From assembly GCA_029289095.1 (NCBI GenBank), contig JARFUG010000005.1:11914-75913 (forward strand): a DNA stretch of 64,000 bases, given 5' to 3'. Shown one piece after another: positions 1 through 64,000 of the stretch; within the stretch, counting starts at the first letter, position 1, and every line of letters starts with the position of its first letter. The notes under the pieces were generated by a model. It was not told where the DNA came from and made no database searches. It saw nothing but the letters and a program-made list of their open reading frames with translations. Source of the DNA: Desulfuromonadales bacterium (GTDB lineage: Bacteria > Desulfobacterota > Desulfuromonadia > Desulfuromonadales > JACZKF01). The translations under genes were made by a program, and so were the position numbers.

Positions 1-452
1 GGGGGAGGAGAAGAAAGTTGCCGCAGAGCCTCTAAAAGATTGAGAGTCCCCCGCGCGTTGATTTCGAAATCTTCCACAGGCCGACTGACGCTGGTGGTCA
101 CAGCAACCTGCGCCGCGAAATGATAGACCTCCGAGGCGCGGGCGGCGGCCTGGCCCACCGCCTCCGCATCCCGGATGTCGGCGATCTGGACTGCGATCCG
201 ATCGCCGAAGCGCTTTCTGAGCGCCCTCAGATTCTCTTCGACCCCTGGACGACTCAGGTTGTCGAAGACGAGAACCTCGTGCCCCCTTTCCGCCAGGCGC
301 GCTGCGAGGTTGGCGCCGATGAAACCCGCGCCGCCCGTAATAAGAGGGATCCTCTTCGCGTCGGAGGCGTTTTTTCTCCTGCGGCGCACTCTGCCGCTTT
401 CGGGCGCGCTCTCGTTCTGCGGGGGGCGCTCCTTTCCCTGCGCCTTATTCAT
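1..452 (-). CDS. NAD-dependent epimerase/dehydratase (extended SDR), N-terminal part; 3' end runs off the window
   Basis: Manual reverse translation from ATG at 452: MNKAQGKERPP...RIPLITGGAGFIGANLAARLAERGHEVLVFDNLSRPG...VYHFAAQVAVTTSV. Rossmann TGGAGFIG motif. No stop before position 1. ATGA start/stop overlap with the upstream gene at 449-452. Absent from the ORF track because it is open at the window edge. Confidence 0.75.
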   Translation of the reverse strand, partial: MNKAQGKERPPQNESAPESGRVRRRRKNASDAKRIPLITGGAGFIGANLAARLAERGHEVLVFDNLSRPGVEENLRALRKRFGDRIAVQIADIRDAEAVGQAAARASEVYHFAAQVAVTTSVSRPVEDFEINARGTLNLLEALRQLSSPP

Positions 453-1564
453 ACCGTCAGCCCCCTACTTGCCAGCTCGTAGCCTGCCATCTCCACCCTG
501 TCGACGGCGATCTGGCCTTCAAGCCACTCGGTCAGTTCCGCCAGTCCGTTTTCGAAGCGGATCCTCGGGCGGTATCCGAGAACCTCCTGAGCCAGAAGGA
601 TGTCGGCGAAACAGTGACGGATATCCCCCATTCGGAAGCGCCGGGTGATTTCGGGCGCGATCTGCTCCTTTCCCATCACGGCGGCGAGCCTGAGCGCCAC
701 CTCGCGCACGGTAGTCCGGGTGCCGCTGCCGATGTTGTAGACCTGCCCCCCGGAATCGCCGGCCTCCAGTGCCAGACGGCAGGCCGCAGCGACATCGGAG
801 ACGTGAACGAAATCGCGAAGTTGCAGGCCGTCTTCAAAAATCCGTGGAGGTTTGTCATTGAGCAGCCGAGAGGCGAAGATGGCCAGAACCCCCGTGTAGG
901 GGTTTGAAAGCGCCTGGCGCGTTCCGTAGACGTTGAAGAAGCGCAATGCCACCGTTGGAATTCCGTAGGCCTGCCCGACCATGAGGCACTGGCGCTCCTG
1001 AACGTACTTGTTGAGAGCGTAAATCGAGGAGAGTGCGGGGCGCTTGTTCTCAGGTGTCGGGATCGGACGCAGACGCCGCCCCCGCTCGTCGCTCAGTTCC
1101 CATACCGACTGTTGGAGCTGCTCGAGTTCCCGACTCTTCTCCTCCACCAGGCTCCCGTCGGGATCGAGATAGAGTCCCTCGCCGTAGATGCTCATGGACG
1201 AGGCGACGATCAGGCGCTTGACGGGGTGCTCTGTCAGCGCCTGCAGAAGGACTGCGGTGCCGTTCTCGTTGACGTCGACGTAGTCGCGTATCTGGTACAT
1301 GCTCTGGCCGACGCCTACTTTGGCGGCAAAATGAAAAACAGCGTCGATCCCCTGCAGCGCGCGCACGACGGCCTGCTCATCGCGCACATCTCCGATCTGC
1401 AGCTCGACCTGCGGATCGAGATAGGAAGGGGGGCGGCGATCGGGGTGTATCTGCTCGCAGAGGTTGTCCAGGACGCGGACGCGGTAACCGGCCGCCAGGA
1501 GCTCGTCTGCAAGGTGAGAGCCGATGAAGCCGGCCCCCCCGGTGATTAGGACATGATCAGACAT
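449..1564 (-). CDS. NAD-dependent epimerase/dehydratase (extended SDR, UDP-sugar 4-epimerase/dehydratase-like)
   Basis: 371-aa ORF. N-terminal ITGGAGFIGSHL Rossmann motif and catalytic YALNK (YxxxK). Divergent from the main cluster. Confidence 0.9.
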   Translation of the reverse strand: MSDHVLITGGAGFIGSHLADELLAAGYRVRVLDNLCEQIHPDRRPPSYLDPQVELQIGDVRDEQAVVRALQGIDAVFHFAAKVGVGQSMYQIRDYVDVNENGTAVLLQALTEHPVKRLIVASSMSIYGEGLYLDPDGSLVEEKSRELEQLQQSVWELSDERGRRLRPIPTPENKRPALSSIYALNKYVQERQCLMVGQAYGIPTVALRFFNVYGTRQALSNPYTGVLAIFASRLLNDKPPRIFEDGLQLRDFVHVSDVAAACRLALEAGDSGGQVYNIGSGTRTTVREVALRLAAVMGKEQIAPEITRRFRMGDIRHCFADILLAQEVLGYRPRIRFENGLAELTEWLEGQIAVDRVEMAGYELASRGLTV

Positions 1565-1810
1565 GCGAAGACCTCACAGTTAGCTTTAACTAATGATAGC
1601 CAGTAAATATCTAGCACCTCATCGCCTGAGCGCAAGCATTGGGGGGCAAAAACATCTTTCTGCCGTCTTTTCGTCGTCTGCTCCCGATCCCTACGACCAG
1701 AAAAGCGCCGACAGGGGGCGCAGGAAGGTCGCCCCGGGAGCGAGAAATTTAAACCTTGGATCCAATTGCATTCGAGTTGGGATTTGATAAAACCCTTTAA
1801 TAATAATTTA

Positions 1811-1840
1811 TTGAAATTGCGACCTTTCCGCAGATGAAAT
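1811..1840 (+). promoter_or_regulatory. candidate sigma-70-type promoter for the + strand cluster
   Basis: TTGAAA (1811-1816), 18-nt spacer, TGAAAT (1835-1840), inside the only AT-rich stretch of the 448-nt divergent spacer. Motif match only. Confidence 0.2.
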
Positions 1841-2012
1841 CCGACGGTTTCAGCAATTTCCTTCTCTGAACGGCTTAATGTGACCATGACAGACCGCTGC
1901 CTCGGACTCGCAGCCACGCTGCTCGATAATCCCGCGTTTCGATGGGAGAAGTGGATCCGGAAAAGGATGCAGGAGACCTGCGTGTGCGTCTTCGTCTCCT
2001 GGAGAGACATCG

Positions 2013-3371
2013 ATGAATAAAGCCCTGCTGGTTCTGATGATTGGAGACCTGGGAGCCGCCATGGCCGCCCACTCCCTCGGGCCGGTTTTCCTGCAGGGCG
2101 CTCTGCTCGAGGGGAACGCTCCCCATTCGACCATTTACCAAACCGTCATCTTTGCGGCGGCGCTCATGCTCACGAGCTATCTTGCCGAACTCTACAGTTG
2201 GGACCACAACAACGGGCGCATGGAAATCGTGATGCGCATCGGGGCCTCTGTTCTACTGGCTTTCTTCCTGCTGTCGGGGATCTACTATCTCATTCCCGAC
2301 GTCACGCCGGAGCGCATCTCCCTGGTGGCTTCGCTGGCGCTTTTCGGATTCGTTCAACTCATCTGGCACATCGGCTTCTTCATCTTTCTGCGCATGCCCG
2401 GGATTGCGCAGAAAATCCTGATCTTCGGCGTCGGACCTCTGGCCGACCAGATCGAGAGGGTGCTGGCGTCCCATCCCCATAACTACATTCTGGCCGGCTC
2501 GATCCGACCGCCCGGCATGGCGGTCAGTCCGGGCTCGATCGACACCTTGGGAAGCCGTGATGGGCTTGCGGTCACGGCCATGCGGGAGAAGGTCAACACC
2601 ATCGTCATCTCCGTCTCCGAAAGACGCGGCGTTCTGCCGGTGCGCGAAATTCTCGGCTGCAAACTCAACGGCATTGAGATCGTCGACGACCTGTCGTTCT
2701 ACGAGAGGATCACCGGAAAGTTGCTGGTCGAAAGGATGCATCCGAGTTCCCTGATCTTTTCCAACGGCTCACGTCTGACCGCCTTCGTGCGTTTTTACAA
2801 AAGGGTGTTCGATCTGATGTTCGCATCGATCGGGATCGTCTTCGCTTCGCCCCTTTTTCCGCTGATCGCACTGGCCATACGGCTCGATTCGCCCGGGCCG
2901 GTCTTCTTCCGCCAGAGCCGGGTGGGTAGAGGCGAAGAGGTATTCACCCTCTACAAGTTCCGAACGATGCGCCAGGATGCGGAAAAGGGGACCGGCGCGG
3001 TGTGGGCCAGGGAAAACGACCCCCGTATCACCCGGGTCGGCAGGATTCTGCGCAAATCGCGCCTGGACGAGATTCCCCAGCTTTTCAATGTCCTGAAGGG
3101 GGAGATGAGTTTCGTCGGCCCGCGCCCCGAGCGCCCCGAGTTTGTCGAAACACTCAAGGAGAAGATCCCTTATTACTCCAATCGTCACTACGTCAAGCCG
3201 GGCGCCACCGGCTGGGCGCAGGTGAAATATCCCTACGGCGCCTCGGTCGAAGACGCCGTCGAAAAGCTCTGCTACGACCTGTACTACATCAAGAACTATT
3301 CGCTCCTGCTCGATTTCCTGATCATTCTCGAGACCGTCAAGGTCGTCCTCTTCGGGCGGGGAGCGCGCTAA
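2013..3371 (+). CDS. priming polyprenyl-phosphate sugar-phosphate transferase (bacterial sugar transferase family, EpsB/WbaP-like)
   Basis: 452 aa. N-terminal TM segments. C-terminal domain [54 protein letters not shown]...[26 protein letters not shown] is the canonical bacterial sugar transferase signature. Confidence 0.9.
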
Positions 3372-3384
3372 CTTCTTCAAGGAG

Positions 3385-4197
3385 GTGGAAATGAAGTCTC
3401 GATTCGTCATTGCAGCTCTCATCCTGGCCCTGATCGCGCCGCTGAGCGCCGTCGCCTCGGACTACGTCATCGGCGACGGGGATGTCCTGGAGGTCGCCGT
3501 CTGGGGAGTGAGCGAGCTGAGCTTCACCGCACGGGTGCGCCCCGACGGCAAAGTGACCGTGCCGGGGCTCGGCGAGGTCATCGCCACAGGCAAGACCCCG
3601 ACCGAACTGCAAAGAGAGCTCGAAACCGGACTGCGCAGACTCGTCAAGAGCCCCATCGTGACCGTTTCGCTGCTGGAGATCACCAATAACCAGGTGCACA
3701 TCTTCGGCGGCGGGGTCGCTTCAGGCGTCTACGATCTGAACCGTCGCACCACACTTCTGCAGCTTCTGTGTCAGATTTCCGATTTCGCGCAGGCCGACCT
3801 CAGCCGCGCCTACCTGATGCGTTCAGGGGAGATGATCAAGGAGGGGTTCTCCGAGCTCTTCCTCAGGGGGATCGCCAGAGAGGACATCGTGCTGCAGGCC
3901 GGAGACGTGATCTTCATCCCCCTGGCCGAAGAGCAGAACGTCTACGTCCTTGGGGCGGTCATGGCGCCGCGGTTCGTCGTCTATCGCGAGGGGCTCACGG
4001 TCATGGAAGCAATTCTGGAGGCCGGAGGGTTCAACCGCTTCGCCCGACCCAACTCCACGGTCATTCTGCGAAAAGTGGAGGGTCGTGAAGAAAGGATCGA
4101 AGTCCGGATGAACGACCTCATCAAAAAAGGCGACCTGCGGCAGAATTTCCGCCTCAATGTCGGGGACTACGTCATTGTCAGAGAAGGTCTTTTCTAG
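3385..4197 (+). CDS. periplasmic/OM polysaccharide export protein (Wza/EpsE-like)
   Basis: 270 aa. Signal peptide MEMKSRFVIAALILALIAPLSAVA. YVIGDGDVLEVAVWG poly-export motif followed by SLBB-like repeats. RBS GGAGG upstream. Confidence 0.9.
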   Translation: MEMKSRFVIAALILALIAPLSAVASDYVIGDGDVLEVAVWGVSELSFTARVRPDGKVTVPGLGEVIATGKTPTELQRELETGLRRLVKSPIVTVSLLEITNNQVHIFGGGVASGVYDLNRRTTLLQLLCQISDFAQADLSRAYLMRSGEMIKEGFSELFLRGIAREDIVLQAGDVIFIPLAEEQNVYVLGAVMAPRFVVYREGLTVMEAILEAGGFNRFARPNSTVILRKVEGREERIEVRMNDLIKKGDLRQNFRLNVGDYVIVREGLF

Positions 4198-4302
4198 TTA
4201 TCGCACCGAAGATTTCCGCGCCCCCCGGGGCTGAGGATGTCTTTGTTTTTCGGTGCGGGATCCAGCAGGTGTCCTGACGGACGCCATCTATGGAGAACAG
4301 AC

Positions 4303-5796
4303 ATGTCTTCCCCTGAATTCGATTACAGGAAGTATCTCGCCCTGATCATGAAGCGGCGATATCTCTTTACGGCGGTCGCCATTCTAGTGGCCAGCGCCGG
4401 AATCGCCTTCACCTATCTCAAACCGGAGAGGTACGAGGCGAAATCGACGGTCTTCATCGAGCGCAGCGTTCTCACCGAGCTCTTCCAGGGGCTCGCCGTG
4501 ACGCATTCGATCGAAGAGAGGCTCCGGGTGCTCAGCTATGCCCTGAACACCCGGGCCCTTCTGGCCAAGGTGGTCGAGGAACTCGATCCGATCTACCACG
4601 GCGGAGACGAGGGAAAAAAGAAAGGGCTCATCGCGAAGTTCCAGACCAACACCGAGATCACCATCCAGGGGCAGGATCTCTTCACCATCGTCTATCGCGA
4701 TGCGGATCCTGTCCTGGCGCGAGATTATGTCAACACTCTGATTCGAACCTACATCGACGAAAATCTCTCGACAGTGCGCCAGGGCTCTTTCGGAGCGAAC
4801 CGTTTTCTCATGGAGCAGATGGAGCACTTCCGGCGCAGTCTCCAGGAGGCCGAAGCGCGTCTGGCCGAGTTCAGGCAGAACGAGCACTATCTCGTCTCGG
4901 CCGACGAATCGATTCTGCTGGCCGCCATCGAGGCCGATCGAAGCGCCCTTGAAGAGATCCTGATCCGCAAGGACGAACTCATGGCCCGGCGCCAGATCCT
5001 CAACCGCGGAAGCGTTCCAGGAGGATCGGCCGTCGAGTACCTCGCCGCGCTGCAGCGCCGACGCGACCAGTTGCTTCTGACCTATACCGAGCACTACCCG
5101 GAGGTGAAACTCGTTGACGCGGAGATCGCGCAGATCCGGGAGGCGATGAAAAACGGAACTCTCGACGGAACAACGGAGATCGAGGACGGCTCTCTGGAGA
5201 GCAGCCTTATTTCGGTGGAACTTCGGGCCGTCAGCCAGAGAGAAGCGCAGTTGCGCCAGGCGCTGGAGGAAAAGAGGGCGATCCTGGCCGCCCTGCCGGA
5301 GAAGAGACAGATCCTGAACAACCTGGAGCGCGACCGCAACACCTACTTCGAAGCATATCAGCAGCTTGTCGCCCGCTACGGTCGCTCGGAAGTCTCCAAG
5401 CAGATCGACCTTCAGGACAAGGCAGATACCTTCCGCATCGTCGATGCGGCCATGCTGCCGACCTCGCCGGTCGACCCCAAGAGGATCCCCTTCATTTTGC
5501 TGAGTCTCGTTGCGGGGCTCGGGGTTGCCTACGGTCTGGTTTTCGCCACCGATTATCTCGACAATTCCCTGCGAGGCGTCGACGAAATCCAGACTCTCGG
5601 GCTCCCGGTGCTGGCGATTCTGCCGCGCTTCACCACGGCCGAGGAACGAATGCGCGAGCGAAAGAAAAATGTCGCCCTGGCGACCTTCGCGGGGCTCTAT
5701 CTGCTTGGGGTGTTGGGGCTGCTGGTTTTCGAAGTCATCGAAATCCAGGAAGCGGAGACGGTCGCGAGCGTGCTGCTGCTGGTGGTGGCCGCTTGA
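4303..5796 (+). CDS. polysaccharide chain-length determinant (Wzz/PCP, EpsF-like)
   Basis: ORF 4237-5796. Start moved to ATG 4303 (GGAGA RBS at 4292). N-terminal TM (YLFTAVAILVASAGIAF), long coiled-coil periplasmic region, C-terminal TM. PCP architecture. Confidence 0.85.
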   Translation: MSSPEFDYRKYLALIMKRRYLFTAVAILVASAGIAFTYLKPERYEAKSTVFIERSVLTELFQGLAVTHSIEERLRVLSYALNTRALLAKVVEELDPIYHGGDEGKKKGLIAKFQTNTEITIQGQDLFTIVYRDADPVLARDYVNTLIRTYIDENLSTVRQGSFGANRFLMEQMEHFRRSLQEAEARLAEFRQNEHYLVSADESILLAAIEADRSALEEILIRKDELMARRQILNRGSVPGGSAVEYLAALQRRRDQLLLTYTEHYPEVKLVDAEIAQIREAMKNGTLDGTTEIEDGSLESSLISVELRAVSQREAQLRQALEEKRAILAALPEKRQILNNLERDRNTYFEAYQQLVARYGRSEVSKQIDLQDKADTFRIVDAAMLPTSPVDPKRIPFILLSLVAGLGVAYGLVFATDYLDNSLRGVDEIQTLGLPVLAILPRFTTAEERMRERKKNVALATFAGLYLLGVLGLLVFEVIEIQEAETVASVLLLVVAA

Positions 5797-5854
5797 GACG
5801 CCTCGGTGTCGGCCAGGGGAATCGATTCCGGAAACAGAGCAAGGGGGTATCAAG

Positions 5855-6724
5855 GTGAGTCGAATCGAAAAAGCACTGGAAAAAGCGACGGGGCAGAGGG
5901 GAGGCTCCAGGGAAAAGGACGAGGCGGGGATCGTCGAGAAGAGCATCAGGAAAAGTCTGCCCGAAGACGCCGGCGTCGTTTCCTCGACCCCTTCCGGCTC
6001 TCATCGGCATGTTTGGCCGGCAGAGGGAGCGGTGGAGATGAAGATCGATCATCCGATGCTCATCACGTACCGCGACCCGCGCTCGCCGATCTCCGAAGAG
6101 TTCAGGAAGCTGAAGACCTCACTGGTGACGCTGGCCAGGGAGGGGGATGCGAGAAGGACTCTCATGATCACCAGTTGCCTGAGCGGAGAGGGCAAGAGCG
6201 TGACGGCCATCAACCTCGCCATCACCCTGGCGCGGGAGTACGACCATACCGTCCTGCTGGTCGATGCCGACCTGCGCAAGCCCTCGGTCCACAAATATTT
6301 CCGCCTCACTCCAAGGCTCGGGCTTGCCGACTGCCTCGCCGACGGCGCCGATATCGGGGCGGCCCTCATCAAGACCGGGATTGGCAGACTCTCCATCCTC
6401 CCTGCGGGGCGTGAGGTGGAAAATCCGGCAGAACTCATCGGGTCGCAACGAATGAAGACCCTGGTCCAGGAGATGAGGCGCCGCTATACCGACCGCATCG
6501 TCATCTTCGACTCCCCCCCGGTGCTTTCGGTAGCCGAGACCCGCGCGCTGAGCACGTTGGTCGACGGAATTCTCTTCGTCGTAAAAGAAGGAATGGTCAG
6601 CCGCACCCATGTCCTCGACGCCCTTGGAGCCATCCAGGACAAGAAGGTGCTCGGAATCGTCTACAACCACATCGAGAACGAAAGCCTCAAGGGGCGCTAC
6701 CACTATTACTATCATGGGTATTGA
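5855..6724 (+). CDS. BY-kinase-like ATPase / chain-length determinant tyrosine kinase (EpsG-like)
   Basis: In-frame GTG at 5855 with AAGGGGG RBS. N-terminus VSRIEKALEKA. Walker A SGEGKSV, A' VLLVDADLRKP, B IVIFDSPP. Tyr-rich C-terminus RYHYYYHGY. The 5' part of ORF 5510-6724 overlaps the previous gene and is rejected. Confidence 0.85.
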   Translation: MSRIEKALEKATGQRGGSREKDEAGIVEKSIRKSLPEDAGVVSSTPSGSHRHVWPAEGAVEMKIDHPMLITYRDPRSPISEEFRKLKTSLVTLAREGDARRTLMITSCLSGEGKSVTAINLAITLAREYDHTVLLVDADLRKPSVHKYFRLTPRLGLADCLADGADIGAALIKTGIGRLSILPAGREVENPAELIGSQRMKTLVQEMRRRYTDRIVIFDSPPVLSVAETRALSTLVDGILFVVKEGMVSRTHVLDALGAIQDKKVLGIVYNHIENESLKGRYHYYYHGY

Positions 6725-6741
6725 GGAGCAGGAGCCAGAAT

Positions 6742-6806
6742 CCAGGAGCCAGGAGCCAGAATAGGGTCTTTGGCTTTCCTCCTGGCTTCTGGCTTCTGGC
6801 TCCTGG
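6742..6806. repeat. heptamer-repeat inverted pair (CCAGGAG/CCAGAAG family) forming a long hairpin
   Basis: CCAGGAGCCAGGAGCCAGAA (6742-6761) pairs with TTCTGGCTTCTGGCTCCTGG (6787-6806), 19 of 20 bp, 25-nt loop. Lies between the kinase stop (6724) and the ATPase start (6828). No T-run. Confidence 0.9.
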
Positions 6807-6827
6807 ATGCTGCCCTCAGGAACCTCA

Positions 6828-7997
6828 ATGTACGAAGCTTTCTTCGGACTGAACAAAAAACCTTTCGAGCTGGTGCCGAATCCGGATTTCCTCTACCTGA
6901 GCCGCTCCCATTCCCGGGCCGGGACGTATCTTGATTACGCCATGAGGGAAAATACCGGATTCATCCTGTTGACGGGCGAAGTCGGCGCGGGGAAGACGAC
7001 CATCATCCGCAGGCTCCTGGGGACTCTCGGCCCTAACGTGCAGGTCTCCAAGGTCTTCAACACCAGGCTCGAGGCCGATCAGCTCATCGCCACCATCAAC
7101 GACGACTTCGGCATAGAGATCGAGGGGCGCAGCAAGGTTCAGATGCTCAGGGATCTGTACCAGTTTCTCATCGAACAGTACGGCAACCAGAGGCGCTCTG
7201 TGCTGATCATCGACGAGGCGCAGAACCTCTCCGTCGATTCACTCGAAGAGTTGCGGATGCTCTCTAACCTGGAGACCAACGATACCAAGCTGCTGCAGAT
7301 CCTCCTGGTCGGTCAGCCCGAGTTGAAGAAGATCCTCTCGGTCCCTGAACTGCGACAGCTTCGCCAGCGCATCAGCATCCATTGCCACATCAACCCCCTG
7401 AGTCCGGAGGAGACGGCGCAGTATGTCTTCCACCGCCTGGAGGTCGCCGGGAACCGTGACGCCGTCAGCTTCGACGAGGAGGCTCTTTCCCTCGTTCATG
7501 AATACAGCGGGGGGATCCCCCGCCTGATCAATGTACTGTGCGATTTTCTTCTCCTGTCGGCCTTTGCCGAAGAGACGCGCGCCATCACTGGGAATCTGGT
7601 CGACGAGGTTGCCTCCGACAGTCAGTTCGAGGGGCAGTTCCTCCCTCGAAAGACACCTCTAACACGTCGCCCCTCGGGCTCCGGGGAAAAAGGAGATAAC
7701 CAGCCCCGGGTCCGCGCTTCTTCGTCTGAGGGCGCGGCTCCGGATCGCGCGCCGCAAGCGCCGCTACGCAGCGGCGCCGCCGAAAAAGCGGCGGAAATCT
7801 ACCGCAAACTCGACGCTTTCGAGCAATCGATCCAGCAGGTCAGTCGCGGCCTTCTGGAGAACGAAGTGCGTCCGGCCCATCTGCGCATTCCGGAAAGCGA
7901 GTCCGAAGACGTCGTCATCGAAATGCCCGATTTCAAAAGAAGCGCTTCTGCCTCGGGGCGCTGGATCAGCGAGCTGAAAAAAATCTTTACGCGTTGA
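6828..7997 (+). CDS. AAA ATPase, ExeA/GspA-like (PEP-CTERM-locus secretion ATPase type)
   Basis: MYEAFFGLNKKPFELVPNPDFLYLSRSH... N-terminus typical of ExeA-like proteins. Walker A LTGEVGAGKTT and Walker B VLIIDEAQ. Disordered C-terminal tail. Confidence 0.85.
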   Translation: MYEAFFGLNKKPFELVPNPDFLYLSRSHSRAGTYLDYAMRENTGFILLTGEVGAGKTTIIRRLLGTLGPNVQVSKVFNTRLEADQLIATINDDFGIEIEGRSKVQMLRDLYQFLIEQYGNQRRSVLIIDEAQNLSVDSLEELRMLSNLETNDTKLLQILLVGQPELKKILSVPELRQLRQRISIHCHINPLSPEETAQYVFHRLEVAGNRDAVSFDEEALSLVHEYSGGIPRLINVLCDFLLLSAFAEETRAITGNLVDEVASDSQFEGQFLPRKTPLTRRPSGSGEKGDNQPRVRASSSEGAAPDRAPQAPLRSGAAEKAAEIYRKLDAFEQSIQQVSRGLLENEVRPAHLRIPESESEDVVIEMPDFKRSASASGRWISELKKIFTR

Positions 7998-8018
7998 ACT
8001 TCCGGAAGGACCCTGGTC

Positions 8019-9254
8019 ATGAAATGGCGATATTTCGCAGGAGGATTCGTTGCCGTGCTCGTGGTGCTGAGCTGCACCGTCTCACAAGTTTACGGCGAAC
8101 TCAAAATCTATCCGGCGCTGACGCTGAGCGAGACCTACAACGACAACATCTTCAACGCTCCGGACAACAGGGTCAGCGAGTACGTCACCCGTCTCATGCC
8201 CTCGGTCGCCGCGACCTACGATGCCGCGCGCCTGGAGGCGGCGCTTGGCTATACCCTCGATTACAGGTATTACCTGCGGGGGGAGGCCGACAACGAAACG
8301 GTCCACTTCCTCGAGGCGCGGGTCCTCGCGACCCTCTACCGCCAATCGGTCTTCCTGGAAGTGGAGAACGAGCTGTCGCGAGTCTCACTCGACCCGGCGC
8401 GCGACTTCAGGGACGAGAGTCTGTTTCTCAACCAGAGCGACCGCAACGCCTTCTCGATCAGCCCCTTCATCGAGATCGAGCCGACTCCCCGGACACGGCT
8501 GCGCAGTGGGTATCGCTACGTTAACATCAACTACTCCGGGGCGGCAGGGGTCGATCGCGACAACCACATCATCTTCGTCGAAGGGTCGCGCGAACTGAAC
8601 GAGCGTACGACCGCCACCCTCGCAGCCCAGCATCTCGAAGAGGACAGCGCCCGCATCGATTACAGCAAGAGCGAAGTGAGAGCGGGGCTGCGCCGCGCTC
8701 TGTCCGAAACGCTCTACATCGCGGGCTCGATCGGATACGCCTGGATCGATTTCGACAACGACGTGCAGCAAAGAGACCTCTTCTGGGATGCCTCGGTGAG
8801 CAAGGACTTCATCCACGTCTTTGCCTTTGCCGGAATCGGGCGCCGCTATACCGAGGATCCGGAAGGGACGATCTTTCGCGAGGAATATTACCGGTTTTCC
8901 CTGAGCCGCGACTGGGAGCGCACGCGGGTGGCGGCGACAGCGACCTATGCCGAGTATTTCGAAACGCAGACCGACGATCTCGACACCCGCCGCAGGGGGG
9001 GGAGTCTGAGCCTCCATCACGAACTGACCCCTCGCTGGACTCTCCTGTCCGCACTGGGCGCCGACTGGTTCGACGACGCCATCGAGCGCACCGAAACGAG
9101 GCGCCTGATCTACAGCATCGCCTTCGCCTACATGCTCAGAGAAAACATGACGGCCACCTTCACCTATTCCCACGTCGATTCCCACTCCCCCGAACTGCTG
9201 AGAGACCGTTATCGGACAAACCGGGTCATGCTCGAGCTGCACACGGTGTTTTGA
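8019..9254 (+). CDS. outer-membrane beta-barrel protein (PEP-CTERM system-associated type)
   Basis: 411 aa. Signal peptide ...VLVVLSCTVSQVYG. Alternating amphipathic beta-strand pattern rich in Y/R/D/T. C-terminal ...MLELHTVF with terminal Phe. Sits after the ATPase as in described PEP-CTERM loci. Confidence 0.7.
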   Translation: MKWRYFAGGFVAVLVVLSCTVSQVYGELKIYPALTLSETYNDNIFNAPDNRVSEYVTRLMPSVAATYDAARLEAALGYTLDYRYYLRGEADNETVHFLEARVLATLYRQSVFLEVENELSRVSLDPARDFRDESLFLNQSDRNAFSISPFIEIEPTPRTRLRSGYRYVNINYSGAAGVDRDNHIIFVEGSRELNERTTATLAAQHLEEDSARIDYSKSEVRAGLRRALSETLYIAGSIGYAWIDFDNDVQQRDLFWDASVSKDFIHVFAFAGIGRRYTEDPEGTIFREEYYRFSLSRDWERTRVAATATYAEYFETQTDDLDTRRRGGSLSLHHELTPRWTLLSALGADWFDDAIERTETRRLIYSIAFAYMLRENMTATFTYSHVDSHSPELLRDRYRTNRVMLELHTVF

Positions 9255-9256
9255 GG

Positions 9257-9467
9257 GGCAGAATCCAGGAGCCAGGAGCCAGGCGTAGGGGCGGCCCCCT
9301 GTGGCCGCCCTGGACAGGCGTAGGGGCATTGGACCTATTGGACCTCTGGGACCTCTGGGCAGGCACGGGTGCCTGCCCCTACGTTGCCTTGTCCTCCGTC
9401 TTCTGCCCTCCGTCTTCCGTCCTCAGTCCTCAGTCCTTTGTCCGTCTTCCGTCTTCCGGCTTCCTCC
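9257..9467. repeat. composite repeat spacer: CCAGGAG heptamers, CAGGCGTAGGGG direct repeat, 9-mer repeats, GC palindromes, eleven GTCYTCN heptamers
   Basis: CCAGGAG x2.7 at 9265-9283. CAGGCGTAGGGG at 9280-9291 and 9315-9326, with CCCCTACG at 9376-9383. Hairpin GGGCGGCC/GGCCGCCC at 9289-9310. ATTGGACCT/CTGGGACCT 9-mers at 9328-9363. Palindrome GGGCAGGCAC-GG-GTGCCTGCCC at 9357-9378. 7-nt periodic GTCCTCC GTCTTCT GCCCTCC GTCTTCC GTCCTCA GTCCTCA... at 9391-9467. Confidence 0.9.
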
Positions 9468-9602
9468 CTTTGTATTGATTCACGCTCCCCCTGTTCCAAC
9501 ACCTTGGATTGATTTTGGCCGATGCAACGGATTGGGGATTGATTCGATGCGGAAGCGAGATAATCTCGCAAATATGAAAGAAAATTTAGGTTTGGAGGAT
9601 CC

Positions 9603-10451
9603 ATGCGAAACGCTCTGACCGTCGATGTGGAGGATTACTTCCAGGTCGCCGCGTTCCGAAACGATATCCGGGTGGAAGACTGGGAATATTACCCCTTGCG
9701 CGTTGTTGACAACACCCTGCGAGTTCTCGATCTGCTGGACGAGTTCGAGGTCAAGGCGACTTTCTTCGTTCTGGGATGGGTCGCCATGCGGAGGCCGGCC
9801 CTGGTGGGAGAAATCCGGCGTCGGGGCCACGAAATCGCCAGCCACGGTTTCGGCCATCAGCTCATCTACGAGATCGGGCCGGATGAGTTCCGTGAGGATG
9901 TGCGGCGCAGCAAGGCGCTGCTGGAAGATCTGTGCGGAGAAGCGGTGCACGGCTACCGCGCTCCGAGCTATTCGATCACCGGGCGCAACATGTGGGCCAT
10001 CGATATCCTCATCGAAGAAGGGTTTACCTACGATTCGAGCATCTATCCCATTCACCACGACCTCTACGGGATGCCGGACGCTCAGCGCTTCCCCCATGTC
10101 ATCCATCGTGCCGGCGGCTCGATCCGGGAATTTCCAATCTCGACCCTGCAGTTCGGTCTGGGCGAAGCGCTTCAGTTCAGGCTCCCCGTAGGCGGTGGAG
10201 GGTATCTGCGCCTGTTTCCCGTCTCCCTCATGCGCTACGCCTTCAACCACATCAACGAAAAAGAAATGCAACCGGCGGTCCTGTACTTCCACCCCTGGGA
10301 GATCGACCCGGGCCAGCCCCGCATCCGCTCTGGATGGAAATCGCGATTTCGCCACTACGTCAATCTGGAGACGACCTTCAGCAAGCTGACATGCCTGGTC
10401 AAAGACCTGCACTTCGTCCCGATGAAGGAGGTTTTTGCCGATGAAGGGTGA
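9603..10451 (+). CDS. polysaccharide deacetylase (CE4/NodB-like, PEP-CTERM-locus subtype)
   Basis: 282 aa. MRNALTVDVEDYFQVAAF... KATFFVLGWVA...GHEIASHGFGH motifs. GGAGG RBS. Confidence 0.9.
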   Translation: MRNALTVDVEDYFQVAAFRNDIRVEDWEYYPLRVVDNTLRVLDLLDEFEVKATFFVLGWVAMRRPALVGEIRRRGHEIASHGFGHQLIYEIGPDEFREDVRRSKALLEDLCGEAVHGYRAPSYSITGRNMWAIDILIEEGFTYDSSIYPIHHDLYGMPDAQRFPHVIHRAGGSIREFPISTLQFGLGEALQFRLPVGGGGYLRLFPVSLMRYAFNHINEKEMQPAVLYFHPWEIDPGQPRIRSGWKSRFRHYVNLETTFSKLTCLVKDLHFVPMKEVFADEG

Positions 10452-11820
10452 AATTTTCCAAGGAGACTTCTATGCCCCGATCGTGCGCAGCATCGTGGCC
10501 CCTTTGTGGGCCTTCCGGGAGCGCAGTCCCTACCTTCGCCACCTGCGGCGCCTGGAGCATTCCCCACGACGCCCTCTGGAGGTGGTGCGCGCCAATCAGT
10601 GGCGCCGCCTCCAGGCTCTGCTGCACCATGCCGTCGATCACGTCCCGTATTACCGCAATAGGCTGTACGAAGAAGGGATCGACGTACGCGAGGTGCGCTC
10701 CTGGGACGATTTCAGCGCCCTGCCTCTTTTGACAAAGGACGACATCCGGGTCCATCGCACCGGGATGATGGCCGGCAACATCCCTGCCGAGGCGCACCAT
10801 CGCAAGAAGACTTCCGGGTCGACCGGCATCTCTCTCGATTTCGTCGTCGACGATCAGAGCATGCAGTGGAAGCGCGCCTGCACCGTTCGTCACGACCAGT
10901 GGACGGGGTGGCGTCTCGGCGAGCGGGTCGGCGCCCTCTGGGGAAATCCCGAGTACAAAAAGAGCTGGCGCGGATACGTGCGCAACGCCCTGCTGGAGCG
11001 CACCGCATACCTGGACACCCTGAAGATGGACGAAGTGGCGATGGCCAGGTTTTACTACCGCCTCCGGCGCCTCAGGCCGACCCTGCTCTACGGTCACGCA
11101 CACTCTCTTTACCTCTTCGCGCGCTACCTCAAGAAGACGGGGAAGCTCGACCTGCGCCCACGGGGAATCATCTCCACCGCCATGACGCTGCACGATTTCG
11201 AGCGGCGCCTCATCGAGGAAGTCTTCGCCGTCCCGGTGACCAACCGGTACGGCTGCGAAGAGGTGAGCCTGATCGCCTGCGAATGCCGTGCGCACAACGG
11301 CCTGCACCTGAACCTCGATACCGTCGTGGTGGAGTTCATCAGGGACGGGCGCTCCGCCGCCCCCGGCGAACCCGGCGCCATTGTCGTCACCGACCTGACC
11401 AACAGGGCGATGCCCTTTATCCGCTACAAGGTCGGCGACGTGGGGGTCCCCTCGGCACGCACCTGCTGCTGCGGTTGCACCTATCCGCTGATGGAGTCGG
11501 TCCAGGGGCGCATCGCCGATTACGTCGTGACCCCGGAAGGGGAGTTCGTCAGCGGCATCTCGCTCACCGAGAACTTCGCCATGCACCTTGACGGCGTGAA
11601 GCAGGTGCAGATCGTTCAGGAGCGCCTCGACCATCTCCTCGTACGCCTTGTGCGGGGAGACGATTACACCGACGGCGTTCTGGAGCGTCTTTCTGAACTC
11701 GTCAGTGTAAGGTTCGGGCCGCGAATGGGTCACGCCGTCGAATTCGTCAAGGCGATCGAGCCCGAGAGTTCGGGGAAGTACCGTTTCTGCATCTCGAGAC
11801 TACAGGAGCATCCCTTTTGA
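10435..11820 (+). CDS. adenylate-forming enzyme, phenylacetate-CoA ligase-like (PaaK/CapK/F390-synthetase family)
   Basis: 461 aa. KKTSGSTGISLDF AMP-binding loop, NRYGCEEV, and family-typical length and layout. Overlaps the upstream stop by 17 nt, so the start could instead be ATG 10441. Confidence 0.8.
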   Translation: MPMKGEIFQGDFYAPIVRSIVAPLWAFRERSPYLRHLRRLEHSPRRPLEVVRANQWRRLQALLHHAVDHVPYYRNRLYEEGIDVREVRSWDDFSALPLLTKDDIRVHRTGMMAGNIPAEAHHRKKTSGSTGISLDFVVDDQSMQWKRACTVRHDQWTGWRLGERVGALWGNPEYKKSWRGYVRNALLERTAYLDTLKMDEVAMARFYYRLRRLRPTLLYGHAHSLYLFARYLKKTGKLDLRPRGIISTAMTLHDFERRLIEEVFAVPVTNRYGCEEVSLIACECRAHNGLHLNLDTVVVEFIRDGRSAAPGEPGAIVVTDLTNRAMPFIRYKVGDVGVPSARTCCCGCTYPLMESVQGRIADYVVTPEGEFVSGISLTENFAMHLDGVKQVQIVQERLDHLLVRLVRGDDYTDGVLERLSELVSVRFGPRMGHAVEFVKAIEPESSGKYRFCISRLQEHPF

Positions 11821-13007
11821 GCCTCGTTGCGATCTTCATGATTCTGTTCGGGTTGGTGCTGACGACTGCCGCCGTTTACCTGGTCTTCTGGGCCTTCGTC
11901 TTTCTGAGCAACCGGGCAGACCCTGTGGTCCTGCCAGCACCGCCGCGGTTGCGTTTCGCCGTCGTCGTCCCTGCGCACAATGAAGAGGAAGGGATCGCGC
12001 ATACCCTGGAGAACCTCAAGGGAATCGATTATCCGAGCGATCTTTACGAGATCGTCGTGATCGCAGACAACTGCAGCGATGCAACGGCGGGCATCGCCCG
12101 ACGCTGCGCAGTCCGTACGCTGCGACGAAGCAATCCGGTGCTGCTCGGGAAGGGGTATGCCCTGAACTTCGCCTTTTCCCGCCTTCTGAAGGAAAATTTC
12201 GACGCTTTCGTCGTCGTCGATGCCGATTCGGTGCTCGATGCCGATTTTTTGCGGGTGATGAACGATCGGCTCCTTCGCGGCGAAAAGGTCGTGCAGGCGT
12301 GCTACGGCATTTCGAATCCCGACAGCAATCCCCTGACCTACATGATGCAGGTCGGCAACGTCATGGAAAACCTTCTCTTCTACGCGGCGAAGTCGCGTCT
12401 GGGTCTGCCGGCATTGCTGCGCGGCAACGGGATGTGTTTCGCCCGCCAAGTCCTCGAAGCGCACCCCTGGGATTGTTATTCCGTCGTCGAAGATACCGAA
12501 TACACTCTTCGCCTGGTGCGCGCAGGGTTCGCCATCCCCTTCGCGGACGAGACGCGCGTTCTGGCGCGGCAGCCCGAAACGCTGCGGCAGGCTCACACGC
12601 AGCGGGTGCGCTGGGCCTCGGGGAACCTGAAGCTGACGCGGGCGAACGCTCTGGCGCTGATCCGTGAAGGGATCGAAAGACGAAGCGGCGCGCTGATCGA
12701 TATGGGGGTGAGCTTTCTGGTGATGAGCAAGCCGCTGCTGCTTCTGGCGGCGCTCCTGCTAGCCGCGGCGGTTTTGGCGGCCGGGGCTCTAGGGCCCCTG
12801 AGCGCGCTTGCCATCGTCCTGGGCCTTCTGCCCTCGATCCTGCTCATGCTCTATATCGCCCTCGGGATCGCTGTGGCAGGAATCAGCTTGCGGCGCATGG
12901 CCTACCTGTTGTGCACCCCATGGTATCTGGGATGGTTCTTTCTCGTTTCGCTGCTCGGCGTCTTGGGATACCGGGCCAATATCTGGCTGAGAACGGGGCG
13001 GACATGA
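11817..13007 (+). CDS. membrane-bound family 2 glycosyltransferase
   Basis: FAVVVPAHNEEEGI, IVVIADNCSDAT and VVVDADSVL (DxD) motifs. N- and C-terminal TM helices. TTG at 11817 overlaps the upstream TGA; alternative ATG at 11838. Confidence 0.85.
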   Translation: MSLVAIFMILFGLVLTTAAVYLVFWAFVFLSNRADPVVLPAPPRLRFAVVVPAHNEEEGIAHTLENLKGIDYPSDLYEIVVIADNCSDATAGIARRCAVRTLRRSNPVLLGKGYALNFAFSRLLKENFDAFVVVDADSVLDADFLRVMNDRLLRGEKVVQACYGISNPDSNPLTYMMQVGNVMENLLFYAAKSRLGLPALLRGNGMCFARQVLEAHPWDCYSVVEDTEYTLRLVRAGFAIPFADETRVLARQPETLRQAHTQRVRWASGNLKLTRANALALIREGIERRSGALIDMGVSFLVMSKPLLLLAALLLAAAVLAAGALGPLSALAIVLGLLPSILLMLYIALGIAVAGISLRRMAYLLCTPWYLGWFFLVSLLGVLGYRANIWLRTGRT

Positions 13008-14173
13008 AACGATTGAGGATCGCCCACCTGATCGCCAGCAATTTCTTCGGGGGTCCGGAGAAGCAGATTCTGGAGCACGCGCGGCGTCTGCGGGAGAGTC
13101 CCTTCGAGGTATGCCTGATCTCGTATCACGAGGGGACGAAGAATGAATTCCTGGAACAGGCGCGCCGCGAAGGGCTCAGCACCCTGGCGCTGCCGGCGCG
13201 TATCCCCTTCGATCCGCGGGCGATCATCGATCTGAGCGCCGCTCTTCGAAGGGAGAATGTGGGGCTGCTGGTCACCCATCACTACAAGGCAAACGTTCTT
13301 GGAACCCTTGCAGCCACTCGCGTGGGGATACCGAAGGTGAGCGTCTCCCGGGGGTGGACAGGGGAGAACCGCAAGGTGCGTTTCTATGAATGGCTCGACA
13401 AGCGCTTTCTTCGCTTCGCCGATGAGATCGTCGCCGTATCGGAAGGGCAGCGCGCAAAGATTCTGGCCCTGGGAGTCGACCCACGGCGCGTTCGGGTCAT
13501 CCACAACTGCATCGACCTGGAGAATTCTCCTCCCCGGGCGGAGATTCCCCTGCGATGGGAACTCAGACTGTGCCCGGAGACCCTTCTGATCGCATCTGCC
13601 GGGCGCCTGAGTCCCGAGAAGAATATTGAAGGGTTGATCAGGGTGGCCGCGCGGGTCATGGCCTGCTCGCCGCGCGCCGTTTTTGTCGTCTTCGGCGAGG
13701 GGGTGCTTCGCAGGCGTCTTGAGGAGGCCGTCCGCAAAGCCGGTCTGCAGGGGAGCTTTCTTCTGCCGGGATTTCGCGAAGACTTCGCCGCCGTGCTGCC
13801 GCAGATCGACATCTTCGTCCTCCCCTCTCTGACCGAGGGGCTCCCCAATGTCATCCTGGAAGCCTTTGCCGCCCGAAAGCCGGTGGTGGCAACGGCCGTC
13901 GGAGGGACTCCCGAAGTCGTCGTCGATGGGGAAGGGGGATACCTGGTGCGTCCCGGCGATGAGGAAAAAATGGCGGAACGCATTCTGGAGCTCATGCATG
14001 ACTCCGAACTCCGGCGGCAGATGGGGGAGATGGGGCAGCGGCGCGTCTGCGAGACCTTCAGCCCCAGGAAACAGGCCGAAGCCTATTTCGCCCTCTATGA
14101 GGCCATGGTCCGCCGCAGGACGGAGCGCTACGGGCGCGGCGACCTTCCGGCACAGAAGGGCTGGAAGGTCTGA
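13004..14173 (+). CDS. family 4 (GT-B) glycosyltransferase
   Basis: ATG 13004 overlaps the upstream TGA (ATGA). MKRLRIAHLIASNFFGGPEKQ N-terminus. C-terminal FVLPSLTEGLPNVILEAFAARKPVVATAVGG (E-x7-E). The 5' extension to 12911 is rejected. Confidence 0.85.
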   Translation: MKRLRIAHLIASNFFGGPEKQILEHARRLRESPFEVCLISYHEGTKNEFLEQARREGLSTLALPARIPFDPRAIIDLSAALRRENVGLLVTHHYKANVLGTLAATRVGIPKVSVSRGWTGENRKVRFYEWLDKRFLRFADEIVAVSEGQRAKILALGVDPRRVRVIHNCIDLENSPPRAEIPLRWELRLCPETLLIASAGRLSPEKNIEGLIRVAARVMACSPRAVFVVFGEGVLRRRLEEAVRKAGLQGSFLLPGFREDFAAVLPQIDIFVLPSLTEGLPNVILEAFAARKPVVATAVGGTPEVVVDGEGGYLVRPGDEEKMAERILELMHDSELRRQMGEMGQRRVCETFSPRKQAEAYFALYEAMVRRRTERYGRGDLPAQKGWKV

Positions 14174-14212
14174 AGAGGGGGATATGAGTGAGCGGAAGGA
14201 AAATTTTCTCGT

Positions 14213-15337
14213 ATGGACCCATTTCTGACCATCGTCATGCCTGTGCGCAACGAGAGGCGCTTTATCTCCGATACGATCCGGATGCTCCTGAGCCAGGATT
14301 ATCCCGAAGACCGCTACGAGATCATCGTCGCCGACGGGCATTCCGACGACGGTACGGCGGAGCTCGTCCAGGAACTGGCCGCCCGCCACCCACAGATCCG
14401 CCTCGTCATCAACGACAAGCGGCGATCGAGCGCCGGGCGCAACCTCGGTTTTCGCCTCGGAAGAGGCGAGTATTTTCTCGTCGTCGACGGCCACTGCCAT
14501 ATCGACAACGATCGCCTCTTGCGCAGCGTCGTCGACTGCTTCGAGCGCAGCGGCGCCGACTGCCTGGGGCGCCCTCAGCCCCTCGACCCCCCGGGGCTCA
14601 CGCCTTTCCAGGAGGCGGTCGCCCTTGCCCGCGCTTCGTTCATCGGGCACAGCAGCCAGTCTCTGATCTACGATCGCCACGAAGGGTATGCCAGCATCGT
14701 GAGCAACGGCGCGGCCTACAGGCGCGAGGTCTTCGAGAAGGTCGGCTATGTCGATGAGCGCATGGACGCCTGCGAAGACGTCGAATTTCACTACCGGATC
14801 GAAAAAGCGGGACTGCGCGGCTACACCAGCCCCGATCTGACCGTGCGCTACTATCCCCGCGAAGACCTCGCCGCCCTCTATCGCCAGATGCACAGGTACG
14901 GGAAGGGGCGCTACCGTTTTTTGCAGCGCCACCCTGAAAGCTTCCATTGGGAAACGCTGATCCCCCCTCTTTTCGTCCTCGGCCTGTATCTGCTGGCCGC
15001 AAGCGTTCTGGGGGTCTTCGCGATCTATCTGAGGACGAACCCGGGTGAAGAAGTCGCTATGGCTTCATCGACTTTGGCGCTCCTGGTCTGCGCAGGGGGG
15101 CTTTTCGGTCTCTATCTCTCCTATCTCTGCGTCATCGGGGGAACCTCGGTTCTGATCGCACTCGAACAGGGGCCAAGACACCTGCGCTATCTCCCCGGCA
15201 TCTTTTTCACCATCCACCTCGGAATGGGGCGCGGTTTTCTGGCAGCGCTCTGGAACGCCGCGCAGGACGACACAGACATCGACAGAGCCGACATTCCTCC
15301 GCGAATGCGCAAGCCTGCGGGAAAGAGTCCGTCATGA
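14213..15337 (+). CDS. family 2 glycosyltransferase with C-terminal TM region
   Basis: LTIVMPVRNERRFI, IIVADGHSDDGT and LVVDGHCHI motifs. Four C-terminal hydrophobic helices. Confidence 0.85.
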   Translation: MDPFLTIVMPVRNERRFISDTIRMLLSQDYPEDRYEIIVADGHSDDGTAELVQELAARHPQIRLVINDKRRSSAGRNLGFRLGRGEYFLVVDGHCHIDNDRLLRSVVDCFERSGADCLGRPQPLDPPGLTPFQEAVALARASFIGHSSQSLIYDRHEGYASIVSNGAAYRREVFEKVGYVDERMDACEDVEFHYRIEKAGLRGYTSPDLTVRYYPREDLAALYRQMHRYGKGRYRFLQRHPESFHWETLIPPLFVLGLYLLAASVLGVFAIYLRTNPGEEVAMASSTLALLVCAGGLFGLYLSYLCVIGGTSVLIALEQGPRHLRYLPGIFFTIHLGMGRGFLAALWNAAQDDTDIDRADIPPRMRKPAGKSPS

Positions 15338-16296
15338 CGCCGCCCTTCAACGTCCTGATCCTGACCGGCGACGACCCCGAGCGCTATCGCACCCTTCAGG
15401 ACGAGGGAATCGAAATTCATGTGCGCGCCCCGTCAGAAACGATCCCCGAGATCGAGCGCGTCGATGCCGTTATCGGGGGGTGGTTCAGTCGCGAGCTCCT
15501 GGAAAGCGCCGGGCGGCTCAAGTATTTTCTCGTCCCGTTTGCAGGCCTCCCGCCGGATCTGGGCAACCTCCTGCGGAACCGTCCCGGGCTGCACGTGGCC
15601 AACTGCCATTACAGCGCGCCCTTCGTCGCCGAACATGTCTTTGCCATGATCTTTCACCTGTGGCGCAACCTGCAGTCGATGGACCGCTTCATGCGCCGCT
15701 CGCGCATCGTTCGCCGGCGCCGTCCCGCCGTCGACTTCGTCACCCTTCAGGGCAAGACGATGGGGATACTGGGGCGCGGCCACATCGGCCGCGAAGTGCA
15801 GCGTCGCGCGCTCGCCTTCGGAATGGACACCCTCATCTACAGTCGCGGCGACTATCTGCAGGATCCGGACAGGCGCAGGCTTCACGATCTTCTCGGGTGC
15901 AGCCGCATCGTCGTGCTGGCCCTTCCGCTCACCCAGGAGACGCGGGAGATGATAGCGCAGGAGGAATTCGCCCATATGGGGGGGGAATCGATTTTCATCA
16001 ACGTCTCGCGGGGCGAGATCGTCAAGGAGCAGGCTCTCTTCGACGCCCTGCACGGCGACAGGATTCAGGGGGCGGGGGTCGATGCCTGGTACAACTACGT
16101 CGAGGGGTTTTTCTCGGCCGAGCGGCCCTACACCTGCCCCTTCCACCGTCTGGCGAATATTGTCATGACTCCGCATGTGGCCTACCAGGCCGACGTTCTG
16201 GAGGCAGAAAAGCTCAGAAGCATACGGACCTTCATCCGCGAGGCCGCAGGGGGGAAATCTCTTTCGGGACGCATCGATCCGTCGCGAGGGTATTGA
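15334..16296 (+). CDS. D-isomer-specific 2-hydroxyacid dehydrogenase family protein
   Basis: ATGA overlap at 15334. NAD-binding GKTMGILGRGHIGREV. LPLTQETREMI, INVSRGEIV and VMTPHVA catalytic-region motifs. Confidence 0.8.
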   Translation: MTPPFNVLILTGDDPERYRTLQDEGIEIHVRAPSETIPEIERVDAVIGGWFSRELLESAGRLKYFLVPFAGLPPDLGNLLRNRPGLHVANCHYSAPFVAEHVFAMIFHLWRNLQSMDRFMRRSRIVRRRRPAVDFVTLQGKTMGILGRGHIGREVQRRALAFGMDTLIYSRGDYLQDPDRRRLHDLLGCSRIVVLALPLTQETREMIAQEEFAHMGGESIFINVSRGEIVKEQALFDALHGDRIQGAGVDAWYNYVEGFFSAERPYTCPFHRLANIVMTPHVAYQADVLEAEKLRSIRTFIREAAGGKSLSGRIDPSRGY

Positions 16297-16301
16297 GAAC
16301 A

Positions 16302-16382
16302 GGAGTCGGGAGTCGGGAGTCGGGAGTCGGGGCCAAAGCAAGAGCCAAGAACCAGGACCAAAAGCCGGGAGTCGGGAGCTCG
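16302..16382. repeat. heptamer array GGAGTCG x4 plus degenerate units
   Basis: GGAGTCG at 16302, 16309, 16316 and 16323. Degenerate CCAAAGC/AAGAGCC/AAGAACC units follow. GGGAGTCGGGAGCTCG at 16367-16382 ends 2 nt before ATG 16385. Confidence 0.9.
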
Positions 16383-16384
16383 TT

Positions 16385-17533
16385 ATGACCGACAAAGTCA
16401 AAATCGCTTTCGTCATCAACACCATCGCTTCCCCCTCTGGCGGGACGGAAAAGCAGCTCCTTTTCCTTCTCGAGGGGATGAACCGTGAGGTCTTCGAGCC
16501 GCATCTTTTCTGCCTTTATTCAAATGCCTGGCTCGATGAGCATTTCAGCCTCTGCCCCCTGCACGTTCTGGGGATCAACTCGTTCAAGAACCCCCTGATC
16601 CTGCAGCATCTCGCCTCCTTTGCCGCGACTCTGCGCAAAGAAAGCTTCTCCATCGTCCAGACCCATTTCTCGGACGCTAACATGGTGGGGACCCTCGCAG
16701 GGCGGCTCGCCGGCGTGCCGGTCATCATCTCGACCCGACGCGGCGTCCCCTACTACAGCAGCCGCGCGGGGCTCTCGATCCTGCGCCTGCTCAATGCCCG
16801 GGCGAGCTTCTTCATCGCCAACTCCCCCGCGACCCGCCAGTGGGCGTCCGAGGCCGAAGGGATCCCCCTGGAGAAGATCGGGGTGGTCCCCAACGGGATC
16901 GATCCCGCCGTCTGCGTACGGCGCGGGAGGCAGAGAAGCAGCTACCGGCGCGCGCTCAATCTGCCGCTGCGCGCTTCGGTCGTCGGCATCGTCGCCAACC
17001 TTCGCCCGGTCAAGGGGATCGAGATCTTCCTGCGTGCCGCCGCTCTGGTTCTGCTCGAGCTTCCGCAGAGTTACTTTCTGGTGGTCGGCGAAGGGGAGGA
17101 GGAGTCTTCGCTGCGCTCTCTGGCCCGGGAACTCGGGATCGCGCAAAACGTCCTTTTCCTCGGCAAACGAAGCGACGTCCCGGCCCTGCTCGACACCCTG
17201 GACGTGGGAGTTCTCTCCTCTCACTGGGAGAGCTTCTCCAACGCCATACTCGAATACCTCGCCGCCGGGATTCCCGTCGTGTGCACCGACGTGGGAGGGT
17301 GCAGGGATGTCGTCGTCGAGGGGATCAACGGCTACATCGTCCCTCCCGCAGACCCCAGGGCGATGGCCGAGAAGATCGTTCTGCTTCTGCATCGCCATTT
17401 CAGCCAGGGGGAGTGCCAGCGTCTTCGCCGCCGGGTGATGAAGAAATACTCCGTCGAGGCGATGGTGGAGGGGCATCAGAGCCTCTATCGACGGCTTTTG
17501 CAGGGAACCCTCGTGCCGCAGCAGGAAGGGTGA
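16385..17533 (+). CDS. family 4 (GT-B) glycosyltransferase
   Basis: MTDKVKIAFVINTIASPSGGTEKQ N-terminus. VLSSHWESFSNAILEYLAAGIPVVCTDVGG (E-x7-E). The 5' extension to 16175 runs through the repeat array and is rejected. Confidence 0.85.
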   Translation: MTDKVKIAFVINTIASPSGGTEKQLLFLLEGMNREVFEPHLFCLYSNAWLDEHFSLCPLHVLGINSFKNPLILQHLASFAATLRKESFSIVQTHFSDANMVGTLAGRLAGVPVIISTRRGVPYYSSRAGLSILRLLNARASFFIANSPATRQWASEAEGIPLEKIGVVPNGIDPAVCVRRGRQRSSYRRALNLPLRASVVGIVANLRPVKGIEIFLRAAALVLLELPQSYFLVVGEGEEESSLRSLARELGIAQNVLFLGKRSDVPALLDTLDVGVLSSHWESFSNAILEYLAAGIPVVCTDVGGCRDVVVEGINGYIVPPADPRAMAEKIVLLLHRHFSQGECQRLRRRVMKKYSVEAMVEGHQSLYRRLLQGTLVPQQEG

Positions 17534-17574
17534 CGGATGCGCAAAAGGTTGCGGGTGCGATTGGAAGAGACCGT

Positions 17575-18615
17575 ATGCTGAAACAATTCATCAAGAACTG
17601 CCTCTACGTGATCAGCCACGACGTTCAAAGGACGCTGGGCCTCGGACCGGTCTTCTGCAGGGGAATCCATATCCTGATGTATCACCGCATCTGCCCCCGG
17701 CGCGATGAGCTCGGAATCGCCATCAGCCCGGAATTTTTTGAGGCACAGATCCGGTATCTCCAGAACCATTTCACCATTATCTCTCTCGATGAGGCGCTTG
17801 AGGCCATCCCTCGCGGAACGAGTGAACCGCTTTTCGCCATCACCTTCGACGACGGGTACAGGGACAATTTCACCGACGCATATCCGGTCCTGCGCCGTTA
17901 CGGCGTCCCCGCCACCATCTTCATCACCTGCAACGACGTCCAGAGCGGGGTGACGGATTGGCATCGGATGGACTGCGCCCTTCGCGAAACCGCCCTCGAG
18001 GAGCTCGATCTGGAAATCTTCGGCCTCGGCATCATCTCCCTTCGCACCCTGGAGGAACGCATCAGGGCGATCCGCACCCTTCACCGTCGCCTGAAGGAGA
18101 TCGACAACGAGCTGCGCCTCGAGATCCTCTCCTTCATCCTGGAGCGCTGCGGCGCGAGGGAACTGGAGAGAATCATGCTGACCTGGCAGGACGTGCGTCG
18201 TATGTCCGACGAAGGGCTCGTCACCATCGGGTCCCACACCCTCAGCCACCCGATTCTGACGAGCGTCGGCGCGGCCGCCGCGAAAAGGGAGATCGAGCAG
18301 AGTCGCCTGCGCATCGAAGAGGTGATCGAGCGTCCCGTCAGGCATTTCGCCTACCCGAACGGAGATTTCGACGCCAAGATCGCCGATCTGGTGAGACAGG
18401 GCGGATATGCCAGCGCCTGCACCACCGTCGCGGGGTGCAACGAGAGGAGGGCCGATCTCTTCGCTCTTCGGCGAATCGATGTGACCTATCAGATGTGCGA
18501 GACCATCAGCGGACACTTCTCTGCGCGCATGTTCGCCATGAGCATGGCGACCGAGGCGAATGCCAAAGAGGGGTGGCCACCCCGGCAGAACATCAAGCCG
18601 GCAGCGGGAGTCTGA
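17575..18615 (+). CDS. polysaccharide deacetylase (CE4/NodB-like)
   Basis: MLKQFIKN... ILMYHRI, FAITFDDGYRDNFTDAYPVLRRYGVPATIF, IGSHTLSHP and FAYPNG motifs. The long Arg/Gly-rich 5' extension of ORF 16840-18615 overlaps the previous GT and is rejected. Confidence 0.85.
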   Translation: MLKQFIKNCLYVISHDVQRTLGLGPVFCRGIHILMYHRICPRRDELGIAISPEFFEAQIRYLQNHFTIISLDEALEAIPRGTSEPLFAITFDDGYRDNFTDAYPVLRRYGVPATIFITCNDVQSGVTDWHRMDCALRETALEELDLEIFGLGIISLRTLEERIRAIRTLHRRLKEIDNELRLEILSFILERCGARELERIMLTWQDVRRMSDEGLVTIGSHTLSHPILTSVGAAAAKREIEQSRLRIEEVIERPVRHFAYPNGDFDAKIADLVRQGGYASACTTVAGCNERRADLFALRRIDVTYQMCETISGHFSARMFAMSMATEANAKEGWPPRQNIKPAAGV

Positions 18616-18624
18616 GAGAGCGTC

Positions 18625-19794
18625 ATGAAGATCGAGATCGTCTCCAGTCAGGAATCGTTCGCCTCCCTGAGAGAGCCCTGGAGCGAACTGCTCGAAAAAA
18701 ATCCGGCGGTAGACTTCTTCCTCTCCCACCCCTGGCTCTACTCGTGGTGGGAAGTCTTCGCACGGGGGCGTGAGCTCTCGATCTTCGTGTGCCGCCACGG
18801 GAGCGACGGAAGGGTCGTCGGAATCCTCCCGGCCTTTATGGAAAACGGTGGAGGTCTCTCGTCGCGACGCATGCGGCTGCTGGGGAGCGAGTTCGTCAGT
18901 TCGGATTTTCTCGGCATTCTCGTCGATCCGCACAGCAAAGAAGAGACCCTGAAGGCGCTTCTCGATGCTCTCCATCACGGCGAGCAGCTCTGGGATCTGC
19001 TCGATTTCGAGGCGCTCGATTCACAGGGAGACCTGCCGGCGCTCCTGCATGAAACGGTTGCGAAAGGGGAGGGGCGCCGGATTCTCATCGAGCCCGGCGA
19101 AACGTGCCCGGCGCTGGTTCTTCCGGGCGACTGGGAGACGTACCTGCGTGCGCTGACGAAAAAGATGCGCTCCAACGTCCGGTATTTCCGCAAGGTGCTG
19201 GAGCGCCGCGGCGCCGTGGAGTACGAAATGATTGAATCGCCGGAGCAGTTCGAAGGGGCGCTGAGTGATGTGATGCGTCTTCGCCGTCGCTGGATCGAGG
19301 CGCGCGGGTACTCGAGCCCGTGCCCTTTTCCCCTCTACGCCGATTTTCACCGCCGCCTGTGGAGGCGCTCGATTCCCGAAGGGGGTGTCCACATCCGCTT
19401 CCTGCGCTACAACGGGCGTCGCATCGCTTTCGCCTATCTTCTGCGCCTGGGAGCGAGCGTTTACTACTACCAGACCGCCTTCGAGCAGGAATTCGCCAGT
19501 CGCAGCGTCGGTTCCGTCCTTCTCGGCCACCTTATCGAAGAGGCGATCGCCTGGGGGTGCACCCGCTTCGAGTTCCTGCGCGGGGATGAACAGTACAAAT
19601 TCAAATGGGGAGAGGTGCGAGAGCGCAGGCTCGCAAGGGTGAAGGTCTACAACGCCACCGGCGCCGGGCGCTGGAGCTACGGCATCGACACGGCTCTGGG
19701 GAGCGCGCGGAGGATGGTGAAGGGACTGGCGCCGGGAAGGACGGAGGACAGAGGACGGAGGACGGAGGACAGCAAACTCCCCCTCCTTGATTAG
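18625..19794 (+). CDS. FemAB-fold GNAT acyltransferase (CelD/BioF2-like, Acetyltransf_6 type)
   Basis: 389 aa. C-terminal signature FEFLRGDEQYKFKWG. Length and layout match four other paralogs in the window. The last ~19 aa (GRTEDRGRRTEDSKLPLLD) are encoded by the heptamer array. Confidence 0.7.
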   Translation: MKIEIVSSQESFASLREPWSELLEKNPAVDFFLSHPWLYSWWEVFARGRELSIFVCRHGSDGRVVGILPAFMENGGGLSSRRMRLLGSEFVSSDFLGILVDPHSKEETLKALLDALHHGEQLWDLLDFEALDSQGDLPALLHETVAKGEGRRILIEPGETCPALVLPGDWETYLRALTKKMRSNVRYFRKVLERRGAVEYEMIESPEQFEGALSDVMRLRRRWIEARGYSSPCPFPLYADFHRRLWRRSIPEGGVHIRFLRYNGRRIAFAYLLRLGASVYYYQTAFEQEFASRSVGSVLLGHLIEEAIAWGCTRFEFLRGDEQYKFKWGEVRERRLARVKVYNATGAGRWSYGIDTALGSARRMVKGLAPGRTEDRGRRTEDSKLPLLD

Positions 19795-19801
19795 GAGGGG
19801 G
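19739..19801. repeat. heptamer array GGACGGA/GGACAGA x5 followed by an 8-bp hairpin spanning the stop codon
   Basis: Units at 19739, 19746, 19753, 19760 and 19767. CCCCCTCC (19779-19786) pairs with GGAGGGGG (19794-19801). The loop TTGATTA contains the TAG stop. Confidence 0.9.
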
Positions 19802-19854
19802 TTGGGGGGTGGTGGAGATCGTGACAAGACGCCGCGAAGCGGCCCGGAGCTCAA

Positions 19855-21048
19855 ATGAATATTCCCCCACAGGAAAACACCTATTCGCTGGCCCACAGCG
19901 CCGAGGGGTACGTCGTCATCGATTCGCTGCGGTGGGGAACGAGTGCCGGGGGGGTGAGGATATCGGGGGACATGACCCTGGCCGAGGTGCGGGCTCTCGC
20001 GCGGGAGATGAGCTGCAAGTTCGGATTCTTCGACCTTCCGCGCGGCGGGGCCAAGAGCGGCATCCGCATGCCGGGAGTTCTCGGTGTCAAGGAGCGGCGG
20101 GACGTTCTCGAGGACTTTGGGAGCAGGCTCAAACCGCTCATCGTCTCGGGGCGATACTACCCCGGGATGGACATGAACTGCGGCCCCGGCGATCTGCAGG
20201 CGATCTATCGCGGGGCCGGCCAAGAGGTCGACGGTTTTACCGACACCTCCTTCTACACCTCCTTATCGGTCGCGCACGCCCTGATGGCGTGCCGCCGGAT
20301 ATCGTTTCCACCCGATCGCCCCCTCACCCTGGCGGTGGAGGGGTTCGGAAGGGTCGGCGCGCACCTCGCCCGCCGACTCCCCCCGCAAGCGTTTCGCATC
20401 ACGGCACTTTCGACTCTTGCCGGAGGGGTGAGCAGCGAGAGCGGATTCGACCCTGAAGACCTCGCACGTCTGCGCGACAAACACGGCGACTCCCTGGTGG
20501 AGCATCTTCCGGGAAAGAGGATCGAGAAGCGCGAGATCCTGAGCTCTTTGGTCGATATCCTCGTCCCTTCGGCGCGCACCTGGAGTATCGACATCGAAAC
20601 CGCCTCGAAGCTTCGCGCCGCCTGCGTCGTGCCGGTCGCCAACGTCCCCTACGCCGAAGGGGTCTCCGAACTCCTACATCGGCGGGGAGTCCTCTGCCTT
20701 CCGGGGTTCGTCTGCAATGGGGGTGGGGTCTTCGCCTCGTCCCTGGCCGACAGCGCGGTGGAGGGGGAGCGCATCGAGGCGATCTGTCGGGACTTCTATC
20801 AGCCGATGGTCGAAGAGCTGATCCGACGCAGTCGCTCCCTTGGCATCTCGCCCGTCGAACTTGCGCAGCAGGTTGCCTTGCGGCGACTCGAAAGAGGGGA
20901 AGGGGGGAGGGTCGGTCCCATTCTGAAGCGGGTCTATCGCCGCGGGTTGTTCCCGCCGCAGCTCTACGGGTATTTGGTGCAACACCTCTTCGGGCGCAAT
21001 CTGACGGCCCTCGAGAGAATGATTCGGGGTCAACCCGTGAAGGGATAG
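19855..21048 (+). CDS. Glu/Leu/Phe/Val amino-acid dehydrogenase family protein
   Basis: 397 aa. SAGGVRI...LPRGGAKSGI (substrate/Lys region), NAD fold VEGFGRVGAHLARRL, and VPVANVPY. Confidence 0.65.
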   Translation: MNIPPQENTYSLAHSAEGYVVIDSLRWGTSAGGVRISGDMTLAEVRALAREMSCKFGFFDLPRGGAKSGIRMPGVLGVKERRDVLEDFGSRLKPLIVSGRYYPGMDMNCGPGDLQAIYRGAGQEVDGFTDTSFYTSLSVAHALMACRRISFPPDRPLTLAVEGFGRVGAHLARRLPPQAFRITALSTLAGGVSSESGFDPEDLARLRDKHGDSLVEHLPGKRIEKREILSSLVDILVPSARTWSIDIETASKLRAACVVPVANVPYAEGVSELLHRRGVLCLPGFVCNGGGVFASSLADSAVEGERIEAICRDFYQPMVEELIRRSRSLGISPVELAQQVALRRLERGEGGRVGPILKRVYRRGLFPPQLYGYLVQHLFGRNLTALERMIRGQPVKG

Positions 21049-21051
21049 ACG

Positions 21052-22332
21052 ATGATTTACCTCGTAGCGATCTACATGTTCTTCTTCATTTTCCGTCCTT
21101 TCGAGTACTGGCCGATCCTGGGGGAATACCGCATCGAGCGGGTCTACATGCTTTTTTTGCTGAGCGCTCTGTGTTTCTGGCAGGGGAAAAAGTATTTCCC
21201 CCACACGATCAACCGGCTGGTCCTCCTCTTCTTTGCCGTCATGGCCGCCTCGACAGCGTGGGCGCTGCACGTCGACGTCGCCTATGAGGCCACCTTCGAG
21301 TTCTTCAAGCTCATGGTCTTCTTCTTCGTTCTCGTGCTGACGTTGCGGGACGAAAGGGACCTCAAGTTCTTCATCCTGGCGTACCTGGGGATCATGAGCA
21401 TCTATGTGGGGAAATCGGCGTGGGAGTTCTTCGTCCATGACCGCCACGTTTTTCGCATGGGAATCCGCAGGATGGTAGGGGTCGACACCACCTACGGCGA
21501 TCCCAACTCCTTTGCCGCCTCCATCGCCTACAGCCTGCCGTTCCTCTGGGCGATGCTGCGTCTTTACTGGCGGGACAACCCGTGGATACGCACAGCTCTC
21601 ATCGGCTACGGCGTGCTCGCTGCGGTTGCCGTCGTCTTTACCGGGTCGCGCAGCGGCATGCTCATCTGCCTTCTCTTCCTGGTGCTGGCCTGGTGGGAAT
21701 CGGCCAGGAGATTCGCGGGACTCATTGTCCTGGCGGGGGCTCTCGTCCTGGGCTGGCATTACACCCCGGAAGATCTCAAGTACCGGTTTCTCTCCACCTT
21801 CTACAAAGGGGTCGCTCCGGCGGCGGCCGCCGCCGACACCTCTGCAGAGGGGCGGCTGGACGGTCTTTTTCACGGGATACAAATTTTTTTCGAGAATCCT
21901 GTGATGGGCGTCGGTCCCGGCAACTTCCCTTATACGTGGGAGAGAGCCATGAGCTCGCACAATCTGTACGGGCAGCTTCTCGGCGAACTCGGCGCCGTCG
22001 GCTTCATCGCCTTTTTCCTGCTGGTCTGGACGATCTACCGCACGCATCGGCGCAACCGCCTGCGCATCGACGAACTGCAGGGCGGGGATTCCATGGCGGG
22101 CTACGACCCGGGCTTGCGGCTCATGCGCCTGCTCTCGGTCGCCTCGGTGCAGACCCTCATCCTCCTTCTGTTCAACGGCAACTTCGGCCACAACCTTTAC
22201 CGCTACAACTGGCTCTGGATCGGCGTCATCGCCATCGTGACGGCGCATGTGCTGGGAGGCAGAATTCAGAATCCAGGAGCCAGGAGCCGAAAGCTGTATC
22301 CAGGAGCCAGGAGCCAGAATTCCGAAACCTGA
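21052..22332 (+). CDS. O-antigen ligase/polymerase-like membrane protein (Wzy-type, exosortase-locus type)
   Basis: 426 aa, about 10 TM segments. FTGSRSGMLICLLFLVLAWW Wzy_C-like loop. HNLYGQLLGELG. C-terminal ~24 aa (IQNPGARSRKLYPGARSQNSET) encoded by heptamer arrays. Confidence 0.8.
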   Translation: MIYLVAIYMFFFIFRPFEYWPILGEYRIERVYMLFLLSALCFWQGKKYFPHTINRLVLLFFAVMAASTAWALHVDVAYEATFEFFKLMVFFFVLVLTLRDERDLKFFILAYLGIMSIYVGKSAWEFFVHDRHVFRMGIRRMVGVDTTYGDPNSFAASIAYSLPFLWAMLRLYWRDNPWIRTALIGYGVLAAVAVVFTGSRSGMLICLLFLVLAWWESARRFAGLIVLAGALVLGWHYTPEDLKYRFLSTFYKGVAPAAAAADTSAEGRLDGLFHGIQIFFENPVMGVGPGNFPYTWERAMSSHNLYGQLLGELGAVGFIAFFLLVWTIYRTHRRNRLRIDELQGGDSMAGYDPGLRLMRLLSVASVQTLILLLFNGNFGHNLYRYNWLWIGVIAIVTAHVLGGRIQNPGARSRKLYPGARSQNSET

Positions 22333-22351
22333 AACCTGAAACCTGAAACCT
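22273..22351. repeat. heptamer arrays CCAGGAG (x2, x2.5) and GAAACCT x4
   Basis: CCAGGAG at 22273, 22280, 22300 and 22307. CCAGAAT at 22314. GAAACCT at 22324, 22331, 22338 and 22345, giving TGA in all three frames (22330, 22337, 22344). Confidence 0.95.
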
Positions 22352-22365
22352 TATCGGAGTTCTTC

Positions 22366-23667
22366 ATGCAGATACTTGCGATCCTCTACATCTACCCCCC
22401 GCTCCTTTTCCCGGCCACCATGCGCAATCTCAAGGTGGTCAAGGGGCTTTCGGAGTGCGGCGCAGGCGTCGAGGTGGTGAGTGTCGATCCTGAGAGTTTC
22501 GTCTTTTCCGGGCATCACATCGACCCTGCACTGGAGGAACTCGCCCCGCCTTCAATCGTCAATCACCGGATCCGATCGTGGGAGGTTCATCCCCTGGTGA
22601 AGGGGCTCAAGGCCTTTGCCTTCACCCGCTCCCTTCTCTACCGGCTCTTCGAGCCGCGCAAGAAGGAGTGGACCTATTCAGCGCTACGATATCTTAAAAA
22701 GCTCGGCTCAGATCGGTTCGACCTGATCCTGAGTTGCTCGCAGCCCCACTGCAACCATCTGCTCGGCTACAGGCTCAAGCAGATGACGGGAAAACCATGG
22801 GTCGCCTATTTCAGCGACCCATGGACCGACAACGTCTATGCCGATTACAGCGATGAAAAGATCCGGCGCTACCATCTCGAGCTCGAAAAACGAGTCCTTC
22901 ACGGCGCCGATCGGATCTGCTTCACCTGCAAAGAAGCGGCCGATCTGGTGCTTCGGAAGCACCCGCCGGCGTTTGCCCGCAAATGCGTCATCCTCCCCCA
23001 CAGCTTCGTGCCGCAATGGTACGGGCTGCGTCCGGCCTGCGCAGCGGCGCCGGAGAAGATCCGCATCGTTCAGACCGGGCATTTCTATGGCCCCCGCACC
23101 CCCATGCCGCTCTTCGAGGCGTTGGCCGAAGCGGCGAAGAGGCGCCCCCTCGAAGAGCGGCTGGAGTTTCATTTCTACGGGAGCATGGATGACAGATACC
23201 ACAAATACATGCGGGAACACGGACTCGATCGTTTCGTGCACCTCAAGGGGACCGTCCCCTACCTGCAGAGCCTGTCCGTGCTCAAAGACGCCGATTTTCT
23301 CCTCCTCATCGACGCTCCCCTGACGGATCAGGCCGAGAGCGCCTTTCTCCCCTCCAAGCTCATCGATTATTTCGGGAGCGGGAAACCGGTCCTCGGCATC
23401 ACTCCGGCCGCCGGGACGAGCGCGCGGGTGCTGCGCGAGACGGGGAATCTGGTGTGCGACGTCGCCGACAAGACAGCCATCATGCAGATGCTCGAAAAAC
23501 TCGCCGAGGGCTCTCTCGATATCGATCCCGACACAGAGGCTCTCGGACGCTACGAAAACACCGAAGTCTCTCGGCGCTTCTACGCCGACCTGCAACATCT
23601 GGTACTTACCGATCCTCTCCCCCTCCTGGATCAGGAGGGGAGTGAAACCAGTGGCTGCCGCAGATGA
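22366..23667 (+). CDS. GT-B fold glycosyltransferase (GT4-like, divergent)
   Basis: 433 aa. Two-Rossmann layout. YFSDPWTDN, IVQTGHFYG and FLPSKLIDYFGSGKPVLG motifs. Similar architecture to 50307-51683. Confidence 0.6.
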   Translation: MQILAILYIYPPLLFPATMRNLKVVKGLSECGAGVEVVSVDPESFVFSGHHIDPALEELAPPSIVNHRIRSWEVHPLVKGLKAFAFTRSLLYRLFEPRKKEWTYSALRYLKKLGSDRFDLILSCSQPHCNHLLGYRLKQMTGKPWVAYFSDPWTDNVYADYSDEKIRRYHLELEKRVLHGADRICFTCKEAADLVLRKHPPAFARKCVILPHSFVPQWYGLRPACAAAPEKIRIVQTGHFYGPRTPMPLFEALAEAAKRRPLEERLEFHFYGSMDDRYHKYMREHGLDRFVHLKGTVPYLQSLSVLKDADFLLLIDAPLTDQAESAFLPSKLIDYFGSGKPVLGITPAAGTSARVLRETGNLVCDVADKTAIMQMLEKLAEGSLDIDPDTEALGRYENTEVSRRFYADLQHLVLTDPLPLLDQEGSETSGCRR

Positions 23668-23731
23668 ACGCAGATAAGCGCAGATGGACGAAGACCAGGT
23701 TTCCATCTGCGGAAATCTGTGCAATCTGCGG
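23659..23731. repeat. 10-nt periodic CGCAGAT array, three direct plus three inverted units
   Basis: CGCAGATGAA, CGCAGATAAG, CGCAGATGGA (23659-23688), then CCATCTGCGG, AAATCTGTGC, AATCTGCGG (23703-23731). The inner arms GCGCAGATGG/CCATCTGCG form a hairpin. The GT stop (23665-23667) lies in the first unit. Confidence 0.9.
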
Positions 23732-23745
23732 ATGAAAGATCTGGA

Positions 23746-25293
23746 ATGAAGATCAAGTCGGTCAACCGCCGCATCGCACTGAACGCCTCGACCAATTTCG
23801 TCCGGTTCGGGTCGCAGGTGGTCATCGTCTTCCTCATGACGCCCTTCATCATCGGAAGCGTGGGGGATGCGTCCTATGGGGTGTGGGTGGTGATCCTGTC
23901 GTTCGCCGGCTATGCGGCGATTCTCGAGTTCGGTGTTCACGAATCTCTGATCAAGCTCGTCTCCAAGTACGAGACGCTCGGCGACGCAGCAAAAATCAAC
24001 CAGGTCTTTTCCATCGCCTTTCTCTTCATGGCGTCTCTGGCGCTTCTCTCCTTCACTATACTGTTCTGGATCGTCCCCGGCGCCCTGCCGCGCCTTCTCG
24101 GAGAAGGAGCGGATCTGCAAACTGCCACGCTTCTGCTGAAAATCGTCGCCTTCGATGCGGTCCTGATGCTGATGAATTTCTCCTTCTCCGGCATGATCTA
24201 CGGTTTCCAGCTCTATCACATCAAGAACACCCTCGACATTTTCATCGGTCTGGTCAGCCCCCTGGTCGTCTACATCCTGATTCGCCTCGATTACGGGGTC
24301 CTCTCGCTGGCGTACGGCACGATTCTCTTCAATGCGCTCAACCTGCTCATCTTCTCCAGCCTGTGCAAGTACCACTTTCGCCCCCTGCGCCTTGTCTACG
24401 GCAGCGGCAGCTTCACCGCTGTGCGGGAAATCCTTGCCGTCAGCTCGCGCCTTTTCACCTCGGCCACTGCCCTCAGGCTCGCCCGCAATTCGCAGCCGCT
24501 GGTGATCGCCTGGTTTCTCCCCCCGGCCTGGAACGCCTTCTACGCCGTTCCGGCGCGTCTGGCCGATTACGGCAACGAACTGCTGTACGTCCTCTCGAGG
24601 GGGTTCATGCCGATCTTCAGCGAATACCACTCCCGCGGCGATCGCGCGGCGATTCGCGAGCTCTATTTTCGCTTCACGCGCTTCATCGTCGCCGGCTTCT
24701 TCCCCCTGATCCTCTCGCTGCTCGTTTTCGGGGAGAGCTTTCTGTCGATCTGGATGTCGGCGGAATACGCCGAAAAAGGGAAATGGGTTCTGCTGTTTCT
24801 GACCCTTTCGATCTTCGTGCAGAGCTGCCAGCCACTTTGGGCCAAACTTCTCATCGGTGTCGAGCGTCTGGGCGTGATTGTCTCCGTCAACGTCTCGGTC
24901 TCGATTCTCCAGATCGTCCTCGGGATCGTTCTGGTTGCGGCGTACGGGATCGACGGCATGGCGCTGAGCATTCTGTGCGCCATGTTCGTCAGTCAGTTCA
25001 TCTATTTCCGCTACGTCGCCCGTTATCTGGAGACGACTCCCTGGGATTACATTCGCGGCTGCCATGTCCGGGCGCTCCTCGCATCGGCGGTCTTCTTCGC
25101 GCTCATCTCTACACTCAGGGGAACGTTCCCTCCGCAGAGCTACTTCGCGATCCTCTGGCAGCTCGCTTTCGGTTTTGCCGTCTATATTCCCCTGGCCTGG
25201 TTCCTTGTGCTGAGCCGGAACGAGCGCCGCGTTCTCAACGAGAAGGTCGCCGGGCGTTTCGGAGCCGGAGCGGCCAAGGAGCTCGAGCCATGA
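23746..25293 (+). CDS. oligosaccharide-unit flippase (Wzx, MOP superfamily)
   Basis: Start at ATG 23746. About 12-14 TM helices. N-terminus NASTNFVRFGSQVVIVFLMTPFIIGSVGDASYGVW is typical of polysaccharide biosynthesis (Wzx) proteins. Confidence 0.8.
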   Translation: MKIKSVNRRIALNASTNFVRFGSQVVIVFLMTPFIIGSVGDASYGVWVVILSFAGYAAILEFGVHESLIKLVSKYETLGDAAKINQVFSIAFLFMASLALLSFTILFWIVPGALPRLLGEGADLQTATLLLKIVAFDAVLMLMNFSFSGMIYGFQLYHIKNTLDIFIGLVSPLVVYILIRLDYGVLSLAYGTILFNALNLLIFSSLCKYHFRPLRLVYGSGSFTAVREILAVSSRLFTSATALRLARNSQPLVIAWFLPPAWNAFYAVPARLADYGNELLYVLSRGFMPIFSEYHSRGDRAAIRELYFRFTRFIVAGFFPLILSLLVFGESFLSIWMSAEYAEKGKWVLLFLTLSIFVQSCQPLWAKLLIGVERLGVIVSVNVSVSILQIVLGIVLVAAYGIDGMALSILCAMFVSQFIYFRYVARYLETTPWDYIRGCHVRALLASAVFFALISTLRGTFPPQSYFAILWQLAFGFAVYIPLAWFLVLSRNERRVLNEKVAGRFGAGAAKELEP

Positions 25294-26930
25294 TGAGACC
25301 AACTTCCCTGATCGCCTTTGTTCTGCTCTTTCTCTGGACGGCGCCAGCCGCTGCGGGAGAGCGCCTAATAGACGGTCCGGCGATCCTCGACCAGGAAAAC
25401 GCCAGCTACCGGCTGACGGTCGATATCGAGGCGAACTCCACCCCCTTCGTCATCCGCGCTTCGGGGGTGACCCTCGATCTCGGCGGGCGCGCCATCACCG
25501 TGCGATGCCGCGAGGGGGAAGAGGGGGCGATCCACGCCGTCGCCGTCGAAGGGCATCATCTGAAACAGATCCGGATTCTGAACGGCTCCCTGAGCCAGCG
25601 CGGCCAGTGCCGCGAGAGCCATCCGGTCCATATGCCTTCCGGGGTGCACGGCGCCGAAATCGCCCACCTCGCCATCGACTACGAGTCGCCGGACGCCTCG
25701 GCCATTCGCATGCACTGGGGGGAGCATTCGCGCATCCATCACAACGTGATCGACGATCGCGGTCAGGTCGTTTCCAATCGTCACCAGGGGGTGGCGGCTA
25801 TCGATGCAGGGCGGGGGGAGGGGATGCGCATCCACGACAACACCATCCGTCGCACCCGGCATATCGGGATTCGGACGGCGGAAGGGGCCGAAATCCGCAA
25901 CAACGCGGTGCATATCGACAGCGTCGCCACGAACTCGACGGGGATCTTCGCCGCAGGAGGCGTCGTGGCGCACAACCGGGTGACGGGGGAGGGGGTTCAC
26001 CCCATCGGCATCTGGCCGGGAAACGATATCCGGGTCTTCGGGAACTACGTCCGGGTGGGAAACACCCGCTTCGGCGAAGAGTACGGCAACACCGGCGCCG
26101 CCTGCCTGCGCATGACCTGGGGAAACGACGCCGTGGAGGTGACCGACAACATCTTCATTCTCGATGCCGAAGGGGCTGCAGCGGAACCGGATTTGGAAAG
26201 CTGGGGGAGGGCGCTTTGGGTGGGGCTCCCCGAGCCGGGCCAGAGAGCGCTCTTCGCCCGCAACCTCATCGTCGCCAGCAGCCGCGAAGGGCGCGCCAAA
26301 GCGGCCGCTATCGCCGTGGTGTGCGACAACGCCTCTTCAGGGCTCGTCTTTCTGGAGAACACCGTCATCAGCAACTGGGGGGCGGTGCTGCTCGCCGACG
26401 ATTACGGGCACGCTGACGGCTACGCGCGTTTTGTCGAGAACACCTTCGTGCGCCAGGGGGATTCTCCGGAGTTTCGCACTGTGCGCAGCGATTATCCCGA
26501 ATACCCGAGTACGGGGATCTTCATCGACAACCTCTGCCTGGGGGGCGCTTCCTGCACGGAGGCCGACCTGGAGTGGGGGGGGGCGGGTCTGAAGGAGGTC
26601 GGCTTCGGCCGCCGAGTCGTCTTTGTGCTGACGGACGCTTCGGGACGCCCCCTTGCCGATGTCTCCGTGGAGATCGTCGACGCAGAGAGTCTCTCTCGTT
26701 TCGAGGGGCGAACCGATGAGAACGGGGAGATTCCGGCAGAACTCGTCGATTACTTTCTCACCAACCAGGTCGCGATGCTCATGGCATCCGGCGAGAGGGA
26801 ATTCCCGGTGCGCCGCCGCGCAACGTCCGCCCTCACGATGCGTCGGGGAGAAATGGAAAGCCGAAAATCCGTCCACACCGGAACGGAAGAGCTGCCGCGC
26901 ACGATCCGGTTAAAATTCGTCGTCGATTAG
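25290..26930 (+). CDS. secreted right-handed beta-helix (PbH1/CASH-like) protein, paralog 1
   Basis: ATGA overlap with wzx (25290-25293). Signal peptide MMRPTSLIAFVLLFLWTAPAAAG. Repeated xNxI/V beta-helix rungs (HHNVIDD, IHDNTI, IRNNAV, AHNRV, FGNYV, TDNIF). C-terminal CarboxypepD_reg-like beta-sandwich (VVFVLTDASGRPLADVSVEIVD...TDENGEI). Shares blocks with 28076 and 30316. Confidence 0.7.
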   Translation: MMRPTSLIAFVLLFLWTAPAAAGERLIDGPAILDQENASYRLTVDIEANSTPFVIRASGVTLDLGGRAITVRCREGEEGAIHAVAVEGHHLKQIRILNGSLSQRGQCRESHPVHMPSGVHGAEIAHLAIDYESPDASAIRMHWGEHSRIHHNVIDDRGQVVSNRHQGVAAIDAGRGEGMRIHDNTIRRTRHIGIRTAEGAEIRNNAVHIDSVATNSTGIFAAGGVVAHNRVTGEGVHPIGIWPGNDIRVFGNYVRVGNTRFGEEYGNTGAACLRMTWGNDAVEVTDNIFILDAEGAAAEPDLESWGRALWVGLPEPGQRALFARNLIVASSREGRAKAAAIAVVCDNASSGLVFLENTVISNWGAVLLADDYGHADGYARFVENTFVRQGDSPEFRTVRSDYPEYPSTGIFIDNLCLGGASCTEADLEWGGAGLKEVGFGRRVVFVLTDASGRPLADVSVEIVDAESLSRFEGRTDENGEIPAELVDYFLTNQVAMLMASGEREFPVRRRATSALTMRRGEMESRKSVHTGTEELPRTIRLKFVVD

Positions 26931-26992
26931 TGCAACCCGTACGGCGCAGGCGAACGCCACTGACGACATTGAGCACGAGATATCGAGACCAA

Positions 26993-27697
26993 ATGAAACT
27001 TTCCGAACTGAGAAGAAAGGTGCTGACGATAGAGAAGGTTGTTTTCTACTCTCTCGATTTGCGGCAGTGGCAGACGCCGTCTTTGCCCCGAATGCGGCTG
27101 CCGGTCAGATTTGCCTTCGGGAGAGAAGAAGACATCGAATGCATGGCGGCCGACGACAGACTCAATCTCGGAGGGCGCAGCGATTTCTATCTGCAGAAGC
27201 TGCAGATGGGACACAAGCTGCTGCTCGGAACACGGAACGAGGAGATCCTCTTTTATCTCTGGGTCGTTTCGGGGGAGAAGATCCTGATGAACAAAGTGTT
27301 GGCGCTCGAGCCGCAGCAGATCGCCATCGAGAGGGCCTTCGTCCGCAAGGACGTGCGCGGACACGGCCTCTTCGTCCACGGTCTCAATTACCTTCTCCCA
27401 CTGGAAAAGGAGGAGGGAGCGGCGAACTGCCTGACGGAGGTGAGCTGCAAGAACAGGCCGATGACCCACACCGTGCTGAAATACGGTTTCGAGCGCCTCG
27501 ACTCCTCCTACTACTGGATCTCCCATCCGCTGCGTCATCACGCCATCGTCCTCGGTCCGCTGCGAAAGCGCAGCCGCCCCAACACCATCATCTCGCCGAT
27601 GGCAGGCGCGCAGGGGAGGTATCTATGGAAGGCAGAAGCCAGAAGCCAGAAGCCAGGAGCCAGGAGCCAGGAGCCAGGAGTAAGGAATAAGGAATAA
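26993..27697 (+). CDS. small GNAT-like N-acetyltransferase (tentative)
   Basis: Start at ATG 26993. ERAFVRKDVRGHGLFVHGLNYL resembles GNAT motif A (R-x-x-G-x-G/A). The C-terminal ~20 aa are encoded by heptamer arrays, and the stop is the third TAA of TAAGGAA x3. Confidence 0.45.
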   Translation: MKLSELRRKVLTIEKVVFYSLDLRQWQTPSLPRMRLPVRFAFGREEDIECMAADDRLNLGGRSDFYLQKLQMGHKLLLGTRNEEILFYLWVVSGEKILMNKVLALEPQQIAIERAFVRKDVRGHGLFVHGLNYLLPLEKEEGAANCLTEVSCKNRPMTHTVLKYGFERLDSSYYWISHPLRHHAIVLGPLRKRSRPNTIISPMAGAQGRYLWKAEARSQKPGARSQEPGVRNKE

Positions 27698-27876
27698 GGA
27701 CCAGGAGCCAGGAGTCAGGAGCCAGGAGCCAGAGCCGGCTCGTTCTTTTCCGTTTAACTCGCCCTCCTCCCTCCTCCCTTCTTGGCCCTTCGTCCTCTGT
27801 CCTCTGTCCTCCGTCCTCCGTCCTCCGTCCTCCGTCCTCCGTCCTCTCCAACTCCCAACTCCCAGCTCCCAACTCC
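27632..27876. repeat. largest heptamer-repeat block: ~15 sense units then ~12 antisense-type units
   Basis: 27632-27735: GCAGAAG, CCAGAAG x2, CCAGGAG x4, TAAGGAA x3, CCAGGAG x2, TCAGGAG, CCAGGAG, CCAGAGC. 27793-27876: TCCTCTG x2, TCCTCCG x5, TCCTCTC, CAACTCC x2, CAGCTCC, CAACTCC. Confidence 0.95.
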
Positions 27877-27989
27877 CGCCATATCACCACAGCCTCCGAC
27901 ACAAATGGTCAACGCCTTCGCTCGAGGGTGTGAACTTTCGTTCTCCTGGCTTTTAAGATAAGTGACTGAAATTGCGTAGAAAACAAAGT

Positions 27990-28005
27990 TGGTACATGCA
28001 TTGCT
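27990..28005 (+). promoter_or_regulatory. sigma-54 (-24/-12) promoter candidate for beta-helix lipoprotein paralog 2
   Basis: TGGTAC-ATGCA-TTGCT against the consensus TGGCAC-N5-TTGCW, with exact GG-N10-GC spacing. Lies 71 nt upstream of ATG 28076. Confidence 0.6.
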
Positions 28006-28075
28006 CCTTTGAGCTCCCGGCCGACGCATAAGCCGTCGGAACCGGGCTTTTCAAATGAACAAGGAGATCACGAGA

Positions 28076-29983
28076 ATGAAGGTCAGATTTGCTGCCTTCC
28101 CTCTGCTTGCGGCTGCCCTCATGCTGATCCTGGTCGGGTGCGGCACAGACGGAGGTAAAGCGTCGTGGGACATTTCGGGAGAGGACTTCTTTGCTCCTGC
28201 CGAGAATAACGATTTCATCAGCGAGTTCCCTCAAATCGGGAACGAACCCTCCAACCCTCGGACCGAAACGCCATCTCCCGGCGAGCCTTCTCCCACCGTC
28301 GGGGCTCACGGCGCCATCGGCGCCGCCTCTGCCGGGGTCGCCTTCTGGGACGCAGAGATCCCGCACCGCAGCCGAACGGTGATGCTGAGCGCCCCTGCGG
28401 TTCTCGATCAGCCCGATACCGAATACATCCTGGCGCAGGACATCGTCGTCGCCGGAAGCGCATTCATTATCACGGCCGCGAACGTGACGCTGAACCTCAA
28501 CGGCCGTACCGTCACCTACGCGCAGAGCGCATCTTCCGGCCCAGTCTACGGCATCAACCTCATCGAACGGGGACTGTCCGATGTGGCGATCGTGAACGGC
28601 AAGATCCGCCAGGGCAATGGCGCCTCCGAGAGCGATGCGACGCAAAGAGGGTGGCACCCGGTCAACATCCTGCGCGATGTCCCCGGTCTGAAGATCGCAG
28701 GGCTCAAGGTCGAATACCGCACCCCTGAGACCTTCGCCATCAATGTCCCCTGGGGGAGGAACGGCGAAATCGCCCATAACGATCTACACGATACGGGCTC
28801 TTTCATCATCGACCGCCATCAACTTGTCGCTGTCGTCAAGGCAAACCGGGCGCCGGGAATGACGATCCGCCACAACCGCATCCTCCGCGCGCGCCAGGCC
28901 GGGATCGACGCCGGCCCCGGGGCTGTGGTGCACGATAACGAGATCGTGATCGACAGCCACAGCACCAATTCGTACGGCATCGTCCTGTACAACGTCGACG
29001 GCTTCACCGTTCACAACAACACCATCAAGGGGGCAGGGGAGCATCCCATCGGGATCGGGATGGTTTCGGGAACAAGAAATGGCGAGGTCTACAGCAATCG
29101 CGTTGAGGTGCAGAACACTCGGGGGAGCGCCGAGTACGGAGCTACGGGCTCGGCCGGGATGCGAATGACGTGGGGGACCGACAAGGTCGAGGTCCGCAAC
29201 AACCACATCACGGTGAAGGCCCAGGCGAATCTGGTCGGTCCGGGGCTCGACAGTTGGGGACGCGGGCTCTGGCTCGGGCTCCCCGATGCTGGTGCCGCCG
29301 TTCTCTTTCGCGACAACACCATCATCGCCGTGAACAAAGACGGGCGCGCCAAGGCCGCAGGGATCGCGGTGGTGTGCGGCAACAGGGCGCCCGGCCTCGT
29401 TTTCCGCAACAACCTGGTGACGAGCAACTGGGCCAACGTGCTGCTGACAGACGATTACGGAGACGCACAAGGCTTTCCCCGCTTCATCGGGAACACCTTC
29501 CGAAAGCAGGACGATCATTCCACCTATCGCACGGTTCGCAGCCAGTATGCGGGCCGCATATCAACCGGCAACTTCTTCAGCAACGTCTATGAGAACGGCG
29601 CCGCCGCCGACAGCATGGAGATGGAATTCCACGGCTCCGGACTCAAAGAAATCGGTTTCGGCTGGAGGGTGCGCCTGACGGTGCGCGATGCCGCGAACCA
29701 CCCCGTGAGCGGAGCGACGGTGCGGATCGCAGACAACAGCGGAGACGTGGTTTTCAGCGGGAGCACCGATGCCGATGGTCATGCGTTCACCGAACTGGTC
29801 GAGTTCCAGGCGACCAACCGCAGCAGCTACGTCGTCGCAGGCCAGCTCACCAAAGATGTCTTCGGCCTCTACGGCAACCGCATCCGCAAGAATCCCTACA
29901 CAGTCACCGTCGAAAAGAACGGCGTCAGGGTCTCGGAAGTGATCGAGATCAAGGCAGACAGAGAGGTGGAGATAGGACTTTAG
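28076..29983 (+). CDS. beta-helix (PbH1/CASH-like) lipoprotein, paralog 2
   Basis: ATG 28076 has an AAGGAGA RBS at 28061. Lipoprotein signal MKVRFAAFPLLAAALMLILVGC. Beta-helix rungs and a C-terminal beta-sandwich. Long identical blocks with paralog 3 (GEHPIGIGMVS, GSAEYGATGSAGMRMTWGTD, ANLVGPGLDSWGRGLW, DGRAKAAGIAVVCGN). Confidence 0.75.
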   Translation: MKVRFAAFPLLAAALMLILVGCGTDGGKASWDISGEDFFAPAENNDFISEFPQIGNEPSNPRTETPSPGEPSPTVGAHGAIGAASAGVAFWDAEIPHRSRTVMLSAPAVLDQPDTEYILAQDIVVAGSAFIITAANVTLNLNGRTVTYAQSASSGPVYGINLIERGLSDVAIVNGKIRQGNGASESDATQRGWHPVNILRDVPGLKIAGLKVEYRTPETFAINVPWGRNGEIAHNDLHDTGSFIIDRHQLVAVVKANRAPGMTIRHNRILRARQAGIDAGPGAVVHDNEIVIDSHSTNSYGIVLYNVDGFTVHNNTIKGAGEHPIGIGMVSGTRNGEVYSNRVEVQNTRGSAEYGATGSAGMRMTWGTDKVEVRNNHITVKAQANLVGPGLDSWGRGLWLGLPDAGAAVLFRDNTIIAVNKDGRAKAAGIAVVCGNRAPGLVFRNNLVTSNWANVLLTDDYGDAQGFPRFIGNTFRKQDDHSTYRTVRSQYAGRISTGNFFSNVYENGAAADSMEMEFHGSGLKEIGFGWRVRLTVRDAANHPVSGATVRIADNSGDVVFSGSTDADGHAFTELVEFQATNRSSYVVAGQLTKDVFGLYGNRIRKNPYTVTVEKNGVRVSEVIEIKADREVEIGL

Positions 29984-29987
29984 AATC

Positions 29988-30095
29988 GTGAGGAGTGAGG
30001 AGTCAGGAGTCAGGAGTCAATAGATTGAGTGCAATGCAATCGGCGGGACCCTTCGGGTTCCGCCTTTTTTTTATCCCAGCTCCCAACTCCCAACC
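29988..30095. repeat. heptamer arrays flanking a terminator: GTGAGGA/GTCAGGA x5 and CAGCTCC/CAACTCC x2.7
   Basis: Units at 29988-30022 (sense GGAGTGA/GGAGTCA family). The complement family is at 30077-30095. The two blocks bracket the hairpin at 30042-30072. Confidence 0.9.
30042..30072 (+). terminator. Rho-independent terminator after paralog 2
   Basis: GGCGGGACC (30042-30050) pairs with GGTTCCGCC (30056-30064), including one G-U pair. Loop CTTCG, followed by T8 (30065-30072). Confidence 0.8.
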
Positions 30096-30120
30096 TTCGG
30101 CTGAGGATGATTTTCACATG

Positions 30121-30140
30121 TTGTTGCATCTGCGCAACAA
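30121..30140. promoter_or_regulatory. inverted repeat TTGTTGC-N6-GCAACAA, candidate enhancer-binding-protein site
   Basis: Perfect 7-bp arms at 30121-30127 and 30134-30140, about 80-100 nt upstream of the sigma-54 -24 element at 30220. An IHF-consensus match AATCAACATCTTA (WATCAANNNNTTR) lies at 30199-30211 between them. Confidence 0.3.
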
Positions 30141-30219
30141 ACCGCCGCGCTGAGCCGCAGAGAACGAAAGTCCCAGGAAATCCTCAAAATGGTCTGAAAA
30201 TCAACATCTTACATCCTTT

Positions 30220-30235
30220 CGGCACGGCCATTGCT
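30220..30235 (+). promoter_or_regulatory. sigma-54 (-24/-12) promoter candidate for beta-helix lipoprotein paralog 3
   Basis: CGGCAC-GGCCA-TTGCT with exact GG-N10-GC spacing. Lies 81 nt upstream of TTG 30316. Confidence 0.6.
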
Positions 30236-30315
30236 GTATGGGCCTGCGTTGCACACGCGTGAGGAACCTGGGTTCCGATTGAATCCTCACCCTAAAAAGC
30301 CGATAGGAGATACCC

Positions 30316-32169
30316 TTGAGCAGACGTTTTCTTGTACTTTTTTCCCTCATTCCCTTCCTCCTTCTTGCCTGTGGCGGCGGCGAATCTGATGCTCAGGCTT
30401 TTGATCATGATCTCCCCTCCGCGAACGGCGGAGGCGGCGATTTTGTCTCAGATGAATTTCCCGGCGTCAGTCCGGGCTCTGTCGGCGCCCCTTCAGCGGG
30501 AATCGGCGCGGACGGCAAGGTCGGAGCCGATTCCTGGGATCGTCAGACACCCGCCCGCACCAACCGGGTGATGATCAGCGCACCGGGGGAGCTGACCCAG
30601 GCCGATACGGTCTATATCCTGGCTCAGGATATCTTCGCTCCCGGCACCGCCTTCACCGTCAAGGCCGCCAACGTCACCCTGGATCTCAACGGTCGCACCA
30701 TCACGTATGCCAACGGCGGCGCTTCGGAGCGGGCCTACGGGGTAAGCGTCGATCGCGGCCTGCGTGATGTGGCCATCGTCAACGGAAGCATCCGACAAGG
30801 GGGAGGAGCGCAGGAGAACAATCCCGACCAAGCGGGGTGGCATCCGGTTCATTTCGTCTCCGACACTCCGGGCTTCAAGGTTGCCGGCCTGAACATCGAG
30901 TACCGTACGCCCGAGACGTCGGCCATTCATGCCCAGTGGGGGAAGCAGGGTGAGATTCACCACAACGATCTCAACGATACCGGCTCCTTCATCATCAATC
31001 GTCACCAACTCGTCTCGGTCATCAAGAACAACCGCGGCTCCGGCACCCGGATTCACCACAATCGCATCGTCAGGGCGCGCCAGGGGGGGATCGACATCGG
31101 CAACGCTTCCGAGACAAGCCACAACGAGATCGTCGTCGAGAGCCGGAGCACCAACTCCTACGGCATCTCGTCTTACGGGATCGACGGTTTTACGATCAGC
31201 AACAATATGATCAAAGGGAGCGGCGAGCATCCCATCGGCATAGGCATGGTCTCCAAGTCGCGAAACGGCAAGGTCCACGGCAACCGCATCGAGGTTCAGA
31301 ATACCGAGGGGAGCGCAGAGTACGGCGCCACCGGCTCGGCCGGTATGCGCATGACGTGGGGGACCGACCAGGTCGAGGTCTGGAACAACCACGTCACCGT
31401 CAGGGCACAGGCCAATCTCGTCGGTCCCGGCCTCGACAGTTGGGGGCGCGGGCTGTGGGTCGGACTTCCCGATCCGCAGGCGAAGGTCCTTTTCCGCAAC
31501 AACACCATCATCGCAAAAAACAACGACGGTCGCGCCAAAGCGGCAGGGATCGCGGTGGTGTGCGGCAACGAGTCGCCGGGGCTCGTCTTTCGCGACAACC
31601 TGGTGGTGAGCAACTGGGGGCACGTCGTTCTGGCCGATGATTACGGCAAGGGGGACGGTTATCCCCAGTTCTTCGGAAACACCTTCCGCAAAGAAGACGA
31701 TCACGAAAATTACCGCACGGTAAAAAGCGATTACCGCGGCTACGTCGCCACCGGCGTCTTTATCGGCAACCGCTATGAAGGAGGATCCTCCCGCGATTCG
31801 ATCGAGGGAGAGTTCGAGTCCAGAGAGCTCAAGGATATCGCTTTCGGATGGGAATACGGCCTCACCGTGAAATCGGGCGGACGGACACTTCCCGGCGCTT
31901 CGGTGAAGATCTATGATAATACCGGCGCCGAGATCTTCAGCGGCATGACCGACGAATCCGGGCGCATCGACGCCGTTCTCATCGAGTACTGGGCGACCAA
32001 CAACAGCGACAATCCCGGACCGCCCGAGGCGCTCCGCCGGGATGTCTTCGGCGCCTACGGCAACCGCATCGACAAGAACCCCTACCGCGTCCGCATCAGT
32101 TCCGCTGGTGTGACGAAGGAGCAGCCGGTCACGGCGACCGGGAACATCAACGCCGAGGTCGAGCTGTAA
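30316..32169 (+). CDS. beta-helix (PbH1/CASH-like) lipoprotein, paralog 3
   Basis: TTG start with an AGGAGA RBS at 30305-30310. Lipoprotein signal ...FSLIPFLLLAC. Collinear with paralog 2 over nearly its full length. Confidence 0.75.
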   Translation: MSRRFLVLFSLIPFLLLACGGGESDAQAFDHDLPSANGGGGDFVSDEFPGVSPGSVGAPSAGIGADGKVGADSWDRQTPARTNRVMISAPGELTQADTVYILAQDIFAPGTAFTVKAANVTLDLNGRTITYANGGASERAYGVSVDRGLRDVAIVNGSIRQGGGAQENNPDQAGWHPVHFVSDTPGFKVAGLNIEYRTPETSAIHAQWGKQGEIHHNDLNDTGSFIINRHQLVSVIKNNRGSGTRIHHNRIVRARQGGIDIGNASETSHNEIVVESRSTNSYGISSYGIDGFTISNNMIKGSGEHPIGIGMVSKSRNGKVHGNRIEVQNTEGSAEYGATGSAGMRMTWGTDQVEVWNNHVTVRAQANLVGPGLDSWGRGLWVGLPDPQAKVLFRNNTIIAKNNDGRAKAAGIAVVCGNESPGLVFRDNLVVSNWGHVVLADDYGKGDGYPQFFGNTFRKEDDHENYRTVKSDYRGYVATGVFIGNRYEGGSSRDSIEGEFESRELKDIAFGWEYGLTVKSGGRTLPGASVKIYDNTGAEIFSGMTDESGRIDAVLIEYWATNNSDNPGPPEALRRDVFGAYGNRIDKNPYRVRISSAGVTKEQPVTATGNINAEVEL

Positions 32170-32194
32170 ACCGGAACGACATCGCTGCACAGAC

Positions 32195-32236
32195 GAAAAA
32201 AAGGTGGGATCCCTCGGGCTCCCACCTTTTTTTCGT
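32195..32236. terminator. Rho-independent, potentially bidirectional terminator after paralog 3
   Basis: An A7 run, then GGTGGGATCCC (32203-32213) pairing with GGGCTCCCACC (32216-32226) with one mismatch, then T7 (32227-32233). Confidence 0.75.
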
Positions 32237-32334
32237 CTGGGGCCGGGTGGGTGGGAGGCTTCATTAAATGTAGGAAAACTTTACAATGAAGCCTTCTCGC
32301 CTAATTTCTGTTGTATTTTCAGATAGATACGATC

Positions 32335-32350
32335 TGGCCCGGAGTTTGCT
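32335..32350 (+). promoter_or_regulatory. sigma-54 (-24/-12) promoter candidate for the PEP-CTERM cargo gene
   Basis: TGGCCC-GGAGT-TTGCT with exact spacing, 47 nt upstream of ATG 32397. A perfect 10-bp inverted repeat AGGCTTCATT (32256-32265) / AATGAAGCCT (32285-32294) lies 41-79 nt upstream. Confidence 0.6.
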
Positions 32351-32396
32351 ATTCAATGAGAACAAACCCCAACCACCCCTTTCCAAAGGAGGGAAC

Positions 32397-33023
32397 ATGA
32401 AAAAATGGATAAGTATTTTGTCGATCGGAATTCTCCTGTGCTTTTCTTCATCAGCATTGGCGCTCACGTATTATTTCGACGTCTCCAACGAATTCGGCAC
32501 ATGGCAGGGGACAGTGCCGCCGGGCTACGGCTCTGTTGAGATCGAAAAGGGAGCCGATGGCTTCATCTATTTCACCGTGACCGCGAACGACAATTTCTTC
32601 ACCCCCAGCGGTCCAGGGCTCACCTGGGACAAGTTCTACTACAATTTCAACGACCAGAAGACCCTCGACACCAGCCTGATCGTCGTCACGGCTCCCGGCA
32701 ACTGGAACGTCGACATCACGAACAGGAACGTCTCGATGTTCGGCCGCTTCGACTATGGCACGCATGGCAGCGCCATCGGGAGCGAGTTTCTCAATCCTCT
32801 TACCTTCTACATCGCCGATCCGAGCCTGGTGGAAACCGATTTCGCATTCGCCAATGCCGACGGCTACCTCTTTGCCGCGCACCTGAGAAGATTCGCTTCG
32901 ATCGACGGCAGGGACAGCACCTTCCTTGCCGTGCGCACCGAACCGATCCCCGAGCCGGCGACAATTCTCCTTCTCGGCTCCGGTCTTCTCGGCCTTTACG
33001 GCGTCCGCAAACGCCGCAGTTGA
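32397..33023 (+). CDS. PEP-CTERM sorting-domain protein (exosortase cargo)
   Basis: ATG 32397 with an AAAGGAGGG RBS. Sec signal MKKWISILSIGILLCFSSSALA. C-terminus EPIPEPATILLLGSGLLGLYGVRKRRS has the PEP motif, a TM helix and a basic cluster, the canonical PEP-CTERM tripartite signal. Confidence 0.9.
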   Translation: MKKWISILSIGILLCFSSSALALTYYFDVSNEFGTWQGTVPPGYGSVEIEKGADGFIYFTVTANDNFFTPSGPGLTWDKFYYNFNDQKTLDTSLIVVTAPGNWNVDITNRNVSMFGRFDYGTHGSAIGSEFLNPLTFYIADPSLVETDFAFANADGYLFAAHLRRFASIDGRDSTFLAVRTEPIPEPATILLLGSGLLGLYGVRKRRS

Positions 33024-33030
33024 AAAGACG

Positions 33031-33060
33031 AGCGCAGCAGGGGATTTCCCCTGCTGCGCT
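33031..33060 (+). terminator. 13-bp perfect hairpin after the PEP-CTERM gene (terminator or RNA stabiliser)
   Basis: AGCGCAGCAGGGG (33031-33043), loop ATTT, CCCCTGCTGCGCT (33048-33060). No clear T-run follows. Confidence 0.45.
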
Positions 33061-33216
33061 TCACGTCCGACACCGCGCGCCGCCCACGCGGTAATATGAA
33101 CCTTGGATCACCGGCTTTGAACCAAAGGCCTTCCCGCCACGGGTGTACCTTCCAAATAGCTGTAAACCTGTTGTTTTTTCCAAAACAAAATCGTCGAATA
33201 TTTTTTCCGGAAGCGG

Positions 33217-33244
33217 TTTACATCGGGACCTCTCTTACTATAAT
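33217..33244 (+). promoter_or_regulatory. candidate sigma-70-type promoter
   Basis: TTTACA (33217-33222), 16-nt spacer, TATAAT (33239-33244), in an AT-rich spacer. Motif match only. Confidence 0.3.
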
Positions 33245-33310
33245 TAGCCTGAAATAATTACATCTATTTTAATTAATTGATTTGTCAGAAACCTTTACAC
33301 AGGCACTCTT

Positions 33311-33326
33311 ATCGCCTTTCGACTCA
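33311..33326 (+). promoter_or_regulatory. weaker sigma-54 (-24/-12) promoter candidate for the TPR lipoprotein gene
   Basis: AGGCAC-TCTTA-TCGCC. The GG-N10-GC spacing is exact and -24 GGCAC is intact, but the -12 reads TCGC instead of TTGC. Lies 81 nt upstream of ATG 33407. Confidence 0.4.
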
Positions 33327-33406
33327 ACATCCCGTTACGAGTGAACGATGGCGGTCCTCCTTCGAAAGCGGGAATCCGGCCGACCATGCAAGGGAGAAGA
33401 ACCGCA

Positions 33407-36055
33407 ATGAAACTGCTCAAAGTATTGACCTTTGTGATGCTCGTGATCTGTCTGCTTCCCGGGTGCCGCACCCAGACCCGCGAGGCGTTGCTCGAGAAGG
33501 GGGTCGCGCTCGCTCAGGCCGGCGATTTCGATGGTGCGATCGTGTGCTTTCGAAGCGCCCTGGACAGGGATGCCAACTTCTCCGAAGCCCGGTACGAGCT
33601 GGCTCACGCCTATCTGCGGACAGGCCGGTTCGATCGGGCGGAAAACGAACTCGAGAAAGTTCTTCGCCAGGACGCCTCTTTTCCCAGGCTCCCCCTGCTG
33701 CTCGCCGAGGTCTACCTTCACAGCTCCCGCGTCGGGCAGGCGCGCGAAATAATCGAGGAATGGCTCATCGCTCACGGTCACGATGCCGATGCCTATGATC
33801 TTCTCGGGCGCGTGCATATCGCAGCGAACGATTTCATGGCGGCGGAGGAGGCGTTAAGAAAAGCGGTGCGTTTCCAGCCCGAGCACATTTCGGCCCGTAT
33901 CAATCTGGCCGCCCTGCACCTTACCCAGGGGCGCGTCGAAGCGGGGCGGACGATCCTGGAGGAGATCCTCACGGAGGCTCCCGACAACATTCCCGCGCGA
34001 AACATGCTGGCAGGCCTGGAGATCGAAGCCGGAAGGGCGGAGTCGGCTCTGGAGCAGTTCGAGGCGCTGGCGCGAGTCGATCAAAGCAGTCCCGACGCCC
34101 TTTACATGAGCGCTCTGCTGCATCTGCAGATGGGAAACATCGAGGAGGTGAAAAAAATCTCGGCAGTTCTCGATGAGCGTTTTCGCGACCATTCCCTTCC
34201 CCCCCTGCTGAGGGGGCTGATCCTCTATCGCGAGGGGAAATTTACCGAGGCGAGCATCGCTTTTCAGGCGGCCAACCGTATCCGTTCCGATTTGACGGCA
34301 TTCTATTTTCTCGGTCTGAGCTATTACCACCTCGGAAATTTCGAACTCGCCCTCAGCGAAATGCAGCGCATTCTCGATTATCGCCCCTCTTCGGTGCAGC
34401 CCCGCCTCATGAGCGCCGTCATCCTGCTGCAGCAGCAAAGGAGCGGCGACGCCATCCGGGAGGCTGAAATCGCCCTGCGCCACGATCCCCAAAGCGGCGT
34501 CGCGCACAACATTCTCGGCAGCGCCTATCTGGCCCAGGGAAAATACGATCTGGGGATGACGCACCTCGCCCGCGCCACGGCGCTCGATCCAAATCTCGCC
34601 GATGCACATCTTAAAAAAGGGATCTTCAACCTGACGAGAGGGAATTCGGAGTCGGGTGAGAGGGAAATCGTGCAGGCGCTTGCGATCGCACCCGAGGTCC
34701 TCGATACGCGGCTGATCCTGGCGAATCATCACCTGCGCCGGCAGAACTACCCCGCGGCCCTCGGCATACTGGAAGAAGGGCTCCGCGGCCGCCCGCAGGA
34801 TGCCGTCCTGTACAACGTCATGGCCGGCGCCTATTTCTCGATGAACCGGCCCCAAAAAGCACTCGAAGCTCTTCATGCCGCGAGGCGGGCCGACCCCGGA
34901 TACCTGACCCCGGTGTTCAACCTGGCTGCTTACTACGCCGCCGCGGGGGAAGCCGAAACGGCGGCCGCGGAATACCGGAAGATTCTGCAGAAAGACCCGG
35001 CGAACGTGCGCGCTCTTGTCGCCGCCGGAAGGCTTGCAGAGGCGATGGGGAAGGGCAACCAAGCGCTCGGCCATTTCCAGAGAGCCAGAGAGACCGGCGC
35101 CCCCGAGGGCTTCCTCGCCCTGGCGCAATACCAGCTCAGAAGCGGAAACGAAACAGAGGCGGCCTCTCTTCTGGACGAGGGTCTGCGCAGACATCGAAAC
35201 GCTCCGGCGCTTCTCGATGCCAAAGGACGGCTTCTGCTGCGGCAGGGGCGCGCGGAAGAGGCGATCCCCGTCTTCCAGGCCCTGGAGGCGGCAAGTCCCG
35301 GACGCGGTTATCCGGTGTTGGTGCAGATCTATCTGCAGGGCGAGCAGAGGGAAAAGGCCGAAGAGACAGCCCGCAGGGCGACTCGTGAAAACCCCGACCG
35401 CGCGTACGGGTATGGTCTGCAGGCCGCCATCCACGAGGCTGTGGGAGAACATCGGCAGGCGCTGCGGATCCTCGAAGAGGCGCGACGAAGGGTCAGAGAG
35501 CCTCAGCTCGAGATGCAGATCGGACAGCTTCACGAAAGGGCGGGCAATCATCAGAGGGCAAAGGAGAGCTACGTCCGTGTTCTGGAGAGCGCTCCCCGGT
35601 TTCATCCGGCTCTTTTCGCTCTCGCATCCCTCCAGGACCGGGCCGGCAACAAGGCAGAGGCGATGCGCCTCTACCGCCAGGTCCTGGAAATCGAGAGCGA
35701 CTTTACCCCTGCCCTCAACAACCTCGCCTATCTCCAGGCCGAAAATTTCGGCGATCCGGAAGAGGGGCTGAGACTGGCTTTTCAGGCCTATCGAAACGAA
35801 CCGGAACAGCCCGTCGTCATGGATACCCTCGGATATCTTCTGGTGCGCAACGGAAGGGCGACGGAGGCCGTCCCCCTGCTCGAGCAGGCTGCCGCCCTGC
35901 TCCCTGACACGCCCACAGTCCTGTACCACCTCGGGCTCGCCTACAAGGAGAGCGGCCAGAAGGAGAAGGCGCGAGGGGCGCTGCACCGCGCCCTCGAAAT
36001 GGGGGAGTTTCCCGAGTCCCGGCAATCGAGGAAGATTCTGGCGCAGTTGGAATAG
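33407..36055 (+). CDS. TPR-repeat lipoprotein, PEP-CTERM system type (PrsT-like)
   Basis: ATG 33407 with an AGGGAGAAG RBS. Lipoprotein signal MKLLKVLTFVMLVICLLPGC. About 880 aa of consecutive TPR units (A-x3-Y/L-x-G-x3-A periodicity throughout). Confidence 0.85.
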   Translation: MKLLKVLTFVMLVICLLPGCRTQTREALLEKGVALAQAGDFDGAIVCFRSALDRDANFSEARYELAHAYLRTGRFDRAENELEKVLRQDASFPRLPLLLAEVYLHSSRVGQAREIIEEWLIAHGHDADAYDLLGRVHIAANDFMAAEEALRKAVRFQPEHISARINLAALHLTQGRVEAGRTILEEILTEAPDNIPARNMLAGLEIEAGRAESALEQFEALARVDQSSPDALYMSALLHLQMGNIEEVKKISAVLDERFRDHSLPPLLRGLILYREGKFTEASIAFQAANRIRSDLTAFYFLGLSYYHLGNFELALSEMQRILDYRPSSVQPRLMSAVILLQQQRSGDAIREAEIALRHDPQSGVAHNILGSAYLAQGKYDLGMTHLARATALDPNLADAHLKKGIFNLTRGNSESGEREIVQALAIAPEVLDTRLILANHHLRRQNYPAALGILEEGLRGRPQDAVLYNVMAGAYFSMNRPQKALEALHAARRADPGYLTPVFNLAAYYAAAGEAETAAAEYRKILQKDPANVRALVAAGRLAEAMGKGNQALGHFQRARETGAPEGFLALAQYQLRSGNETEAASLLDEGLRRHRNAPALLDAKGRLLLRQGRAEEAIPVFQALEAASPGRGYPVLVQIYLQGEQREKAEETARRATRENPDRAYGYGLQAAIHEAVGEHRQALRILEEARRRVREPQLEMQIGQLHERAGNHQRAKESYVRVLESAPRFHPALFALASLQDRAGNKAEAMRLYRQVLEIESDFTPALNNLAYLQAENFGDPEEGLRLAFQAYRNEPEQPVVMDTLGYLLVRNGRATEAVPLLEQAAALLPDTPTVLYHLGLAYKESGQKEKARGALHRALEMGEFPESRQSRKILAQLE

Positions 36056-36060
36056 GAGGG

Positions 36061-36166
36061 CAGAATCCAGAATCCAGAAACCAGGAGCCAGAAAAGAACC
36101 CTGCACCCTGAATTTTGAACCTATGGGCAAGTCTTTCTCCTGGCTCCTGGATTCTGGCTCCTGGCT
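36061..36166. repeat. heptamer inverted pair (CAGAATC/CAGGAGC family and complement)
   Basis: CAGAATC x2, CAGAAAC, CAGGAGC, CAGAAAA at 36061-36095. The complement block TTCTCCTGGCTCCTGGATTCTGGCTCCTGGCT is at 36135-36166. CCAGGAGCCAG (36081-36091) pairs with CTGGCTCCTGG (36140-36150). Confidence 0.9.
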
Positions 36167-36186
36167 ACTGTTTTAGGAGATATTCA

Positions 36187-37215
36187 ATGCACATTCTGCG
36201 TGTCTACAACCGCGACCCGCTCTGGGACGCTTATGTCGATTCTCATCCCGAGGCGACCAATTATCACCGGCTTGGCTGGAAACGCGTGGTCGAAAGGAGT
36301 TTCGGGCACCAGGGGATCTACCTCGCGGCCCGCGACAATGAAGGGAAGATGCAGGGAATACTCCCCCTCGTCTATCTCAGGAGTCCTCTCTTCGGGAACG
36401 TCATCGTATCGGTTCCCTTTTTCAATTACGGCGGGCTTCTATGCAGTTGCACAGAGGCGGAGCACGCTCTGCTGTCCGAGGCCGAAAAGATCAAAGAGAA
36501 CCTGCGCGTCGGTCACCTCGAGCTTCGGCACATGGGTCGAAGCTCGCCGGGGCTCGTCACAAAGAACCACAAAGTGACGATGATCCTCGATCTGCTTCCG
36601 GACGAGGAGAGCCAGTGGCAGGGGTTCAGCGCAAAGGTTCGCAATCAGGTGAGAAAGGCGCAGAAGGCGGGGCTCGAGACAAAGCTCGGCGGCCTCAGTC
36701 TTCTCGACGGCTTCTACGACGTCTTCTGCAGGAACATGCGCGATCTCGGCACACCAGTGTACGCAAAGGCATTTTTCCGCAACATCCTGCGGGTCTTTCC
36801 CGAGCACACCCGGATTCTGTCGGTTTATCTCAACGGGAAGGTCATCGCTTCGGCTCTCCTCACCTGGTACCGCGACAGTCTCGAAGTCCCATGGGCTTCG
36901 TCGAACCGCGATTACCGCGATCTGTGTCCGAACAATCTGCTGTACTGGGAAGCGATCCGCTTCGCCGTCGGCATGGGGGTGAAGAGCTTTGATTTCGGCC
37001 GCTCCACGCCGGACCACGGGACGTTCCGGTTCAAGAAACAGTGGGGCGCCAGGCCGGTGCAGCTCTACTGGCAATACCTTCTCGGAAGTGAAAAAGAAGT
37101 CCCCGATCTGAGCCCGGCCAACCCCAAGTTCCGCCTGGCGATCAAGGTGTGGCAGAACCTCCCGGTAGGGGTGACAAAGCTTCTGGGACCGTCGATCGTG
37201 CGGAGTATTCCTTGA
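36187..37215 (+). CDS. FemAB-related protein, PEP-CTERM system-associated type
   Basis: ATG 36187 with a TAGGAGA RBS. MHILRVYNRDPLWDAYVDSHPEATNYHRLGWKRVVERSFGH..., FFNYGGLL, and FDFGRSTPDHGTFRFKKQWGA FemAB-fold C-terminus. Confidence 0.85.
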   Translation: MHILRVYNRDPLWDAYVDSHPEATNYHRLGWKRVVERSFGHQGIYLAARDNEGKMQGILPLVYLRSPLFGNVIVSVPFFNYGGLLCSCTEAEHALLSEAEKIKENLRVGHLELRHMGRSSPGLVTKNHKVTMILDLLPDEESQWQGFSAKVRNQVRKAQKAGLETKLGGLSLLDGFYDVFCRNMRDLGTPVYAKAFFRNILRVFPEHTRILSVYLNGKVIASALLTWYRDSLEVPWASSNRDYRDLCPNNLLYWEAIRFAVGMGVKSFDFGRSTPDHGTFRFKKQWGARPVQLYWQYLLGSEKEVPDLSPANPKFRLAIKVWQNLPVGVTKLLGPSIVRSIP

Positions 37216-37221
37216 GAGGCA

Positions 37222-37319
37222 GGAGTTGGGAGTTGGGAGTGAGGAGGCAGAAGGCGGAAGACAGAGGACAGAAGACAGAAGACAAGCCAGGAGCTATGAG
37301 CCAGGAACTATGAGCAATG
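37222..37319. repeat. heptamer array (GGAGTTG, GGAGTGA, GAAGACA, GAGGACA families) merging into a 14-mer AGCCAGGARCTATG duplication at the start codon
   Basis: Fourteen consecutive 7-nt units from 37222. AGCCAGGAGCTATG (37285-37298) and AGCCAGGAACTATG (37299-37312). The second ATG (37310) is the aminotransferase-like gene start. Confidence 0.9.
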
Positions 37320-38545
37320 AGCACAAAAGACGCTTCCGCATAGGACGCACTCTCCCGCCTGCGGCGGCTCCGATTGAGCTTCGCGACATCGTGTGCGGCC
37401 TTCGAGGGTGGTTTCGGGGGGAGAGGGCCGTGCGGGAGATGGAAGAGAGTTTCCGCTCGTTTTTCGGCGTGCGGCACTGCTTTGCCGTTTCCTCGGGCAC
37501 GGCGGCGCTCACCCTCATCCTCGCCGCGCTCAAGGAGAAGCGTCCGCGACGGACCGAGGTCCTCATTCCGGCCTACACTTGTTATTCGGTCCCCTCGGCC
37601 ATCGTGCGGGCCGGATTGAAGGTGGCCCTGTGCGACATCGATCCGAAGACTCTCGATTTCGACTACGGCGAGCTAAAGAGAAAACTCGAGAACCCGCGTC
37701 TGCTGGCCGTCGTGCCGACGCACCTGTTTGGCCTGCCGGCCGATGTGCCCCGACTTCGGGAGATGTTGCGCGACCGCGAAACGACCATCATCGAGGATGC
37801 GGCGCAGGCTATGGGGGGGCAGTTTGGAGGGAGAAAGCTCGGCACCCTGGGAGACGTCGGCTTCTTCAGCCTTGGTCGAGGAAAAGCGCTTTCCACCGTC
37901 GAAGGGGGGATCATTCTCACCAACTGTGACGAGATTGCCGCGAAAATCGCAAGAGAGCAGCGCCGCCTCTACGAGTATGGCGCTCTGGAGATGGGCTCTC
38001 TTGTGCTGTATGCCCTCGTGCTGACGGTTTTCCTGCGCCCCTCCCTCTTCTGGCTGCCGAGTTCCCTGCCTTTTCTGAACCTGGGGAAGACCGTCTTCGA
38101 TCCGACGTTCAGGATGCGAAGGATGAGCGGTTTTCAGGCAGGCCTGGCTCTGCACTGGCGGGAAAAGCTTGAAGCTCTGCAGGCTGCGCGCAGGGGGAGC
38201 GTCCGGCAGTGGTTCGGAGCCCTTATGCCGGCTCAGGCGGCACTCCTGAACGACCCGCCTCCTCTGCTTCGGCTGCCGGGGAGGGCGAAAACGGCGCACG
38301 GTGCATCGAGGCTGCTGTCGGGGGGGGCGAAAAAGGGGCTCGGAGTGTCGGCGGCCTATCCCGACGCCGTCAGCGCCATTCCAGAACTCGCCGGAGACTT
38401 CGCCGGTGAAGATTTTCCGGCAGCCAGGGACCTGGCTCGGCGGATCGTGACCCTGCCGGTCCATACCTACGTCAACAGTGAAGACCGCAGAAAAATTCTC
38501 GGTCTCTTGTCTCAAGTGGAGATGCAATGGCCGCTGTCAGCCTGA
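37310..38545 (+). CDS. DegT/DnrJ/EryC1/StrS-family PLP-dependent enzyme (sugar aminotransferase-like)
   Basis: FAVSSGTAALTLILAAL, VLIPAYTCYSV, IIEDAAQAMGG, FFSLGRGKALS (candidate PLP Lys), and C-terminal VTLPVHTYV. Confidence 0.75.
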   Translation: MSNEHKRRFRIGRTLPPAAAPIELRDIVCGLRGWFRGERAVREMEESFRSFFGVRHCFAVSSGTAALTLILAALKEKRPRRTEVLIPAYTCYSVPSAIVRAGLKVALCDIDPKTLDFDYGELKRKLENPRLLAVVPTHLFGLPADVPRLREMLRDRETTIIEDAAQAMGGQFGGRKLGTLGDVGFFSLGRGKALSTVEGGIILTNCDEIAAKIAREQRRLYEYGALEMGSLVLYALVLTVFLRPSLFWLPSSLPFLNLGKTVFDPTFRMRRMSGFQAGLALHWREKLEALQAARRGSVRQWFGALMPAQAALLNDPPPLLRLPGRAKTAHGASRLLSGGAKKGLGVSAAYPDAVSAIPELAGDFAGEDFPAARDLARRIVTLPVHTYVNSEDRRKILGLLSQVEMQWPLSA

Positions 38546-39369
38546 GCGATAAATGGAAAATAACCGTCCTGCTGGCGGGATGGGCGCTCCTGTTCTACCC
38601 CGTCGTTCCGCCGATGGTGGAGACGTGGCTCAATCACTCGGACAACTCCCACGCCCTACTGGTCCCCCTGATCTCCCTCTATTTCTTCTGGAAAAAGCGC
38701 GACACTCTGGGCGAGATCGGCATTTCAGGCTCCATGGCAGGGTGGATGATCCTGGCCGCGAGCCTTGCCGTTTATCTCGTGAGTTTCGCCGGCGGAATCG
38801 CTTTTTTCGCCCGGCTGATGATGATCACCTCCCTTGCGGGGCTGCTGTGGTGCTGCCTCGGTGCGCAGATGGTGCGGCATCTGGCGTTCCCGCTGGCCTT
38901 TCTGTGCTTCATGGTGCCGGTCCCCGATTCGATCCTCACGATGGTGTCCTTTCCGTTGCAACTGATGGCGAGCAAGATCTCCGCTGACCTGATCAGCCTC
39001 TGCGCGATCCCGGTGTACCGGGAGGGGAACATGCTCCATTTTCTGCAGACCCGTCTCGAGGTCGCCGAGGCCTGCAGCGGCATACGCTCCATCATGTCCC
39101 TGGCAATGCTGAGTGTCCTGTTCGCCTACGTGTCCGAGTCGGGCCGCTGGCAGAAGATCGTCCTCGTTCTCTCGGCTCTGCCCATTGCGCTGGCGGCCAA
39201 CATCGTGCGCGTCACCGGTACGGGGATACTGGCCCACTTCTATGGCGACCGGGCCGCGCAGGGCTTTCTCCACGATTTTTCCGGCATGGCCGTCTTCGCC
39301 CTGGGGATGGCGATGCTCTACTTCGAATACCAACTGCTCAACCGAATCGGCAAAAGGAACAGACGATGA
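38527..39369 (+). CDS. xrtA: exosortase (EpsH family; XrtA-like by locus context)
   Basis: 280 aa, about 8 TM segments. NSHALLVPLISLYFFW (YSHGxLVP-like). Catalytic Cys motif EVAEACSGIRSIMSL. Arg motif ALAANIVRVTGTGILA. His in FLHDFSGMAVF. The XrtA subtype is inferred from neighbouring marker genes and was not tested. Confidence 0.88.
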   Translation: MAAVSLSDKWKITVLLAGWALLFYPVVPPMVETWLNHSDNSHALLVPLISLYFFWKKRDTLGEIGISGSMAGWMILAASLAVYLVSFAGGIAFFARLMMITSLAGLLWCCLGAQMVRHLAFPLAFLCFMVPVPDSILTMVSFPLQLMASKISADLISLCAIPVYREGNMLHFLQTRLEVAEACSGIRSIMSLAMLSVLFAYVSESGRWQKIVLVLSALPIALAANIVRVTGTGILAHFYGDRAAQGFLHDFSGMAVFALGMAMLYFEYQLLNRIGKRNRR

Positions 39370-40022
39370 TCGAGAACCGCAGATTTTTTCTCGCACTGTG
39401 CACGCTGGCGGCCGCCCTCATAATCGTCTTGAGCCTCTCTCAGCGCGGTGTGCCGGTCGTGCTCAACACCAATCTCGAAAACATCCCCATGGAGATCTCC
39501 GGCTATCGGGGAGTCGAGGATGTTTTCCCACCGTGGGTCTACGAGACGCTCAATGCCGATAAACATGTCTATCGCCACTACCGCTCGCCCGAAGGTGCGC
39601 AGGTGAGTTTGTACATCGGCTATTACGGAACGGCCAAGGGGGGGCGCACAAGTCACAACCCTTATGGTTGTCTTCCGAGCGTCGGCTGGACCATCGTGGA
39701 GCGGGGAATCGTGCAGGTCAGTCCCAGCTACCAGCCGCAGGGGGTTCGCGTCAACTACGTCGTCGCCAGCAAGGACGATATAAAGAACGTCATGCTCCAT
39801 TGGTACCAGAGCGCCGGAACCCGTGTTCTGGCCAGCGGAATCCAGCAGAACCTGCAGCGCTTTACCGGCAGGGTCCTTTACAACCGCAATGACGGGGCCT
39901 ACGTGCAGGTCAACGCATTCGTCCGAGAACAGGATGTCCCAAAGGCCAGGGAAGTCGTCACCGAGTTTGCCGGCGATATTCTGGAATTTCTCCCCAGACA
40001 TTGGCCAGACGAAGCGATCTGA
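39366..40022 (+). CDS. epsI: EpsI-family exosortase-associated protein
   Basis: ATGA overlap with the exosortase gene. N-terminal TM anchor FFLALCTLAAALIIVL. About 200-aa periplasmic domain with YIGYYGTAKGGRTSHNPYGCLPSVGW. Size and position are as described for EpsI. Confidence 0.75.
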   Translation: MIENRRFFLALCTLAAALIIVLSLSQRGVPVVLNTNLENIPMEISGYRGVEDVFPPWVYETLNADKHVYRHYRSPEGAQVSLYIGYYGTAKGGRTSHNPYGCLPSVGWTIVERGIVQVSPSYQPQGVRVNYVVASKDDIKNVMLHWYQSAGTRVLASGIQQNLQRFTGRVLYNRNDGAYVQVNAFVREQDVPKAREVVTEFAGDILEFLPRHWPDEAI

Positions 40023-40058
40023 TCGCATCGAAGCCATCACGCGCAAGGAATCGATGAA

Positions 40059-41228
40059 ATGAGAATTGCCGGAAAAGTGCAAAAGGCGGGGGCGCTGCTG
40101 TGGTCGGATCTCAAAGGCCTGGCGAAAAGAGAGATTGATTTTCACCGGGCGCGGCCACGAACCGCGATTTTGATTCTGACCTACCGATGTGATTCGAGAT
40201 GCAAAACCTGCTCCATGTGGCGCAGGGATGCCGGCGGCGAAATGGAGAAGGAACTCGAGCTGTCTCAATGGAAAGCGATCGTAGACAAACTGAGCAATGA
40301 AGGAATCCGGGTCTTCGAACTCTTCGGCGGGAACATCCTGCTGAGGAAAGAACTAGTGATGGAGCTTACGAGATATCTGTTCGGCAAGGGTGCGATCATT
40401 CACATCCCCACCAATCAACTGGGACTCGACGACGAAATCGCAGAGGCGATGGTGAATTACGTCGACACCGTCTATCTCTCCACGGACGGGACGGGAAACA
40501 CGCAGGACGCGATCAGGGGTATCGACGGTTCGGAGCGTATCGGCAGAGACGCCGTCGACAGGCTGCTTATGAAGCGCAGGGCTGCCCGAAGGCAGAGAGG
40601 GCGACTGAGAATCGTATGCAACTGCACCGTGTCGAAATATAACTTCGATCGCCTCGAAAGAATCGTCGAATACGCCGAGAGCAAATGTTTCGACGAAGTG
40701 CATTTTGAATACGCGGGGGAATTTCGGAGACCCACCGTCGAGAACTCCAGAATACTCGATATCACCCCGGAGCCTCACTACCTGAATGAGGGCGAATCGA
40801 TTCTGGTCAACCGGGAACAGGCTGTCGTCATCAAGGAAACCCTGCGAAAGATACGTCGAAAATACGCAAGCGGCCCTTTAAAGATCACGACGCTGAATAT
40901 CGATTCCATGTCGCTCGCAAACCTGTATAAGGGGAGCATACCCCACAAAAAATGCTATCTGGAGCGTTGTGAAGTCACCGTGGACCCTTACGGGAACATG
41001 GTTGCCTGTCCCTTCATCACCAACTTCATACTGGGAAATTGTCTCGAGGGAGAATTCACCAAAGTATGGAACGGCCCAAGACACAAGGTGTTCAGAAAGG
41101 CCCAGAACTCCGGTCGTCTCCCCATGTGCAGGAACTGCATTCTCGGAGTCCAGTGGAATCACGGAATCGCCAAGTCCCTGCATCGGATCTATCTCACCCG
41201 ATTCAGACCCGCCATTACAGGGACGTAG
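40059..41228 (+). CDS. radical SAM enzyme with C-terminal SPASM/twitch-like Cys-rich domain
   Basis: ILTYRCDSRCKTCSMW (CX3CX2C). The C-terminal segment CYLERCEVTVDPYGNMVACP...GNC...MCRNC includes CX12C with GX4C, plus CX2C. AAGGAA RBS. Confidence 0.85.
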   Translation: MRIAGKVQKAGALLWSDLKGLAKREIDFHRARPRTAILILTYRCDSRCKTCSMWRRDAGGEMEKELELSQWKAIVDKLSNEGIRVFELFGGNILLRKELVMELTRYLFGKGAIIHIPTNQLGLDDEIAEAMVNYVDTVYLSTDGTGNTQDAIRGIDGSERIGRDAVDRLLMKRRAARRQRGRLRIVCNCTVSKYNFDRLERIVEYAESKCFDEVHFEYAGEFRRPTVENSRILDITPEPHYLNEGESILVNREQAVVIKETLRKIRRKYASGPLKITTLNIDSMSLANLYKGSIPHKKCYLERCEVTVDPYGNMVACPFITNFILGNCLEGEFTKVWNGPRHKVFRKAQNSGRLPMCRNCILGVQWNHGIAKSLHRIYLTRFRPAITGT

Positions 41229-41233
41229 CTGTC

Positions 41234-42361
41234 ATGAAGTTGCGAGGGAGCGTAGAGACAAAAACGAGTCTGAAACTTGGGCGCCTGGCATCGGTCGAGG
41301 AGCTGACAGGCGTCGCCGGCGCCTGGGACGATCTGTGGGAGAGAAGCGAGGTCTGTTCGCCCAGAGCCAGGGCATCCCTTCTTGCCCTGTGGATCAAGAC
41401 ATTTTCCAAGGACGGCGATTTCCAGGCGCTGACCGTAGAAGCCGACGGGAAACTCGTAGCGGCACTCCCGCTGATCCTCCAAAAATATAAGGGGTTCCTC
41501 AAGGTGGGAACGGTCGCCTCGAATCTGATCGCCGCAGGAGGAGACTTCCTTCTCGATCCGGAGTGCGATGTCGGACAAGTGCTGAAGCTGACGGCGTCGG
41601 CTCTGTCGAGGCTTCCAGTGGCTTTCCTGCATTTCGACGGCATCCCCGTGGAGGAGCAGAGGTGGAGGGGGCTTCTGGGGGCGATGGCCGCGGATGGGCA
41701 GCTCATCGACGTGTCCGAGCAGTACAGGGTAGGGCGGGTGTCGATTGAAGGACGATGGGCGGATTACGAGGCAGGGCTTTCGCGAAATCATCGCCGAAAT
41801 CGGCGTCGCCAGGCAAAACTCCTCGATGAATGCGGAGGGGCGACCTTGAGGGTCTTCTCCCGAATCTCCGCCGATGAGCTCGAGCCCCTTCTCCGAAGAG
41901 GCTTCGAGGTCGAAGACCGCAGTTGGAAGGGGAAAGAAGGAACTTCGGTACTGAAGTCAGCCGGGATGTTCCAGTTCTTCTGCCGCGAGGGAGCCTGCCT
42001 GTCCGAGCGGGGGGAGCTCGAACTGGTTTTTCTCGAGCACGGCGCAACGCCGATGGCCTTTCTGTACGGATGGAACTCCAAGGGGATGCGCTTCGCTCCC
42101 AAAGTTGGTTATGACGAGTCCTTCGAGAGATATGGACCGGGGCAACTGCTGATGATGAATTTCATCCAACGCCTTCATGAGGAGCCGCTCCCTCTCAAAC
42201 TCGATTTTCACGGGCCGCTGATGCCCTGGACGCAGAGCTGGGCGACGGAATCCTATCCCCTGGGGCGGATTGTCGCAACAACGCATCACCCCTTGAGCAG
42301 GTCTCTTTTCCGTCTCAACTTCAATGTCAAGCCTCTTCTCAAGGGGAGCCGAAGGGGTTGA
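41234..42361 (+). CDS. FemAB-fold GNAT acyltransferase (CelD/BioF2-like)
   Basis: Start at ATG 41234. FEVEDRSWKGKEGTSV and PKVGYDESFERYGPGQLLM motifs shared with the other paralogs. Confidence 0.7.
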   Translation: MKLRGSVETKTSLKLGRLASVEELTGVAGAWDDLWERSEVCSPRARASLLALWIKTFSKDGDFQALTVEADGKLVAALPLILQKYKGFLKVGTVASNLIAAGGDFLLDPECDVGQVLKLTASALSRLPVAFLHFDGIPVEEQRWRGLLGAMAADGQLIDVSEQYRVGRVSIEGRWADYEAGLSRNHRRNRRRQAKLLDECGGATLRVFSRISADELEPLLRRGFEVEDRSWKGKEGTSVLKSAGMFQFFCREGACLSERGELELVFLEHGATPMAFLYGWNSKGMRFAPKVGYDESFERYGPGQLLMMNFIQRLHEEPLPLKLDFHGPLMPWTQSWATESYPLGRIVATTHHPLSRSLFRLNFNVKPLLKGSRRG

Positions 42362-42388
42362 TTGACTCGTTGTGAATCGAGGTCGACG

Positions 42389-43600
42389 ATGAATCAAGCA
42401 GAAGTCCAGATCCTTAACGTTCCAGACGTGCAGATTGTCGAGAGCGACCGGAAACTCATGACGATCAGGGTGGTTGTCGGATTGGATGGGATGGACGAAA
42501 TCAGAAACGAATGGATGAACCTGACGAAGCTGCAGGGCAATCGCGGGATTCATCAGGCCTTTGGATGGGTCCGGGCCGCCTACGAGACGCTTTCGAGAGG
42601 CGATAAGCCGTATATCGTCGTTCTGAGGACCGACCGTGGGAAAATCGTTGCCATAGCTCCATTGGCGCTTGGATACGGAAAATACAGGGGAATCACGATC
42701 CGGAAGCTGGGGTTCGTCAGGAACGACCAGAGCCCGTGCAACGACTTCATTCTCCATCCCGGGTTCGAAAAAGATGCGATGTTCGTTCTGCTGGAGCACC
42801 TGAACACATTCATGGATTGGGAGATGGTCGACCTGCACCAGGTGGACATCGACGGCCACACGGGGAAGGCCATCAAGAGCCTCATGGAAAGATTCCCTTA
42901 CTGCTCGTACGAGAAAAAGAACAGACAGAGCCCCTATCTCGTCTTCGAGAAAGGCTGGAACGAATTCTGGGGTGGAAAATCGAGGAGACTCAAAAAGTCG
43001 ATCAACAACAAGCTGAACCGGCTGGGGATGGACTACCAGGTCGAGAAGCGAAGGATTTCCGACGCCACGGCGCAGGAATTGGCAGAAATCGTCCGGATTT
43101 CGCAAAAGAGCTGGAAGCGGCGCATCGGCGCAGAACTCGCGGTCTGCAGCGACAACTGGAAATTCTACACGGAGATCTGCAACCATTTCGGCCCCGAGGG
43201 GTGTATCCATGTCTGGATCCTGAGAATCGAAGGGATTCCCGTCGCCTTCGAGTTCCATGTCGAGTACGGAGGAGTCCAGTATCCGATAAAAGCCGACTAT
43301 GACGACGACTTCAAAAAGCTCTCTCCCGGCTCCATTCTCGAATACGAAATCATCAGGAGATCTTTTAACGATCCAGGGTTGTCAGCCTACCATTCATGCG
43401 CACATAGCTATGATTATCTTCTCAAATGGACCCAAACAATCAGGGATCATCGGAACTATGAATTTTTTGCGCCAAAGATCAAGACGATAATATTGTATAA
43501 ATTCGAATACGAATTGATGAAGCTTGTGCGAAAAAGTCGATTGTACAGGTGGTACAAGGAAAGACAGTGCAGGGAGGGATTGCAAGGGGAAGCGCTATGA
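42389..43600 (+). CDS. FemAB-fold GNAT acyltransferase (CelD/BioF2-like)
   Basis: ATG 42389 (GAGG RBS), or TTG 42362. ISQKSWKRRIG and IKADYDDDFKKLSPGSILEYEII motifs. The 3' third is visibly AT-richer than the rest of the locus. Confidence 0.7.
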   Translation: MNQAEVQILNVPDVQIVESDRKLMTIRVVVGLDGMDEIRNEWMNLTKLQGNRGIHQAFGWVRAAYETLSRGDKPYIVVLRTDRGKIVAIAPLALGYGKYRGITIRKLGFVRNDQSPCNDFILHPGFEKDAMFVLLEHLNTFMDWEMVDLHQVDIDGHTGKAIKSLMERFPYCSYEKKNRQSPYLVFEKGWNEFWGGKSRRLKKSINNKLNRLGMDYQVEKRRISDATAQELAEIVRISQKSWKRRIGAELAVCSDNWKFYTEICNHFGPEGCIHVWILRIEGIPVAFEFHVEYGGVQYPIKADYDDDFKKLSPGSILEYEIIRRSFNDPGLSAYHSCAHSYDYLLKWTQTIRDHRNYEFFAPKIKTIILYKFEYELMKLVRKSRLYRWYKERQCREGLQGEAL

Positions 43601-44286
43601 AAGCCGAAATGGGTATTTTGGCTAAAACAATGGGTGAATACAGTAAAAAAGGTTTGAAAGGAGTTCTACATAAAGTTCTATTAAAGACACGGAAGTATGT
43701 TTTTTACACGACTAAATCGACATGGTACCAATTCGATATGGCCGACAGCTTGACAAGAATAGACAATATGTTTGGATTGGATTGCGAATTTCTTGTCTCT
43801 GACAAATCCACTTTAATAGAATGGCTCAAAGTCAATCATAGTATTTACCCGTGGATCTATTTTGAAAAAGAAATTGAATCGGCAATAAGAAATGACCATG
43901 TTTTTGCTGTTGTCAGTCATAAGAAATCATTTGTAGGGTATATAAAAGTTGGAATCGGTTCAACTTATATTCACGATTTTGATGTAAACATTGTTTTTCC
44001 GCCTCGAACAGCATTCGTTTACGACACATTTGTTCTGCCCGAGTGGCGCGGGAAGAATGTGGCTGTTTATGCTCTCCTCACCCTGGCCGATTACCTGAAG
44101 CACAGGGGATTCGAGAGAATTCTCTGCCACATCGAAGACTGGAATCAGTCTTCTGTGCGTACATTCAGTAAAGCGTACTTCTATCCCAGAAATACGGTCA
44201 GGTTCATTCGAATTGCAGAGATGGGATTCTATGTCCTGGACAGGCGCCGCCTCTACAGAAAACTCGAACCTTATGTCGCTGGATGA
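43597..44286 (+). CDS. GNAT-family N-acetyltransferase (tentative), in an AT-rich patch
   Basis: ATGA overlap at 43597-43600. YDTFVLPEWRGKNVAVYALLTLADYLKHRGFERILCHIEDWNQSSVRTFSKAYF fits GNAT motifs A and B. The 5' two-thirds of the gene has a markedly AT-rich composition. Confidence 0.55.
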   Translation: MKAEMGILAKTMGEYSKKGLKGVLHKVLLKTRKYVFYTTKSTWYQFDMADSLTRIDNMFGLDCEFLVSDKSTLIEWLKVNHSIYPWIYFEKEIESAIRNDHVFAVVSHKKSFVGYIKVGIGSTYIHDFDVNIVFPPRTAFVYDTFVLPEWRGKNVAVYALLTLADYLKHRGFERILCHIEDWNQSSVRTFSKAYFYPRNTVRFIRIAEMGFYVLDRRRLYRKLEPYVAG

Positions 44287-44316
44287 GATCTCACGGGACT
44301 GCATGGGAGTGGACGC

Positions 44317-45354
44317 ATGTATCTTATCGTCAGTATCGATGTTGAGGAGGATAATTGGGGCGAGTACGACCCCCTCGACTATTCCGTCGAAAACCTCAGG
44401 AAGGTGCCGGGTCTTCAGGATATTTTCGATCGCTTCGAGATCACGCCGACCTATCTCGTCAACTATCCCGTGGCGAGCGATCCCTGGGCCGTCGAGATGT
44501 TTTCCCGTTACGCCGAACTCGGCAGGTGCGAGATCGGGATGCACTGCCATCCCTGGAACACCCCGCCGTTCTCCGACACAGCACATCAAGGCGACAGCAT
44601 GCTGTGCAACCTGCCTGCCGGGGTGCAGTTCGAGAAGCTAAACTTCCTGCACGAGACGATCCGGAAGAACATCGGCGTCGCTCCGGTCTCCTTCCGGGCG
44701 GGTCGCTGGGGGTTCGGTCCTGAAACTGCCGCAGTCCTCGATCGTCTCGGATACAAGGTAGACACTTCGGTTACCCCTTTCGTGAGCTGGAAAGGATTGG
44801 GAGGTCCCGACTATACCGATTTCGGACTGGCGCCTTTCCGTTTCCGCTGCGACGACATCGCGCAGGCAAACGAAAAGGGTCCCCTCCTGCAGGTGCCTGC
44901 GACGGTCGGCTTTCTTCAGTCCAGCTACTCTCTTTGCCGTCTGATGAAAAAGATGGCCGAGAACCGTATCGGAAGGATGATTCACCTCAAGGGAATCCTG
45001 TATCGCTGCGGATTTTTGAACCAGGCCTGGCTCTCTCCGGAGCTCTCGGATGTGCGAACCATGATCAGGCTGGCCCAGAGGATCGAAAAGCTGAATTACC
45101 CCTGCCTGAACATGACCTTCCATTCAAGCAGCCTGAAAGAGGGGCTCAGCCCCTTCGTCGGGATCGGCGAAGAAGCTCGTTTCCTCGAGAAGATAAAGGC
45201 GTTCCTGTCGTTTGCACGGCAGTCCGGATATGCCTCGGTGAGCCTGAAGGAGTTTGCGCAGCGCTATTCATGTGCAATCGAGATCGATCGGTCCGGCGCT
45301 GCGCGGAGCGGGGCCGGAGGACGCAATGCTCACCCGCAGGCCGCGAATGAATGA
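44317..45354 (+). CDS. polysaccharide deacetylase-like protein (WalW-type, divergent CE4)
   Basis: MYLIVSIDVEEDNWGEYD parallels the TVDVEDYF start of the 9603 deacetylase. CEIGMHCHPWNTPPF and VSFRAGRWGFG motifs. Confidence 0.55.
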   Translation: MYLIVSIDVEEDNWGEYDPLDYSVENLRKVPGLQDIFDRFEITPTYLVNYPVASDPWAVEMFSRYAELGRCEIGMHCHPWNTPPFSDTAHQGDSMLCNLPAGVQFEKLNFLHETIRKNIGVAPVSFRAGRWGFGPETAAVLDRLGYKVDTSVTPFVSWKGLGGPDYTDFGLAPFRFRCDDIAQANEKGPLLQVPATVGFLQSSYSLCRLMKKMAENRIGRMIHLKGILYRCGFLNQAWLSPELSDVRTMIRLAQRIEKLNYPCLNMTFHSSSLKEGLSPFVGIGEEARFLEKIKAFLSFARQSGYASVSLKEFAQRYSCAIEIDRSGAARSGAGGRNAHPQAANE

Positions 45355-45429
45355 ATCCATCTCCGCCGATTCTGCCCTGAACCGGCCGTGACCATAAGAG
45401 CCGAAGCGCATCGCCGAAGGGGGTGATCT

Positions 45430-46575
45430 TTGAGCAGGTCAGTGAAACTGGAAGTCCTTGCCGAATGCTGTGATCACGAGTCGCTGATCCATCAGTGGGA
45501 TGAGATCCTGGCGCAGAGCGTTTCGGCCCGGCTCTTCGAAAGCCCTCTATGGGTGCTGAACTACTGGAGGTATCGCTGCGGAGCAAAGAATGCGCTCAGC
45601 TTCATCACCGGGAGAGACGAAGATGGCAGAATGGTCGCAATCCTCCCCTTCGTCAAGAAGCCGCAGCCCGGGGCGCCGTTCCTTTCCACCTGGGAATGCG
45701 CGCATTCCACCGGTGAGTATGAATCGAACTGGACCTGTCATCCCGATTATGCCGGACGATTCGCATCGGCCCTCCTGGATCACCTGAACAGTCACCGGCA
45801 TCTCTGGTACCAGATGAAGATGACGGTCGTGCGGGAAGACTCCTCGGCGCTGACGGCTCTGCTGCCCGCATGCAGACAAAGCGGCTTCTCGATCATCTCG
45901 GCACCCGGCCGGGAGGTGCCTTTTATTCCCATCACCGATTCAGCATCCCTCGAGGACGTGGTCGACGGCAAGTACAGGCGGGAAATGAGGAGACGTCAGA
46001 ACAAGCTGGAGAAGGTGAACCCCTTGAAATTCGAGCTTTACTGTGATCAGGAGGGGCTCGATCCGGCCCTTGACGAATTCTTCGCGGTGGAGGCTTCCGG
46101 GTGGAAGGGGCGTGGAGGGAGCGCCATTCGCGACGACGACTCGGCGGAGCGGTTCTGGAGACAACTTTCGCATGATGCGGCCCGCCGCAGGCAATTGAGG
46201 CTGCATCTTCTGCGTTCGGGAGATGGGGTCATCGCAGGGCAGCTCGGGATCGTCTTCGCAAAGACCTACTATTGTCTGAAGATCGGCTATGACGACAGAT
46301 ACGGGGAATTCGGCCCGGGAGCCCTGACGACCCGCGAGGCGGTCCGGCACTGCCTCGAAGATCCGCAGATCGATGTCTATGACTTTGCAGGCGCGGCGCT
46401 GCCTTACATGAGGAATTGGACGGACCGGACCTACAGGACTTGGAGCATTCAGATCGGCTCTACCCATGCGGCGCTGGGGGGCGTTTTCGATCTTGTCCGA
46501 CACGGCCGGGGGACGCTGCGCTCCCTTCGGCGGGCGATCACAGGGAGGAATGACAATGTCTCCGAAAACACCTGA
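45430..46575 (+). CDS. FemAB-fold GNAT acyltransferase (CelD/BioF2-like)
   Basis: FFAVEASGWKGRGGSAI and LKIGYDDRYGEFGPGALTT motifs. Start uncertain (TTG 45430 or GTG 45442). Confidence 0.7.
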   Translation: MSRSVKLEVLAECCDHESLIHQWDEILAQSVSARLFESPLWVLNYWRYRCGAKNALSFITGRDEDGRMVAILPFVKKPQPGAPFLSTWECAHSTGEYESNWTCHPDYAGRFASALLDHLNSHRHLWYQMKMTVVREDSSALTALLPACRQSGFSIISAPGREVPFIPITDSASLEDVVDGKYRREMRRRQNKLEKVNPLKFELYCDQEGLDPALDEFFAVEASGWKGRGGSAIRDDDSAERFWRQLSHDAARRRQLRLHLLRSGDGVIAGQLGIVFAKTYYCLKIGYDDRYGEFGPGALTTREAVRHCLEDPQIDVYDFAGAALPYMRNWTDRTYRTWSIQIGSTHAALGGVFDLVRHGRGTLRSLRRAITGRNDNVSENT

Positions 46576-46619
46576 AGGACCGGTGCGCCCCGGCAGGTGC
46601 GCGAAAGAGAGGCGATCGC

Positions 46620-47912
46620 GTGGGCGGCTTGCATGATTTCCAGGACAAACGCAGGGCTGCTGTTGAACCGGGACCCGCCGGGCGCTATGAATGGAAGGCC
46701 TCCGATGTGCCGGGCATCCGTCCGGGGATGCTCCTTCCGCGGATCGGGGTTCGAGGATCGGTCTTCCCCTTCAGCGCCAGGGGAATCGGCTATTACTACT
46801 ATGCGCGAAACGGAATTTTCGCCCTGTGCAGACACTGGCGTCTGGAAGGGCGCGAGGTCCTGTTTCCGTCTTATTTTCACGGTGTCGAACTCGAGGCGCT
46901 CCTGGCTGCCGGAGTTCGTCCGAAATTCTATCCGGTCAACGCTGAGATGCAGATCGATATCGACGCACTGACGGCGCGGATCACTCCTGAAACGCAGGCC
47001 GTCTACATGATTCACTATCTCGGGTTTCCAGGTCCCGTCGAGGCTCTTCGCGAGATCTGCCGTGAGCGCAAGCTCAAGCTGATCGAGGATTGCGCTCTTG
47101 CTCTGCTGTCGAAAAAGGGGAGCCGACCTCTGGGGTCGTTCGGTGACGCGGCCGTATTCTGCCTGTACAAGTCGCTCCCTCTGCCGACGGGAGGCGCCCT
47201 GGTGCTCGGCAGCAAAGAGAGCGCTTCCTTTGCGACCAGGCGCGCGCCGTGGCGGGCAGCATGGAGCAATCTGGGTTCCTCACTGGTGCAGCACTTCGAG
47301 CGCCGCGGAAACCGGCTGGCCCAGAGCGCTCTGAACGGGACCCGCCTCGTGATGAAGACGGCGGCTCGTCTAACGGGTACGGAATGGGTCGGGGTGGGGG
47401 GGCAGCATTTCGAAATCGATAGAGCGCATCTCGGAATGAACAGCCTCAACCACGTTCTCGTGGCCGGGCAGAATTACAGACAGATCGTCAAGACGCGTCG
47501 ACGCAACTACCTCTTTCTCCTGCGCCATCTCTCGCCTTTGTCCCGACCGGTATTTGCCGATCTGCCCAAAGGGGTGTGCCCTCTTTTCTACCCGTTGAGG
47601 GCGCCCTTTGAAAAACAGGAATTCATCGATCGCCTGCATGCCCGCAGGGTCATGGCCGTCAACTTCTGGCTGCAGGGGCATCCGTCCGTAACGCCGGAGG
47701 CGTTTCCCGAATCGGATCGGCTGCGTCGCACGATTCTTGAGATCCCCTGTCATCAGGATCTGGACGAATCCGACATGCTCAGGATTACTGATATTGTCAA
47801 GGAGGAATGGGGGCGGATGCTCCAGAACTGCTGCATGCGCGGCAGCGGTCCCGGCGTGCCGGTGCACGATGAGCCGCTTCTGCACATGACAGACAAGACG
47901 CAGGGGCGCTGA
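46620..47912 (+). CDS. DegT/DnrJ-like PLP-dependent enzyme (divergent)
   Basis: VLFPSYFHGVE, LIEDCALALLS, AVFCLYKSLPLPTGG (candidate Lys), and TILEIPCHQDLDESDM C-terminus. Start uncertain (GTG 46620 or ATG 46728). Confidence 0.6.
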   Translation: MGGLHDFQDKRRAAVEPGPAGRYEWKASDVPGIRPGMLLPRIGVRGSVFPFSARGIGYYYYARNGIFALCRHWRLEGREVLFPSYFHGVELEALLAAGVRPKFYPVNAEMQIDIDALTARITPETQAVYMIHYLGFPGPVEALREICRERKLKLIEDCALALLSKKGSRPLGSFGDAAVFCLYKSLPLPTGGALVLGSKESASFATRRAPWRAAWSNLGSSLVQHFERRGNRLAQSALNGTRLVMKTAARLTGTEWVGVGGQHFEIDRAHLGMNSLNHVLVAGQNYRQIVKTRRRNYLFLLRHLSPLSRPVFADLPKGVCPLFYPLRAPFEKQEFIDRLHARRVMAVNFWLQGHPSVTPEAFPESDRLRRTILEIPCHQDLDESDMLRITDIVKEEWGRMLQNCCMRGSGPGVPVHDEPLLHMTDKTQGR

Positions 47913-49000
47913 TGTCCGATCTGTCGATCACCGTTATTGAATCTCTCGACGAGTGGAACAATCTGGCTCAGGAGTGGCGAACGCTCCTTTCGGACTCCAG
48001 GTCGGAATCCTTTTTTCTGCGGTGGGAGTGGCTCTCGGCCTGGGTCGATTGCTGCCTCGGTGACGACCGACAGCTCTTCGTGCTGGCTTTCCGTGAAAAG
48101 GAGGCCCTTGTGGGGATCGCTCCCCTCTATATCAGCCTGAAGAAATACGGCCCCTTTCCCATACGGGAAGTGCGTCTGCTCGGTTCTCCCGACGGCGGCT
48201 CCGACTATCTCGACGTCATCTCCAGGCGTGGGAGGGAAAGGGTTGTCGCCGATGCGCTTTACGACTATCTGATGGGGGAGGGCGCGAAAAGATGGGACAT
48301 CCTTTACCTGCAGGATATCCCCGCCGATGCCCTCTTCATTCTGTACTTTATGAAAAGGATTCAGGCCGAAGGCAAGTACGCCGAACTGGTGCAGGGTTCC
48401 TACTGCCCGATCGTCGAACTTCCCGAATGTGAGAACACCCTGCTCAAAGAGCTGTCGCAGTGGAGAAGAAAGAAGTTCAAGCAGGACATCCGGGTGCTCC
48501 ATCGCGAGCAAAATGTTGTCCACTCGGTTCTCGTGGGAGATGACGTCGCCGCCGGCCTCGAAACTTTCTTCCGGCTCTATGAGGAAAAAGGAGGGTGGCC
48601 CGCGGAGGGACTCAGAAGTCTCATCCGAAGCTTTCTCGCAAGATGTGGTGACGACAAGCCGCTTCAGCTCGATCTGCTCTCGGTCGACAACCGGGCTGTG
48701 GCAGGGCTTCTCCATCTGAAGCACAACGATACGATAGCGATGTACCTGATGGCGGTCGACAAGGAGTTCAATCCCAAGATAAGTCTGGGCAACCTGCTGG
48801 TAGGGCTGTGCCTGAAAAACTCCATCGCAGCAGGACACGCCTTCTACGATTTTCTGAAAGGGGACGAGAGCTACAAGTTCCATTGGGCGACGGGAGGAAA
48901 GAGCAGCATGAATCTGCTCTTCTGGCAGAAGCGTCCGGCCGCGACGATAGTCGCTCTCAACAGGCTCCTGCGGCACGCAGGGAAGCTTATCCTGAGATGA
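47912..49000 (+). CDS. FemAB-fold GNAT acyltransferase (CelD/BioF2-like)
   Basis: TGATG overlap at 47910-47914. C-terminal FYDFLKGDESYKFHW signature, compare FLRGDEQYKFKWG in 18625-19794. Confidence 0.7.
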   Translation: MSDLSITVIESLDEWNNLAQEWRTLLSDSRSESFFLRWEWLSAWVDCCLGDDRQLFVLAFREKEALVGIAPLYISLKKYGPFPIREVRLLGSPDGGSDYLDVISRRGRERVVADALYDYLMGEGAKRWDILYLQDIPADALFILYFMKRIQAEGKYAELVQGSYCPIVELPECENTLLKELSQWRRKKFKQDIRVLHREQNVVHSVLVGDDVAAGLETFFRLYEEKGGWPAEGLRSLIRSFLARCGDDKPLQLDLLSVDNRAVAGLLHLKHNDTIAMYLMAVDKEFNPKISLGNLLVGLCLKNSIAAGHAFYDFLKGDESYKFHWATGGKSSMNLLFWQKRPAATIVALNRLLRHAGKLILR

Positions 49001-49037
49001 GCGCGGGACGTGAACGATTCGACTGGAAGGACCCGTG

Positions 49038-50285
49038 ATGGTCATCCATGTGCTGATCGATGTATACCCGCATCCCTTCAAACCGTACTTCGATGTGCAG
49101 TTCGAAGAATGGGAAAAAGCGGGCCATCAGGTTACGGTTTTTTCAACCTCCTGCATACCGGGTATTGCGAGCCCTGTGGAGGTCAGGCCAGTCAGAACTC
49201 TGAGGGATCACCCCCTCAGGAGGATCGGACAGGTTCTCGAAGCCTTCATCAGGTCGCCTTCCCGGACCTTTTCAGTCATGAAGAGCGGGGCAGGGCTCAG
49301 GGAAAAAATCAAGCTCCTCGTGACGGACAGTCAGCTCGACAGGGAGATGCCGGACCTTTTCTTCGTGCACAACCTTGCAGCTTGCCTGAGATTTGCTTAT
49401 CTGAAGCATGTACTCCCGGGTATCCCACTGGCCCTATATTTCCACGGAGGGGAGATTCCAGGGGTCCCCTCCATACCTGTGGCCCGATCACGACCGGCGC
49501 TGGAGGCTCCCGACATCATTTTCACGAATACCCGCTACTCGAAATCCGATGCCGTAAGGCGCGGCGCACACCCCGGGAAAATCCGATGCATACCCGTCGG
49601 ATTCAGGGTTCAAGACTATGCACTCCCTGCGTCCAGGTCCTATCTCGAAGGCGGGAAGGTTTCGTTGGCGAGTGTCGGGCGGTTTTCAGTGGAGAAAGGT
49701 TTCGACATCGCGCTGCGGGCGCTGTCGGAGTTCAAAAAGAAGAACCCATGGGACTTCAGGTACACGATGATCGGCAACGGTCCCGAGATGGAGAATCTGA
49801 AAAAACTTGTCGAAACGCTCGATCTCGCAGAGCACGTGGAGTTCACTGGATACCTCGATGCCGCCGAAGTTGCGCGACACCTGTCCCGGACCGACGTTCT
49901 GATTTTGCCCAGCGTTCCGGCAGGAAACTGCGAGGAGAACCAGGCGTGCGTGATGCAGGAAGCGATGCTGATGGGGGCCGTGGTCATCGCCTCGGACCTC
50001 GGCGGCGTCGCCGAGTCGATTCCCGATGCCATGAAGCCGTATCTTTTCAGGCCGGGGGACGTAGATCAACTCTGCCGGAAGATGGCCGAGCTTTTGTCTT
50101 GCGGTGCAGAAACGATCGGAAAACTTGGGACCGTCGGGCGGGAGTTCGTCCTGTCGAATTATGATTCCCGTATCGTCAATGCGAAACTGCTCGCAGAGGC
50201 GAAAGAGATCGGGCAAGGGGCTTCGTTCGATGGGGCGTCTCCAGAGGAGGGGGATCAACAGATCGGGAATCATCACGCCTTTTGA
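49038..50285 (+). CDS. family 4 (GT-B) glycosyltransferase
   Basis: ATG 49038 with a GGAAGGA RBS. LILPSVPAGNCEENQACVMQEAMLMGAVVIASDLGG (E-x7-E). Confidence 0.8.
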   Translation: MVIHVLIDVYPHPFKPYFDVQFEEWEKAGHQVTVFSTSCIPGIASPVEVRPVRTLRDHPLRRIGQVLEAFIRSPSRTFSVMKSGAGLREKIKLLVTDSQLDREMPDLFFVHNLAACLRFAYLKHVLPGIPLALYFHGGEIPGVPSIPVARSRPALEAPDIIFTNTRYSKSDAVRRGAHPGKIRCIPVGFRVQDYALPASRSYLEGGKVSLASVGRFSVEKGFDIALRALSEFKKKNPWDFRYTMIGNGPEMENLKKLVETLDLAEHVEFTGYLDAAEVARHLSRTDVLILPSVPAGNCEENQACVMQEAMLMGAVVIASDLGGVAESIPDAMKPYLFRPGDVDQLCRKMAELLSCGAETIGKLGTVGREFVLSNYDSRIVNAKLLAEAKEIGQGASFDGASPEEGDQQIGNHHAF

Positions 50286-50306
50286 GGTGATGAAGGATGA
50301 TAAGGG

Positions 50307-51683
50307 ATGAGCGATACCAGGAAAACAAAGATCCTGTGGGTGACGCACGATTTCCCCCCCAGGCGAAGCAGCGGTATCTACAGGCCGATCAAGATCAACA
50401 AGTATCTCGATGGAGACCGATACGCGATCGAGTTCCTGACGCAGTCCATGTTCAATGAGAACATTTCACTCGACGAGAATCTCCTGTACGAACTCGAGCC
50501 CACTCCTCCGATCCACAGGGTGCCCAACATCGTCCTGGACAATTACATCGGCAAAATGCTGAAACGCCGACACCGGGACCACATCGCTGACAAAGGGGCA
50601 AGTGAGGCGGAACCGAAGGCGGAGCGTCCGAAAGCCGATGAAGGAGGAGGGCTGATGCGACGCCTGTACAAACTCTGGATGATGGCTGTTTACTTTCCCG
50701 ATCAATATTTTCTCTGGGGATGGATGGCTGCGTTCAGGGCCGCGCTCCTTCACCTGAAGAACAGGTACGACATCGTGTACACGACATCGCATCCGCAATC
50801 GGGGCACATGCCGGGGTTCCTGCTCAAGGCAATGGGGGTGAAGTGGGTCGCCGACTACCGGGACGCAGGAATCCTTTCACATTATTTTCTGTTTTCCGAT
50901 CTGTACACGAAGGGGTGGATTCGATTGAAGATCGAACGTCTGTACCAGAAGCTGGTCCTGCACGCCTGCGATCACGTGATCACGCACAGCTCCATCATGA
51001 AAGAATCCTTCAGTAAAGAGTTCTCCGTTCGTTCGAGCAAGATGACGGAAATATCGAACGGATATGACGAAAGCGACTTCGCGCGCCAACGGTTGCCGGT
51101 GACGGTCGCGGCGGCATCGAGAGGCGAGTTGCACATGCTCCACATGGGGATCTGGTACCTGACCGAGTCGGAGCAGCGCAAAGTCACCGAGCGGATCGAG
51201 CGCCTCGCCGTCGATCTCGCCGCCGGCGGGGTAAGGCTCATCGTGAATGCACTCGGGCACGATCTCTTCTCTGCGGATTCTGCAGCCCGATCGACGATCT
51301 GCTTCGACTATCGTTTTTATCCTTCCGTGGCGCACCACGAGGTCATTCCGCACCTGCTGGGCGCCGATGTTTATTTAATGGCCAATACCATGAGCATCGA
51401 CATGTCCGGATTTCTCCCCGGGAAATTATGGGAATATCTCAGGGGGGGAAAGCCGATCGTCTATTTTGGGGAAAAAGGAGAGGCCTGGGAGATCATACAG
51501 GAGTGCGCAACCGGCATTTTCGTCGATTTCGACGACGCTCTGCCGATCGATGCGGCACGACTGATCGAGGCCTGCCGCCGTGCTGAAGAAAATCCGAGGC
51601 GTTCGGAAAAACACAACTGGAAATCGAGAGCGATGGATTTCGATAAGATCTTTTCCAACATCAGGTTGGAAGCAAGTCTCTGA
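50307..51683 (+). CDS. GT-B fold glycosyltransferase-like protein (divergent)
   Basis: KILWVTHDFPPRRSSGIYRP N-terminus. WVADYRDAG. FLPGKLWEYLRGGKPIVYFG parallels the motif in 22366-23667. Confidence 0.5.
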   Translation: MSDTRKTKILWVTHDFPPRRSSGIYRPIKINKYLDGDRYAIEFLTQSMFNENISLDENLLYELEPTPPIHRVPNIVLDNYIGKMLKRRHRDHIADKGASEAEPKAERPKADEGGGLMRRLYKLWMMAVYFPDQYFLWGWMAAFRAALLHLKNRYDIVYTTSHPQSGHMPGFLLKAMGVKWVADYRDAGILSHYFLFSDLYTKGWIRLKIERLYQKLVLHACDHVITHSSIMKESFSKEFSVRSSKMTEISNGYDESDFARQRLPVTVAAASRGELHMLHMGIWYLTESEQRKVTERIERLAVDLAAGGVRLIVNALGHDLFSADSAARSTICFDYRFYPSVAHHEVIPHLLGADVYLMANTMSIDMSGFLPGKLWEYLRGGKPIVYFGEKGEAWEIIQECATGIFVDFDDALPIDAARLIEACRRAEENPRRSEKHNWKSRAMDFDKIFSNIRLEASL

Positions 51684-51713
51684 GCAATCATCTCAGGTTT
51701 AAACGAGGAACGA

Positions 51714-53534
51714 ATGGTTCAGCTATTTAAAAAAATATCTTCACTGCTGACATCGAAGGACAAACGGCAACTGCTTTTTCTTACGTTTGTCATCTTCATC
51801 GTCGCCCTTGTCGAGGTTTGCGGCATAGCTTCGATCATGCCGTTCATGGCAGTGGTGGCCAATCCGGAGGTCATCGAAAGCAATCGCTATATTGCGCTCG
51901 TCTACCATCGTCTCGGGTTTTCATCGACGAACCAGTTTCTCGTCTTTCTGGGGATCGTCGTCTTTTTCATCATCCTTATGAGCAATGCGCTCAAGGCTCT
52001 CTGCCTCTGGCTGGAGCTGCGGTTCATACATTTTCGGCTGTATGAGATTTCACGAAGACTGCTGTTCAGCTATCTCAGCCGCCCCTATGTCTATTTCCTG
52101 AACCAGAACACCTCTATTCTGGGAAAGAACATTCTGCAGGAGGTATCTCTCTTCACCCATAACATCCTGCGGCCATGCACCCAGATCCTCTCCAGGCTCG
52201 TGGTCGTCTTCTTCATTCTGGCCCTTCTTGTGGTGGTCGATCCACTGCTCGCCGTCGTCATCGCTTCGACTCTCGGCGGGTCATACATCCTTTTGTACTA
52301 TCTCGTCCAGCGCAAACTGGCCCGGCTGGGAGAAGAGCGCTTCGAAGCCAACTCGCTGCGCTCCAAAGCCGCCGCAGAGGCGTTCGGCGGGGTGAAGGAT
52401 TTGAAAGTCCTCGGACGAGAGCGCCTTTTTCTCGACCAGTTCTCTCGCCATGCCTACAGGATGGAAGGGAATTTGGTCAAGAACGGTCTGATCTCTCAAC
52501 TCCCCAGCTACATCATGGAGGTGCTCGCGTTCGGGGGGATCCTCATCATCGTCCTTTACTTCCTCATGATTCGGCAGGACATCGCGCAGACACTCCCTGT
52601 TATGGCGCTTTACGCCTTTGCCGGCTATCGGCTCATGCCGGCGCTGCAGGGGATCTTCTCGTCGGTGACCCTGCTGCGTTTCAATCTCCCCGTCCTGGAC
52701 ACTCTCTACAGGGACCTGGCCGGGATCGCCGGCATCCCAGCCGCCTGGCAGACATCGACGGCAGCGCCGCTGGCGTTTCGCTCCAGAATCGATCTCGACG
52801 ACATCACATTCACCTATCCCGGAGCGGATGCTCCCGTCGTCCAGGGGCTGACTCTCTCCATCGAAAAGAACACGAGCGTAGGCTTCATGGGGCCGACGGG
52901 GTCGGGCAAGACGACCACCATCGATATCCTTCTCGGGCTCCTGCCGCCTCAGCACGGCTCGCTTCGCATCGACGGCGTCGCGCTCACCCCTGATACGCTT
53001 CAGGCATGGCAGAAAAACATCGGCTATGTGCCGCAGGCCATTTTTCTCTCCGACGACTCCATGGCGGCCAACATCGCCTTCGGAGTCCCGCCGCAGGAGA
53101 TCGACCTCGCCGCCGTGGAGCGCGCCGCCCGCATCGCCAACCTCCACGATTTCGTCATGCGAGATCTCCCCGACGGCTATGCGACACCCATCGGAGAAAA
53201 GGGAGTGAGGCTCAGCGGCGGGCAGCGCCAGCGTATCGGCATCGCCCGGGCGCTGTATCACGATCCCGAAGTTCTGATCATGGACGAGGCGACGAGCGCC
53301 CTCGACGGCGTTACGGAGGAGGCGGTCATCCAGGCGATACGAAGACTCTCGGGGAAGAAGACGATCATCACCATCGCCCATCGGCTGAGCACCCTGAAGG
53401 ACTGCGATCTCATCTACTTGATGGAGAAGGGAAAAGTGGTGCGCCAGGAGCCTTATGAGGCCCTTGGCGGTTTTTCGGAGAATCTCAGGGCGGTAGCGGC
53501 CGCAAGCCCCGTCCGTCGACCGAAGGAGGTCTGA
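51714..53534 (+). CDS. ABC exporter, fused permease and ATPase (MsbA/type-1 exporter-like)
   Basis: Six N-terminal TM helices. Walker A GPTGSGKTT, signature LSGGQRQRIGIARAL, Walker B VLIMDEATSALD. Confidence 0.9.
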   Translation: MVQLFKKISSLLTSKDKRQLLFLTFVIFIVALVEVCGIASIMPFMAVVANPEVIESNRYIALVYHRLGFSSTNQFLVFLGIVVFFIILMSNALKALCLWLELRFIHFRLYEISRRLLFSYLSRPYVYFLNQNTSILGKNILQEVSLFTHNILRPCTQILSRLVVVFFILALLVVVDPLLAVVIASTLGGSYILLYYLVQRKLARLGEERFEANSLRSKAAAEAFGGVKDLKVLGRERLFLDQFSRHAYRMEGNLVKNGLISQLPSYIMEVLAFGGILIIVLYFLMIRQDIAQTLPVMALYAFAGYRLMPALQGIFSSVTLLRFNLPVLDTLYRDLAGIAGIPAAWQTSTAAPLAFRSRIDLDDITFTYPGADAPVVQGLTLSIEKNTSVGFMGPTGSGKTTTIDILLGLLPPQHGSLRIDGVALTPDTLQAWQKNIGYVPQAIFLSDDSMAANIAFGVPPQEIDLAAVERAARIANLHDFVMRDLPDGYATPIGEKGVRLSGGQRQRIGIARALYHDPEVLIMDEATSALDGVTEEAVIQAIRRLSGKKTIITIAHRLSTLKDCDLIYLMEKGKVVRQEPYEALGGFSENLRAVAAASPVRRPKEV

Positions 53535-54109
53535 TGCCCGTCTCTGTGGGGAGGCTTCCTTCGGTCAAAAAGACGCTCAAGTGGTCTCTGATGAATGTGA
53601 GGGACTCCGTCGCCTATCGCTCCCGCCGCAACGAGCGTGCCCCCGAAGAGGTGCATCACCTCATCTTCGTCTGCAAGGGAAATATCTGCAGGAGCGTTTT
53701 TGCCGAACACTACCTGCGATCGAAGACCCACGATCCGCGTCTGCGGATCGAATCGTGCGGTCTCGATGTGGATCAGAACTGCGCCTCTCCGAAGGAAGCG
53801 ATCGTTGTGGGTGGGGAGTTCGGGCTCGATCTCGCCGGGCACCTCTCGAGAAGTTACCGGAGGTGTGATTTTGCGAAAGCCGATCTGATCCTGGCAATGG
53901 AATACCACCATTATCTTCGACTCTCGGCCCTCTTTCCCGAGTCCGGAGGCAGAATCAGGCTGTTGCGGGAGTTCGCACCCTGGCCGGAACGTTATCTATG
54001 CAATATCAATGATCCTTACGGCCTGGGGCCTGAAGAGTTCAGGCGATGCTTCAGAGCGATGCAGCGTGCTCTGGAAGGGTTGAGATCACATATGACGAGA
54101 GCGATATGA
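53534..54109 (+). CDS. low-molecular-weight protein-tyrosine phosphatase (Wzb-like)
   Basis: GAAGGAGG RBS at 53522. Active site LIFVCKGNICRSVFAE (CX5RS) and DPYG loop. Confidence 0.9.
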   Translation: MPVSVGRLPSVKKTLKWSLMNVRDSVAYRSRRNERAPEEVHHLIFVCKGNICRSVFAEHYLRSKTHDPRLRIESCGLDVDQNCASPKEAIVVGGEFGLDLAGHLSRSYRRCDFAKADLILAMEYHHYLRLSALFPESGGRIRLLREFAPWPERYLCNINDPYGLGPEEFRRCFRAMQRALEGLRSHMTRAI

Positions 54110-55440
54110 GCGCCAAATTCGATGTGCAGATCTACTCATTGAAGCCGAAGGCTATCTGGAATGCTTTCGCGACGGACAATTTCGCCTTCTGGATGTCGTG
54201 CGCCTATCTGTTTTTCGAGTACGTCAGGCCCCAGGCGATCTGGTCGGTGTTCGAGATCTACCCCTACTGGGCAAGAACCTTCATCATCCTTGCCTTCCTG
54301 GGGTGGACCCTCGACCAGAAACGCCAGTTCATCTGGACCCGGATCACGACGATGGTTTTCACCCTGCTCGTCCTGATCATCCTTTCCTCGCTCTCCGCCT
54401 ACTGGCCTGCCATCTCCTGGTCACACTTCATGGATTATTTCAACTGGGTCGTCGTCTTTTTCGTTCTTACCCAGACCGTCACGACCCGCAAGAGGCTGCT
54501 CATTCTCCTTCTCGTCTTTTTGCTTGCGAGTTTCAAGCTCTCCCTGTACGGGGCACGGCGATGGGCGACGCTCGGTTTCACCTATGCGGACTGGGGGGTC
54601 GCCGGTCCGAGAGGTTTTTTCAACAATCCTGGCGAACTGGCGATCCAGATGCTCATGTTCGCGCCGATCGCCGTTTTCTTCCTCATGGGGATCAGGAAGT
54701 CTTTGAAACACTGGCAGACGGGGCTCCTGTTCCTCATGCCGGTTACGGCTGCCCTGACGGTCCTCGCGACAAATACCCGCGGCGGGCAGGTGGCTCTGGC
54801 CGCCCAGCTTACGGCCCTGCTCCTCATGACCAAGCATCGTGTCAAAGCCCTCGTCGTCATAGGAGTCGTTCTCGCTGTCGGGTTCAGCTTCCTCCCGGAA
54901 GAGCAGAAAACCCGTTTCAGTTCCGCCGGGCAGGATGCCACATCGGTTCAGAGGATCCTGTATTGGCAGAACGGGTGGCAGATGATCAAGGATCACCCCT
55001 TCCTTGGCGTCGGTTACTTCAATTTTGCCCAGTACTACAACGTCAAGCACGCTGAAGATCTTGTGAGAGGCGTAGGAAAACCGGCGGAATTGCCGCACAA
55101 CATATTCATCCAGGTCGGGACCGATACGGGATTCACCGGTCTGCTCCTCTTCATCGCCATCCTTTCGACGGCATTTGTGAGCATGCATCGGCTGCGAAAA
55201 GAAGCCGAAGCTGCCAATGACCCGTTCATGGCGAACATCTCGAAGGGGATGAATCTTTCGCTGGTCGGCTTTGTGATCGCCGGGCAGTTCGTTACGGTCG
55301 CTTACTACCCGTTTCTATGGATTCACCTGGTTTTCGTCACCGCCCTGATGACGGTGTGGAGAAATGAAAGGTATCTCAGCACCGTTGAGGAACCGCAGGC
55401 ATGGCGGTCGCGTCCCGGGTATGCACGACAAAACGTCTGA
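54106..55440 (+). CDS. O-antigen ligase/polymerase-like membrane protein (second Wzy-type)
   Basis: ATGA overlap at 54106. About 10-12 TM segments. TNTRGGQVALAAQL loop and HNIFIQVGTDTGFTGLLLF Wzy_C-like region. Confidence 0.8.
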   Translation: MSAKFDVQIYSLKPKAIWNAFATDNFAFWMSCAYLFFEYVRPQAIWSVFEIYPYWARTFIILAFLGWTLDQKRQFIWTRITTMVFTLLVLIILSSLSAYWPAISWSHFMDYFNWVVVFFVLTQTVTTRKRLLILLLVFLLASFKLSLYGARRWATLGFTYADWGVAGPRGFFNNPGELAIQMLMFAPIAVFFLMGIRKSLKHWQTGLLFLMPVTAALTVLATNTRGGQVALAAQLTALLLMTKHRVKALVVIGVVLAVGFSFLPEEQKTRFSSAGQDATSVQRILYWQNGWQMIKDHPFLGVGYFNFAQYYNVKHAEDLVRGVGKPAELPHNIFIQVGTDTGFTGLLLFIAILSTAFVSMHRLRKEAEAANDPFMANISKGMNLSLVGFVIAGQFVTVAYYPFLWIHLVFVTALMTVWRNERYLSTVEEPQAWRSRPGYARQNV

Positions 55441-55477
55441 TGGCGAACAAAAGCCCATCCGCCGGAGAGAACCGTCC

Positions 55478-56659
55478 ATGAAACAGGAAAAGCCGGGGAA
55501 CGTGCTGATGGTGGCCAACTACCCCTCCGATACCGGGTATGCCTGGTGGCTCATGGAGCATTTCTGGAAGATCCTCGCAGAGCGCGCTGACGGCGCCGGA
55601 TGTGCGGCCTATCTGGCCTATCCCCGGATTTCGACCCTGTCCGATTGCATTGAAAAGGCTCCCATCACACCCGTCGAGCTGTCGATCCCCTGGAATTCGA
55701 TGCAGCAGGCCGCCTCGGTCGCACGGTTTCTGAAAGAGAAGAAGATCAAGTATGTTTACCTGACCGATCAGAAATATTTTCACCTCCAATACCCGGTTAT
55801 GCGCTCTTGCGGCGTCGAGCACATCGTCGTCCACGATCACTCCCCCGGCGACCGGCCGCGGGTTATCGGGGTGAAAGGATTCGTCAAGGCATTGAGGAAC
55901 AGCCTCCCTTTTTTCAGCGCCGATCACGTCTTCTGCGTGTCCGATTTCATTCGGCGGCGCAACATGGAAAACGCCCGTATCCCTGCGCGAAAATGCGTCG
56001 TCGTCCAGAACGGGATCACTTCTGTGACGAGCGACCCCGGGCTAAGGCGTCGGCTGCGCGGCGAGATGGGGTTCGATGAGACGACCCTTCTGGTGATCGC
56101 CACGGGCAGAGCGCATCCCTACAAACGTTTCGACTTCATTATCGACTGTGCGGGGCTCGTCACATCCAGGGCGCCGGAGCTCGATATCCGTTTCCTGATT
56201 GCGGGCGACGGGCCTGCTATGCCCGATCTTAGAGAGCGGGTCGGGCGCCTCGGGCTTGGCGAAACGGTTCAGCTTCTCGGCTTCAGGAGCGATGTGCGGG
56301 AACTGCTGGGCGTCTGCGATGTTGCGATGCATGCCGCTCTAGGCGAGGCCTTCTCGCTCTCCATCATCGAATACATGAGCGCCGGGCTTCCGGTTCTGGT
56401 TCCCGATATCCCCTCGGTAAAGCAGGCGGTCAGAGATGGAGAAACGGGATTCGTCTATGCAGCCGACGATCGGGAAGGCGCGGCGGCGCGTCTCATCGAG
56501 TTGGCCCGGGGGCGCGAAAAGAGGCTTGCGATGGGAAGGGCGGCCAGGAGGGATGCCGACACCTGTTACAACATCGAAAGGTGCACCAGTGACTTTCACC
56601 GGGCCCTTGATCTGAGCGGATTTCCGCGTCAGCCGAGAAGGGCGGAGAAGAGCGAATGA
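55478..56659 (+). CDS. family 4 (GT-B) glycosyltransferase
   Basis: ATG 55478 with a GGAGAGA RBS. VAMHAALGEAFSLSIIEYMSAGLPVLVPDIPS (E-x7-E). Confidence 0.85.
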   Translation: MKQEKPGNVLMVANYPSDTGYAWWLMEHFWKILAERADGAGCAAYLAYPRISTLSDCIEKAPITPVELSIPWNSMQQAASVARFLKEKKIKYVYLTDQKYFHLQYPVMRSCGVEHIVVHDHSPGDRPRVIGVKGFVKALRNSLPFFSADHVFCVSDFIRRRNMENARIPARKCVVVQNGITSVTSDPGLRRRLRGEMGFDETTLLVIATGRAHPYKRFDFIIDCAGLVTSRAPELDIRFLIAGDGPAMPDLRERVGRLGLGETVQLLGFRSDVRELLGVCDVAMHAALGEAFSLSIIEYMSAGLPVLVPDIPSVKQAVRDGETGFVYAADDREGAAARLIELARGREKRLAMGRAARRDADTCYNIERCTSDFHRALDLSGFPRQPRRAEKSE

Positions 56660-57663
56660 CTCCCAAATCCTGGGTGAAGACTCTCGCCGCCGAAATCGTG
56701 AGCTTCGGCGGAGGATTCGAACTGCTTGCCCGGTACGCCCTGCGCAATCGCTCCTTCATTCTGATGTATCACAGGGTCCTTTCATCGCGGGTTGCAGGCG
56801 ATGCGTTCGTCCAGCCAGGGATGTACGTGTCGACGGAAGCCTTTCGGAGTCAGGCTGCGTTTCTCAAGCGGAAGTTCACCGTCCTGCCTCTCCATGAGCT
56901 GCTCGGGAGGGTTGCCCGAGGCAGGGCCGTGGGACGCTGCTGTGCCCTGACCTTCGACGACGGCTGGCACGACAATTTTCTGAACGCTTTTCCCGTTCTG
57001 GAGGAAAAAAATCTTCCGGCGACAATTTTCCTGCCGACCGCTCTTGTAGGCACCGACCGACGTTTCTGGCCGGAGGATGTCACCGCCTGCCTGATGCGGC
57101 CGGAAGTGAGAACCGCCGCCGGAGCGCATCCCCTTCTTGCGCGGTTCCTGAGCACCATCCCGCACAGGGCCGGATCGGATGCGTATTACGAGGCCGCCAT
57201 TCTCGCGCTGAAGAGCCGTCCCCCCGAGGAGCGCGACACGATTGTCGAAGCGCTCCGCCGACTGAGTCCGGCCCCTCCTGCCGGGCGGGTGCTCATGAAC
57301 TGGGAGGAGGCCGCAGTGATGCGAGCGAGCGGGTTGATACGTTTCGAGTCCCATACGTCCAGCCATGTCATCCTCGACCAGGTCCCGCTGCGACAGGCCG
57401 AGGACGAGATCGTGCGCTCGCGGCATGAACTGGAGCAGAATCTTGGTGTCGCGCCTGAATTCTTCGCTTATCCCAACGGCAACTTTAACGGAGAGCTGCA
57501 ATCGATTCTCAGGCGCCACGGGTTCAAAGGGGCGGTCACCACGCGCAAGGGGCTGGTCGAACCGGGAGCCTCGCTTTTCGAAATCCCGCGGATCGGTGTG
57601 CACGAGGATGTCAGCCGCCGTCTGTCGCTGTTTCAGGGAAGAATCCTTCTGAAGAGGTTCTGA
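56656..57663 (+). CDS. polysaccharide deacetylase (CE4/NodB-like)
   Basis: ATGA overlap. FILMYHRV, CALTFDDGWHDNFLNAFPVLEEKNLPATIFL, FESHTSSH and FAYPNG motifs. Confidence 0.85.
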   Translation: MTPKSWVKTLAAEIVSFGGGFELLARYALRNRSFILMYHRVLSSRVAGDAFVQPGMYVSTEAFRSQAAFLKRKFTVLPLHELLGRVARGRAVGRCCALTFDDGWHDNFLNAFPVLEEKNLPATIFLPTALVGTDRRFWPEDVTACLMRPEVRTAAGAHPLLARFLSTIPHRAGSDAYYEAAILALKSRPPEERDTIVEALRRLSPAPPAGRVLMNWEEAAVMRASGLIRFESHTSSHVILDQVPLRQAEDEIVRSRHELEQNLGVAPEFFAYPNGNFNGELQSILRRHGFKGAVTTRKGLVEPGASLFEIPRIGVHEDVSRRLSLFQGRILLKRF

Positions 57664-57669
57664 ATTGCG

Positions 57670-58872
57670 ATGAACGTCCTCGTCACCGATGGTGAAAACC
57701 GCTCTGCCCTTGCCGTCACCCGCTCGCTGGGAAAGAGAGGGTGCCGCGTCGTCGTTACCGGGCGAGATGTGCGTACCCTTGCATCCTCCTCCCGGCACTG
57801 CAGTCTGGGCCTCGGTGCTCCCGATCCGATGCGCCACGGCAGCGAATATGTTTCAGCCATCGGGGATGCTGTCGTTCGGGAATCGATCGACATCGTCTTT
57901 CCGCTGACGGAGCAGTCGATCAGCCTGCTCAACGAGGCCCGGGAGCGCTTTCCGCGCGGGACGCTTCTTGCCTGTCCCTCGGCCGAGAAGATGCGCGCGA
58001 TCTCGGACAAATCGGCGCTCTTCCGTCTTGCCGGCGCCCTGGGGGTCGCGATTCCCGAAACGCTCCATCTCGATGGCCCTGACGATCTCGCCTCTGTGCT
58101 CGGACAAATCGACCGGTACCCGGTGGTGGTCAAGCCGTCCCTGTCCAAGATCCCCATTTCCGACGGGTTCATCTGCGCCGGAGTCGGTTACGCCGGCTCC
58201 CGCGAAGAACTCGAGCGCCTGTACGAAACGAGCCCGGCTCTGCGTTATCCGTCGATGATCCAGGAGAGGATCGTCGGCGAGGGGACGGGGCTCTTTACTC
58301 TGTACGGGGGGAACGCTCACCTTGCACTCTTTTCGCACAGGCGCCTGCGCGAAAAGCCCCCTTCTGGCGGGGTGAGCGTCGTCTCCGAGAGTGTTCCCCT
58401 CGACAGGGAGATGGTGGAGGCGTCGGACCGGCTCCTGTCGGCGGTGGAGTGGGACGGAGTGGCGATGGTCGAGTTCAAAAGAGATCGGCGCGACGGAAAG
58501 GCGAAACTGATGGAGATCAACGGACGTTTCTGGGGATCGCTGCAGTTGGCCATCGCCTGCGGCGTCGATTTCCCCTCCCTGCTTCTCGATCACATCACGG
58601 GGAAAGCGCCGTCGGCCGTGGTCGGGTCCTATCGTGTGGGGCATCGGTTGAAGTGGCTTCTGGGGAGCCTCGACCACCTGTTGATCCGCCTGGCGAACAG
58701 CGACCTCGCCCTGAACCTGCCTCCCGGCTCACCCCCCCGGTGGCGCGCCGTCCTGGAGTTTCTCAAGATCCGGGAAAAGAACATGTCGTTCGATGTCTTC
58801 GACAGCAAGGACCCGGGGCCGTTCTGGTTCGAGGGGCGCTCCTACCTGAAACAGGCGTGGAGAACGAAATGA
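57670..58872 (+). CDS. ATP-grasp domain carboxylate-amine ligase-like protein
   Basis: MNVLVTDGENRSALAVTRSLGKRG pre-ATP-grasp. YPVVVKPS. WDGVAMVEFKRDRRDGKAKLMEINGRFWGSLQLAI. Confidence 0.85.
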   Translation: MNVLVTDGENRSALAVTRSLGKRGCRVVVTGRDVRTLASSSRHCSLGLGAPDPMRHGSEYVSAIGDAVVRESIDIVFPLTEQSISLLNEARERFPRGTLLACPSAEKMRAISDKSALFRLAGALGVAIPETLHLDGPDDLASVLGQIDRYPVVVKPSLSKIPISDGFICAGVGYAGSREELERLYETSPALRYPSMIQERIVGEGTGLFTLYGGNAHLALFSHRRLREKPPSGGVSVVSESVPLDREMVEASDRLLSAVEWDGVAMVEFKRDRRDGKAKLMEINGRFWGSLQLAIACGVDFPSLLLDHITGKAPSAVVGSYRVGHRLKWLLGSLDHLLIRLANSDLALNLPPGSPPRWRAVLEFLKIREKNMSFDVFDSKDPGPFWFEGRSYLKQAWRTK

Positions 58873-59969
58873 CCAGGATCCTTCACACCATCGACACCAC
58901 CGGGCCGGGGGGGGCCGAAACGGTCTTCGTGAACCTGGTGAAAAAGCTCGATCCAGCGCTTTTCCAGTCCTTTGCCGCCATCGCCGGAACCGGATGGGTC
59001 TGCGATCAGCTTCGCAGCAGTGGTGTCGAGCCGATCTTCGTGCGGTCCAAAGGAGGGTTCAACACCAGGTACCTGATGGAGATCGTGAGGATCATCATGG
59101 ATTACGAAATCGATATCGTGCAGTCTCATCTGCTCGGTGCAAACGTCTACTCCTGCCTGGCCGGAATGCTGTGCAGGGTTCCGGTCGTCTCGACCTTCCA
59201 CGGCTTTGTCGACAGCAGCCGCCGCGACCGCCTGATGCCTGTGAAGCGAGCCATCGTCAATCTCGGATCGAGAAGGGTCGTCTTCGTTTCCGAGCGCCTG
59301 CGCCAGCATTTCATCGCCGAGTACGGCTTTTCGGCAGGCAAATCGAGCGTCATCCACAACGGCATCGATGCCGGCAGATTCCGCTTCGAGAAGGACGATT
59401 CGCTGCGACGAGAGCTCGGTCTGAGCGCCGACCATATCCTCATCGGGGCGCTCGGCAACATCAGGCCCGCCAAAGGATACGATCTCTTCCTGAGAGCGGC
59501 GAGGATCGTCCATGATGCGCATCCGCAGACCCGGTTCGTTGTCTCGGGGCAGGGGGCAGGAGCGCTGTACGATTCCCTGCTCAAGCTCAGAGGCGAGCTC
59601 GATCTGGAAGGGATCTTCCACTTCATAGGGTTCCGGGACGATGCCGCCCGGATCCTCAACAACCTCGATCTCTTCGTCCTGCCGTCGACCACGGAGGGGT
59701 TTTCGATATCGACGATCGAAGCTATGTTCTGCCGGGTTCCCGTGGTGGTAACACGCAGCGGGGGGCCGGAAGAAATCGTCGCCTCCGGCTTCAACGGCCT
59801 TTGCGTCGATTGCACGCATGAAGACATTGCGCAGGGAATCATCCAATTGCTCGATTCGCGGGATCTCGGCCGCACCTTTCTGTCGAACGCCTATGAAGCT
59901 GCGATCTCGACATTCAGCCTGTCCAAAATGACCGAAGCCTACGCGCAGATCTATGCAGCACGAAAGTGA
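58869..59969 (+). CDS. family 4 (GT-B) glycosyltransferase
   Basis: ATGA overlap. MTRILHTIDTTGPGGAE N-terminus. FVLPSTTEGFSISTIEAMFCRVPVVVTRSGG (E-x7-E). Confidence 0.85.
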   Translation: MTRILHTIDTTGPGGAETVFVNLVKKLDPALFQSFAAIAGTGWVCDQLRSSGVEPIFVRSKGGFNTRYLMEIVRIIMDYEIDIVQSHLLGANVYSCLAGMLCRVPVVSTFHGFVDSSRRDRLMPVKRAIVNLGSRRVVFVSERLRQHFIAEYGFSAGKSSVIHNGIDAGRFRFEKDDSLRRELGLSADHILIGALGNIRPAKGYDLFLRAARIVHDAHPQTRFVVSGQGAGALYDSLLKLRGELDLEGIFHFIGFRDDAARILNNLDLFVLPSTTEGFSISTIEAMFCRVPVVVTRSGGPEEIVASGFNGLCVDCTHEDIAQGIIQLLDSRDLGRTFLSNAYEAAISTFSLSKMTEAYAQIYAARK

Positions 59970-60898
59970 GACCAATGGCTCTGGATATCTCGGTAATCAT
60001 CCCCTGTCTGAACGAGAGAAAGACGATTGCCGAGGTCGTAACCTCGGTTACGCGTGAGCTCACGGCATCCCGCTTCTCCTTCGAGGTGCTCGTCATGGAC
60101 AACGGTTCGTCCGACGGAAGCGATGCCGTCGCGGAAGAGCTCGGGGCGAAGGTGATCCGGAGTCCGGCCCGTACGGTGGCGGGAGTGCGCAACAGCGGCG
60201 CGGCCCTGGCGAAAGGACGCCTGTATGTCTTTATCGACGCCGATGTGGTCGTGACGTCCCAGTGGGGGCGGACGCTCAGGGAGATGTACGGCGCTCTGCT
60301 CGATGCAAACGACGCGATCACCGGGTCGCACTGTCTCGTTCCGCCCGATATGAGGCCGCTTCTCGGTGCATGGTACCGGGCAATTTCGGAGAATTTCAGA
60401 AACTCCTATCTCGGGACGGGGCACATGATCATGTCCGCCACCGTGTTCGAAACCGTCGGCGGCTTCGACGAGACTCTCGTGACCGGTGAAGACTACGACT
60501 TCTGCGTCCGGGCCAGGCAGCAGGGGATCCGCATCGTCAAGAATCCTCAACTGGCCGTCTACCACCTGGGGTATCCTGAGAGCCTGAAGGGCTTTGCGAA
60601 GCGGGAAATCTGGCACGGAAAAGGAGACTGTCAGAGCCTCAGACGTGTCCTGTCATCGAAGATCGCCCTGTGCGGAGTCGCATTTCTGCTCATCAATCTC
60701 AGCATGATTTTGCTGTTTTTCGTCGATACTGCGATCTTTCTGGCCCTGTTCGCCCTGGCCGTCCTCCTCTCGACCGCTTTCAATCTGCTGAAATTTCGAT
60801 TCGGCGGATGGCGGGACTTCCTCTCTCGAATCGTCGTCTCCTATCTCTATCTGCTGTGCCGGGGGCTCTCCCTGCCCTTCTATCTTCTCGGAAAATAG
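59966..60898 (+). CDS. family 2 glycosyltransferase with C-terminal TM helices
   Basis: ISVIIPCLNERKTI, VLVMDNGSSDGS and VFIDADVVV (DxD) motifs. GTG 59966 overlaps the upstream TGA; alternative ATG at 59975. Confidence 0.85.
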   Translation: MRPMALDISVIIPCLNERKTIAEVVTSVTRELTASRFSFEVLVMDNGSSDGSDAVAEELGAKVIRSPARTVAGVRNSGAALAKGRLYVFIDADVVVTSQWGRTLREMYGALLDANDAITGSHCLVPPDMRPLLGAWYRAISENFRNSYLGTGHMIMSATVFETVGGFDETLVTGEDYDFCVRARQQGIRIVKNPQLAVYHLGYPESLKGFAKREIWHGKGDCQSLRRVLSSKIALCGVAFLLINLSMILLFFVDTAIFLALFALAVLLSTAFNLLKFRFGGWRDFLSRIVVSYLYLLCRGLSLPFYLLGK

Positions 60899-60908
60899 TC
60901 GATCAGGC

Positions 60909-60961
60909 AAAAAAATCCGGCCGGGCGCCGCTGCGCGAAAAGCGCTGCAACACCCGGCCGG
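60909..60961 (-). terminator. candidate Rho-independent terminator for the convergent - strand gene
   Basis: On the - strand, CCCGGCCGG (60953-60961) pairs with CCGGCCGGG (60917-60925) across a 27-nt loop, followed by a U7 run (A7 at 60909-15 on +). The long loop lowers confidence. Confidence 0.4.
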
Positions 60962-60987
60962 GTGCGGTTCAGAGGTGCCGCTGAAGA

Positions 60988-62496
60988 TCAGTTGACAATC
61001 TTCAGCCCGCTGGGTGCCCTGGGTGCCGAAATGATCGGCTCGCTCGGAGCAGGTTCGCTCGGAGCCGTGCTGAAATTGACCTGATGGCCGTGAGTCCCCA
61101 AGTAGGAACTGAAAGCCGCCGTCAGATTGCCGGAAGCGTCGACGACATTTCCGGTGAGCGAACCAGTCACATTGTTTCTGTAACTGACGCAGGAACGGTT
61201 CAGTCCGTTCGTGGAGTGAATGAGCACGTTGTCGTAGAAGTTGAAGGGACCTTTCCCGCAGGGGTCGGAACGGAAGTCGTGGATCGCTCCGACCGCCGTA
61301 TTGCGGTAATAGTTCAGCCTTCCCTGGCTGCCGTGGGGATTCCAGCGGTGGACGGCGCCCCCGGAGCCGCTCTGCCTGAAGTAGTTGAAGGAGACATCGA
61401 CGTGATGAGTGTCGACGAAGCTGCTGTTCAGATACCAGGCAAGGGGGGTCCCCGAGCTCATAATGACGTGGTTGCCTCGGATGAAGAGATAGTCGGTGTA
61501 GTATTTCGGGGCGATGCCGTTGTTGATGCCGGTCGAGCCTCCGCCGAGGGTGGTGTGGATGTAGTTGTTCTCGATGAGGACCCGCTTGGTGTTGTAAAGG
61601 CTTCCGATGGCCGACCCCCCGCGCCAGTGGCTGAATTCGTTGTCCTGAATGACAAGGTAGAACCCCGCACCGGCGTTCTCAGTGAAGATGAAGCCCTGGT
61701 TGTGGTTGACCGAGGTGCTGGTGTCGAGGTCTCTGAAGGAGCAGCGGCGGATCGTCATGTAGTTCCGGTTGCTGCGCACGTACAGACCCCAGTCCCTGAA
61801 ATTGCGCAGGTGCAGACTGTCGAAGTAGATGCCCGCTCCGGCGCCGATGTGGCGACCCTGAGCATCCATGGTGACACGCTCTCCGGGGAAGCCGATCCAG
61901 GTGAAGGGACGCCCCTCGATTCGAACCTGGGTTGCGGAATGCGCGGGCAGGACATAGTTCCCACCCCTGAAGTAAACGATATTGGTCGTATTGCTTGCGG
62001 CAGAGCTGGAAAAGAAGCTTCCCACGGACCTGAACGGCTGGGTGATGCTCCCGGTCTCGGCGCCGGTGTGCTTGGAATCGACGAAAACAAATCCGTTCGT
62101 CGTCACGTTGATGGCCCACGAGGTGGTCGCCGTCCTGTTCTCGGCGTCGGTGACGGTAAGGGTGATCGTCCCTGAACTCGCCTGGGGATTGGGCCAACGG
62201 ATCTCACCGGTGGAGGCGTTGATGGTCATTCCCGGGGGAGCGTTGGTGAGTCTGAAGGTGAAGGGATAGAGTCCTCCGGTCACCGCCGCACGGATGTTGT
62301 ATTCGATTCCCGGATAGGCCCGGAAGATGCGGTTGCTGGCAGGGATAGCCGGATTCCCGGTCCCCGCGGGTCGGATGTTGATGATCTCCAGCGGATAGTT
62401 GGCGGAATACGCCGGCGTCGAAAAAAGCATGAGCACCAGCATGACCGGCACGATTCCGAGAATGTAAAAAGGTTTGAACAGATTCCTTGCGGACAT
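60988..62496 (-). CDS. secreted protein with an Ig/cadherin-like N-terminal domain and a right-handed beta-helix (pectate-lyase-fold) domain
   Basis: Start at ATG 62496 (GAGAGG RBS). Signal/anchor FYILGIVPVMLVLMLFSTPAYSA. YPFTFRLTNAPPGMTINASTGEIRWPNP (putative Ig domain). Beta-helix rungs (IENNYIH, IRGNHV, YRNTAV, YDNVLI). Confidence 0.7.
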   Translation of the reverse strand: MSARNLFKPFYILGIVPVMLVLMLFSTPAYSANYPLEIINIRPAGTGNPAIPASNRIFRAYPGIEYNIRAAVTGGLYPFTFRLTNAPPGMTINASTGEIRWPNPQASSGTITLTVTDAENRTATTSWAINVTTNGFVFVDSKHTGAETGSITQPFRSVGSFFSSSAASNTTNIVYFRGGNYVLPAHSATQVRIEGRPFTWIGFPGERVTMDAQGRHIGAGAGIYFDSLHLRNFRDWGLYVRSNRNYMTIRRCSFRDLDTSTSVNHNQGFIFTENAGAGFYLVIQDNEFSHWRGGSAIGSLYNTKRVLIENNYIHTTLGGGSTGINNGIAPKYYTDYLFIRGNHVIMSSGTPLAWYLNSSFVDTHHVDVSFNYFRQSGSGGAVHRWNPHGSQGRLNYYRNTAVGAIHDFRSDPCGKGPFNFYDNVLIHSTNGLNRSCVSYRNNVTGSLTGNVVDASGNLTAAFSSYLGTHGHQVNFSTAPSEPAPSEPIISAPRAPSGLKIVN

Positions 62497-62618
62497 GGTT
62501 TCCTCTCTATTTCGAACGGGAGCTCTCATTGTAGTGTTCCTGCAGGAGACTGCCGCGTTCAGCTTAATGATACAGAACTTTCGAGCAAATTGGTCAACGC
62601 TAATTTGATTTGATGGAC

Positions 62619-63026
62619 TTATTTGACCCGCTTGACCTTAGGCGGTTTCAACTGGCCGGGGGGGGTCGGCCGATCGTCTCCCGGGTTCGTATTGCCGGGC
62701 CCGGCAACGGTGCAAACTTCGCCCGAAAGGGGGCTGTCGAGCCCTGAAGTGTTGTAGGCCGAGACGGCGAAACACCAGGTCCTGTTTTCGTCAAGCCCCA
62801 TGATCTGGATCGAGGTGAGATTGCCCACCGTGACGGGAGAGGGCCCCTGGATGGCTCCGGCGCCGTTGAAGGAGGAGCTGTCCGCAGGCCTGTAGTGGAC
62901 CTTGTAGCCGGCGAGATCGCTTTCCGAGTTGGGATCCCATGCCAGGGAGATGTCTTTGGCGAGGGCGGGGGCGCTTGCCATAAGAAGGCAGGCGACAGTC
63001 ATTGCAAAAATTCTTGAGCGTTTCAT
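62619..63026 (-). CDS. small secreted fibronectin type III-like protein
   Basis: ATG 63026 (GGAAGGA RBS). Signal MKRSRIFAMTVACLLMASAPALA. KDISLAWDPNSESDLAGYKVHYR...WCFAVSAYNTSGLDS is the FN3 pattern. Paralogous to the N-terminal domain of 63088-63933. Confidence 0.65.
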   Translation of the reverse strand: MKRSRIFAMTVACLLMASAPALAKDISLAWDPNSESDLAGYKVHYRPADSSSFNGAGAIQGPSPVTVGNLTSIQIMGLDENRTWCFAVSAYNTSGLDSPLSGEVCTVAGPGNTNPGDDRPTPPGQLKPPKVKRVK

Positions 63027-63087
63027 ATTCTGATTCCTTCCATATTCATTTAGGTGCCGGCGTTCGAAGCGCAAGGAGCGATCGGCC

Positions 63088-63933
63088 TCAGAATGCCTCG
63101 GTGGTGAAGCTGTAGACAGGGCTCCCCAGTTCGACGCCGTCGGCGTGAACGGCCACAACCTGCCAGTAATACGTGGTGGAGGGTTCCAGGTTGTGGACCG
63201 TATGGGAGGTCTGGACGATATCGCTCAAAACCTCGACTTTGCTGGTATCCCACTCGAATTCGCTGCCGATCTGACCGAGGTCGATTCCGGTGTAGTCGCT
63301 GCCGTCGCCGCAGCCGCTTGCCAGGAAGATGAACGATGCAAGCAGCAGCGGAGCGATGAATTTCATCCGCCGGCGTGATTTCATGCCGAAGCCGGCCAGG
63401 GCGAGAACGGACATTCCGGCGAGCAGGGCGCCTCCCTGGTGAGCCTGGGCGACGGAGGTCTTTTCGAGTGCGGAGGCATCGGTGGTGTAGGCGAGCTTGT
63501 AGTAAATGACTTCGTCGACGGCGGGAGGCGTTTCCCAGCCGAAGGCGACTTCCCTCGGTGAGTGGAGGCTCTGGTCGGCAGGGAAGGTGACGTTCGGCGT
63601 CCAGTGGCTGGCGATGATGTTGGAGAACTCGCTCTCAACGCCCCAGGCGTCGTAAGCGGTGACGGCGAAGTAGTAGACCTGCCCATTGAGTCCGGTGATC
63701 GTCGACTCGAGGGAGAGGCCGATGTCGATGGGAGAGCGCCCCTGGTCGGCGCCGGCGCCGTCAAACGGCCCGTCGGGGTTGGCGGCTCGGTAGTAAACGC
63801 GGTAGCCGGCAATGTTCGGATCGTCGTCGGCCTCGAGCTGCAGGCGGATGTCCTTTGCCCATGCGCCGGCGCAGAGGGTCAGGATCAGCAGGGGCAGTGC
63901 AATCAGATGAAAGAACAGGCGGTTTTTTTTCAC
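63088..63933 (-). CDS. FN3-like secreted protein ORF with an internal anchor-like segment plus a lipoprotein signal (possible two-gene fusion)
   Basis: GTG 63933 (AAAGGAG RBS). Signal MKKNRLFFHLIALPLLILTLCAGAWA. FN3 block KDIRLQLEADDDPNIAGYRVYYR...YYFAVTAYDAWGVES. Internal GGALLAGMSVLALAGFGMKSRRR is followed directly by MKFIAPLLLASFIFLASGC and a second FN3-like block (EPSTTYYWQVVAV). Confidence 0.6.
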   Translation of the reverse strand: MKKNRLFFHLIALPLLILTLCAGAWAKDIRLQLEADDDPNIAGYRVYYRAANPDGPFDGAGADQGRSPIDIGLSLESTITGLNGQVYYFAVTAYDAWGVESEFSNIIASHWTPNVTFPADQSLHSPREVAFGWETPPAVDEVIYYKLAYTTDASALEKTSVAQAHQGGALLAGMSVLALAGFGMKSRRRMKFIAPLLLASFIFLASGCGDGSDYTGIDLGQIGSEFEWDTSKVEVLSDIVQTSHTVHNLEPSTTYYWQVVAVHADGVELGSPVYSFTTEAF

Positions 63934-64000
63934 GGTGAAACTCCTTTTCCATTTAGGTGATGTCCCTCCAGGAGCGAAGGTTCATTGCAGATCGACAGCA

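Follow-up and report, generated by a model that had tools for sequence, protein, structure and literature searches.

Tandem heptanucleotide arrays at gene junctions in a polysaccharide-export operon of an uncultured Desulfuromonadales-like bacterium

In an uncultured Desulfuromonadales-like bacterium, gene spacers of a polysaccharide-export operon are built of tandem 7-nt repeats. These arrays belong to an already known class of heptanucleotide simple sequence repeats (SSRs) that is over-represented in bacterial non-coding DNA. We consider it somewhat probable that they are microsatellites that were seeded by replication slippage on the stop codon/Shine-Dalgarno (SD) junction, and that they are tolerated, or are mildly useful as punctuation. 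Our analysis covers a window of 64,000 nt (GCA_029289095.1, JARFUG010000005.1:11914-75913). Positions are counted from its first nucleotide, and all of the junctions described here are on the + strand.

An earlier reading, made from the sequence alone, had reported arrays at nine junctions (J1 to J9), and Tandem Repeats Finder reports period-7 arrays at 9/9. A scan of the window for periods from 2 to 15 found 16 arrays with period 7, two with period 14, and none with any other period, while local shuffles gave 0.0 to 0.1 arrays. Similarly, RGGAGNN x4 has six matches in the window and none in 100 shuffles. The sequence-only reading was right that the arrays in the window are non-coding and confined to period 7, that the sense units have a GGA/AGGAG core and are SD-like, and in its list of unit families. 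But "exact" was too strong, as units match at 71–100%. And although arrays are present at all nine junctions, they do not fill all of them: J2 includes a GC-rich palindrome with 9-nt repeats, J4 a small hairpin, and J7 an intrinsic terminator. The distal half was said to be free of arrays, and past 37322, Tandem Repeats Finder reports just a 2.1-copy match at 59546. This clustering within the window (9/23 versus 0/23 junctions) is significant (Fisher p = 0.0015). The arrays are identical in a separate assembly of a metagenome-assembled genome (MAG) and in Logan unitigs, which excludes an assembly artefact. HIP1 is not enriched in the window. A further 7-nt array, with a non-SD sequence, lies about 4.2 kb past the window's right end.

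All nine junctions were analysed with Tandem Repeats Finder, by sequence, and by predicted folding, along with homologue alignment (J1), gene calls (J8, J9), the period scan (J6), or a terminator scan (J7). The array starts 0–8 nt past the stop codon at six junctions and overlaps the end of the ORF at the other three. J1 (6724–6806) separates genes for ParA-like and AAA_22 proteins. Its purine-rich sense block (AGGAGC/AGGAGCC/AGAATCC, 6724–6762) overlaps the TGA stop (6722–6724). Past a short loop comes the complementary block (CTGGCTT/CTGGCTC, 6782–6806). The downstream SD (AGGAA) is at 6816–6820, and the alignment of homologues places the next start at 6828, not 6807. J2 (9258–9467), between beta-barrel and deacetylase (DUF3473) genes, has a sense block (CAGAATC/CCAGGAG, 9258–9283), the GC-rich palindromic centre with 9-nt repeats (9284–9390), and a pyrimidine-rich block (GTCCTCC/GTCTTCC, 9391–9467); Tandem Repeats Finder places its two period-7 arrays at 9265–9283 and 9391–9464. 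The start at 9603 lies beyond another 135 nt free of arrays. At J3 (16301–16384; 2-hydroxyacid dehydrogenase/GT4), (GGAGTCG)4 starts 5 nt past the TGA stop. This period-7 array (16302–16331) gives way to decayed CCAAGAG/CCAGGAC-type units, and the last units (GGGAGTC GGGAGCT) are the SD for the ATG at 16385.

At J4, J5, and J6, the upstream ORF, as called, extends 18–25 codons into the arrays, so that they start within its 3' end. J4 (19738–19801; GNAT/ELFV dehydrogenase) has (AGGACGG/AGGACAG)4.7 at 19738–19770, within the final 18 codons of the ORF at 18625–19794, and its small hairpin (CTCCCCCTCC..AGGAGGGGG) spans the TAG stop. J5 (22254–22351; Wzy/GT4-like) has CAGAATT/CCAGGAG units and then (GAAACCT)4, with period-7 arrays at 22273–22317 and 22324–22351. 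The second of these contains the ORF's TGA stop (22330–22332); the following gene starts at 22366. J6 (27633–27877), between an ORF of unknown function and a beta-helix protein, has sense blocks at 27633–27736 (CCAGAAG x3, CCAGGAG x4, TAAGGAA x3, and CCAGGAG x4), and the ORF's stop is the TAA of a TAAGGAA unit. A loop follows, then pyrimidine-rich TCCTCTG/TCCTCCG (27765–27846) and CAACTCC (27848–27877), and then 178 nt without arrays before the start at 28055.

J7 (29988–30094; beta-helix protein/617-aa protein) has a sense block of GTGAGGA/GTCAGGA (29988–30019) from 5 nt past the TAG stop, a canonical intrinsic terminator (GGCGGGACCC-TTC-GGGTTCCGCC and T8, 30042–30072), and a complementary block (CCCAGCT/CCCAACT, 30074–30094); the period-7 arrays reported by Tandem Repeats Finder are at 29991–30019 and 30074–30094. 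At J8 (36057–36174; TPR protein/FemAB-like), the sense block (CAGAATC/CAGAAAC/CAGGAGC, 36061–36093) begins 6 nt past the TAG stop; after a loop comes the complementary block (CTCCTGG/ATTCTGG, 36137–36170), and the next start is at 36187. At J9 (37221–37322; FemAB-like/DegT aminotransferase), three purine-rich sense sub-arrays (GGAGTTG/GGAGTGA, GAAGACA/GAGGACA, and AGCCAGG-AGCTATG) occupy the entire spacer from the TGA stop (37213–37215), and the array runs beyond the ATG at 37310 into codons 1–4 of DegT. A tenth junction, which was not on the earlier list, is likewise arranged as sense then antisense, with units of 10 nt (23658–23731, GT4-like/flippase; Tandem Repeats Finder with period 10, sequence, and fold). 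Its three direct units (CGCAGATGAA/CGCAGATAAG/CGCAGATGGA) contain the TAA stop, and three inverted units come after. Where junctions of the same operon lack arrays, the stop-SD-start spacer is short and purine-rich, as in TGA GAGAGCGTC ATG.

The hairpin that had been foreseen at J1 does form when its predicted fold is compared to shuffles (−56.6 kcal/mol, z = −6.09). It spans 6729–6805, and its arms are near-perfect inverted copies, with variant units in matching order. The hairpin predicted at J8 (−49.7 kcal/mol, z = −3.02) has its feet 2 nt past the stop and 2 nt ahead of the SD (AGGAG), and a segmented hairpin is predicted at 23658–23731 (−40.6 kcal/mol, z = −6.04). In these three cases, the feet adjoin the stop codon and the next ribosome-binding site. 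J7, where the arrays wrap a real terminator, has z = −2.31, and J5 has z = −1.07. Hairpins had been proposed for several junctions, but strong ones are predicted at only two of the nine, J1 and J8. J2 as a whole (z = −0.77, no gain over shuffles) and J6 (z = −1.08, not significant) fold much like shuffles. J3 (z = +1.27) and J9 (z = +2.02; none of 200 shuffles folds less well) have less structure than their shuffles do.

The arrays are not tied to the exosortase. We found no period-7 arrays in the exosortase loci of three relatives (exosortase A 81% and 64–67% identical), which rules out a component of the exosortase/PEP-CTERM system; spacers at the same junctions in the relatives are 10–25 nt. 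An element of exosortase loci is also ruled out because other phyla carry the CCAGGAG unit between his, mutL, and ABC-transporter genes.

At least 112 stretches from about ten phyla contain (CCAGGAG)3, and these stretches hold 189 arrays with period 7, 17 with period 8, and 13 with period 6. Just 9/160 arrays in stretches from other phyla lie inside genes, as called by a home-made caller with a Pfam check at five junctions only. The flanking genes there are ordinary housekeeping genes. In other phyla, sense purine-rich arrays are often within 12 nt of the upstream stop (14/39, versus 2/40 for pyrimidine-rich arrays, p = 0.0007). Where a junction has both polarities, the purine-rich array comes ahead of the pyrimidine-rich one in 26 cases across phyla, with the reverse in 3. 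Arrays of a single polarity in co-directional junctions elsewhere show no overall strand bias (23 purine-rich versus 24 pyrimidine-rich).

We propose that slipped-strand replication on a purine-rich stop-codon/SD seed between tightly packed cistrons gave rise to the arrays. Seeding at this site would account for AGGAG/GGA in the sense units, for arrays that start no more than about 8 nt from the upstream stop or run across it, and for the last unit sometimes serving as a real SD. Furthermore, variant units are grouped in blocks (for instance CCAGAAG x3 then CCAGGAG x4, or TCCTCTG x2 then TCCTCCG x5), which is the expected product of stepwise slippage. In half of the junctions, the array would later have been copied in inverted orientation, and related unit families would then have spread to neighbouring junctions. 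Slippage alone does not account for the preference for purine-then-pyrimidine order (the reverse would fold equally well), for the recurrence of the CCAGGAG/CCAGAAG/CCAGAAT variants in distant phyla, or for the clustering in one 30-kb stretch. Also, the lack of strand bias among single-polarity arrays elsewhere implies that SD seeding is not the origin of all heptamer arrays.

We also considered that the purine-rich arrays might be a selected re-initiation or standby track, in which pairing with the anti-SD holds the 30S or 70S ribosome past the stop and hands it on to the next start. In the hairpin form of this proposal, the terminating ribosome would melt the foot of the stem and free the downstream initiation region, giving strict coupling. 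This would fit the sense purine-rich arrays that abut stop codons in the window, the bridging of stop to start by the unstructured tracts at J3 and J9, the position of the J8 hairpin's feet, and the pyrimidine-rich arms in other phyla that often end right at an ATG without an SD. The stop adjacency across phyla would fit as well, but it is predicted equally by seeding on the stop/SD. However, every downstream gene in the window keeps its own SD beside the start, and the short spacers of the relatives suffice at the same junctions. At co-directional junctions elsewhere, arrays that are only pyrimidine-rich occur as often as those that are only purine-rich, and the same genomes frequently have heptamer arrays with non-SD sequence (one also lies just beyond the window). 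A translational device seems unlikely.

It is quite improbable that the paired arrays are copies of a REP/BIME- or MITE-like palindromic element, or homology seams for exchanging blocks of exopolysaccharide (EPS) genes. When compared to a Trichloromonadaceae locus, the window has an insertion of about 26 kb (glycosyltransferase, Wzy, and flippase genes) that separates the deacetylase gene from the FemAB gene, and the order of AAA_22 and beta-barrel is swapped; the arrays coincide with the borders of these blocks. But block borders are also where non-overlapping genes leave spacer DNA free, and the GC3 of the flanking genes is native and uniform. The same three unit families reappear in 3–5 junctions each, assemblies break at the arrays, and one Blastocatellia MAG has three copies with a conserved loop between the arms. 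However, the loops lack a conserved core across genomes or among the window's junctions, and the window showed neither target-site duplications nor a transposase, nor any terminal inverted repeats other than the arrays themselves.

Binding sites for a CsrA/RsmA-like, S1, or Csp protein, whose titration or recruitment would control EPS production, are a still poorer fit, and we doubt this strongly. GGA does recur every 7 nt in the unstructured tracts of J3 and J9, and the same candidate proteins were proposed for TAACTGA heptamers (PMC4679880). But no Rfam family matches at gathering thresholds, including the CsrB/RsmZ classes, which the arrays had been thought to resemble; GGA motifs are in unstructured runs or buried in stems (J1, J8), not in hairpin loops. 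Also, the relatives' exosortase loci lack arrays, and the same arrays lie beside unrelated housekeeping genes elsewhere. Least credible of all are contingency loci, in which the expression of surface-polysaccharide genes would be switched on and off or adjusted as the unit number changes (7 is not a multiple of 3): the repeats do sit in a surface-polysaccharide locus, and changes in copy number would alter C-terminal tails where the three arrays overlap ORF ends, but the arrays sit past stop codons rather than within the 5' part of coding sequences or between the elements of a promoter, and the window and a second same-species MAG (GCA_030604755.1) differ by 19 SNPs over about 44 kb with zero indels at J1–J5 and J7–J9 (a MAG consensus could mask minor variants), which disfavours the earlier suggestion of slip-strand contingency, argues against phase variation, and implies that the arrays are not highly unstable. 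This constancy is also mildly unexpected under active slippage.

The earlier analogy to cyanobacterial STRR is apt, as heptameric SSRs are a recognised and over-represented class in bacterial intergenic regions (PMC4692102, PMC4679880, PMC2700814, PMC6749651), and polymerase slippage has been hypothesized to explain this (PMC4692102). The STRR, as cited in PMC4692102, are three tandem heptanucleotides of Calothrix PCC 7601. Like our arrays, STRR are non-coding tandem 7-nt units with several unit families per genome, but the unit sequences and the host phylum are different. To our knowledge, STRR have not been reported to have SD-like cores, to be anchored at stop codons, or to show purine-then-pyrimidine order. 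The GGGAATC/GGGGAYT heptamers of Xanthomonas and Nostoc share more features with our arrays: a strong non-coding bias, a preference for sites near ORF ends (on the coding strand, also downstream of the ORF), now and then an inverted pair that could form a stem-loop, and neighbouring genes of all functional classes; they are scarce between divergent genes and have no demonstrated regulatory role (PMC4692102). However, they are built on G-tracts, form G-quadruplexes, and favour arrays of exactly four units (PMC4692102), while our arrays have no G-tracts, up to about 15 copies, and mixed variant units. The TAACTGA direct repeats of Beggiatoaceae, cyanobacteria, and Bacteroidetes are also intergenic heptamers with a patchy distribution across phyla, and a post-transcriptional role was proposed, with S1, Csp, or CsrA as candidate binders (PMC4679880). 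But they have one fixed unit in 2–6 copies, a few nt ahead of start codons, with a single inverted pair reported (PMC4679880), and our arrays, with diverse SD-like units, have their anchor at stop codons and are often paired with an inverted block. In what we read as the related lineage of Geobacter metallireducens (Desulfuromonadales/Geobacterales), tandem heptanucleotides are similarly dispersed over many sites (GGACCGG, 49 copies; MTYCTGA, 15/16 sites in its class), and regulatory roles were proposed (PMC2700814). Their consensus units differ from ours, their copy number is fixed at four or five, and they also occur within genes (PMC2700814).

At J3 and J9, the transcript is predicted to carry a multi-SD tract without secondary structure. 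At J1, J8, and the junction with 10-nt units, it would instead carry a long hairpin, with one foot just past the stop and the other just ahead of the next ribosome-binding site, and at J7 a long hairpin that wraps a terminator. Such a hairpin would loop out the extra DNA and keep the stop and restart sites close together, so the insert would be tolerated. Intercistronic stem-loops are known from REP/BIME of E. coli and, in the early mRNA of phage T7, from the sites for RNase III. By stopping 3' exonucleases or by offering RNase III a place to cut, hairpins of this type can determine how stable one operon segment is relative to another. J1, J8, and 23658–23731 are likewise predicted to be stable hairpins between co-transcribed genes, but REP/BIME and the T7 sites are defined sequences, not arrays of tandem units, and have no sequence similarity to ours; no RAYT transposase was seen. 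By analogy, the hairpins may act as inter-cistron punctuation in this operon, whether as a barrier to 3' exonucleases, as an RNase III site, or as a coupling hairpin that is opened by the terminating ribosome.

Nine gene junctions in the proximal half of the window carry tandem arrays of 7-nt units. We will call these junctions J1 (6724–6806, between the genes for a ParA-like kinase and an AAA_22 ATPase), J2 (9258–9467, beta-barrel protein and deacetylase), J3 (16301–16384, dehydrogenase and GT4), J4 (19738–19801, GNAT and ELFV dehydrogenase), J5 (22254–22351, Wzy and GT4-like), J6 (27633–27877, an ORF of unknown type and a beta-helix protein), J7 (29988–30094, beta-helix protein and a 617-aa protein), J8 (36057–36174, TPR and FemAB-like), and J9 (37221–37322, FemAB-like and DegT). 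With Tandem Repeats Finder, period-7 arrays show up at each of the nine junctions and, past 37322, there is only a two-copy match, which agrees with the sequence-only reading of a proximal half with arrays and a distal half without. The families of units, with their GGA or AGGAG cores, also match that reading's description. That reading called the arrays exact and the junctions filled, which is somewhat overstated because the arrays are only 71–100% matching. When we scanned the window for repeats with periods of 2 to 15, we found 16 arrays of period 7, two of period 14, and none of any other period, either in the window or in shuffled sequences. Similarly, four consecutive copies of RGGAGNN were matched six times in the window versus 0 times in 100 shuffles. 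The arrays are also clustered: heptamers are present at 9 of the 23 junctions in 5.8–37.3 kb versus 0 of the 23 junctions elsewhere in the window (p = 0.0015). The array-free junctions of the same operon are short, purine-rich spacers (3–60 nt) with a stop codon, a Shine-Dalgarno (SD) sequence, and a start codon. As in the generic class of heptamer repeats, there are three or more head-to-tail 7-nt copies (by both Tandem Repeats Finder and the period scan), and the arrays avoid coding sequence: all of those in the window are in spacers or overlap just the last 18–25 codons of an ORF.

Beyond the window, we found no array in the 9.5 kb to its left. About 4.2 kb past its right end, there is another period-7 array, (AATTCAA)n (L251, 16183–16206), and the Logan unitig that continues the window stops inside it. 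This array either adjoins or overlaps an ORF's end, and its unit is A+T-rich and not SD-like. Therefore, arrays exist outside the stretch that was originally read, with a unit that does not resemble an SD sequence. Altogether we covered about 78 kb of the genome, with nine junctions within 30 kb and one more array 31 kb downstream.

The window (G+C content of 59.4%) contains a single long plus-strand gene cluster for the synthesis and export of an exopolysaccharide. Matches to Pfam include a sugar transferase, Poly_export, a GNVR chain-length protein, a ParA-like kinase, an AAA_22 ATPase, a beta-barrel protein, deacetylases, many glycosyltransferases, Wzy, a flippase, a PEP-CTERM protein, a large TPR protein, and a FemAB-like protein; the cluster goes on with a DegT aminotransferase, an exosortase (EpsH family), EpsI, and a radical-SAM/SPASM enzyme. 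Among named proteins, the exosortase is closest to exosortase A of Trichloromonadaceae, Desulfuromonadales, and Desulfuromonas (64–67% identity). GC3 is uniform and native-looking in the array-bearing genes (0.73–0.81), which speaks against a foreign DNA island for these genes; if anything, the distal genes look more foreign. (In the array-free distal genes, at 40059–57663, GC3 is lower, at 0.67–0.75, which hints that the distal part was acquired more recently.) One spacer without arrays has a 13-bp perfect palindrome (33031–33060) directly 3' of the PEP-CTERM gene, as well as a promoter-like site upstream of the TPR gene (33217–33244, TTTACA-16-TATAAT, 11/12 to consensus). This is the sole strong promoter-like site in the 26–46 kb stretch, and there is none at any junction in 6–26 kb.

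We considered that the arrays might be a conserved part of exosortase A operons, or a component of the EpsH/XrtA system. However, we found no period-7 arrays in the exosortase loci of three relatives: a MAG whose exosortase is 81% identical (L241), and a Trichloromonadaceae MAG (L243) and Desulfuromonas sp. AOP6 (L245), with exosortases that are 64–67% identical. The arrays are thus not characteristic of exosortase loci, and annotations should not treat them as if they were. In the Trichloromonadaceae locus (L243, 6836–8775), the genes for the deacetylase, FemAB, DegT, and exosortase are contiguous, with spacers of 14–25 nt. In the window, the deacetylase and FemAB genes are separated by about 26 kb (9603–36187) with genes for glycosyltransferases, Wzy, a flippase, and beta-helix, PEP-CTERM, and TPR proteins, and the order of the AAA_22 and beta-barrel genes is swapped relative to L243. 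We also noticed that the array junctions coincide with the borders of the gene blocks that differ between these two loci.

At six of the nine junctions, the sense array (on the mRNA strand) begins 0–8 nt after the upstream stop codon, as in TGAGGAGCAGGAGCC and TAGGAGGGCAGAATCC. At the remaining three (J4, J5, and J6), the array begins before the stop codon and overlaps the end of the ORF, so the called ORFs read 18–25 codons of array. The array-derived tails at 19738–19794, 22273–22332, and 27633–27697, for instance GRTEDRGRRTEDSKLPLLD and PGARSRKLYPGARSQNSET, probably reflect either a recent lengthening of the ORFs or errors in how the ORFs were called. The only homologues compared for the array-tailed ORFs are GNAT paralogues, and these align just to residue 330 of 389. 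(A conserved N-terminus, MYEAFFGL, places the start of the gene after J1 at 6828 rather than 6807.) Five junctions (J1, J2, J6, J7, and J8) have a purine-rich block and then a pyrimidine-rich block, and four (J3, J4, J5, and J9) have purine-rich blocks in the sense orientation only, with (GAAACCT)4 as well at J5. The pyrimidine-first order occurs at 0 of the nine junctions, and if pairs of arrays in the window are counted instead, 12 are purine-first and 0 are pyrimidine-first.

Where a sense block is followed by its complement, long hairpins had been predicted. This is correct for J1 (−56.6 kcal/mol, z = −6.1) and J8 (−49.7 kcal/mol, z = −3.0) and partly for J7 (z = −2.3), but J2 and J6 fold no better than shuffled sequences do. 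The feet of the J1 and J8 hairpins are a few nt 3' of the stop codon and a few nt 5' of the next SD sequence. At J7, partly complementary arrays enclose a canonical intrinsic terminator (30042–30072), in which a 10-bp GC-rich stem with a 3-nt loop (30042–30064) is followed by T8. This is the sole convincing terminator in 6–46 kb, with none at the other junctions, and it probably closes a transcription unit after the beta-helix gene. The centre of J2 (9284–9390) is GC-rich and has no T-run. It holds tandem repeats of 9 nt (ATTGGACCT / GGACCTCTG) as well as nested inverted repeats, one of which forms the stem GGGCAGGCA-CGGG-TGCCTGCCC. J4 has a separate small hairpin beside its array, and J3 (z = +1.3) and J9 (z = +2.0) are less structured than shuffled sequences. 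We also found a tenth junction, missed by the first reading, between the GT4-like and flippase genes (23658–23731). Here, three 10-nt units in direct orientation (CGCAGATGAA-type), which contain the TAA stop codon, precede three inverted ones, and together they form a segmented hairpin (−40.6 kcal/mol, z = −6.0). Its sense-then-antisense layout is that of J1 and J8, but its period is 10. As a general model, hairpin formation holds solely for J1, J8, and this tenth junction, and partly for J7.

Near-identical DNA is present in a second assembly of the same species (MAG GCA_030604755.1) and in Logan unitigs of run SRR14872665. The same arrays are found in both, which rules out an assembly artefact. 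Contigs of the MAG span J1–J5 and J7–J9, and over about 44 kb, these consensus assemblies differ from the window by 19 substitutions and zero insertions or deletions. The arrays are stable between assemblies at 99.9% identity. It had been suggested that slipped-strand mispairing might make the arrays contingency loci, but there is no polymorphism in the number of units at these eight junctions despite the 19 SNPs. The arrays' position is also not that of phase-variable contingency repeats: they follow stop codons inside an operon, instead of lying in the 5' part of a coding region or between promoter elements. Independent short-read contigs do end at arrays. Logan unitigs terminate precisely within J1, J3, and J8, and J7 is where the MAG is broken (6727–6756, 16302–16331, 36137–36170, and 29881–29986, respectively); such breaks are no surprise, given that several junctions have k-mers in common. 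The arrays fragment short-read assemblies of this locus, and ORF callers lengthen genes there by 18–25 codons, probably spuriously.

The units of the STRR repeats of cyanobacteria are CCCCAGT, TTGGTCA, and CAACAGT. In contrast, the window has CCAGGAG, GGAGTCG, GGACGGA, and others, and its nearest named exosortase homologues are from Desulfuromonadales. With different units and a host that is not cyanobacterial, these arrays are not STRR proper. Another cyanobacterial signature, HIP1 (GCGATCGC), is not enriched in the window (4 matches versus 5 expected). More broadly, heptameric simple sequence repeats are over-represented in the intergenic DNA of bacteria (PMC4692102, PMC4679880). Examples include the STRR of Calothrix, GGGAATC in Xanthomonas, and GGGGAYT in Nostoc; the repeats in Xanthomonas and Nostoc are near the ends of ORFs, with occasional inverted pairs and no demonstrated function, and polymerase slippage was proposed to explain them (PMC4692102). 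TAACTGA repeats are found in Beggiatoaceae, cyanobacteria, and Bacteroidetes, and S1, Csp, and CsrA were put forward as binders (PMC4679880). Geobacter metallireducens has multicopy elements with a heptanucleotide repeated 4–5 times (PMC2700814), and Chloroflexus has (GATAGRA)n satellites (PMC6749651). There is no accepted cause or function for bacterial heptamer repeats (PMC4692102, PMC4679880). A literature search for the literal CCAGGAG array sequence returned unrelated human papers only and no bacterial paper, and we did not find stop-codon anchoring or the purine-first order described in the literature that we searched.

We scanned one genome per species for exact (CCAGGAG)3 and found at least 112 stretches. 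The matches listed are from Acidobacteriota, Planctomycetota, Verrucomicrobiota, Chloroflexota, Cyanobacteria, Nitrospirota, Desulfobacterota, Actinomycetota, Gemmatimonadota, and other phyla, and among them, several MAGs gave four to six contigs each. Cultured strains with (CCAGGAG)n arrays are listed too, namely Chryseolinea serpens DSM 24574, Acidovorax facilis DSM 649, and Microbulbifer sediminum TT37, whereas the window's own species is not in the list. These loci were chosen by one unit. In the 0.83 Mb of listed stretches, which also holds arrays of many other units, 189 arrays have period 7, 17 have period 8, and 13 have period 6. (Genes were called approximately, using a codon-usage caller trained on the window; Pfam was used to check five junctions, which were ABC-transporter, peptidase M16–mutL, hisD–hisG, and similar pairs.) Among the matches listed, 9 of 160 arrays are inside called genes, as compared to a coding fraction of 77%. 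For arrays of a single polarity at co-directional junctions, the sense strand is purine-rich in 23 of the listed cases and pyrimidine-rich in 24, so there is no general strand bias relative to transcription; only the subset adjacent to stop codons is biased. Sense purine-rich arrays in these matches are a median of 28 nt from the upstream stop codon (14/39 are within 12 nt), while for pyrimidine-rich arrays the median is 160 nt (2/40 within 12 nt; p = 0.0007 for the difference in adjacency). Where both polarities are present, the purine-rich array comes first in 26 of the listed junctions versus 3. Inspected junctions from Blastocatellia, Nitrospirae, Bryobacterales, Pirellulaceae, and others have layouts like J1 and J8, and one Gemmatimonadaceae junction has an array and then a terminator, like J7.

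In viral contigs from IMG/VR, we found at least 120 loci (L003–L122) with four RGGAGNN units in tandem. The two variable bases are diverse in these arrays, so CCAGGAG is not a uniquely favoured unit. Among the matches listed from these independent contigs, 35 pairs of arrays are purine-first and 7 are pyrimidine-first; strict-pattern scans of the viral contigs gave 0 pairs of either order and so say nothing about which is preferred. We also considered REP/BIME, MITE-like, or other mobile elements, but the loops between the arms have no common core across genomes or among the window's junctions. A shared loop was found in one genome only, the Blastocatellia MAG BP_48, with three hairpins of purine-rich array, loop, and pyrimidine-rich array (L133, 2069–2178; L144, 5494–5606; L167, 6375–6473). 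These three copies have a common loop motif (AGAAAAGC ... GCATGC palindrome), so the paired arrays are a dispersed repeat family in that genome.

The arrays in the window are a lineage-specific instance of a widespread class of repeats; they are non-coding, specific to period 7, and unrelated to exosortase function. We propose that slippage would have grown the arrays from the purine-rich spacer between the stop codon and the SD sequence, and that some arrays may then have been copied in inverted orientation. The mRNA would gain either tracts with multiple SD sequences or hairpins that loop out the insert between the stop and restart sites. Such arrays would be tolerated, and might be useful as punctuation.

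Slippage alone does not account for the purine-first polarity, for the presence of identical variant units in phyla that are far apart, or for the local clustering. These features keep alive a functional reading, in which the arrays act as termination-reinitiation tracks or coupling hairpins; we consider this unlikely. The layout of a stop codon, a purine-rich SD-like array, a pyrimidine-rich complement, and the next start codon is seen in the window and in Acidobacteriota, Planctomycetota, Nitrospirota, Verrucomicrobiota, Gemmatimonadota, and others. We doubt, however, that it marks a selected class of intercistronic elements instead of tolerated microsatellite growth. The weakest rivals are phase variation and a sponge for CsrA. 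No Rfam family was matched at gathering thresholds anywhere in the window, and the GGA motifs that had been likened to the sites of CsrB/RsmZ RNAs are in stems (J1 and J8) or unstructured runs (J3 and J9), not in hairpin loops.

If the arrays were a selected class, they would couple or insulate the translation and mRNA decay of neighbouring cistrons, and it would be at the RNA level that the strict purine-first polarity is enforced. One possibility is that this order keeps the C-rich arm from being exposed ahead of its partner's transcription, so that Rho would not be loaded; another is that the order is imposed by a dedicated generating mechanism. Bacterial intergenic DNA has long been known to have an excess of 7-nt repeats, and this excess would then gain a functional explanation. 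With ten array junctions of two structural types, this operon is a compact natural example, and if stop anchoring and the purine-first order hold genome-wide, they would constrain any model of how these repeats originate.

Follow-up and report, generated by a model that had tools for sequence, protein, structure and literature searches.

In canonical XrtA loci, the gene for the FemAB-like family TIGR03019 directly follows that for the polysaccharide deacetylase family TIGR03006. No experimental characterisation of the TIGR03019 family was found in the literature, nor were biochemical data for any CelD/BcsL-like protein of an exopolysaccharide (EPS) pathway, and to our knowledge CelD/BcsL has no defined chemistry. 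In Caulobacter, the effects of HfsK and its two paralogs on the holdfast add up, and the deacetylase HfsH acts there as well. HfsK itself is an effector of c-di-GMP and extends C-terminally into a basic segment; genetic evidence indicates that it modifies the EPS itself rather than an anchor (PMC5362036). With Gly-tRNA as donor, Orf11 adds an aminoacyl group to an amino sugar (PMC12945691). Sba18 depends on tRNA, and its crystals were obtained with streptothrisamine, an amino-sugar compound. The secreted effector BspF has a PF13480 domain and reportedly transfers acetyl and crotonyl groups from acyl-CoA to host proteins.

The XrtA locus and its gene content

The window, the whole stretch of 64,000 nucleotides that was analysed, is a single plus-strand XrtA/PEP-CTERM exopolysaccharide locus with a cluster of approx. 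60 kb (Table 1), in agreement with the polysaccharide locus claimed by an earlier sequence-only reading. The full set of XrtA core markers tested scored above the respective NCBIfam cut-offs. No tRNA genes lie within the window and no match to aminoacyl-tRNA synthetase families was found among the scanned ORFs. The source organism is an uncultured MAG.

Table 1. Features of the locus with their positions in the window and supporting matches.
Feature	Position	Strand	Match
XrtA-system polysaccharide deacetylase	9603..10451	+	TIGR03006; PF01522 + DUF3473
PaaK/CapK-like adenylate-forming ligase	10435..11820	+	NCBIfam matches below cut-offs
D-isomer-specific 2-hydroxyacid dehydrogenase	15334..16296	+	PF02826 147 bits
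Polysaccharide deacetylase, directly upstream of A	17575..18615	+	PF01522 98 bits
Paralog A, class-1 FemX-fold transferase	18625..19794	+	PF13480 110.7 bits
Divergent Glu/Leu/Phe/Val-type amino-acid dehydrogenase	19855..21048	+	PF00208 + PF02812
Conserved small ORF, possibly cryptic GNAT	26993..27697	+	Weak PDB matches
Paralog B, canonical XrtA/PEP-CTERM-associated FemAB protein	36187..37215 (alternative start 36115)	+	TIGR03019
DegT/PseC-like sugar aminotransferase (DegT1)	37310..38545 (alternative start 37226)	+	PF01041 171.6 bits
Exosortase A (XrtA) + EpsI	38527..40022	+	TIGR03109 223 bits (cut-off 208); TIGR02914 98.8 bits
Radical SAM/SPASM enzyme	40059..41228	+	PF04055 + PF13186
Paralog C, class-2 FemX-fold protein	41234..42361	+	PF13480 82.5 bits
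Paralog D, class-2 FemX-fold protein	42389..43600	+	PF13480 78 bits
Small GNAT acetyltransferase	43597..44286	+	PF00583 44 bits
Divergent NodB/CE4-like putative deacetylase	44317..45354	+	No Pfam family
Paralog E, class-2 FemX-fold protein	45430..46575	+	PF13480 102.9 bits
Divergent DegT-like PLP enzyme (DegT2), between E and F	46620..47912	+	PF01041 79.5 bits
Paralog F, class-1 FemX-fold transferase	47912..49000	+	PF13480 71.7 bits
PglK/MsbA-like ABC exporter	51714..53534	+	PF00664 + PF00005
Polysaccharide deacetylase, ATP-grasp gene directly next	56656..57663	+	PF01522 83.6 bits
ATP-grasp ligase	57670..58872	+	PF15632, PF21360

An HMM scan of every ORF in the window yielded exactly six genes of the CelD/BcsL-like family PF13480 (Acetyltransf_6), paralogs A to F, and no seventh. 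With 69 to 110.7 bits, all of them exceeded the gathering score of 22 bits by a wide margin, which confirms the earlier observation of six FemAB-fold paralogs in one locus. They share only 18–26% pairwise identity. They are very old genes, each conserved individually, that form three ancient classes, namely B, A with F (class 1) and C with D and E (class 2). Paralog B was rightly taken for the canonical PEP-CTERM FemAB-like gene, as it scored 403 bits against TIGR03019 (cut-off 260); the other five showed no match to this model. B scored 69 bits on PF13480 and was the only paralog to reach the threshold of PF02388 FemAB (43 bits). Secondary Pfam matches comprised FemAB (B and E), FemAB_like (B and F) and, weakly, LPG_synthase_C (D), while A was also above the cut-off of the classical GNAT family PF00583 (28 bits vs 20.7).

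Both proposed DegT-like PLP enzymes were recovered, and DegT2 retains IEDCAL and the PLP-Lys context FCLYKS. Two small GNATs had likewise been proposed. The one at 43597 held up; it is annotated as a 229-aa gene in locus L005 of a relative and has a 41% identical ortholog in L007. The ORF at 26993 gave no Pfam or NCBIfam match even at E ≤ 1 and only five weak PDB matches, all of them GNATs (best E 0.04); it has an RGHG motif-A-like stretch and a 69% identical ortholog in L003. The radical SAM/SPASM enzyme matched no NCBIfam equivalog above cut-off; the L007 cassette encodes an ortholog with 65% identity. The best NCBIfam match of the ABC exporter was PglK with 332 bits, below cut-off; its ortholog is the last gene of the L007 cassette (68% identical), and it is present in L015 as well.

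Four deacetylase-like genes were found rather than the five previously counted, three with PF01522 (9603, 17575 and 56656) and the NodB-like candidate at 44317. The 9603 protein reached 390.6 bits against TIGR03006 (cut-off 276). The 17575 protein, whose start was placed by aligning the L001 and L003 orthologs, is 58% identical to the former. The 44317 protein aligned with TIGR03006 deacetylases over 151 columns (hhalign, 65% probability, E 6e-5), and its orthologs adjoin PF13480 genes in L007, L010 and L017. An amide-forming gene stands directly after all four (permutation p ∼0.0008, with categories chosen post hoc). These are the ligase after 9603, A after 17575, E after 44317 and the ATP-grasp gene after 56656; the first two pairs recur in L001 and L003. 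The ligase matched the DVU_1553-family AMP-dependent CoA ligase (128 bits) and PaaK (100 bits), both below cut-off; its L001 and L003 orthologs carry PF27533 CapK_C in precomputed annotation, and the former is 75% identical. The ATP-grasp protein had carbamoyl-phosphate-synthase-like NCBIfam matches below cut-off. This gene order backs a deacetylate-then-reacylate logic.

Fold and active-site motifs of the paralogs

The AlphaFold (AF2) models of A and E, with pLDDT values of 92.2 and 92.5, are both tandem-GNAT folds, each with a long C-terminal helix. Among PDB structures, they lie nearest to FemX and Sba18/Sbb17. In Foldseek searches, the best PDB match of A was Sba18 (9wqy, 1.7e-13), followed by FemX, and that of E was FemX of W. 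viridescens (2e-15). Nearly all top matches are aminoacyl-tRNA-dependent enzymes (FemX, FemA, Sba18/Sbb17, MprF), and the closest of them have TM scores of 0.6–0.73 against 0.40–0.57 for acetyl-CoA tandem GNATs (2wpw, 4zm6, 5kf1), which ranked mostly lower. By these models and the Pfam matches, A–F are FemAB/FemX-fold tandem GNATs.

The aromatic-Lys motif of FemX is present in A (GDEQYKFKW), F (GDESYKFHW) and B, whose FRFKKQWG (FKKQWG) aligns with FKKVWG of S. aureus FemX (6snr). This Lys is the sole reactive residue of the FemX active site. At least 95% of 118 F orthologs keep K322. The Lys is missing in C (RSWKG), which has Thr in its place, in D (KSWKR, YDYLLKW) and in E, where Tyr-Met replaces aromatic-Lys and Y326-M327 is invariant across nine orthologs that share 53 invariant columns. 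The motif EASGWKG is full in E and shortened to SWK in C and D, while many family members bear both the EASGWKG-type and the aromatic-Lys motif. The motifs once described as common to all five CelD/BioF2-like proteins are thus divided between the classes, FL[RK]GDExYKFxW being confined to A and F and SWKG/SWKR/GWKG to C, D and E. In all six paralogs, a basic helix with 6–9 K/R per 23 residues opens GNAT domain 2 and is a candidate tRNA-binding helix; such a helix has been described as common among aminoacyl-tRNA transferases (PMC6103681). Where GNATs carry motif A (GxG/A), SPG, SVG or CPN is found instead, as in FemX. The PF13480 family profile weakly matched RimI at the β4-α3 CoA(-pyrophosphate) loop (E 5e-4).

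Orthologs, gene order and fusions

In one Desulfuromonadales MAG, A, C, D, E and F each have a one-to-one ortholog (40–64% identity). The same is true of DegT2, the radical SAM and NodB-like proteins, the GNAT and the ABC exporter; the gene order is shuffled there. Orthologs of A (51–60% identity) are flanked by the deacetylase and the amino-acid dehydrogenase on the readable long contigs of L001 and L003, as in the window, and the 2-hydroxyacid dehydrogenase is kept in the same cassette there. The order E-DegT2-F is kept in L005 and L007, and in the latter the three genes sit between xrtA and epsI. DegT1 adjoins xrtA in L007, too. The L007 orthologs of C (55% identical) and D (40%) were found as well, that of C likewise without the Lys; D, which is located in a low-GC stretch, shares 35% identity with the second unit of the P0140 fusion. 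F has more than 120 ortholog clusters (41–70% identity), and in Geomonas and Desulfosalsimonas its orthologs have PrsT and genes for PEP-CTERM proteins as neighbours. E-like representatives at E ≤ 1e-30 numbered only 22. Family members elsewhere adjoin GT4, flippase or deacetylase genes.

Natural fusion proteins contain two or three PF13480 units, mostly a class-1 (A/F-like) together with a class-2 (C/D/E-like) unit. In every E-type locus examined (the window, L007, L010, L011, L015, L016 and L017), a class-1 or FemAB-like gene adjoins the E-type gene. From these fusions and neighbourhoods, class-1 and class-2 units probably work in pairs and not as independent steps. The formerly suggested repeated cycles, if read as the work of six equivalent transferases, are too simple a picture given three ancient classes, the Lys-less C, D and E and the fusions.

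Proposed function and comparison with known systems

The FemX-like genes together with the deacetylases and aminotransferases point to amino sugars with unusual, possibly amino-acid, N-substituents. With moderate confidence, we propose an XrtA/PEP-CTERM EPS system with an expanded toolkit in which free sugar amines are made and re-capped with non-acetyl groups. The amines would be provided by the three CE4 deacetylases, the NodB-like protein and the two DegT-type enzymes, with the radical SAM/SPASM enzyme as a possible further source. Capping would be performed by the six FemX-fold proteins, the PaaK/CapK-like ligase, the ATP-grasp ligase and one or two small GNATs. By analogy, A, F and B would most likely transfer aminoacyl groups from aminoacyl-tRNA, or another activated acyl group, to a sugar amine, for which Orf11 and Sba18 acting on streptothrisamine are precedents. 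C, D and E would most likely be partners of class-1 units, as heteromeric substrate-binding or second-step subunits, or may use another catalytic residue or donor. Points that weigh against the proposal are the Lys-less half of the paralogs, the PF00583 score of A, the acyl-CoA chemistry reported for BspF and the negative outcome for tRNA genes in the window and for aminoacyl-tRNA synthetases among the scanned ORFs. The earlier interpretation is partly supported; for de-N-acetylation and re-acylation the support is that of context, with aminoacyl-tRNA or acyl-CoA as candidate donors and a peptide-bearing polymer as a possible product.

The reported acetyl/crotonyl transfer by BspF keeps acyl-CoA donors in consideration, and all six paralogs may be ordinary acyl-CoA-dependent tandem-GNAT N-acyltransferases that attach acetyl or other short acyl groups to sugar amines and neither amino acids nor peptides. 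This is consistent with the place of PF13480 in the GNAT clan, the PF00583 score of A, the RimI match at the CoA loop and the acetyl-CoA enzymes among the structural matches. It is nevertheless unlikely, since the models of A and E are closest to tRNA-dependent enzymes with higher TM scores, the aromatic-Lys motif is retained in A, B and F, motif A is replaced as in FemX and acetylation is already provided for by one or two small classical GNATs of the locus. The Lys-less C, D and E could instead be non-catalytic pseudoenzyme scaffolds or regulators, for example second-messenger effectors like HfsK, whose basic C-terminal extension may be set beside the long C-terminal helix of the A and E models; only three of the six would then be real transferases. 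The absence of the Lys also in their orthologs and their repeated fusion or adjacency to Lys-bearing units argue for this. However, an EASGWKG-type motif could supply a substitute Glu/Lys catalytic pair, the invariant residues of E cluster in active-site-typical motifs and MprF-type enzymes use Arg, so that the loss of Lys is no proof of inactivity. We regard this reading as somewhat improbable.

By analogy, the FemX-like enzymes might equip de-N-acetylated sugars with a stem, either aminoacyl or a short peptide, that serves as the nucleophile for XrtA when it attaches cleaved PEP-CTERM proteins. Such an arrangement would mirror FemABX and sortase in Gram-positive bacteria. NCBIfam names TIGR03019 and the TIGR03006 deacetylase as XrtA-system proteins, in L007 the genes E, DegT2 and F are enclosed by xrtA and epsI, F orthologs stand beside PEP-CTERM genes and PrsT, and the HfsK authors raised the same anchoring idea, but genetic evidence argues for HfsK action on the EPS itself (PMC5362036). 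As the idea is purely analogical, with no link here from any paralog to protein attachment, and A sits in a sugar-assembly cassette distant from xrtA, we judge it clearly improbable. Very improbable is a non-sugar substrate of some paralogs, such as a lipid, a PEP-CTERM protein or a product of peptide maturation by the neighbouring radical SAM/SPASM enzyme. SPASM enzymes are mostly peptide maturases according to the NCBIfam matches, D weakly matches the lipid-aminoacylating LPG_synthase_C and BspF acts on proteins; yet the gap beside the radical SAM gene (36 bp here, 80 bp in L007) leaves no space for a precursor-peptide gene, all neighbours are sugar-pathway genes, and family members elsewhere keep such company, too.

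Several known systems come close to this locus. B is a full-length member of TIGR03019 in a locus with the tested XrtA core markers. In contrast to canonical XrtA loci, the TIGR03006 deacetylase here precedes the PaaK/CapK-like ligase, and B lies ∼26 kb away from it between PrsT and DegT1/XrtA. CelD/BcsL proteins (a COG label used by JGI, where many A, E and F homologs bear the name CelD/BcsL family acetyltransferase) and the BspF domain belong to the same Pfam family as A–F, although host-protein acylation by a secreted effector is an entirely different context. The solved structures closest to A and E are found among FemX, FemA, FemB, MurM, Orf11, Sba18 and Sbb17, with Foldseek E values of 1e-13 to 2e-15, TM scores of 0.56–0.73 and a sequence identity of only 10–18%. 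For Sba18 and Orf11, the acceptor is the amino-sugar amine of streptothrisamine; here, it would be a polysaccharide or lipid-linked repeat unit and not a peptidoglycan precursor or antibiotic. HfsK and its paralogs, likened to A–F by description, are several FemX-like double-GNAT proteins (∼30% identical to each other) with additive, non-redundant roles that modify an exopolysaccharide in a pathway to which the polysaccharide deacetylase HfsH also belongs, and HfsK extends C-terminally beyond the FemX core. Whereas the three Caulobacter genes are dispersed in the genome, six are gathered here in one locus and, unlike the HfsK set, split into two pairing classes plus TIGR03019.

Three classes of FemX-fold paralogs

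All six FemX-fold paralogs of the locus, named A to F in gene order, matched PF13480 (Acetyltransf_6; CelD/BcsL/BioF2-like) with 69-111 bits against a gathering threshold of 22 bits, and an HMM built from the family found exactly six copies in the window, as the sequence-only reading had counted. The same reading had taken B for the canonical PEP-CTERM-associated FemAB-like gene, in agreement with its TIGR03019 score of 403.3 bits (equivalog cut-off 260.35 bits). Since the other five paralogs gave no match in the TIGR03019 search, membership is restricted to B. B was also the only paralog to pass PF02388 FemAB (43.3 bits; gathering score 24 bits); E stayed under this threshold with 19.3 bits and the scan of A, C, D and F gave no match. 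The classical GNAT model PF00583 was passed by A with 28.1 bits (cut-off 20.7). The PF13480 family profile matched RimI at the pyrophosphate loop of motif A (Q/R-x-x-G-x-G/A), and the GxG/A of this motif is replaced by S-V-G, S-P-G, G-P-G or C-P-N.

A and E were modelled with AF2 (pLDDT 92.2 and 92.5, respectively), and both models consist of tandem GNAT domains followed by a long C-terminal helix. In Foldseek searches against the PDB, the best match of E was FemX from W. viridescens (E 2e-15, TM 0.6-0.69), followed by the region of a fungal GlcN N-acetyltransferase (4zm6, lower TM), Sba18/Sbb17, MprF C-domains and an acetyl-CoA tandem GNAT (2wpw). A was closest to Sba18 (E 1.7e-13), a peptide synthase that depends on tRNA and whose crystal structure contains the amino-sugar compound streptothrisamine, and then to FemX, FemA and MprF. 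For both models, acetyl-CoA tandem GNATs ranked mostly below the FemX-type matches and had lower TM-scores. The FemAB fold that had been proposed for all paralogs is thus supported for A and E. When the PDB was searched by sequence, B was the only query to reach FemX; A, E and the family profile did not.

In W. viridescens FemX, Lys305 after Phe304 is the sole reactive active-site residue, and its equivalent in DhpH-C, Lys329, is essential (PMC12945691). The motif FRFKKQWG of B aligns with FKKVWG of S. aureus FemX. A and F carry YKF(K/H)W, with the Lys at least 95% conserved among 118 F orthologs, while the aligned position reads W-T in C, Y-L in D and Y-M in E (invariant), the equivalence for A and C to F being one of sequence alignment and not of superposition. 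The loss of the Lys is common to the orthologs of C, D and E. These three belong to a large subclade with a characteristic (L)EASGWKG motif; elsewhere in this subclade, both motifs are kept. The five CelD/BioF2-like proteins of the window had been said to share the motifs FL[RK]GDExYKFxW and SWKG/GWKG; this did not hold, as the two are mutually exclusive, the former being limited to A and F and the latter (SWKG/SWKR/GWKG) to C, D and E. By sequence, the six paralogs therefore form three classes, namely, B, A with F (class 1) and C with D and E (class 2). All six contain a strongly basic helix at the start of the second GNAT domain (6-9 K/R per 23 residues), which aligns in sequence with basic stretches of S. 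aureus FemX and Sba18. For aminoacyl-tRNA transferases, a basic helix has been described as a common feature (PMC6103681), and that of the paralogs is a candidate for the helix that binds the tRNA acceptor stem in 4II9.

Pairing and conservation of the classes

An exhaustive family search yielded single polypeptides of 650-1160 aa in which a complete PF13480 unit occurs two or three times (P0067-P0070, P0074, P0075, P0129, P0140, P0150, P0171 and P0195 of the representative library), most of which mix Lys-bearing and Lys-less units. Dissected unit by unit, most fusions combine the A/F class with the C/D/E class: A/F-like with D-like in P0140 and P0195, A/F-like with E-like in P0171 and P0150, class 2 with A-like in P0075, and two Lys-less units with one Lys-bearing unit in P0068 and P0074. 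The D-like unit of P0140 is 35% identical to D and has the same YDYLLKWT motif. Only few fusions were of the same class, e.g. P0067 and P0197.

Every E-type locus examined had a class-1 or FemAB-like gene adjacent or a few genes off. The order E-DegT2-F, with a DegT-like PLP gene in the middle, occurs in the window, in L005 and in the locus L007 of a Desulfuromonadales MAG; L005 and L006 are fragments near-identical to the window that were located via D. An E-like gene adjoins an F-like gene in L010, an A/F-like gene in L015 and a B-like gene in L011, it is accompanied by an A-like gene in L016, and in L017 (Geomonas) F is followed by a 173-aa ORF and an E/D-like gene. The recurrent fusions and neighbourhoods therefore argue against six interchangeable transferases. 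As evidence of the Rosetta-stone type, they suggest that class 1 and class 2 work together, be it in a heteromer or as successive steps. A sulfotransferase gene (PF13469), a partner missing from the window, was seen after the E-type gene in L015 (11180-12013) and L016 (3926-4807).

A recent tandem duplication as origin of the six genes was ruled out by their pairwise identity of only 18-26% together with one-to-one orthologs of five of them in the Desulfuromonadales MAG GCA_050485365.1 (A 55%, C 55%, D 40%, E 53% and F 64% identity). This MAG also has orthologs of DegT2 (70%), the radical-SAM/SPASM enzyme (65%), the small GNAT (41%), the NodB-like protein (54%) and the ABC exporter (68%), in an order shuffled versus the window (DegT1-XrtA-E-DegT2-F-EpsI-D-rSAM-GNAT-C-NodB-like-ABC). 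A belongs to a second conserved cassette, shared with the same MAG and an ENA contig, in the order deacetylase-CapK-like ligase-GT2-GT4-GT2-2-hydroxyacid dehydrogenase-GT4-deacetylase-A-ELFV dehydrogenase-Wzy-GT4-flippase. F orthologs are common (>120 clusters with 41-70% identity in Desulfobacterota, Nitrospirae and other groups). Those of E are rare, as 22 of 1.84 billion representatives reached E<=1e-30, and strongly constrained (53 invariant columns in 9 sequences). Given the one-to-one orthologs, the low mutual identity and the constraint on E, the paralogs are neither a recent amplification nor decaying copies. A scan of genome contigs gave no match with E alone and one Desulfuromonadales MAG only with the E-ortholog alignment; a metagenome scan gave three loci. 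E-type loci hold 1-4 PF13480 copies in 3-16 kb; two distant family members picked at random were single-copy within their 20-kb neighbourhoods.

Gene context and proposed acylation of sugar amines

Genes were assigned by GC3-filtered ORF calling with Pfam and NCBIfam scans. One XrtA/PEP-CTERM exopolysaccharide locus on the + strand fills about 2.0-60.9 kb of the window, and each of the ten NCBIfam models tested as XrtA core markers exceeded its own cut-off. The best relatives were from a Desulfuromonadales MAG, Geomonas and Desulfosalsimonas, which makes a Desulfuromonadales-like bacterium the probable source.

Features of the window (single numbers are gene starts)
Feature	Position	Strand	Remark
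TIGR03013 priming transferase	2013	+	above NCBIfam cut-off
TIGR03007 chain-length determinant	4237	+	above NCBIfam cut-off
TIGR03018 tyrosine kinase	5510	+	above NCBIfam cut-off
TIGR03015 ATPase	6807	+	above NCBIfam cut-off
TIGR03016 outer-membrane protein	8019	+	above NCBIfam cut-off
TIGR03006 deacetylase	9603	+	above NCBIfam cut-off; PF01522; directly 5' of PaaK/CapK-like ligase
PaaK/CapK-like ligase	10435
D-2-hydroxyacid dehydrogenase	15334-16296		same cassette as A
Deacetylase	17575		PF01522; directly 5' of A
A	18625-19794		class 1
Glu/Leu/Phe/Val-type (ELFV) amino-acid dehydrogenase	19855-21048		divergent; directly after A
First Wzy_C gene	21052
Wzx flippase	23719
Beta-helix proteins	25293-26930, 28055-29983, 30316-32169		three tandem paralogs
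ORF	26993
PEP-CTERM domain protein	32286-33023	+
PrsT	33341	+	above NCBIfam cut-off
B (TIGR03019 FemAB)	36187-37215	+	above NCBIfam cut-off
DegT1	37310-38545
XrtA	38527	+	above NCBIfam cut-off
EpsI	39366	+	above NCBIfam cut-off
Radical-SAM/SPASM enzyme	40059-41228		directly after epsI
C	41234-42361		class 2
D	42389-43600		class 2
Small GNAT	43597-44286
NodB-like protein	44317-45354		directly 5' of E
E	45430-46575		class 2
DegT2	46620-47912
F	47912-49000		class 1
ABC exporter (PglK/MsbA-like), LMW phosphotyrosine phosphatase, second Wzy_C/O-antigen-ligase-like gene	51714-55440
Deacetylase	56656		PF01522; directly 5' of ATP-grasp ligase
ATP-grasp ligase	57670
He_PIG (putative Ig) domain protein	60988-62529	-

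The two DegT-like PLP genes expected in the locus are present and the second one keeps the PLP lysine. Of two proposed small GNATs, the ORF at 26993 had no Pfam or NCBIfam match and only weak PDB matches, all to GNATs (E 0.04). Instead of five deacetylase-like genes, four were counted, three with PF01522 and one NodB-like candidate. The latter belongs to a family of about 345 aa for which no Pfam or NCBIfam model was found, and it resembles NodB/CE4 deacetylases at the profile level only (profile-profile probability 65%, E 6e-5), with the metal-binding His motif, RAGRWG and DTSV aligned. Further members have PF13480 neighbours at each occurrence in four other loci, among them L007 (9524-10591), L010 (about 5714-6760) and L017 (12900-13994).

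Each of the four deacetylase or deacetylase-like genes lies directly 5' of a gene for an amide-forming enzyme. This was reached by 0.08% of 200,000 shuffled gene orders, a value that is suggestive only because the categories were defined post hoc. The pairs of the TIGR03006 deacetylase with the ligase and of the second deacetylase with A are conserved in relatives. The ELFV-type dehydrogenase and the 2-hydroxyacid dehydrogenase, both kept in the related loci L001 and L003, are unusual for an exopolysaccharide locus and hint at a dedicated supply of the transferred amino or hydroxy acid. A dedicated tRNA was ruled out, as the window contains zero tRNA genes, and no aminoacyl-tRNA synthetase family matched among the window ORFs scanned.

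It is moderately probable that exposed sugar amines are re-acylated by the FemX-fold enzymes, with A, B and F as catalysts and C, D and E as partners or with other chemistry. Deacetylases and PLP aminotransferases would expose the amines, with lipid-linked repeat units or the polymer as substrate, and the radical-SAM/SPASM enzyme may assist by analogy with BtrN/BtrS, a dehydrogenase-transaminase pair. The FemX-fold enzymes would then put acyl groups back on these amines. A, B and F would be the transferases, probably aminoacyl-tRNA-dependent, for which Orf11 and Sba18, which act on an amino sugar, provide a precedent (PMC12945691). C, D and E may act as partners or catalyse a different reaction. 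An acyl-CoA donor is a further candidate for the family, since BspF, with a PF13480 domain, was reported as an acetyl/crotonyl transferase and A passes PF00583, next to the lack of tRNA genes and synthetase matches noted above.

A further-reaching reading assumes that obligate two-part aminoacyl transferases of class 1 and class 2 extend de-N-acetylated exopolysaccharide sugars by a stem of one amino acid or a short peptide, and that this stem would be the XrtA acceptor for PEP-CTERM proteins, as a Gram-negative counterpart of FemABX/sortase. Such an aminoacyl acceptor gains some support because E-DegT2-F is flanked by xrtA and epsI in L007 and because F orthologs adjoin PEP-CTERM genes; taken as a whole, this scheme is nevertheless improbable. 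If re-acylation in the preferred model used amino acids from aminoacyl-tRNA, tRNA-dependent non-ribosomal aminoacylation would extend to bacterial exopolysaccharides, and this might also explain the attachment target of exosortase substrates.

Several other features of the window were observed. The radical-SAM/SPASM gene is kept in the L007 cassette, and a RiPP-like peptide system around it was set aside, as there is no intergenic space for a precursor-peptide gene. Between 42000 and 44000, the GC content is 0.487 versus about 0.60 elsewhere. This stretch spans D and the small GNAT, the genes least conserved versus their L007 orthologs (40-41% identity), and possibly reflects later acquisition or relaxed codon usage. 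The three beta-helix proteins have C-terminal Ig-like or CarboxypepD_reg-like domains and are each 41-61% identical to a single homolog after the flippase in L001; downstream of the flippase, L003 has at least one complete copy besides a partial one. In the trio, a putative secreted protein of polysaccharide-modifying or lyase-like type seems to have expanded, at least in part within the lineage. With the ABC exporter, the Wzx flippase and two Wzy_C genes, the second of which is TIGR03097-like (133 bits, under the cut-off), the locus may comprise two export or ligation routes. A homolog of the He_PIG protein (43% identical) lies directly after the F ortholog of Desulfosalsimonas (L018), and L015 also encodes a He_PIG protein.

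Relation to known exopolysaccharide systems

FemX-like proteins (PF13480/TIGR03019) are widespread in exopolysaccharide loci, and a threshold of E<=1e-3 gave about 12,000 representative clusters. Hardly any relevant papers turned up on PF13480 (Acetyltransf_6) or on FemAB proteins together with exosortases, and the literature searched contained no defined donor, acceptor or product for FemX-like exopolysaccharide proteins, including HfsK and the XrtA-associated FemAB. No description was found there of an XrtA locus with six PF13480 genes, of a division into class 1 and a class 2 that has lost the FemX Lys, of recurrent class pairing or fusion, or of a NodB-like family accompanying PF13480 genes.

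B is of a known kind (TIGR03019), and CelD/BcsL/HfsK-like proteins are also known from exopolysaccharide loci. In Caulobacter, three FemX-like paralogs have an additive effect on holdfast properties, and HfsK is described as a c-di-GMP effector (PMC5362036); an HfsK-like protein would bind c-di-GMP through C-terminal arginines. The holdfast deacetylase HfsH and HfsK show the same coupling of a deacetylase to a FemX-like protein as the window; the likeness to HfsK (a double GNAT of FemX type, a deacetylase as partner and an extended C-terminus) is drawn from the published description and not from sequences (PMC5362036). To these systems, the locus and its relatives add that the classes recur as adjacent or fused pairs, differ in the FemX Lys and are systematically coupled to deacetylases. 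Concrete hypotheses follow, namely, heteromeric enzymes and aminoacylated sugar amines, and Geomonas propionica, with F, a class-2 unit and a NodB-like gene beside its PEP-CTERM genes, offers a cultured entry point to them.

Follow-up and report, generated by a model that had tools for sequence, protein, structure and literature searches.

Stop-bearing heptanucleotide arrays at gene ends in a PEP-CTERM/exosortase polysaccharide locus

Two arrays of tandem heptamers, GAAACCT and TAAGGAA, place a stop codon in each of the three reading frames at the point where an open reading frame terminates. They are new cases of the known hypermutable intergenic heptanucleotide repeats. In the explanation that we consider probable, both are unremarkable representatives of a dense population of such repeats, and the backstop that they form is an arithmetic by-product rather than a selected device. 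The window, the whole 64-kb stretch of DNA analysed here, is a PEP-CTERM/exosortase polysaccharide locus, and the repeats occupy the gene junctions of its first half. All features are located on its + strand.

Heptamer arrays at the gene junctions

TRF and exact-run scans revealed arrays of at least 3 head-to-tail copies with a period of exactly 7. In the window, 24 perfect period-7 tracts were counted where shuffled sequences gave 1.1, the periods 4-6 and 8-12 being near chance in the same comparison. About 17 gaps longer than 20 nt were counted between 6.7 and 37.3 kb, and heptamer arrays fill or dominate 9 of them. By their head-to-tail organisation, exact period and copy number, as by their location at gene boundaries and in intergenic spacers, the arrays correspond to intergenic heptanucleotide simple-sequence repeats. 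CCAGRAG is found at six junctions of the 64-kb window, GGAGTYR at four and GGACGGA at three. As the preliminary description had reported, CCAGGAG, GGAGTCG and GGACGGA are devoid of stops in every sense frame, and their translation reads cyclically as PGARSQE, GVGSRES and GRRTEDG. The named best homologs of the window proteins come from Nitrospirota/Thermodesulfovibrionales MAGs.

The arrays are often compound. At 6724-6806 (IG1), AGGAGCC/CCAGAAT arrays followed by inverted CTGGCTT/CTCCTGG arrays occupy the whole intergenic gap and are predicted to form a long hairpin. At 9259-9473, a CCAGGAG array past the stop codon precedes GC-rich hairpins and then pyrimidine-rich GTCCTCC/GTCTTCC arrays. 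The junction 16300-16384 carries GGAGTCG x4.3 and, in addition, a final GGGAGTCGGGAG that constitutes the Shine-Dalgarno region of the next gene; the matching junction of the orthologous locus L117 has a single GGGAGTCG. GTGAGGA/GGAGTCA and CCCAACT arrays (29988-30094) lie on either side of a canonical intrinsic terminator (30042-30064, followed by T8). Further downstream, CAGAATC/CCAGGAG and a complementary CTCCTGG array would fold into a hairpin before a Shine-Dalgarno motif and a start codon (36061-36170, IG8), and the next junction (37222-37322) combines GGAGTTG, GACAGAA and 14-nt-period AGCCAGGAACTATG arrays.

No Rfam family matched the window at gathering thresholds. In E-value mode, the only matches between 6 and 38 kb were miRNA-precursor families on the IG1 hairpin, and they were discarded as spurious. 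When the literature was searched for the strings of the arrays, all matches were human or primer sequences without relation to them, and heptamers are not mentioned in a 2025 census paper on short tandem repeats.

The 3' end of the Wzy gene

The first stop-bearing array closes an ORF of the Wzy_C family (O-antigen ligase/polymerase-like) located at 21052-22332, as established by Pfam, homolog alignment and translation. The alignment places the end of the conserved core near residue 404 (...AHVL), and the last ~22 residues (GGRIQNPGARSRKLYPGARSQNSET, then the stop) are encoded by heptamers. In register, the compound tract at 22258-22323 reads GGCAGAA, TTCAGAA, TCCAGGA, GCCAGGA, GCCGAAA, GCTGTAT, CCAGGAG, CCAGGAG, CCAGAAT, TCC..., and a frame scan found no sense stop between 22250 and 22323. 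It is followed by four perfect GAAACCT copies (22324-22351). The TGA codons at 22330, 22337 and 22344 are the first stops met in each of the three frames from position 22273, and the Wzy ORF terminates at the first of them. In the register of the CCAGRAG units before it, GAAACCT reads CCTGAAA.

Just downstream, a gene of glycosyltransferase family 4 (GT4, 22366-23667; Pfam and frame check) starts at the ATG 22366, a position also given by gene calls on contig L001. The array ends 15 nt before this ATG, with a GGAG Shine-Dalgarno-like motif at 22356-22359 in between (22356-22368 for motif and start codon). Wzy and GT4 are in the same frame, and TGA 22330 is the sole stop between them. The GAAACCT array is predicted to be unstructured: folding of 22300-22372 revealed no structure (z +0.4), and there is no intrinsic terminator at 22324-22351. 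A programmed -1 ribosomal frameshift site was also rejected, CCAGGAG, CCAGAAG and GAAACCT not matching X XXY YYZ and the region 22300-22372 offering no stimulatory structure.

The 3' end of the 234-residue ORF

The second array closes a 234-aa ORF with no assigned function (26993-27697; homolog alignment and translation). The conserved core ends in ...ISPMAGAQGRYL and is followed by a heptamer-encoded tail, WKAEARSQKPGARSQEPGVRNKE, up to the stop. The stop-free arrays CAGAAGC x3 and CAGGAGC x4 (27633-27680) lead into TAAGGAA x2.9 (27681-27700), in the register CAGGAGT, AAGGAAT, AAGGAAT, AAGGACC. Its TAA codons at 27681, 27688 and 27695 are the first stops in each frame from position 27633, and the ORF terminates at the third. 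In both genes, therefore, the ORF ends within a stop-bearing array after stop-free heptamers, exactly as had been described beforehand. Past the stop-bearing units a CCAGGAG-type array resumes with a 1-nt register shift (27701-27736). Pyrimidine-rich CCCTCCT, GTCCTCT/GTCCTCC (x~9) and CCAACTC (x4) arrays follow at 27760-27880, their CTCC core being complementary to the GGAG-containing arrays. The search for an intrinsic terminator near the TAAGGAA array yielded only a weak 5-bp stem (27726-27741). We considered that the TGG codon of ...YLW in this ORF might be a former TGA stop; its W is kept in L117 and is a D in the most distant homolog.

GAAACCT and TAAGGAA share the 7-nt register of the flanking CCAGRAG units, from which they differ by 2-3 substitutions. 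They are probably in-register mutational derivatives of these flanking arrays. A mutated unit would have been amplified by replication slippage. Both genes lack a stop before the tract, so that translation would run through the stop-free units to the first stop-bearing one and append a short, non-conserved, hydrophilic tail. Since 7 is coprime to 3, the gain or loss of an upstream unit affects no more than a few residues of the tail, and another copy then supplies the stop. In Wzy, the stop array would also block an in-frame fusion to GT4. The backstop effect is real, and is best read as a by-product that makes repeats tolerable at gene ends.

Unit number varies between close relatives

The window and contig L001 are 99.87% identical over 18.9 kb. 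They differ by 3 SNPs and only two indels, -14 nt (two units) in the CCAGRAG-type arrays at 27633-27680 and -7 nt (one unit) in TAAGGAA. L118 and L119 likewise have a single indel between them, of one 7-nt unit. Copy number is thus polymorphic between close relatives, bearing in mind that these differences come from short-read MAG assemblies, in which assembly collapse could account for part of them. The expectation that unit number varies was borne out, and so was its predicted consequence: in L001 the tail of the 234-aa ORF is shifted in frame and terminates at a different TAA, ...SQEPGVRNKE becoming ...ARSKE.

That short-read metagenome assembly produced the arrays or their copy numbers is hardly credible. 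Contigs L001 and L002 do both end within heptamer arrays, where assemblers struggle, but the same arrays with the same flanks were recovered in three independent assemblies, synteny with L117 extends over every junction, like arrays are present in complete isolate genomes, and most arrays are shorter than a read.

The tails differ between near-identical genomes, are built of hydrophilic 7-residue repeats and belong to a locus for surface polysaccharide functions, a category in which phase variation is frequent. They could accordingly be read as the product of programmed diversification, 3'-terminal slippage acting as a contingency mechanism by which the polysaccharide polymerase and neighbouring proteins would change their C-terminal tails. 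We regard this as very improbable. In the alignments of Wzy and of the 234-aa ORF, the tails lie beyond the conserved cores and are different in every homolog; they are short and devoid of a conserved motif. Moreover, 28+2 of 39 arrays begin past the stop codon and not before it, with array-to-stop distances clustering at -9 to +7, and no ON/OFF variant was seen. A phase-variable contingency locus proper was rejected for similar reasons, the arrays being past the conserved cores and the L001 variant altering the last residues only.

The three-frame closure is neither conserved nor enriched

The preliminary description had proposed related genomes as a check on the co-occurrence of a stop-free tract with a three-frame stop after it. 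We found no conservation of this arrangement. Only two TAA units are left in L001, where one frame stays open for ~260 nt. L117, an ortholog locus at 86%, has degenerate units with single stops at these junctions; the orthologous loci at 81% and 69% have no array there, the arrays being absent in L118, L121 and L243. Between orthologous loci at 69-86% protein identity, array turnover is complete. The arrangement was to be taken as incidental if conservation and length variation were both lacking: the first is indeed lacking, the second is present. A frame-independent stop after a slippery tract stands as an effect and is not supported as a selected arrangement.

In the concept of hidden or 'ambush' off-frame stops and of tandem fail-safe stops, such codons catch out-of-frame or read-through translation. 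Selection could maintain the three-frame stop array 3' of a frame-open slippery tract and so prevent long aberrant or fused proteins. The variable unit number, the displacement of the stop among TAA copies and the in-frame fusion of Wzy to GT4 that would occur without TGA 22330 speak for such a fail-safe terminator. So does a further case, in locus L145, where an ORF running through AGGTGYC units is closed by GAAACCT x3. We nevertheless consider it improbable, and largely refuted by the lack of conservation in L001, L117, L118, L121 and L243 and by the lack of enrichment described below. Ambush stops concern ribosomal errors, whereas the frame change here is a DNA indel. In addition, the third array of the window invaded by an ORF, a GGACGGA-type array (19736-19772) inside the acetyltransferase ORF 18625-19794, has no backstop: this ORF exceeds its 376-aa orthologs by 13 aa and ends in unique sequence without a three-frame array.

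Three-frame closure is moreover automatic for period 7, as had been conceded at the outset: because 7 mod 3 = 1, any stop-bearing heptamer in three copies closes all frames. In cyclic reading, 31% of all heptamers are stop-bearing, as are 14-29% of the neighbours of CCAGGAG and CCAGAAG at 1-2 substitutions, so that among roughly a dozen unit types two stop-bearing ones are expected. Across 197 arrays of other phyla, read on the purine-rich strand, 40 stop-bearing units were counted where 32.7 would be expected, which is no clear enrichment. All frames were closed within 30 nt in 3/29 ORF-invaded arrays, two of which are those of this window, and in 8/108 arrays following a normal stop (Mann-Whitney p 0.14). 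After ORF-invaded stop-free arrays, closure was not enriched over controls in 2.5 Mb of other loci. The cross-phylum genes were called with a crude and imperfect home-made, composition-scored caller, and these statistics therefore rest on strand-symmetric comparisons; longest-ORF calling was unsuitable in the GC-rich window owing to shadow ORFs.

Placement of GAAACCT arrays and RNA folding

Slippage alone leaves two observations unexplained, namely the recurrence of identical units at many junctions of the window (six for CCAGRAG) and in many phyla, and their polar placement, with the G-rich arm at stops and GAAACCT before starts. Therefore some arrays may be functional. The GAAACCT array could be an unstructured A/C-rich leader acting as a ribosome standby or S1-type site, or as a site bound by a putative repeat-binding protein, and would promote or tune translation initiation of GT4. 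Its stop codons could further keep upstream termination near the next start, as in translational coupling, and the inverted arrays found elsewhere could be intercistronic hairpins acting in mRNA stability, processing or termination. Such a functional RNA element remains doubtful in our view. In 100 metagenome loci, 34 arrays of GAAACCT sense lie within 80 nt 5' of a same-strand start, and the distance is 2-30 nt for many of them; the opposite orientation accounts for 7. AGGTTTC, the complement, adjoins stop codons, and the order (AGGTTTC)n...(GAAACCT)n was found 17 times against one reverse case. The window array, predicted unpaired and close to the GT4 start, fits this distribution, and in L117 ~1.7 units of GAAACCT persist immediately 5' of the GT4 ribosome-binding site, which hints at constraint. 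Folding at IG1, IG7 and IG8 is much better than in shuffled sequences (z -8.4, -5.0 and -4.7, respectively), and comparable speculation has been published for TAACTGA (PMC4679880) and for Nostoc heptamers near start codons.

On the other hand, the arrays are not conserved at the orthologous junctions of L118 and L121, most arrays have no partner (82/100 and ~96/127), and hairpin arm lengths, whose correlation could have pointed to selection on the stem, are uncorrelated (rho 0.15, p 0.10). The sense RNA folds better than the antisense at IG1 and the antisense better at IG6 and IG8; RNA-level selection through G-U pairs, which would favour folding of the sense strand, was dropped on account of this inconsistency between junctions. 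Periodic NAG binding of the HutP/TRAP kind, CsrA recognition of GGA sites and Rho rut sites on C-rich arrays served as analogies only.

Relation to known repeats

The all-frame-stop property is already published for the TAACTGA direct repeats of Beggiatoaceae, Cyanobacteria and Bacteroidetes, whose unit has stops in all frames and thereby limits gene-end overlap to at most 18 nt (MacGregor 2015, PMC4679880). Like them, the arrays described here consist of tandem heptamers lying between genes and near start codons, with copy numbers from 2 to tens and a patchy distribution across phyla. They differ in unit sequence and in that the stop-bearing arrays are embedded in, and derived from, stop-free purine-rich arrays that ORFs read through. 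Inverted pairs are also many here, against one indirect repeat among 170 sets in the TAACTGA genome (PMC4679880).

Heptameric repeats are described as over-represented in bacteria and variable in length by Rehm 2015 (PMC4692102), citing Mrazek 2007. Xanthomonas GGGAATC, Nostoc GGGGAYT and Calothrix/Nostoc STRR repeats resemble ours in their period of 7, intergenic location, occasional inverted pairs and extensive divergence in length and sequence among close relatives, for which polymerase slippage has been proposed as the source (PMC4692102). The window units, by contrast, are not G-quadruplex formers, occur in other taxa and invade the 3' ends of ORFs. The multicopy elements of Geobacter metallireducens contain four tandem heptanucleotides (GGACCGG, 49 copies; MTYCTGA x5) (PMC2700814). 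They too are dispersed heptamers in 4-5 copies, between or within genes of an environmental anaerobe and with no assigned function, but their copy number is fixed at four within longer conserved elements, whereas the window arrays are variable and compound.

With the SSR contingency loci of Haemophilus and Neisseria, including the 7-bp repeats 5' of hmw1A/hmw2A, the arrays share slipped-strand gain or loss of whole units and a unit length not divisible by 3, hence frame shifts. Contingency repeats, however, sit in promoters or in 5' or central coding regions and switch expression, while the window arrays lie after the core and change short tails. REP/BIME/REPIN sequences likewise directly follow stop codons in many copies and form long hairpins from inverted pairs, as at IG1, IG7 and IG8. 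The window arrays have neither a fixed consensus of 20-40 nt nor a demonstrated RAYT association, and their arms are tandem heptamers able to pair in several registers. A REP/REPIN-type hairpin after the stop was rejected for the GAAACCT and TAAGGAA arrays, which are not part of a hairpin. PF01797 (RayT) appears fused to some distant Wzy homologs, with no established link to the arrays.

Implications and recurrence in other phyla

The importance of these arrays is mainly one of annotation and method. Hypermutable repeats set ORF ends in such genomes. Strains that are nearly identical can have different predicted C-termini or even different gene fusions, and heptamer arrays cause breaks or collapse in short-read assemblies. 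If functional, the arrays would provide a mutable expression dial within long polysaccharide operons. Their recurrence across phyla sharpens the old question of why heptanucleotide repeats are over-represented in large environmental bacterial genomes, as well as that of how one unit spreads to many loci.

A broader and quite unlikely proposal is that heptamer arrays at gene junctions form a widespread, polar, slippage-tunable architecture common to many phyla. A G-rich arm at the stop and a complementary A/C- or pyrimidine-rich arm at the next ribosome-binding site would together set coupling, mRNA processing or termination, the unstructured, stop-bearing GAAACCT arm both terminating translation in all frames and offering ribosomes a landing site; the 'favourite' heptamers of each lineage would then imply a repeat-binding factor or dispersal mechanism still to be found.

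CCAGRAG and GAAACCT arrays do recur in many phyla with the same polarity, the G-rich arm adjoining the stop codon and GAAACCT immediately preceding the following start. Arrays in other phyla begin -9 to +7 nt from stop codons, and a symmetric count of arm order gave 17 against 4.

Heptamer arrays in the polysaccharide locus

From about 2 to 61 kb of the window every gene lies on the + strand, and the domain content is that of a PEP-CTERM/exosortase polysaccharide locus. The genes of this strand encode Bac_transf, Wzz/GNVR and P-loop ATPase proteins, several GT2/GT4 transferases, deacetylases and GNAT/FemAB-like acyltransferases, two Wzy_C proteins, a Polysacc_synt_3 flippase and a large TPR protein, together with a PEP-CTERM protein (32286-33023) and Exosortase_EpsH (38527-39369). 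Of the approximately 17 intergenic gaps longer than 20 nt located at 6.7-37.3 kb, 9 are dominated by heptamer arrays; of the approximately 10 gaps located at 38-64 kb, none is. This array-free second half comprises the exosortase, radical SAM, ABC transporter and second Wzy genes.

On the + (coding) strand the units are purine-rich with a common GGAG/GGA/CAG core (CCAGGAG, CCAGAAG, CCAGAAT, GGAGTCG/A, GGAGTTG, GGACGGA and GACAGAA); pyrimidine-rich complements (CTCCTGG, CTGGCTT, GTCCTCC and CCAACTC) are found farther downstream in some gaps. The arrays are far above chance: 24 perfect period-7 tracts were counted in the window versus 1.1 in shuffles, and the counts for periods 4-6 and 8-12 were close to chance. 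Long C-rich, G-poor pyrimidine arrays occupy the sense strand at 27760-27880 and 9391-9473, at apparent transcription-unit boundaries, where the next gene follows after gaps of 378 and 348 nt. Their composition resembles that of Rho-utilisation sites.

Sequence and origin of the two stop-bearing arrays

GAAACCT is repeated exactly 4 times at 22324-22351 and TAAGGAA 2.9 times at 27681-27700. As the preliminary description had reported, both arrays close all three frames, the first stops per frame scanned from the tract start being TGA at 22330, 22337 and 22344 and TAA at 27681, 27688 and 27695. The upstream ORFs do terminate inside them: the ORF 21052-22332, which carries a Wzy_C O-antigen-ligase domain (hereafter Wzy), ends at the first TGA and a 234-aa ORF (26993-27697) at the third TAA. 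CCAGGAG, GGAGTCG and GGACGGA were likewise found to have no stop in any sense frame, reading PGARSQE, GVGSRES and GRRTEDG.

Written in 7-nt register, Wzy ends as ...CCAGGAG CCAGGAG CCAGAAT TCCGAAA CCTGAAA CCTGAAA CCTGAAA CCTTATC and the 234-aa ORF as ...CAGGAGC CAGGAGC CAGGAGC CAGGAGT AAGGAAT AAGGAAT AAGGACC AGGAGCC... The stop-bearing units are thus 2-3 substitutions away from the stop-free ones, in the same phase. Judging from these sequences, the stop-bearing arrays are derivatives of the neighbouring stop-free arrays; a shared phase with few substitutions is the usual mark of compound repeats evolving by point mutation plus amplification.

The stop-related properties of the arrays are not above chance. 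A stop appears in the cyclic reading of 31% of all heptamers and of 14-29% of the 1-2-substitution neighbours of CCAGGAG and CCAGAAG, and since 7 mod 3 = 1, three copies of any stop-bearing heptamer are enough to close all frames. Among 197 arrays from other phyla, 40 stop-bearing units were observed on the purine-rich strand, versus 32.7 expected from permuted unit composition. We also scanned 2.5 Mb (332 loci) for ORF-invaded arrays, which gave 29 stop-free tracts entered by an upstream ORF and 108 following a normal stop. Three-frame closure within 30 nt occurred in 3/29 of the former and 8/108 of the latter (Mann-Whitney p 0.14); two of these three closures come from the window itself, the third from L145, a metagenome contig with (GAAACCT)x3.

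Protein tails encoded by the arrays

Aligning 16 Wzy homologs placed the end of the conserved core at ...LWIGxIxxxxAHxL, near residue 404; the tails beyond it are 8-45 residues long and unrelated to one another. The 86%-identical ortholog P0002 has another heptamer-encoded tail, KAGARSQEPEARSGEPESRRQGAGVGS. For the 234-aa ORF only three homologs were found, whose core ends with ...ISPMAGAQxRxL, followed by tails of 6-23 residues. From these alignments, the ORF tails are not conserved as protein. In a third gene, the acetyltransferase at 18625-19794, the reading frame runs on through a GGACGGA array; the ORF exceeds its orthologs by 13 residues and terminates in unique sequence, without a three-frame array. 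Some distant Wzy_C homologs (P0063, P0067, P0091 and P0099) carry an added PF01797 domain (Y1 transposase / REP-mobilising RayT), an odd fusion.

Unit-number variation and homologous loci

Over window positions 11052-30007, the near-identical contig L001 (GCA_030604755.1) differs by 3 mismatches and two gaps, both inside heptamer arrays: it lacks two CCAGRAG units and one TAAGGAA unit. The tail of the 234-aa ORF changes accordingly from ...ARSQKPGARSQEPGVRNKE in the window to ...ARSQKPGARSKE in L001, where another TAA is used. Similarly, one 7-nt unit is the sole indel separating L118 and L119, two metagenome contigs of an 81% ortholog with 99.6% identity to each other. Unit number varies, but all the assemblies compared are short-read and part of the copy-number difference could be collapse. 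Two independent assemblies of the window's organism end within heptamer arrays (L002 at window position 27662 and L001 at 30007), which indicates that assemblers break there; the arrays thereby restrict how long contigs become, and short-read MAGs may contain them in collapsed form.

The preliminary description expected a frame-independent stop behind a stop-free tract if unit number varies. In the window allele this backstop effect is present, shifted frames being caught. In the case of Wzy, nothing else prevents in-frame fusion with the following glycosyltransferase family 4 gene (GT4, 22366-23667), since both genes share one reading frame and TGA 22330 is the sole in-frame stop between them. 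The arrangement is neither conserved nor enriched, and evidence of selection was found in neither test. At the Wzy-GT4 junction of L117 (86%), degenerate GCCAGRA/GGAGTYG units are found, Wzy ends at a single TAG, and just 1.7 GAAACCT units are left, immediately ahead of the GT4 ribosome-binding site. No array is present at this junction in L118 (81%), and the two genes overlap in L121 (69%). Downstream of the 234-aa ORF, a decayed array with a single stop is left in L117 and no array in the homologous locus L243; L001 retains two TAA units only, leaving one frame open for about 260 nt.

We consider it reasonably probable that these are hypermutable heptanucleotide repeats at gene ends, in which the all-frame stop would be a by-product of unit arithmetic that reduces the harm from slippage. 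The window arrays would then be further members of an already described class. According to PMC4692102 (citing Mrazek 2007), heptameric repeats are over-represented in bacteria, with polymerase slippage as the proposed cause. Described examples include the cyanobacterial STRR repeats, the length-variable and sometimes inverted GGGAATC of Xanthomonas and GGGGAYT of Nostoc (PMC4692102), TTTTGAA close to start codons in Nostoc, and GGACCGG x4 in Geobacter metallireducens (PMC2700814). TAACTGA repeats are known from Beggiatoaceae, Cyanobacteria and Bacteroidetes (PMC4679880). That paper states that this unit gives stops in every frame and can overlap gene ends by at most 18 nt, so the all-frame stop shared with the window's arrays has been described before, for a different unit. 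A literature string search yielded no paper with the CCAGRAG array strings, and no Rfam family matched the arrays.

The same heptamers across phyla

An exact scan for (CCAGRAG)x3 in one-genome-per-species contigs recovered at least 114 stretches, with approximately 2 expected by chance. Among the matches listed are Acidobacteriota, Planctomycetota, Verrucomicrobiota, Desulfobacterota, Nitrospirota, Chloroflexota, Gemmatimonadota, Cyanobacteria and others. In these listed matches GCCAGAA is the most frequent unit, the arrays typically start at a stop codon (distances clustering from -9 to +7 nt), the purine-rich strand is sense in 38 versus 15, and a complementary array often comes next. In viral/proviral DNA, CCAGRAG x3 was found in 83 IMG/VR contigs and TAAGGAA x3 in 10.

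For (GAAACCT)x3, at least 120 stretches were recovered in metagenomes. Among the matches listed, GAAACCT-sense arrays lie immediately upstream of same-strand starts in 34 versus 7 cases, the complement AGGTTTC adjoins stop codons, and the order (AGGTTTC)n...(GAAACCT)n was seen 17 times, the reverse order once. The main rival explanation bears on this placement: the GAAACCT array would be a functional pre-start leader, as its position before starts, including that of the residual units in L117, and its predicted lack of structure in the window might suggest. With the array absent in L118, we regard this as unlikely and retain the reading of hypermutable gene-end repeats.

The CCAGRAG and GAAACCT families were found together in 0/114 and 0/120 sampled loci, yet both occur in the window. 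Over all fetched loci, 117 inverted complementary array pairs lie at most 120 nt apart. Their first arm has G>C in 58 and G<C in 19, an asymmetry identical from either strand, and arm lengths are not correlated. Slippage accounts for array growth, but not for the occurrence of one unit at numerous loci or across many phyla.

Hairpins and ribosome-binding sites at the junctions

Inverted arrays form predicted long hairpins at three intergenic junctions: IG1 (6722-6810, z -8.4), IG7 (29981-30100, z -5.0), which encloses a canonical terminator at 30042-30064, and IG8 (36053-36190, z -4.7). The region of the stop-bearing arrays is predicted to be without structure (z -0.6 and +0.4). The GT4-to-flippase junction (23655-23745) has a long hairpin of approximately 10-nt repeats, GCAGATGAAC... 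/ ...ATCTGCGG. A hairpin of different sequence is found at the same junction in L117 (12640-12745) and L118 (5362-5490), with z of -5.4, -6.6 and -3.3 for the window, L117 and L118. Unlike the heptamer arrays it is retained, and may represent a conserved intercistronic RNA structure.

Finally, where the window has a GGAGTCG array at 16300-16384, the L117 ortholog (5380-5450) has one GGGAGTCG ahead of the ATG. The array appears to be an amplified Shine-Dalgarno-containing heptamer of the next gene, and the single copy in L117 suggests that ribosome-binding sites can seed GGAG-core arrays.
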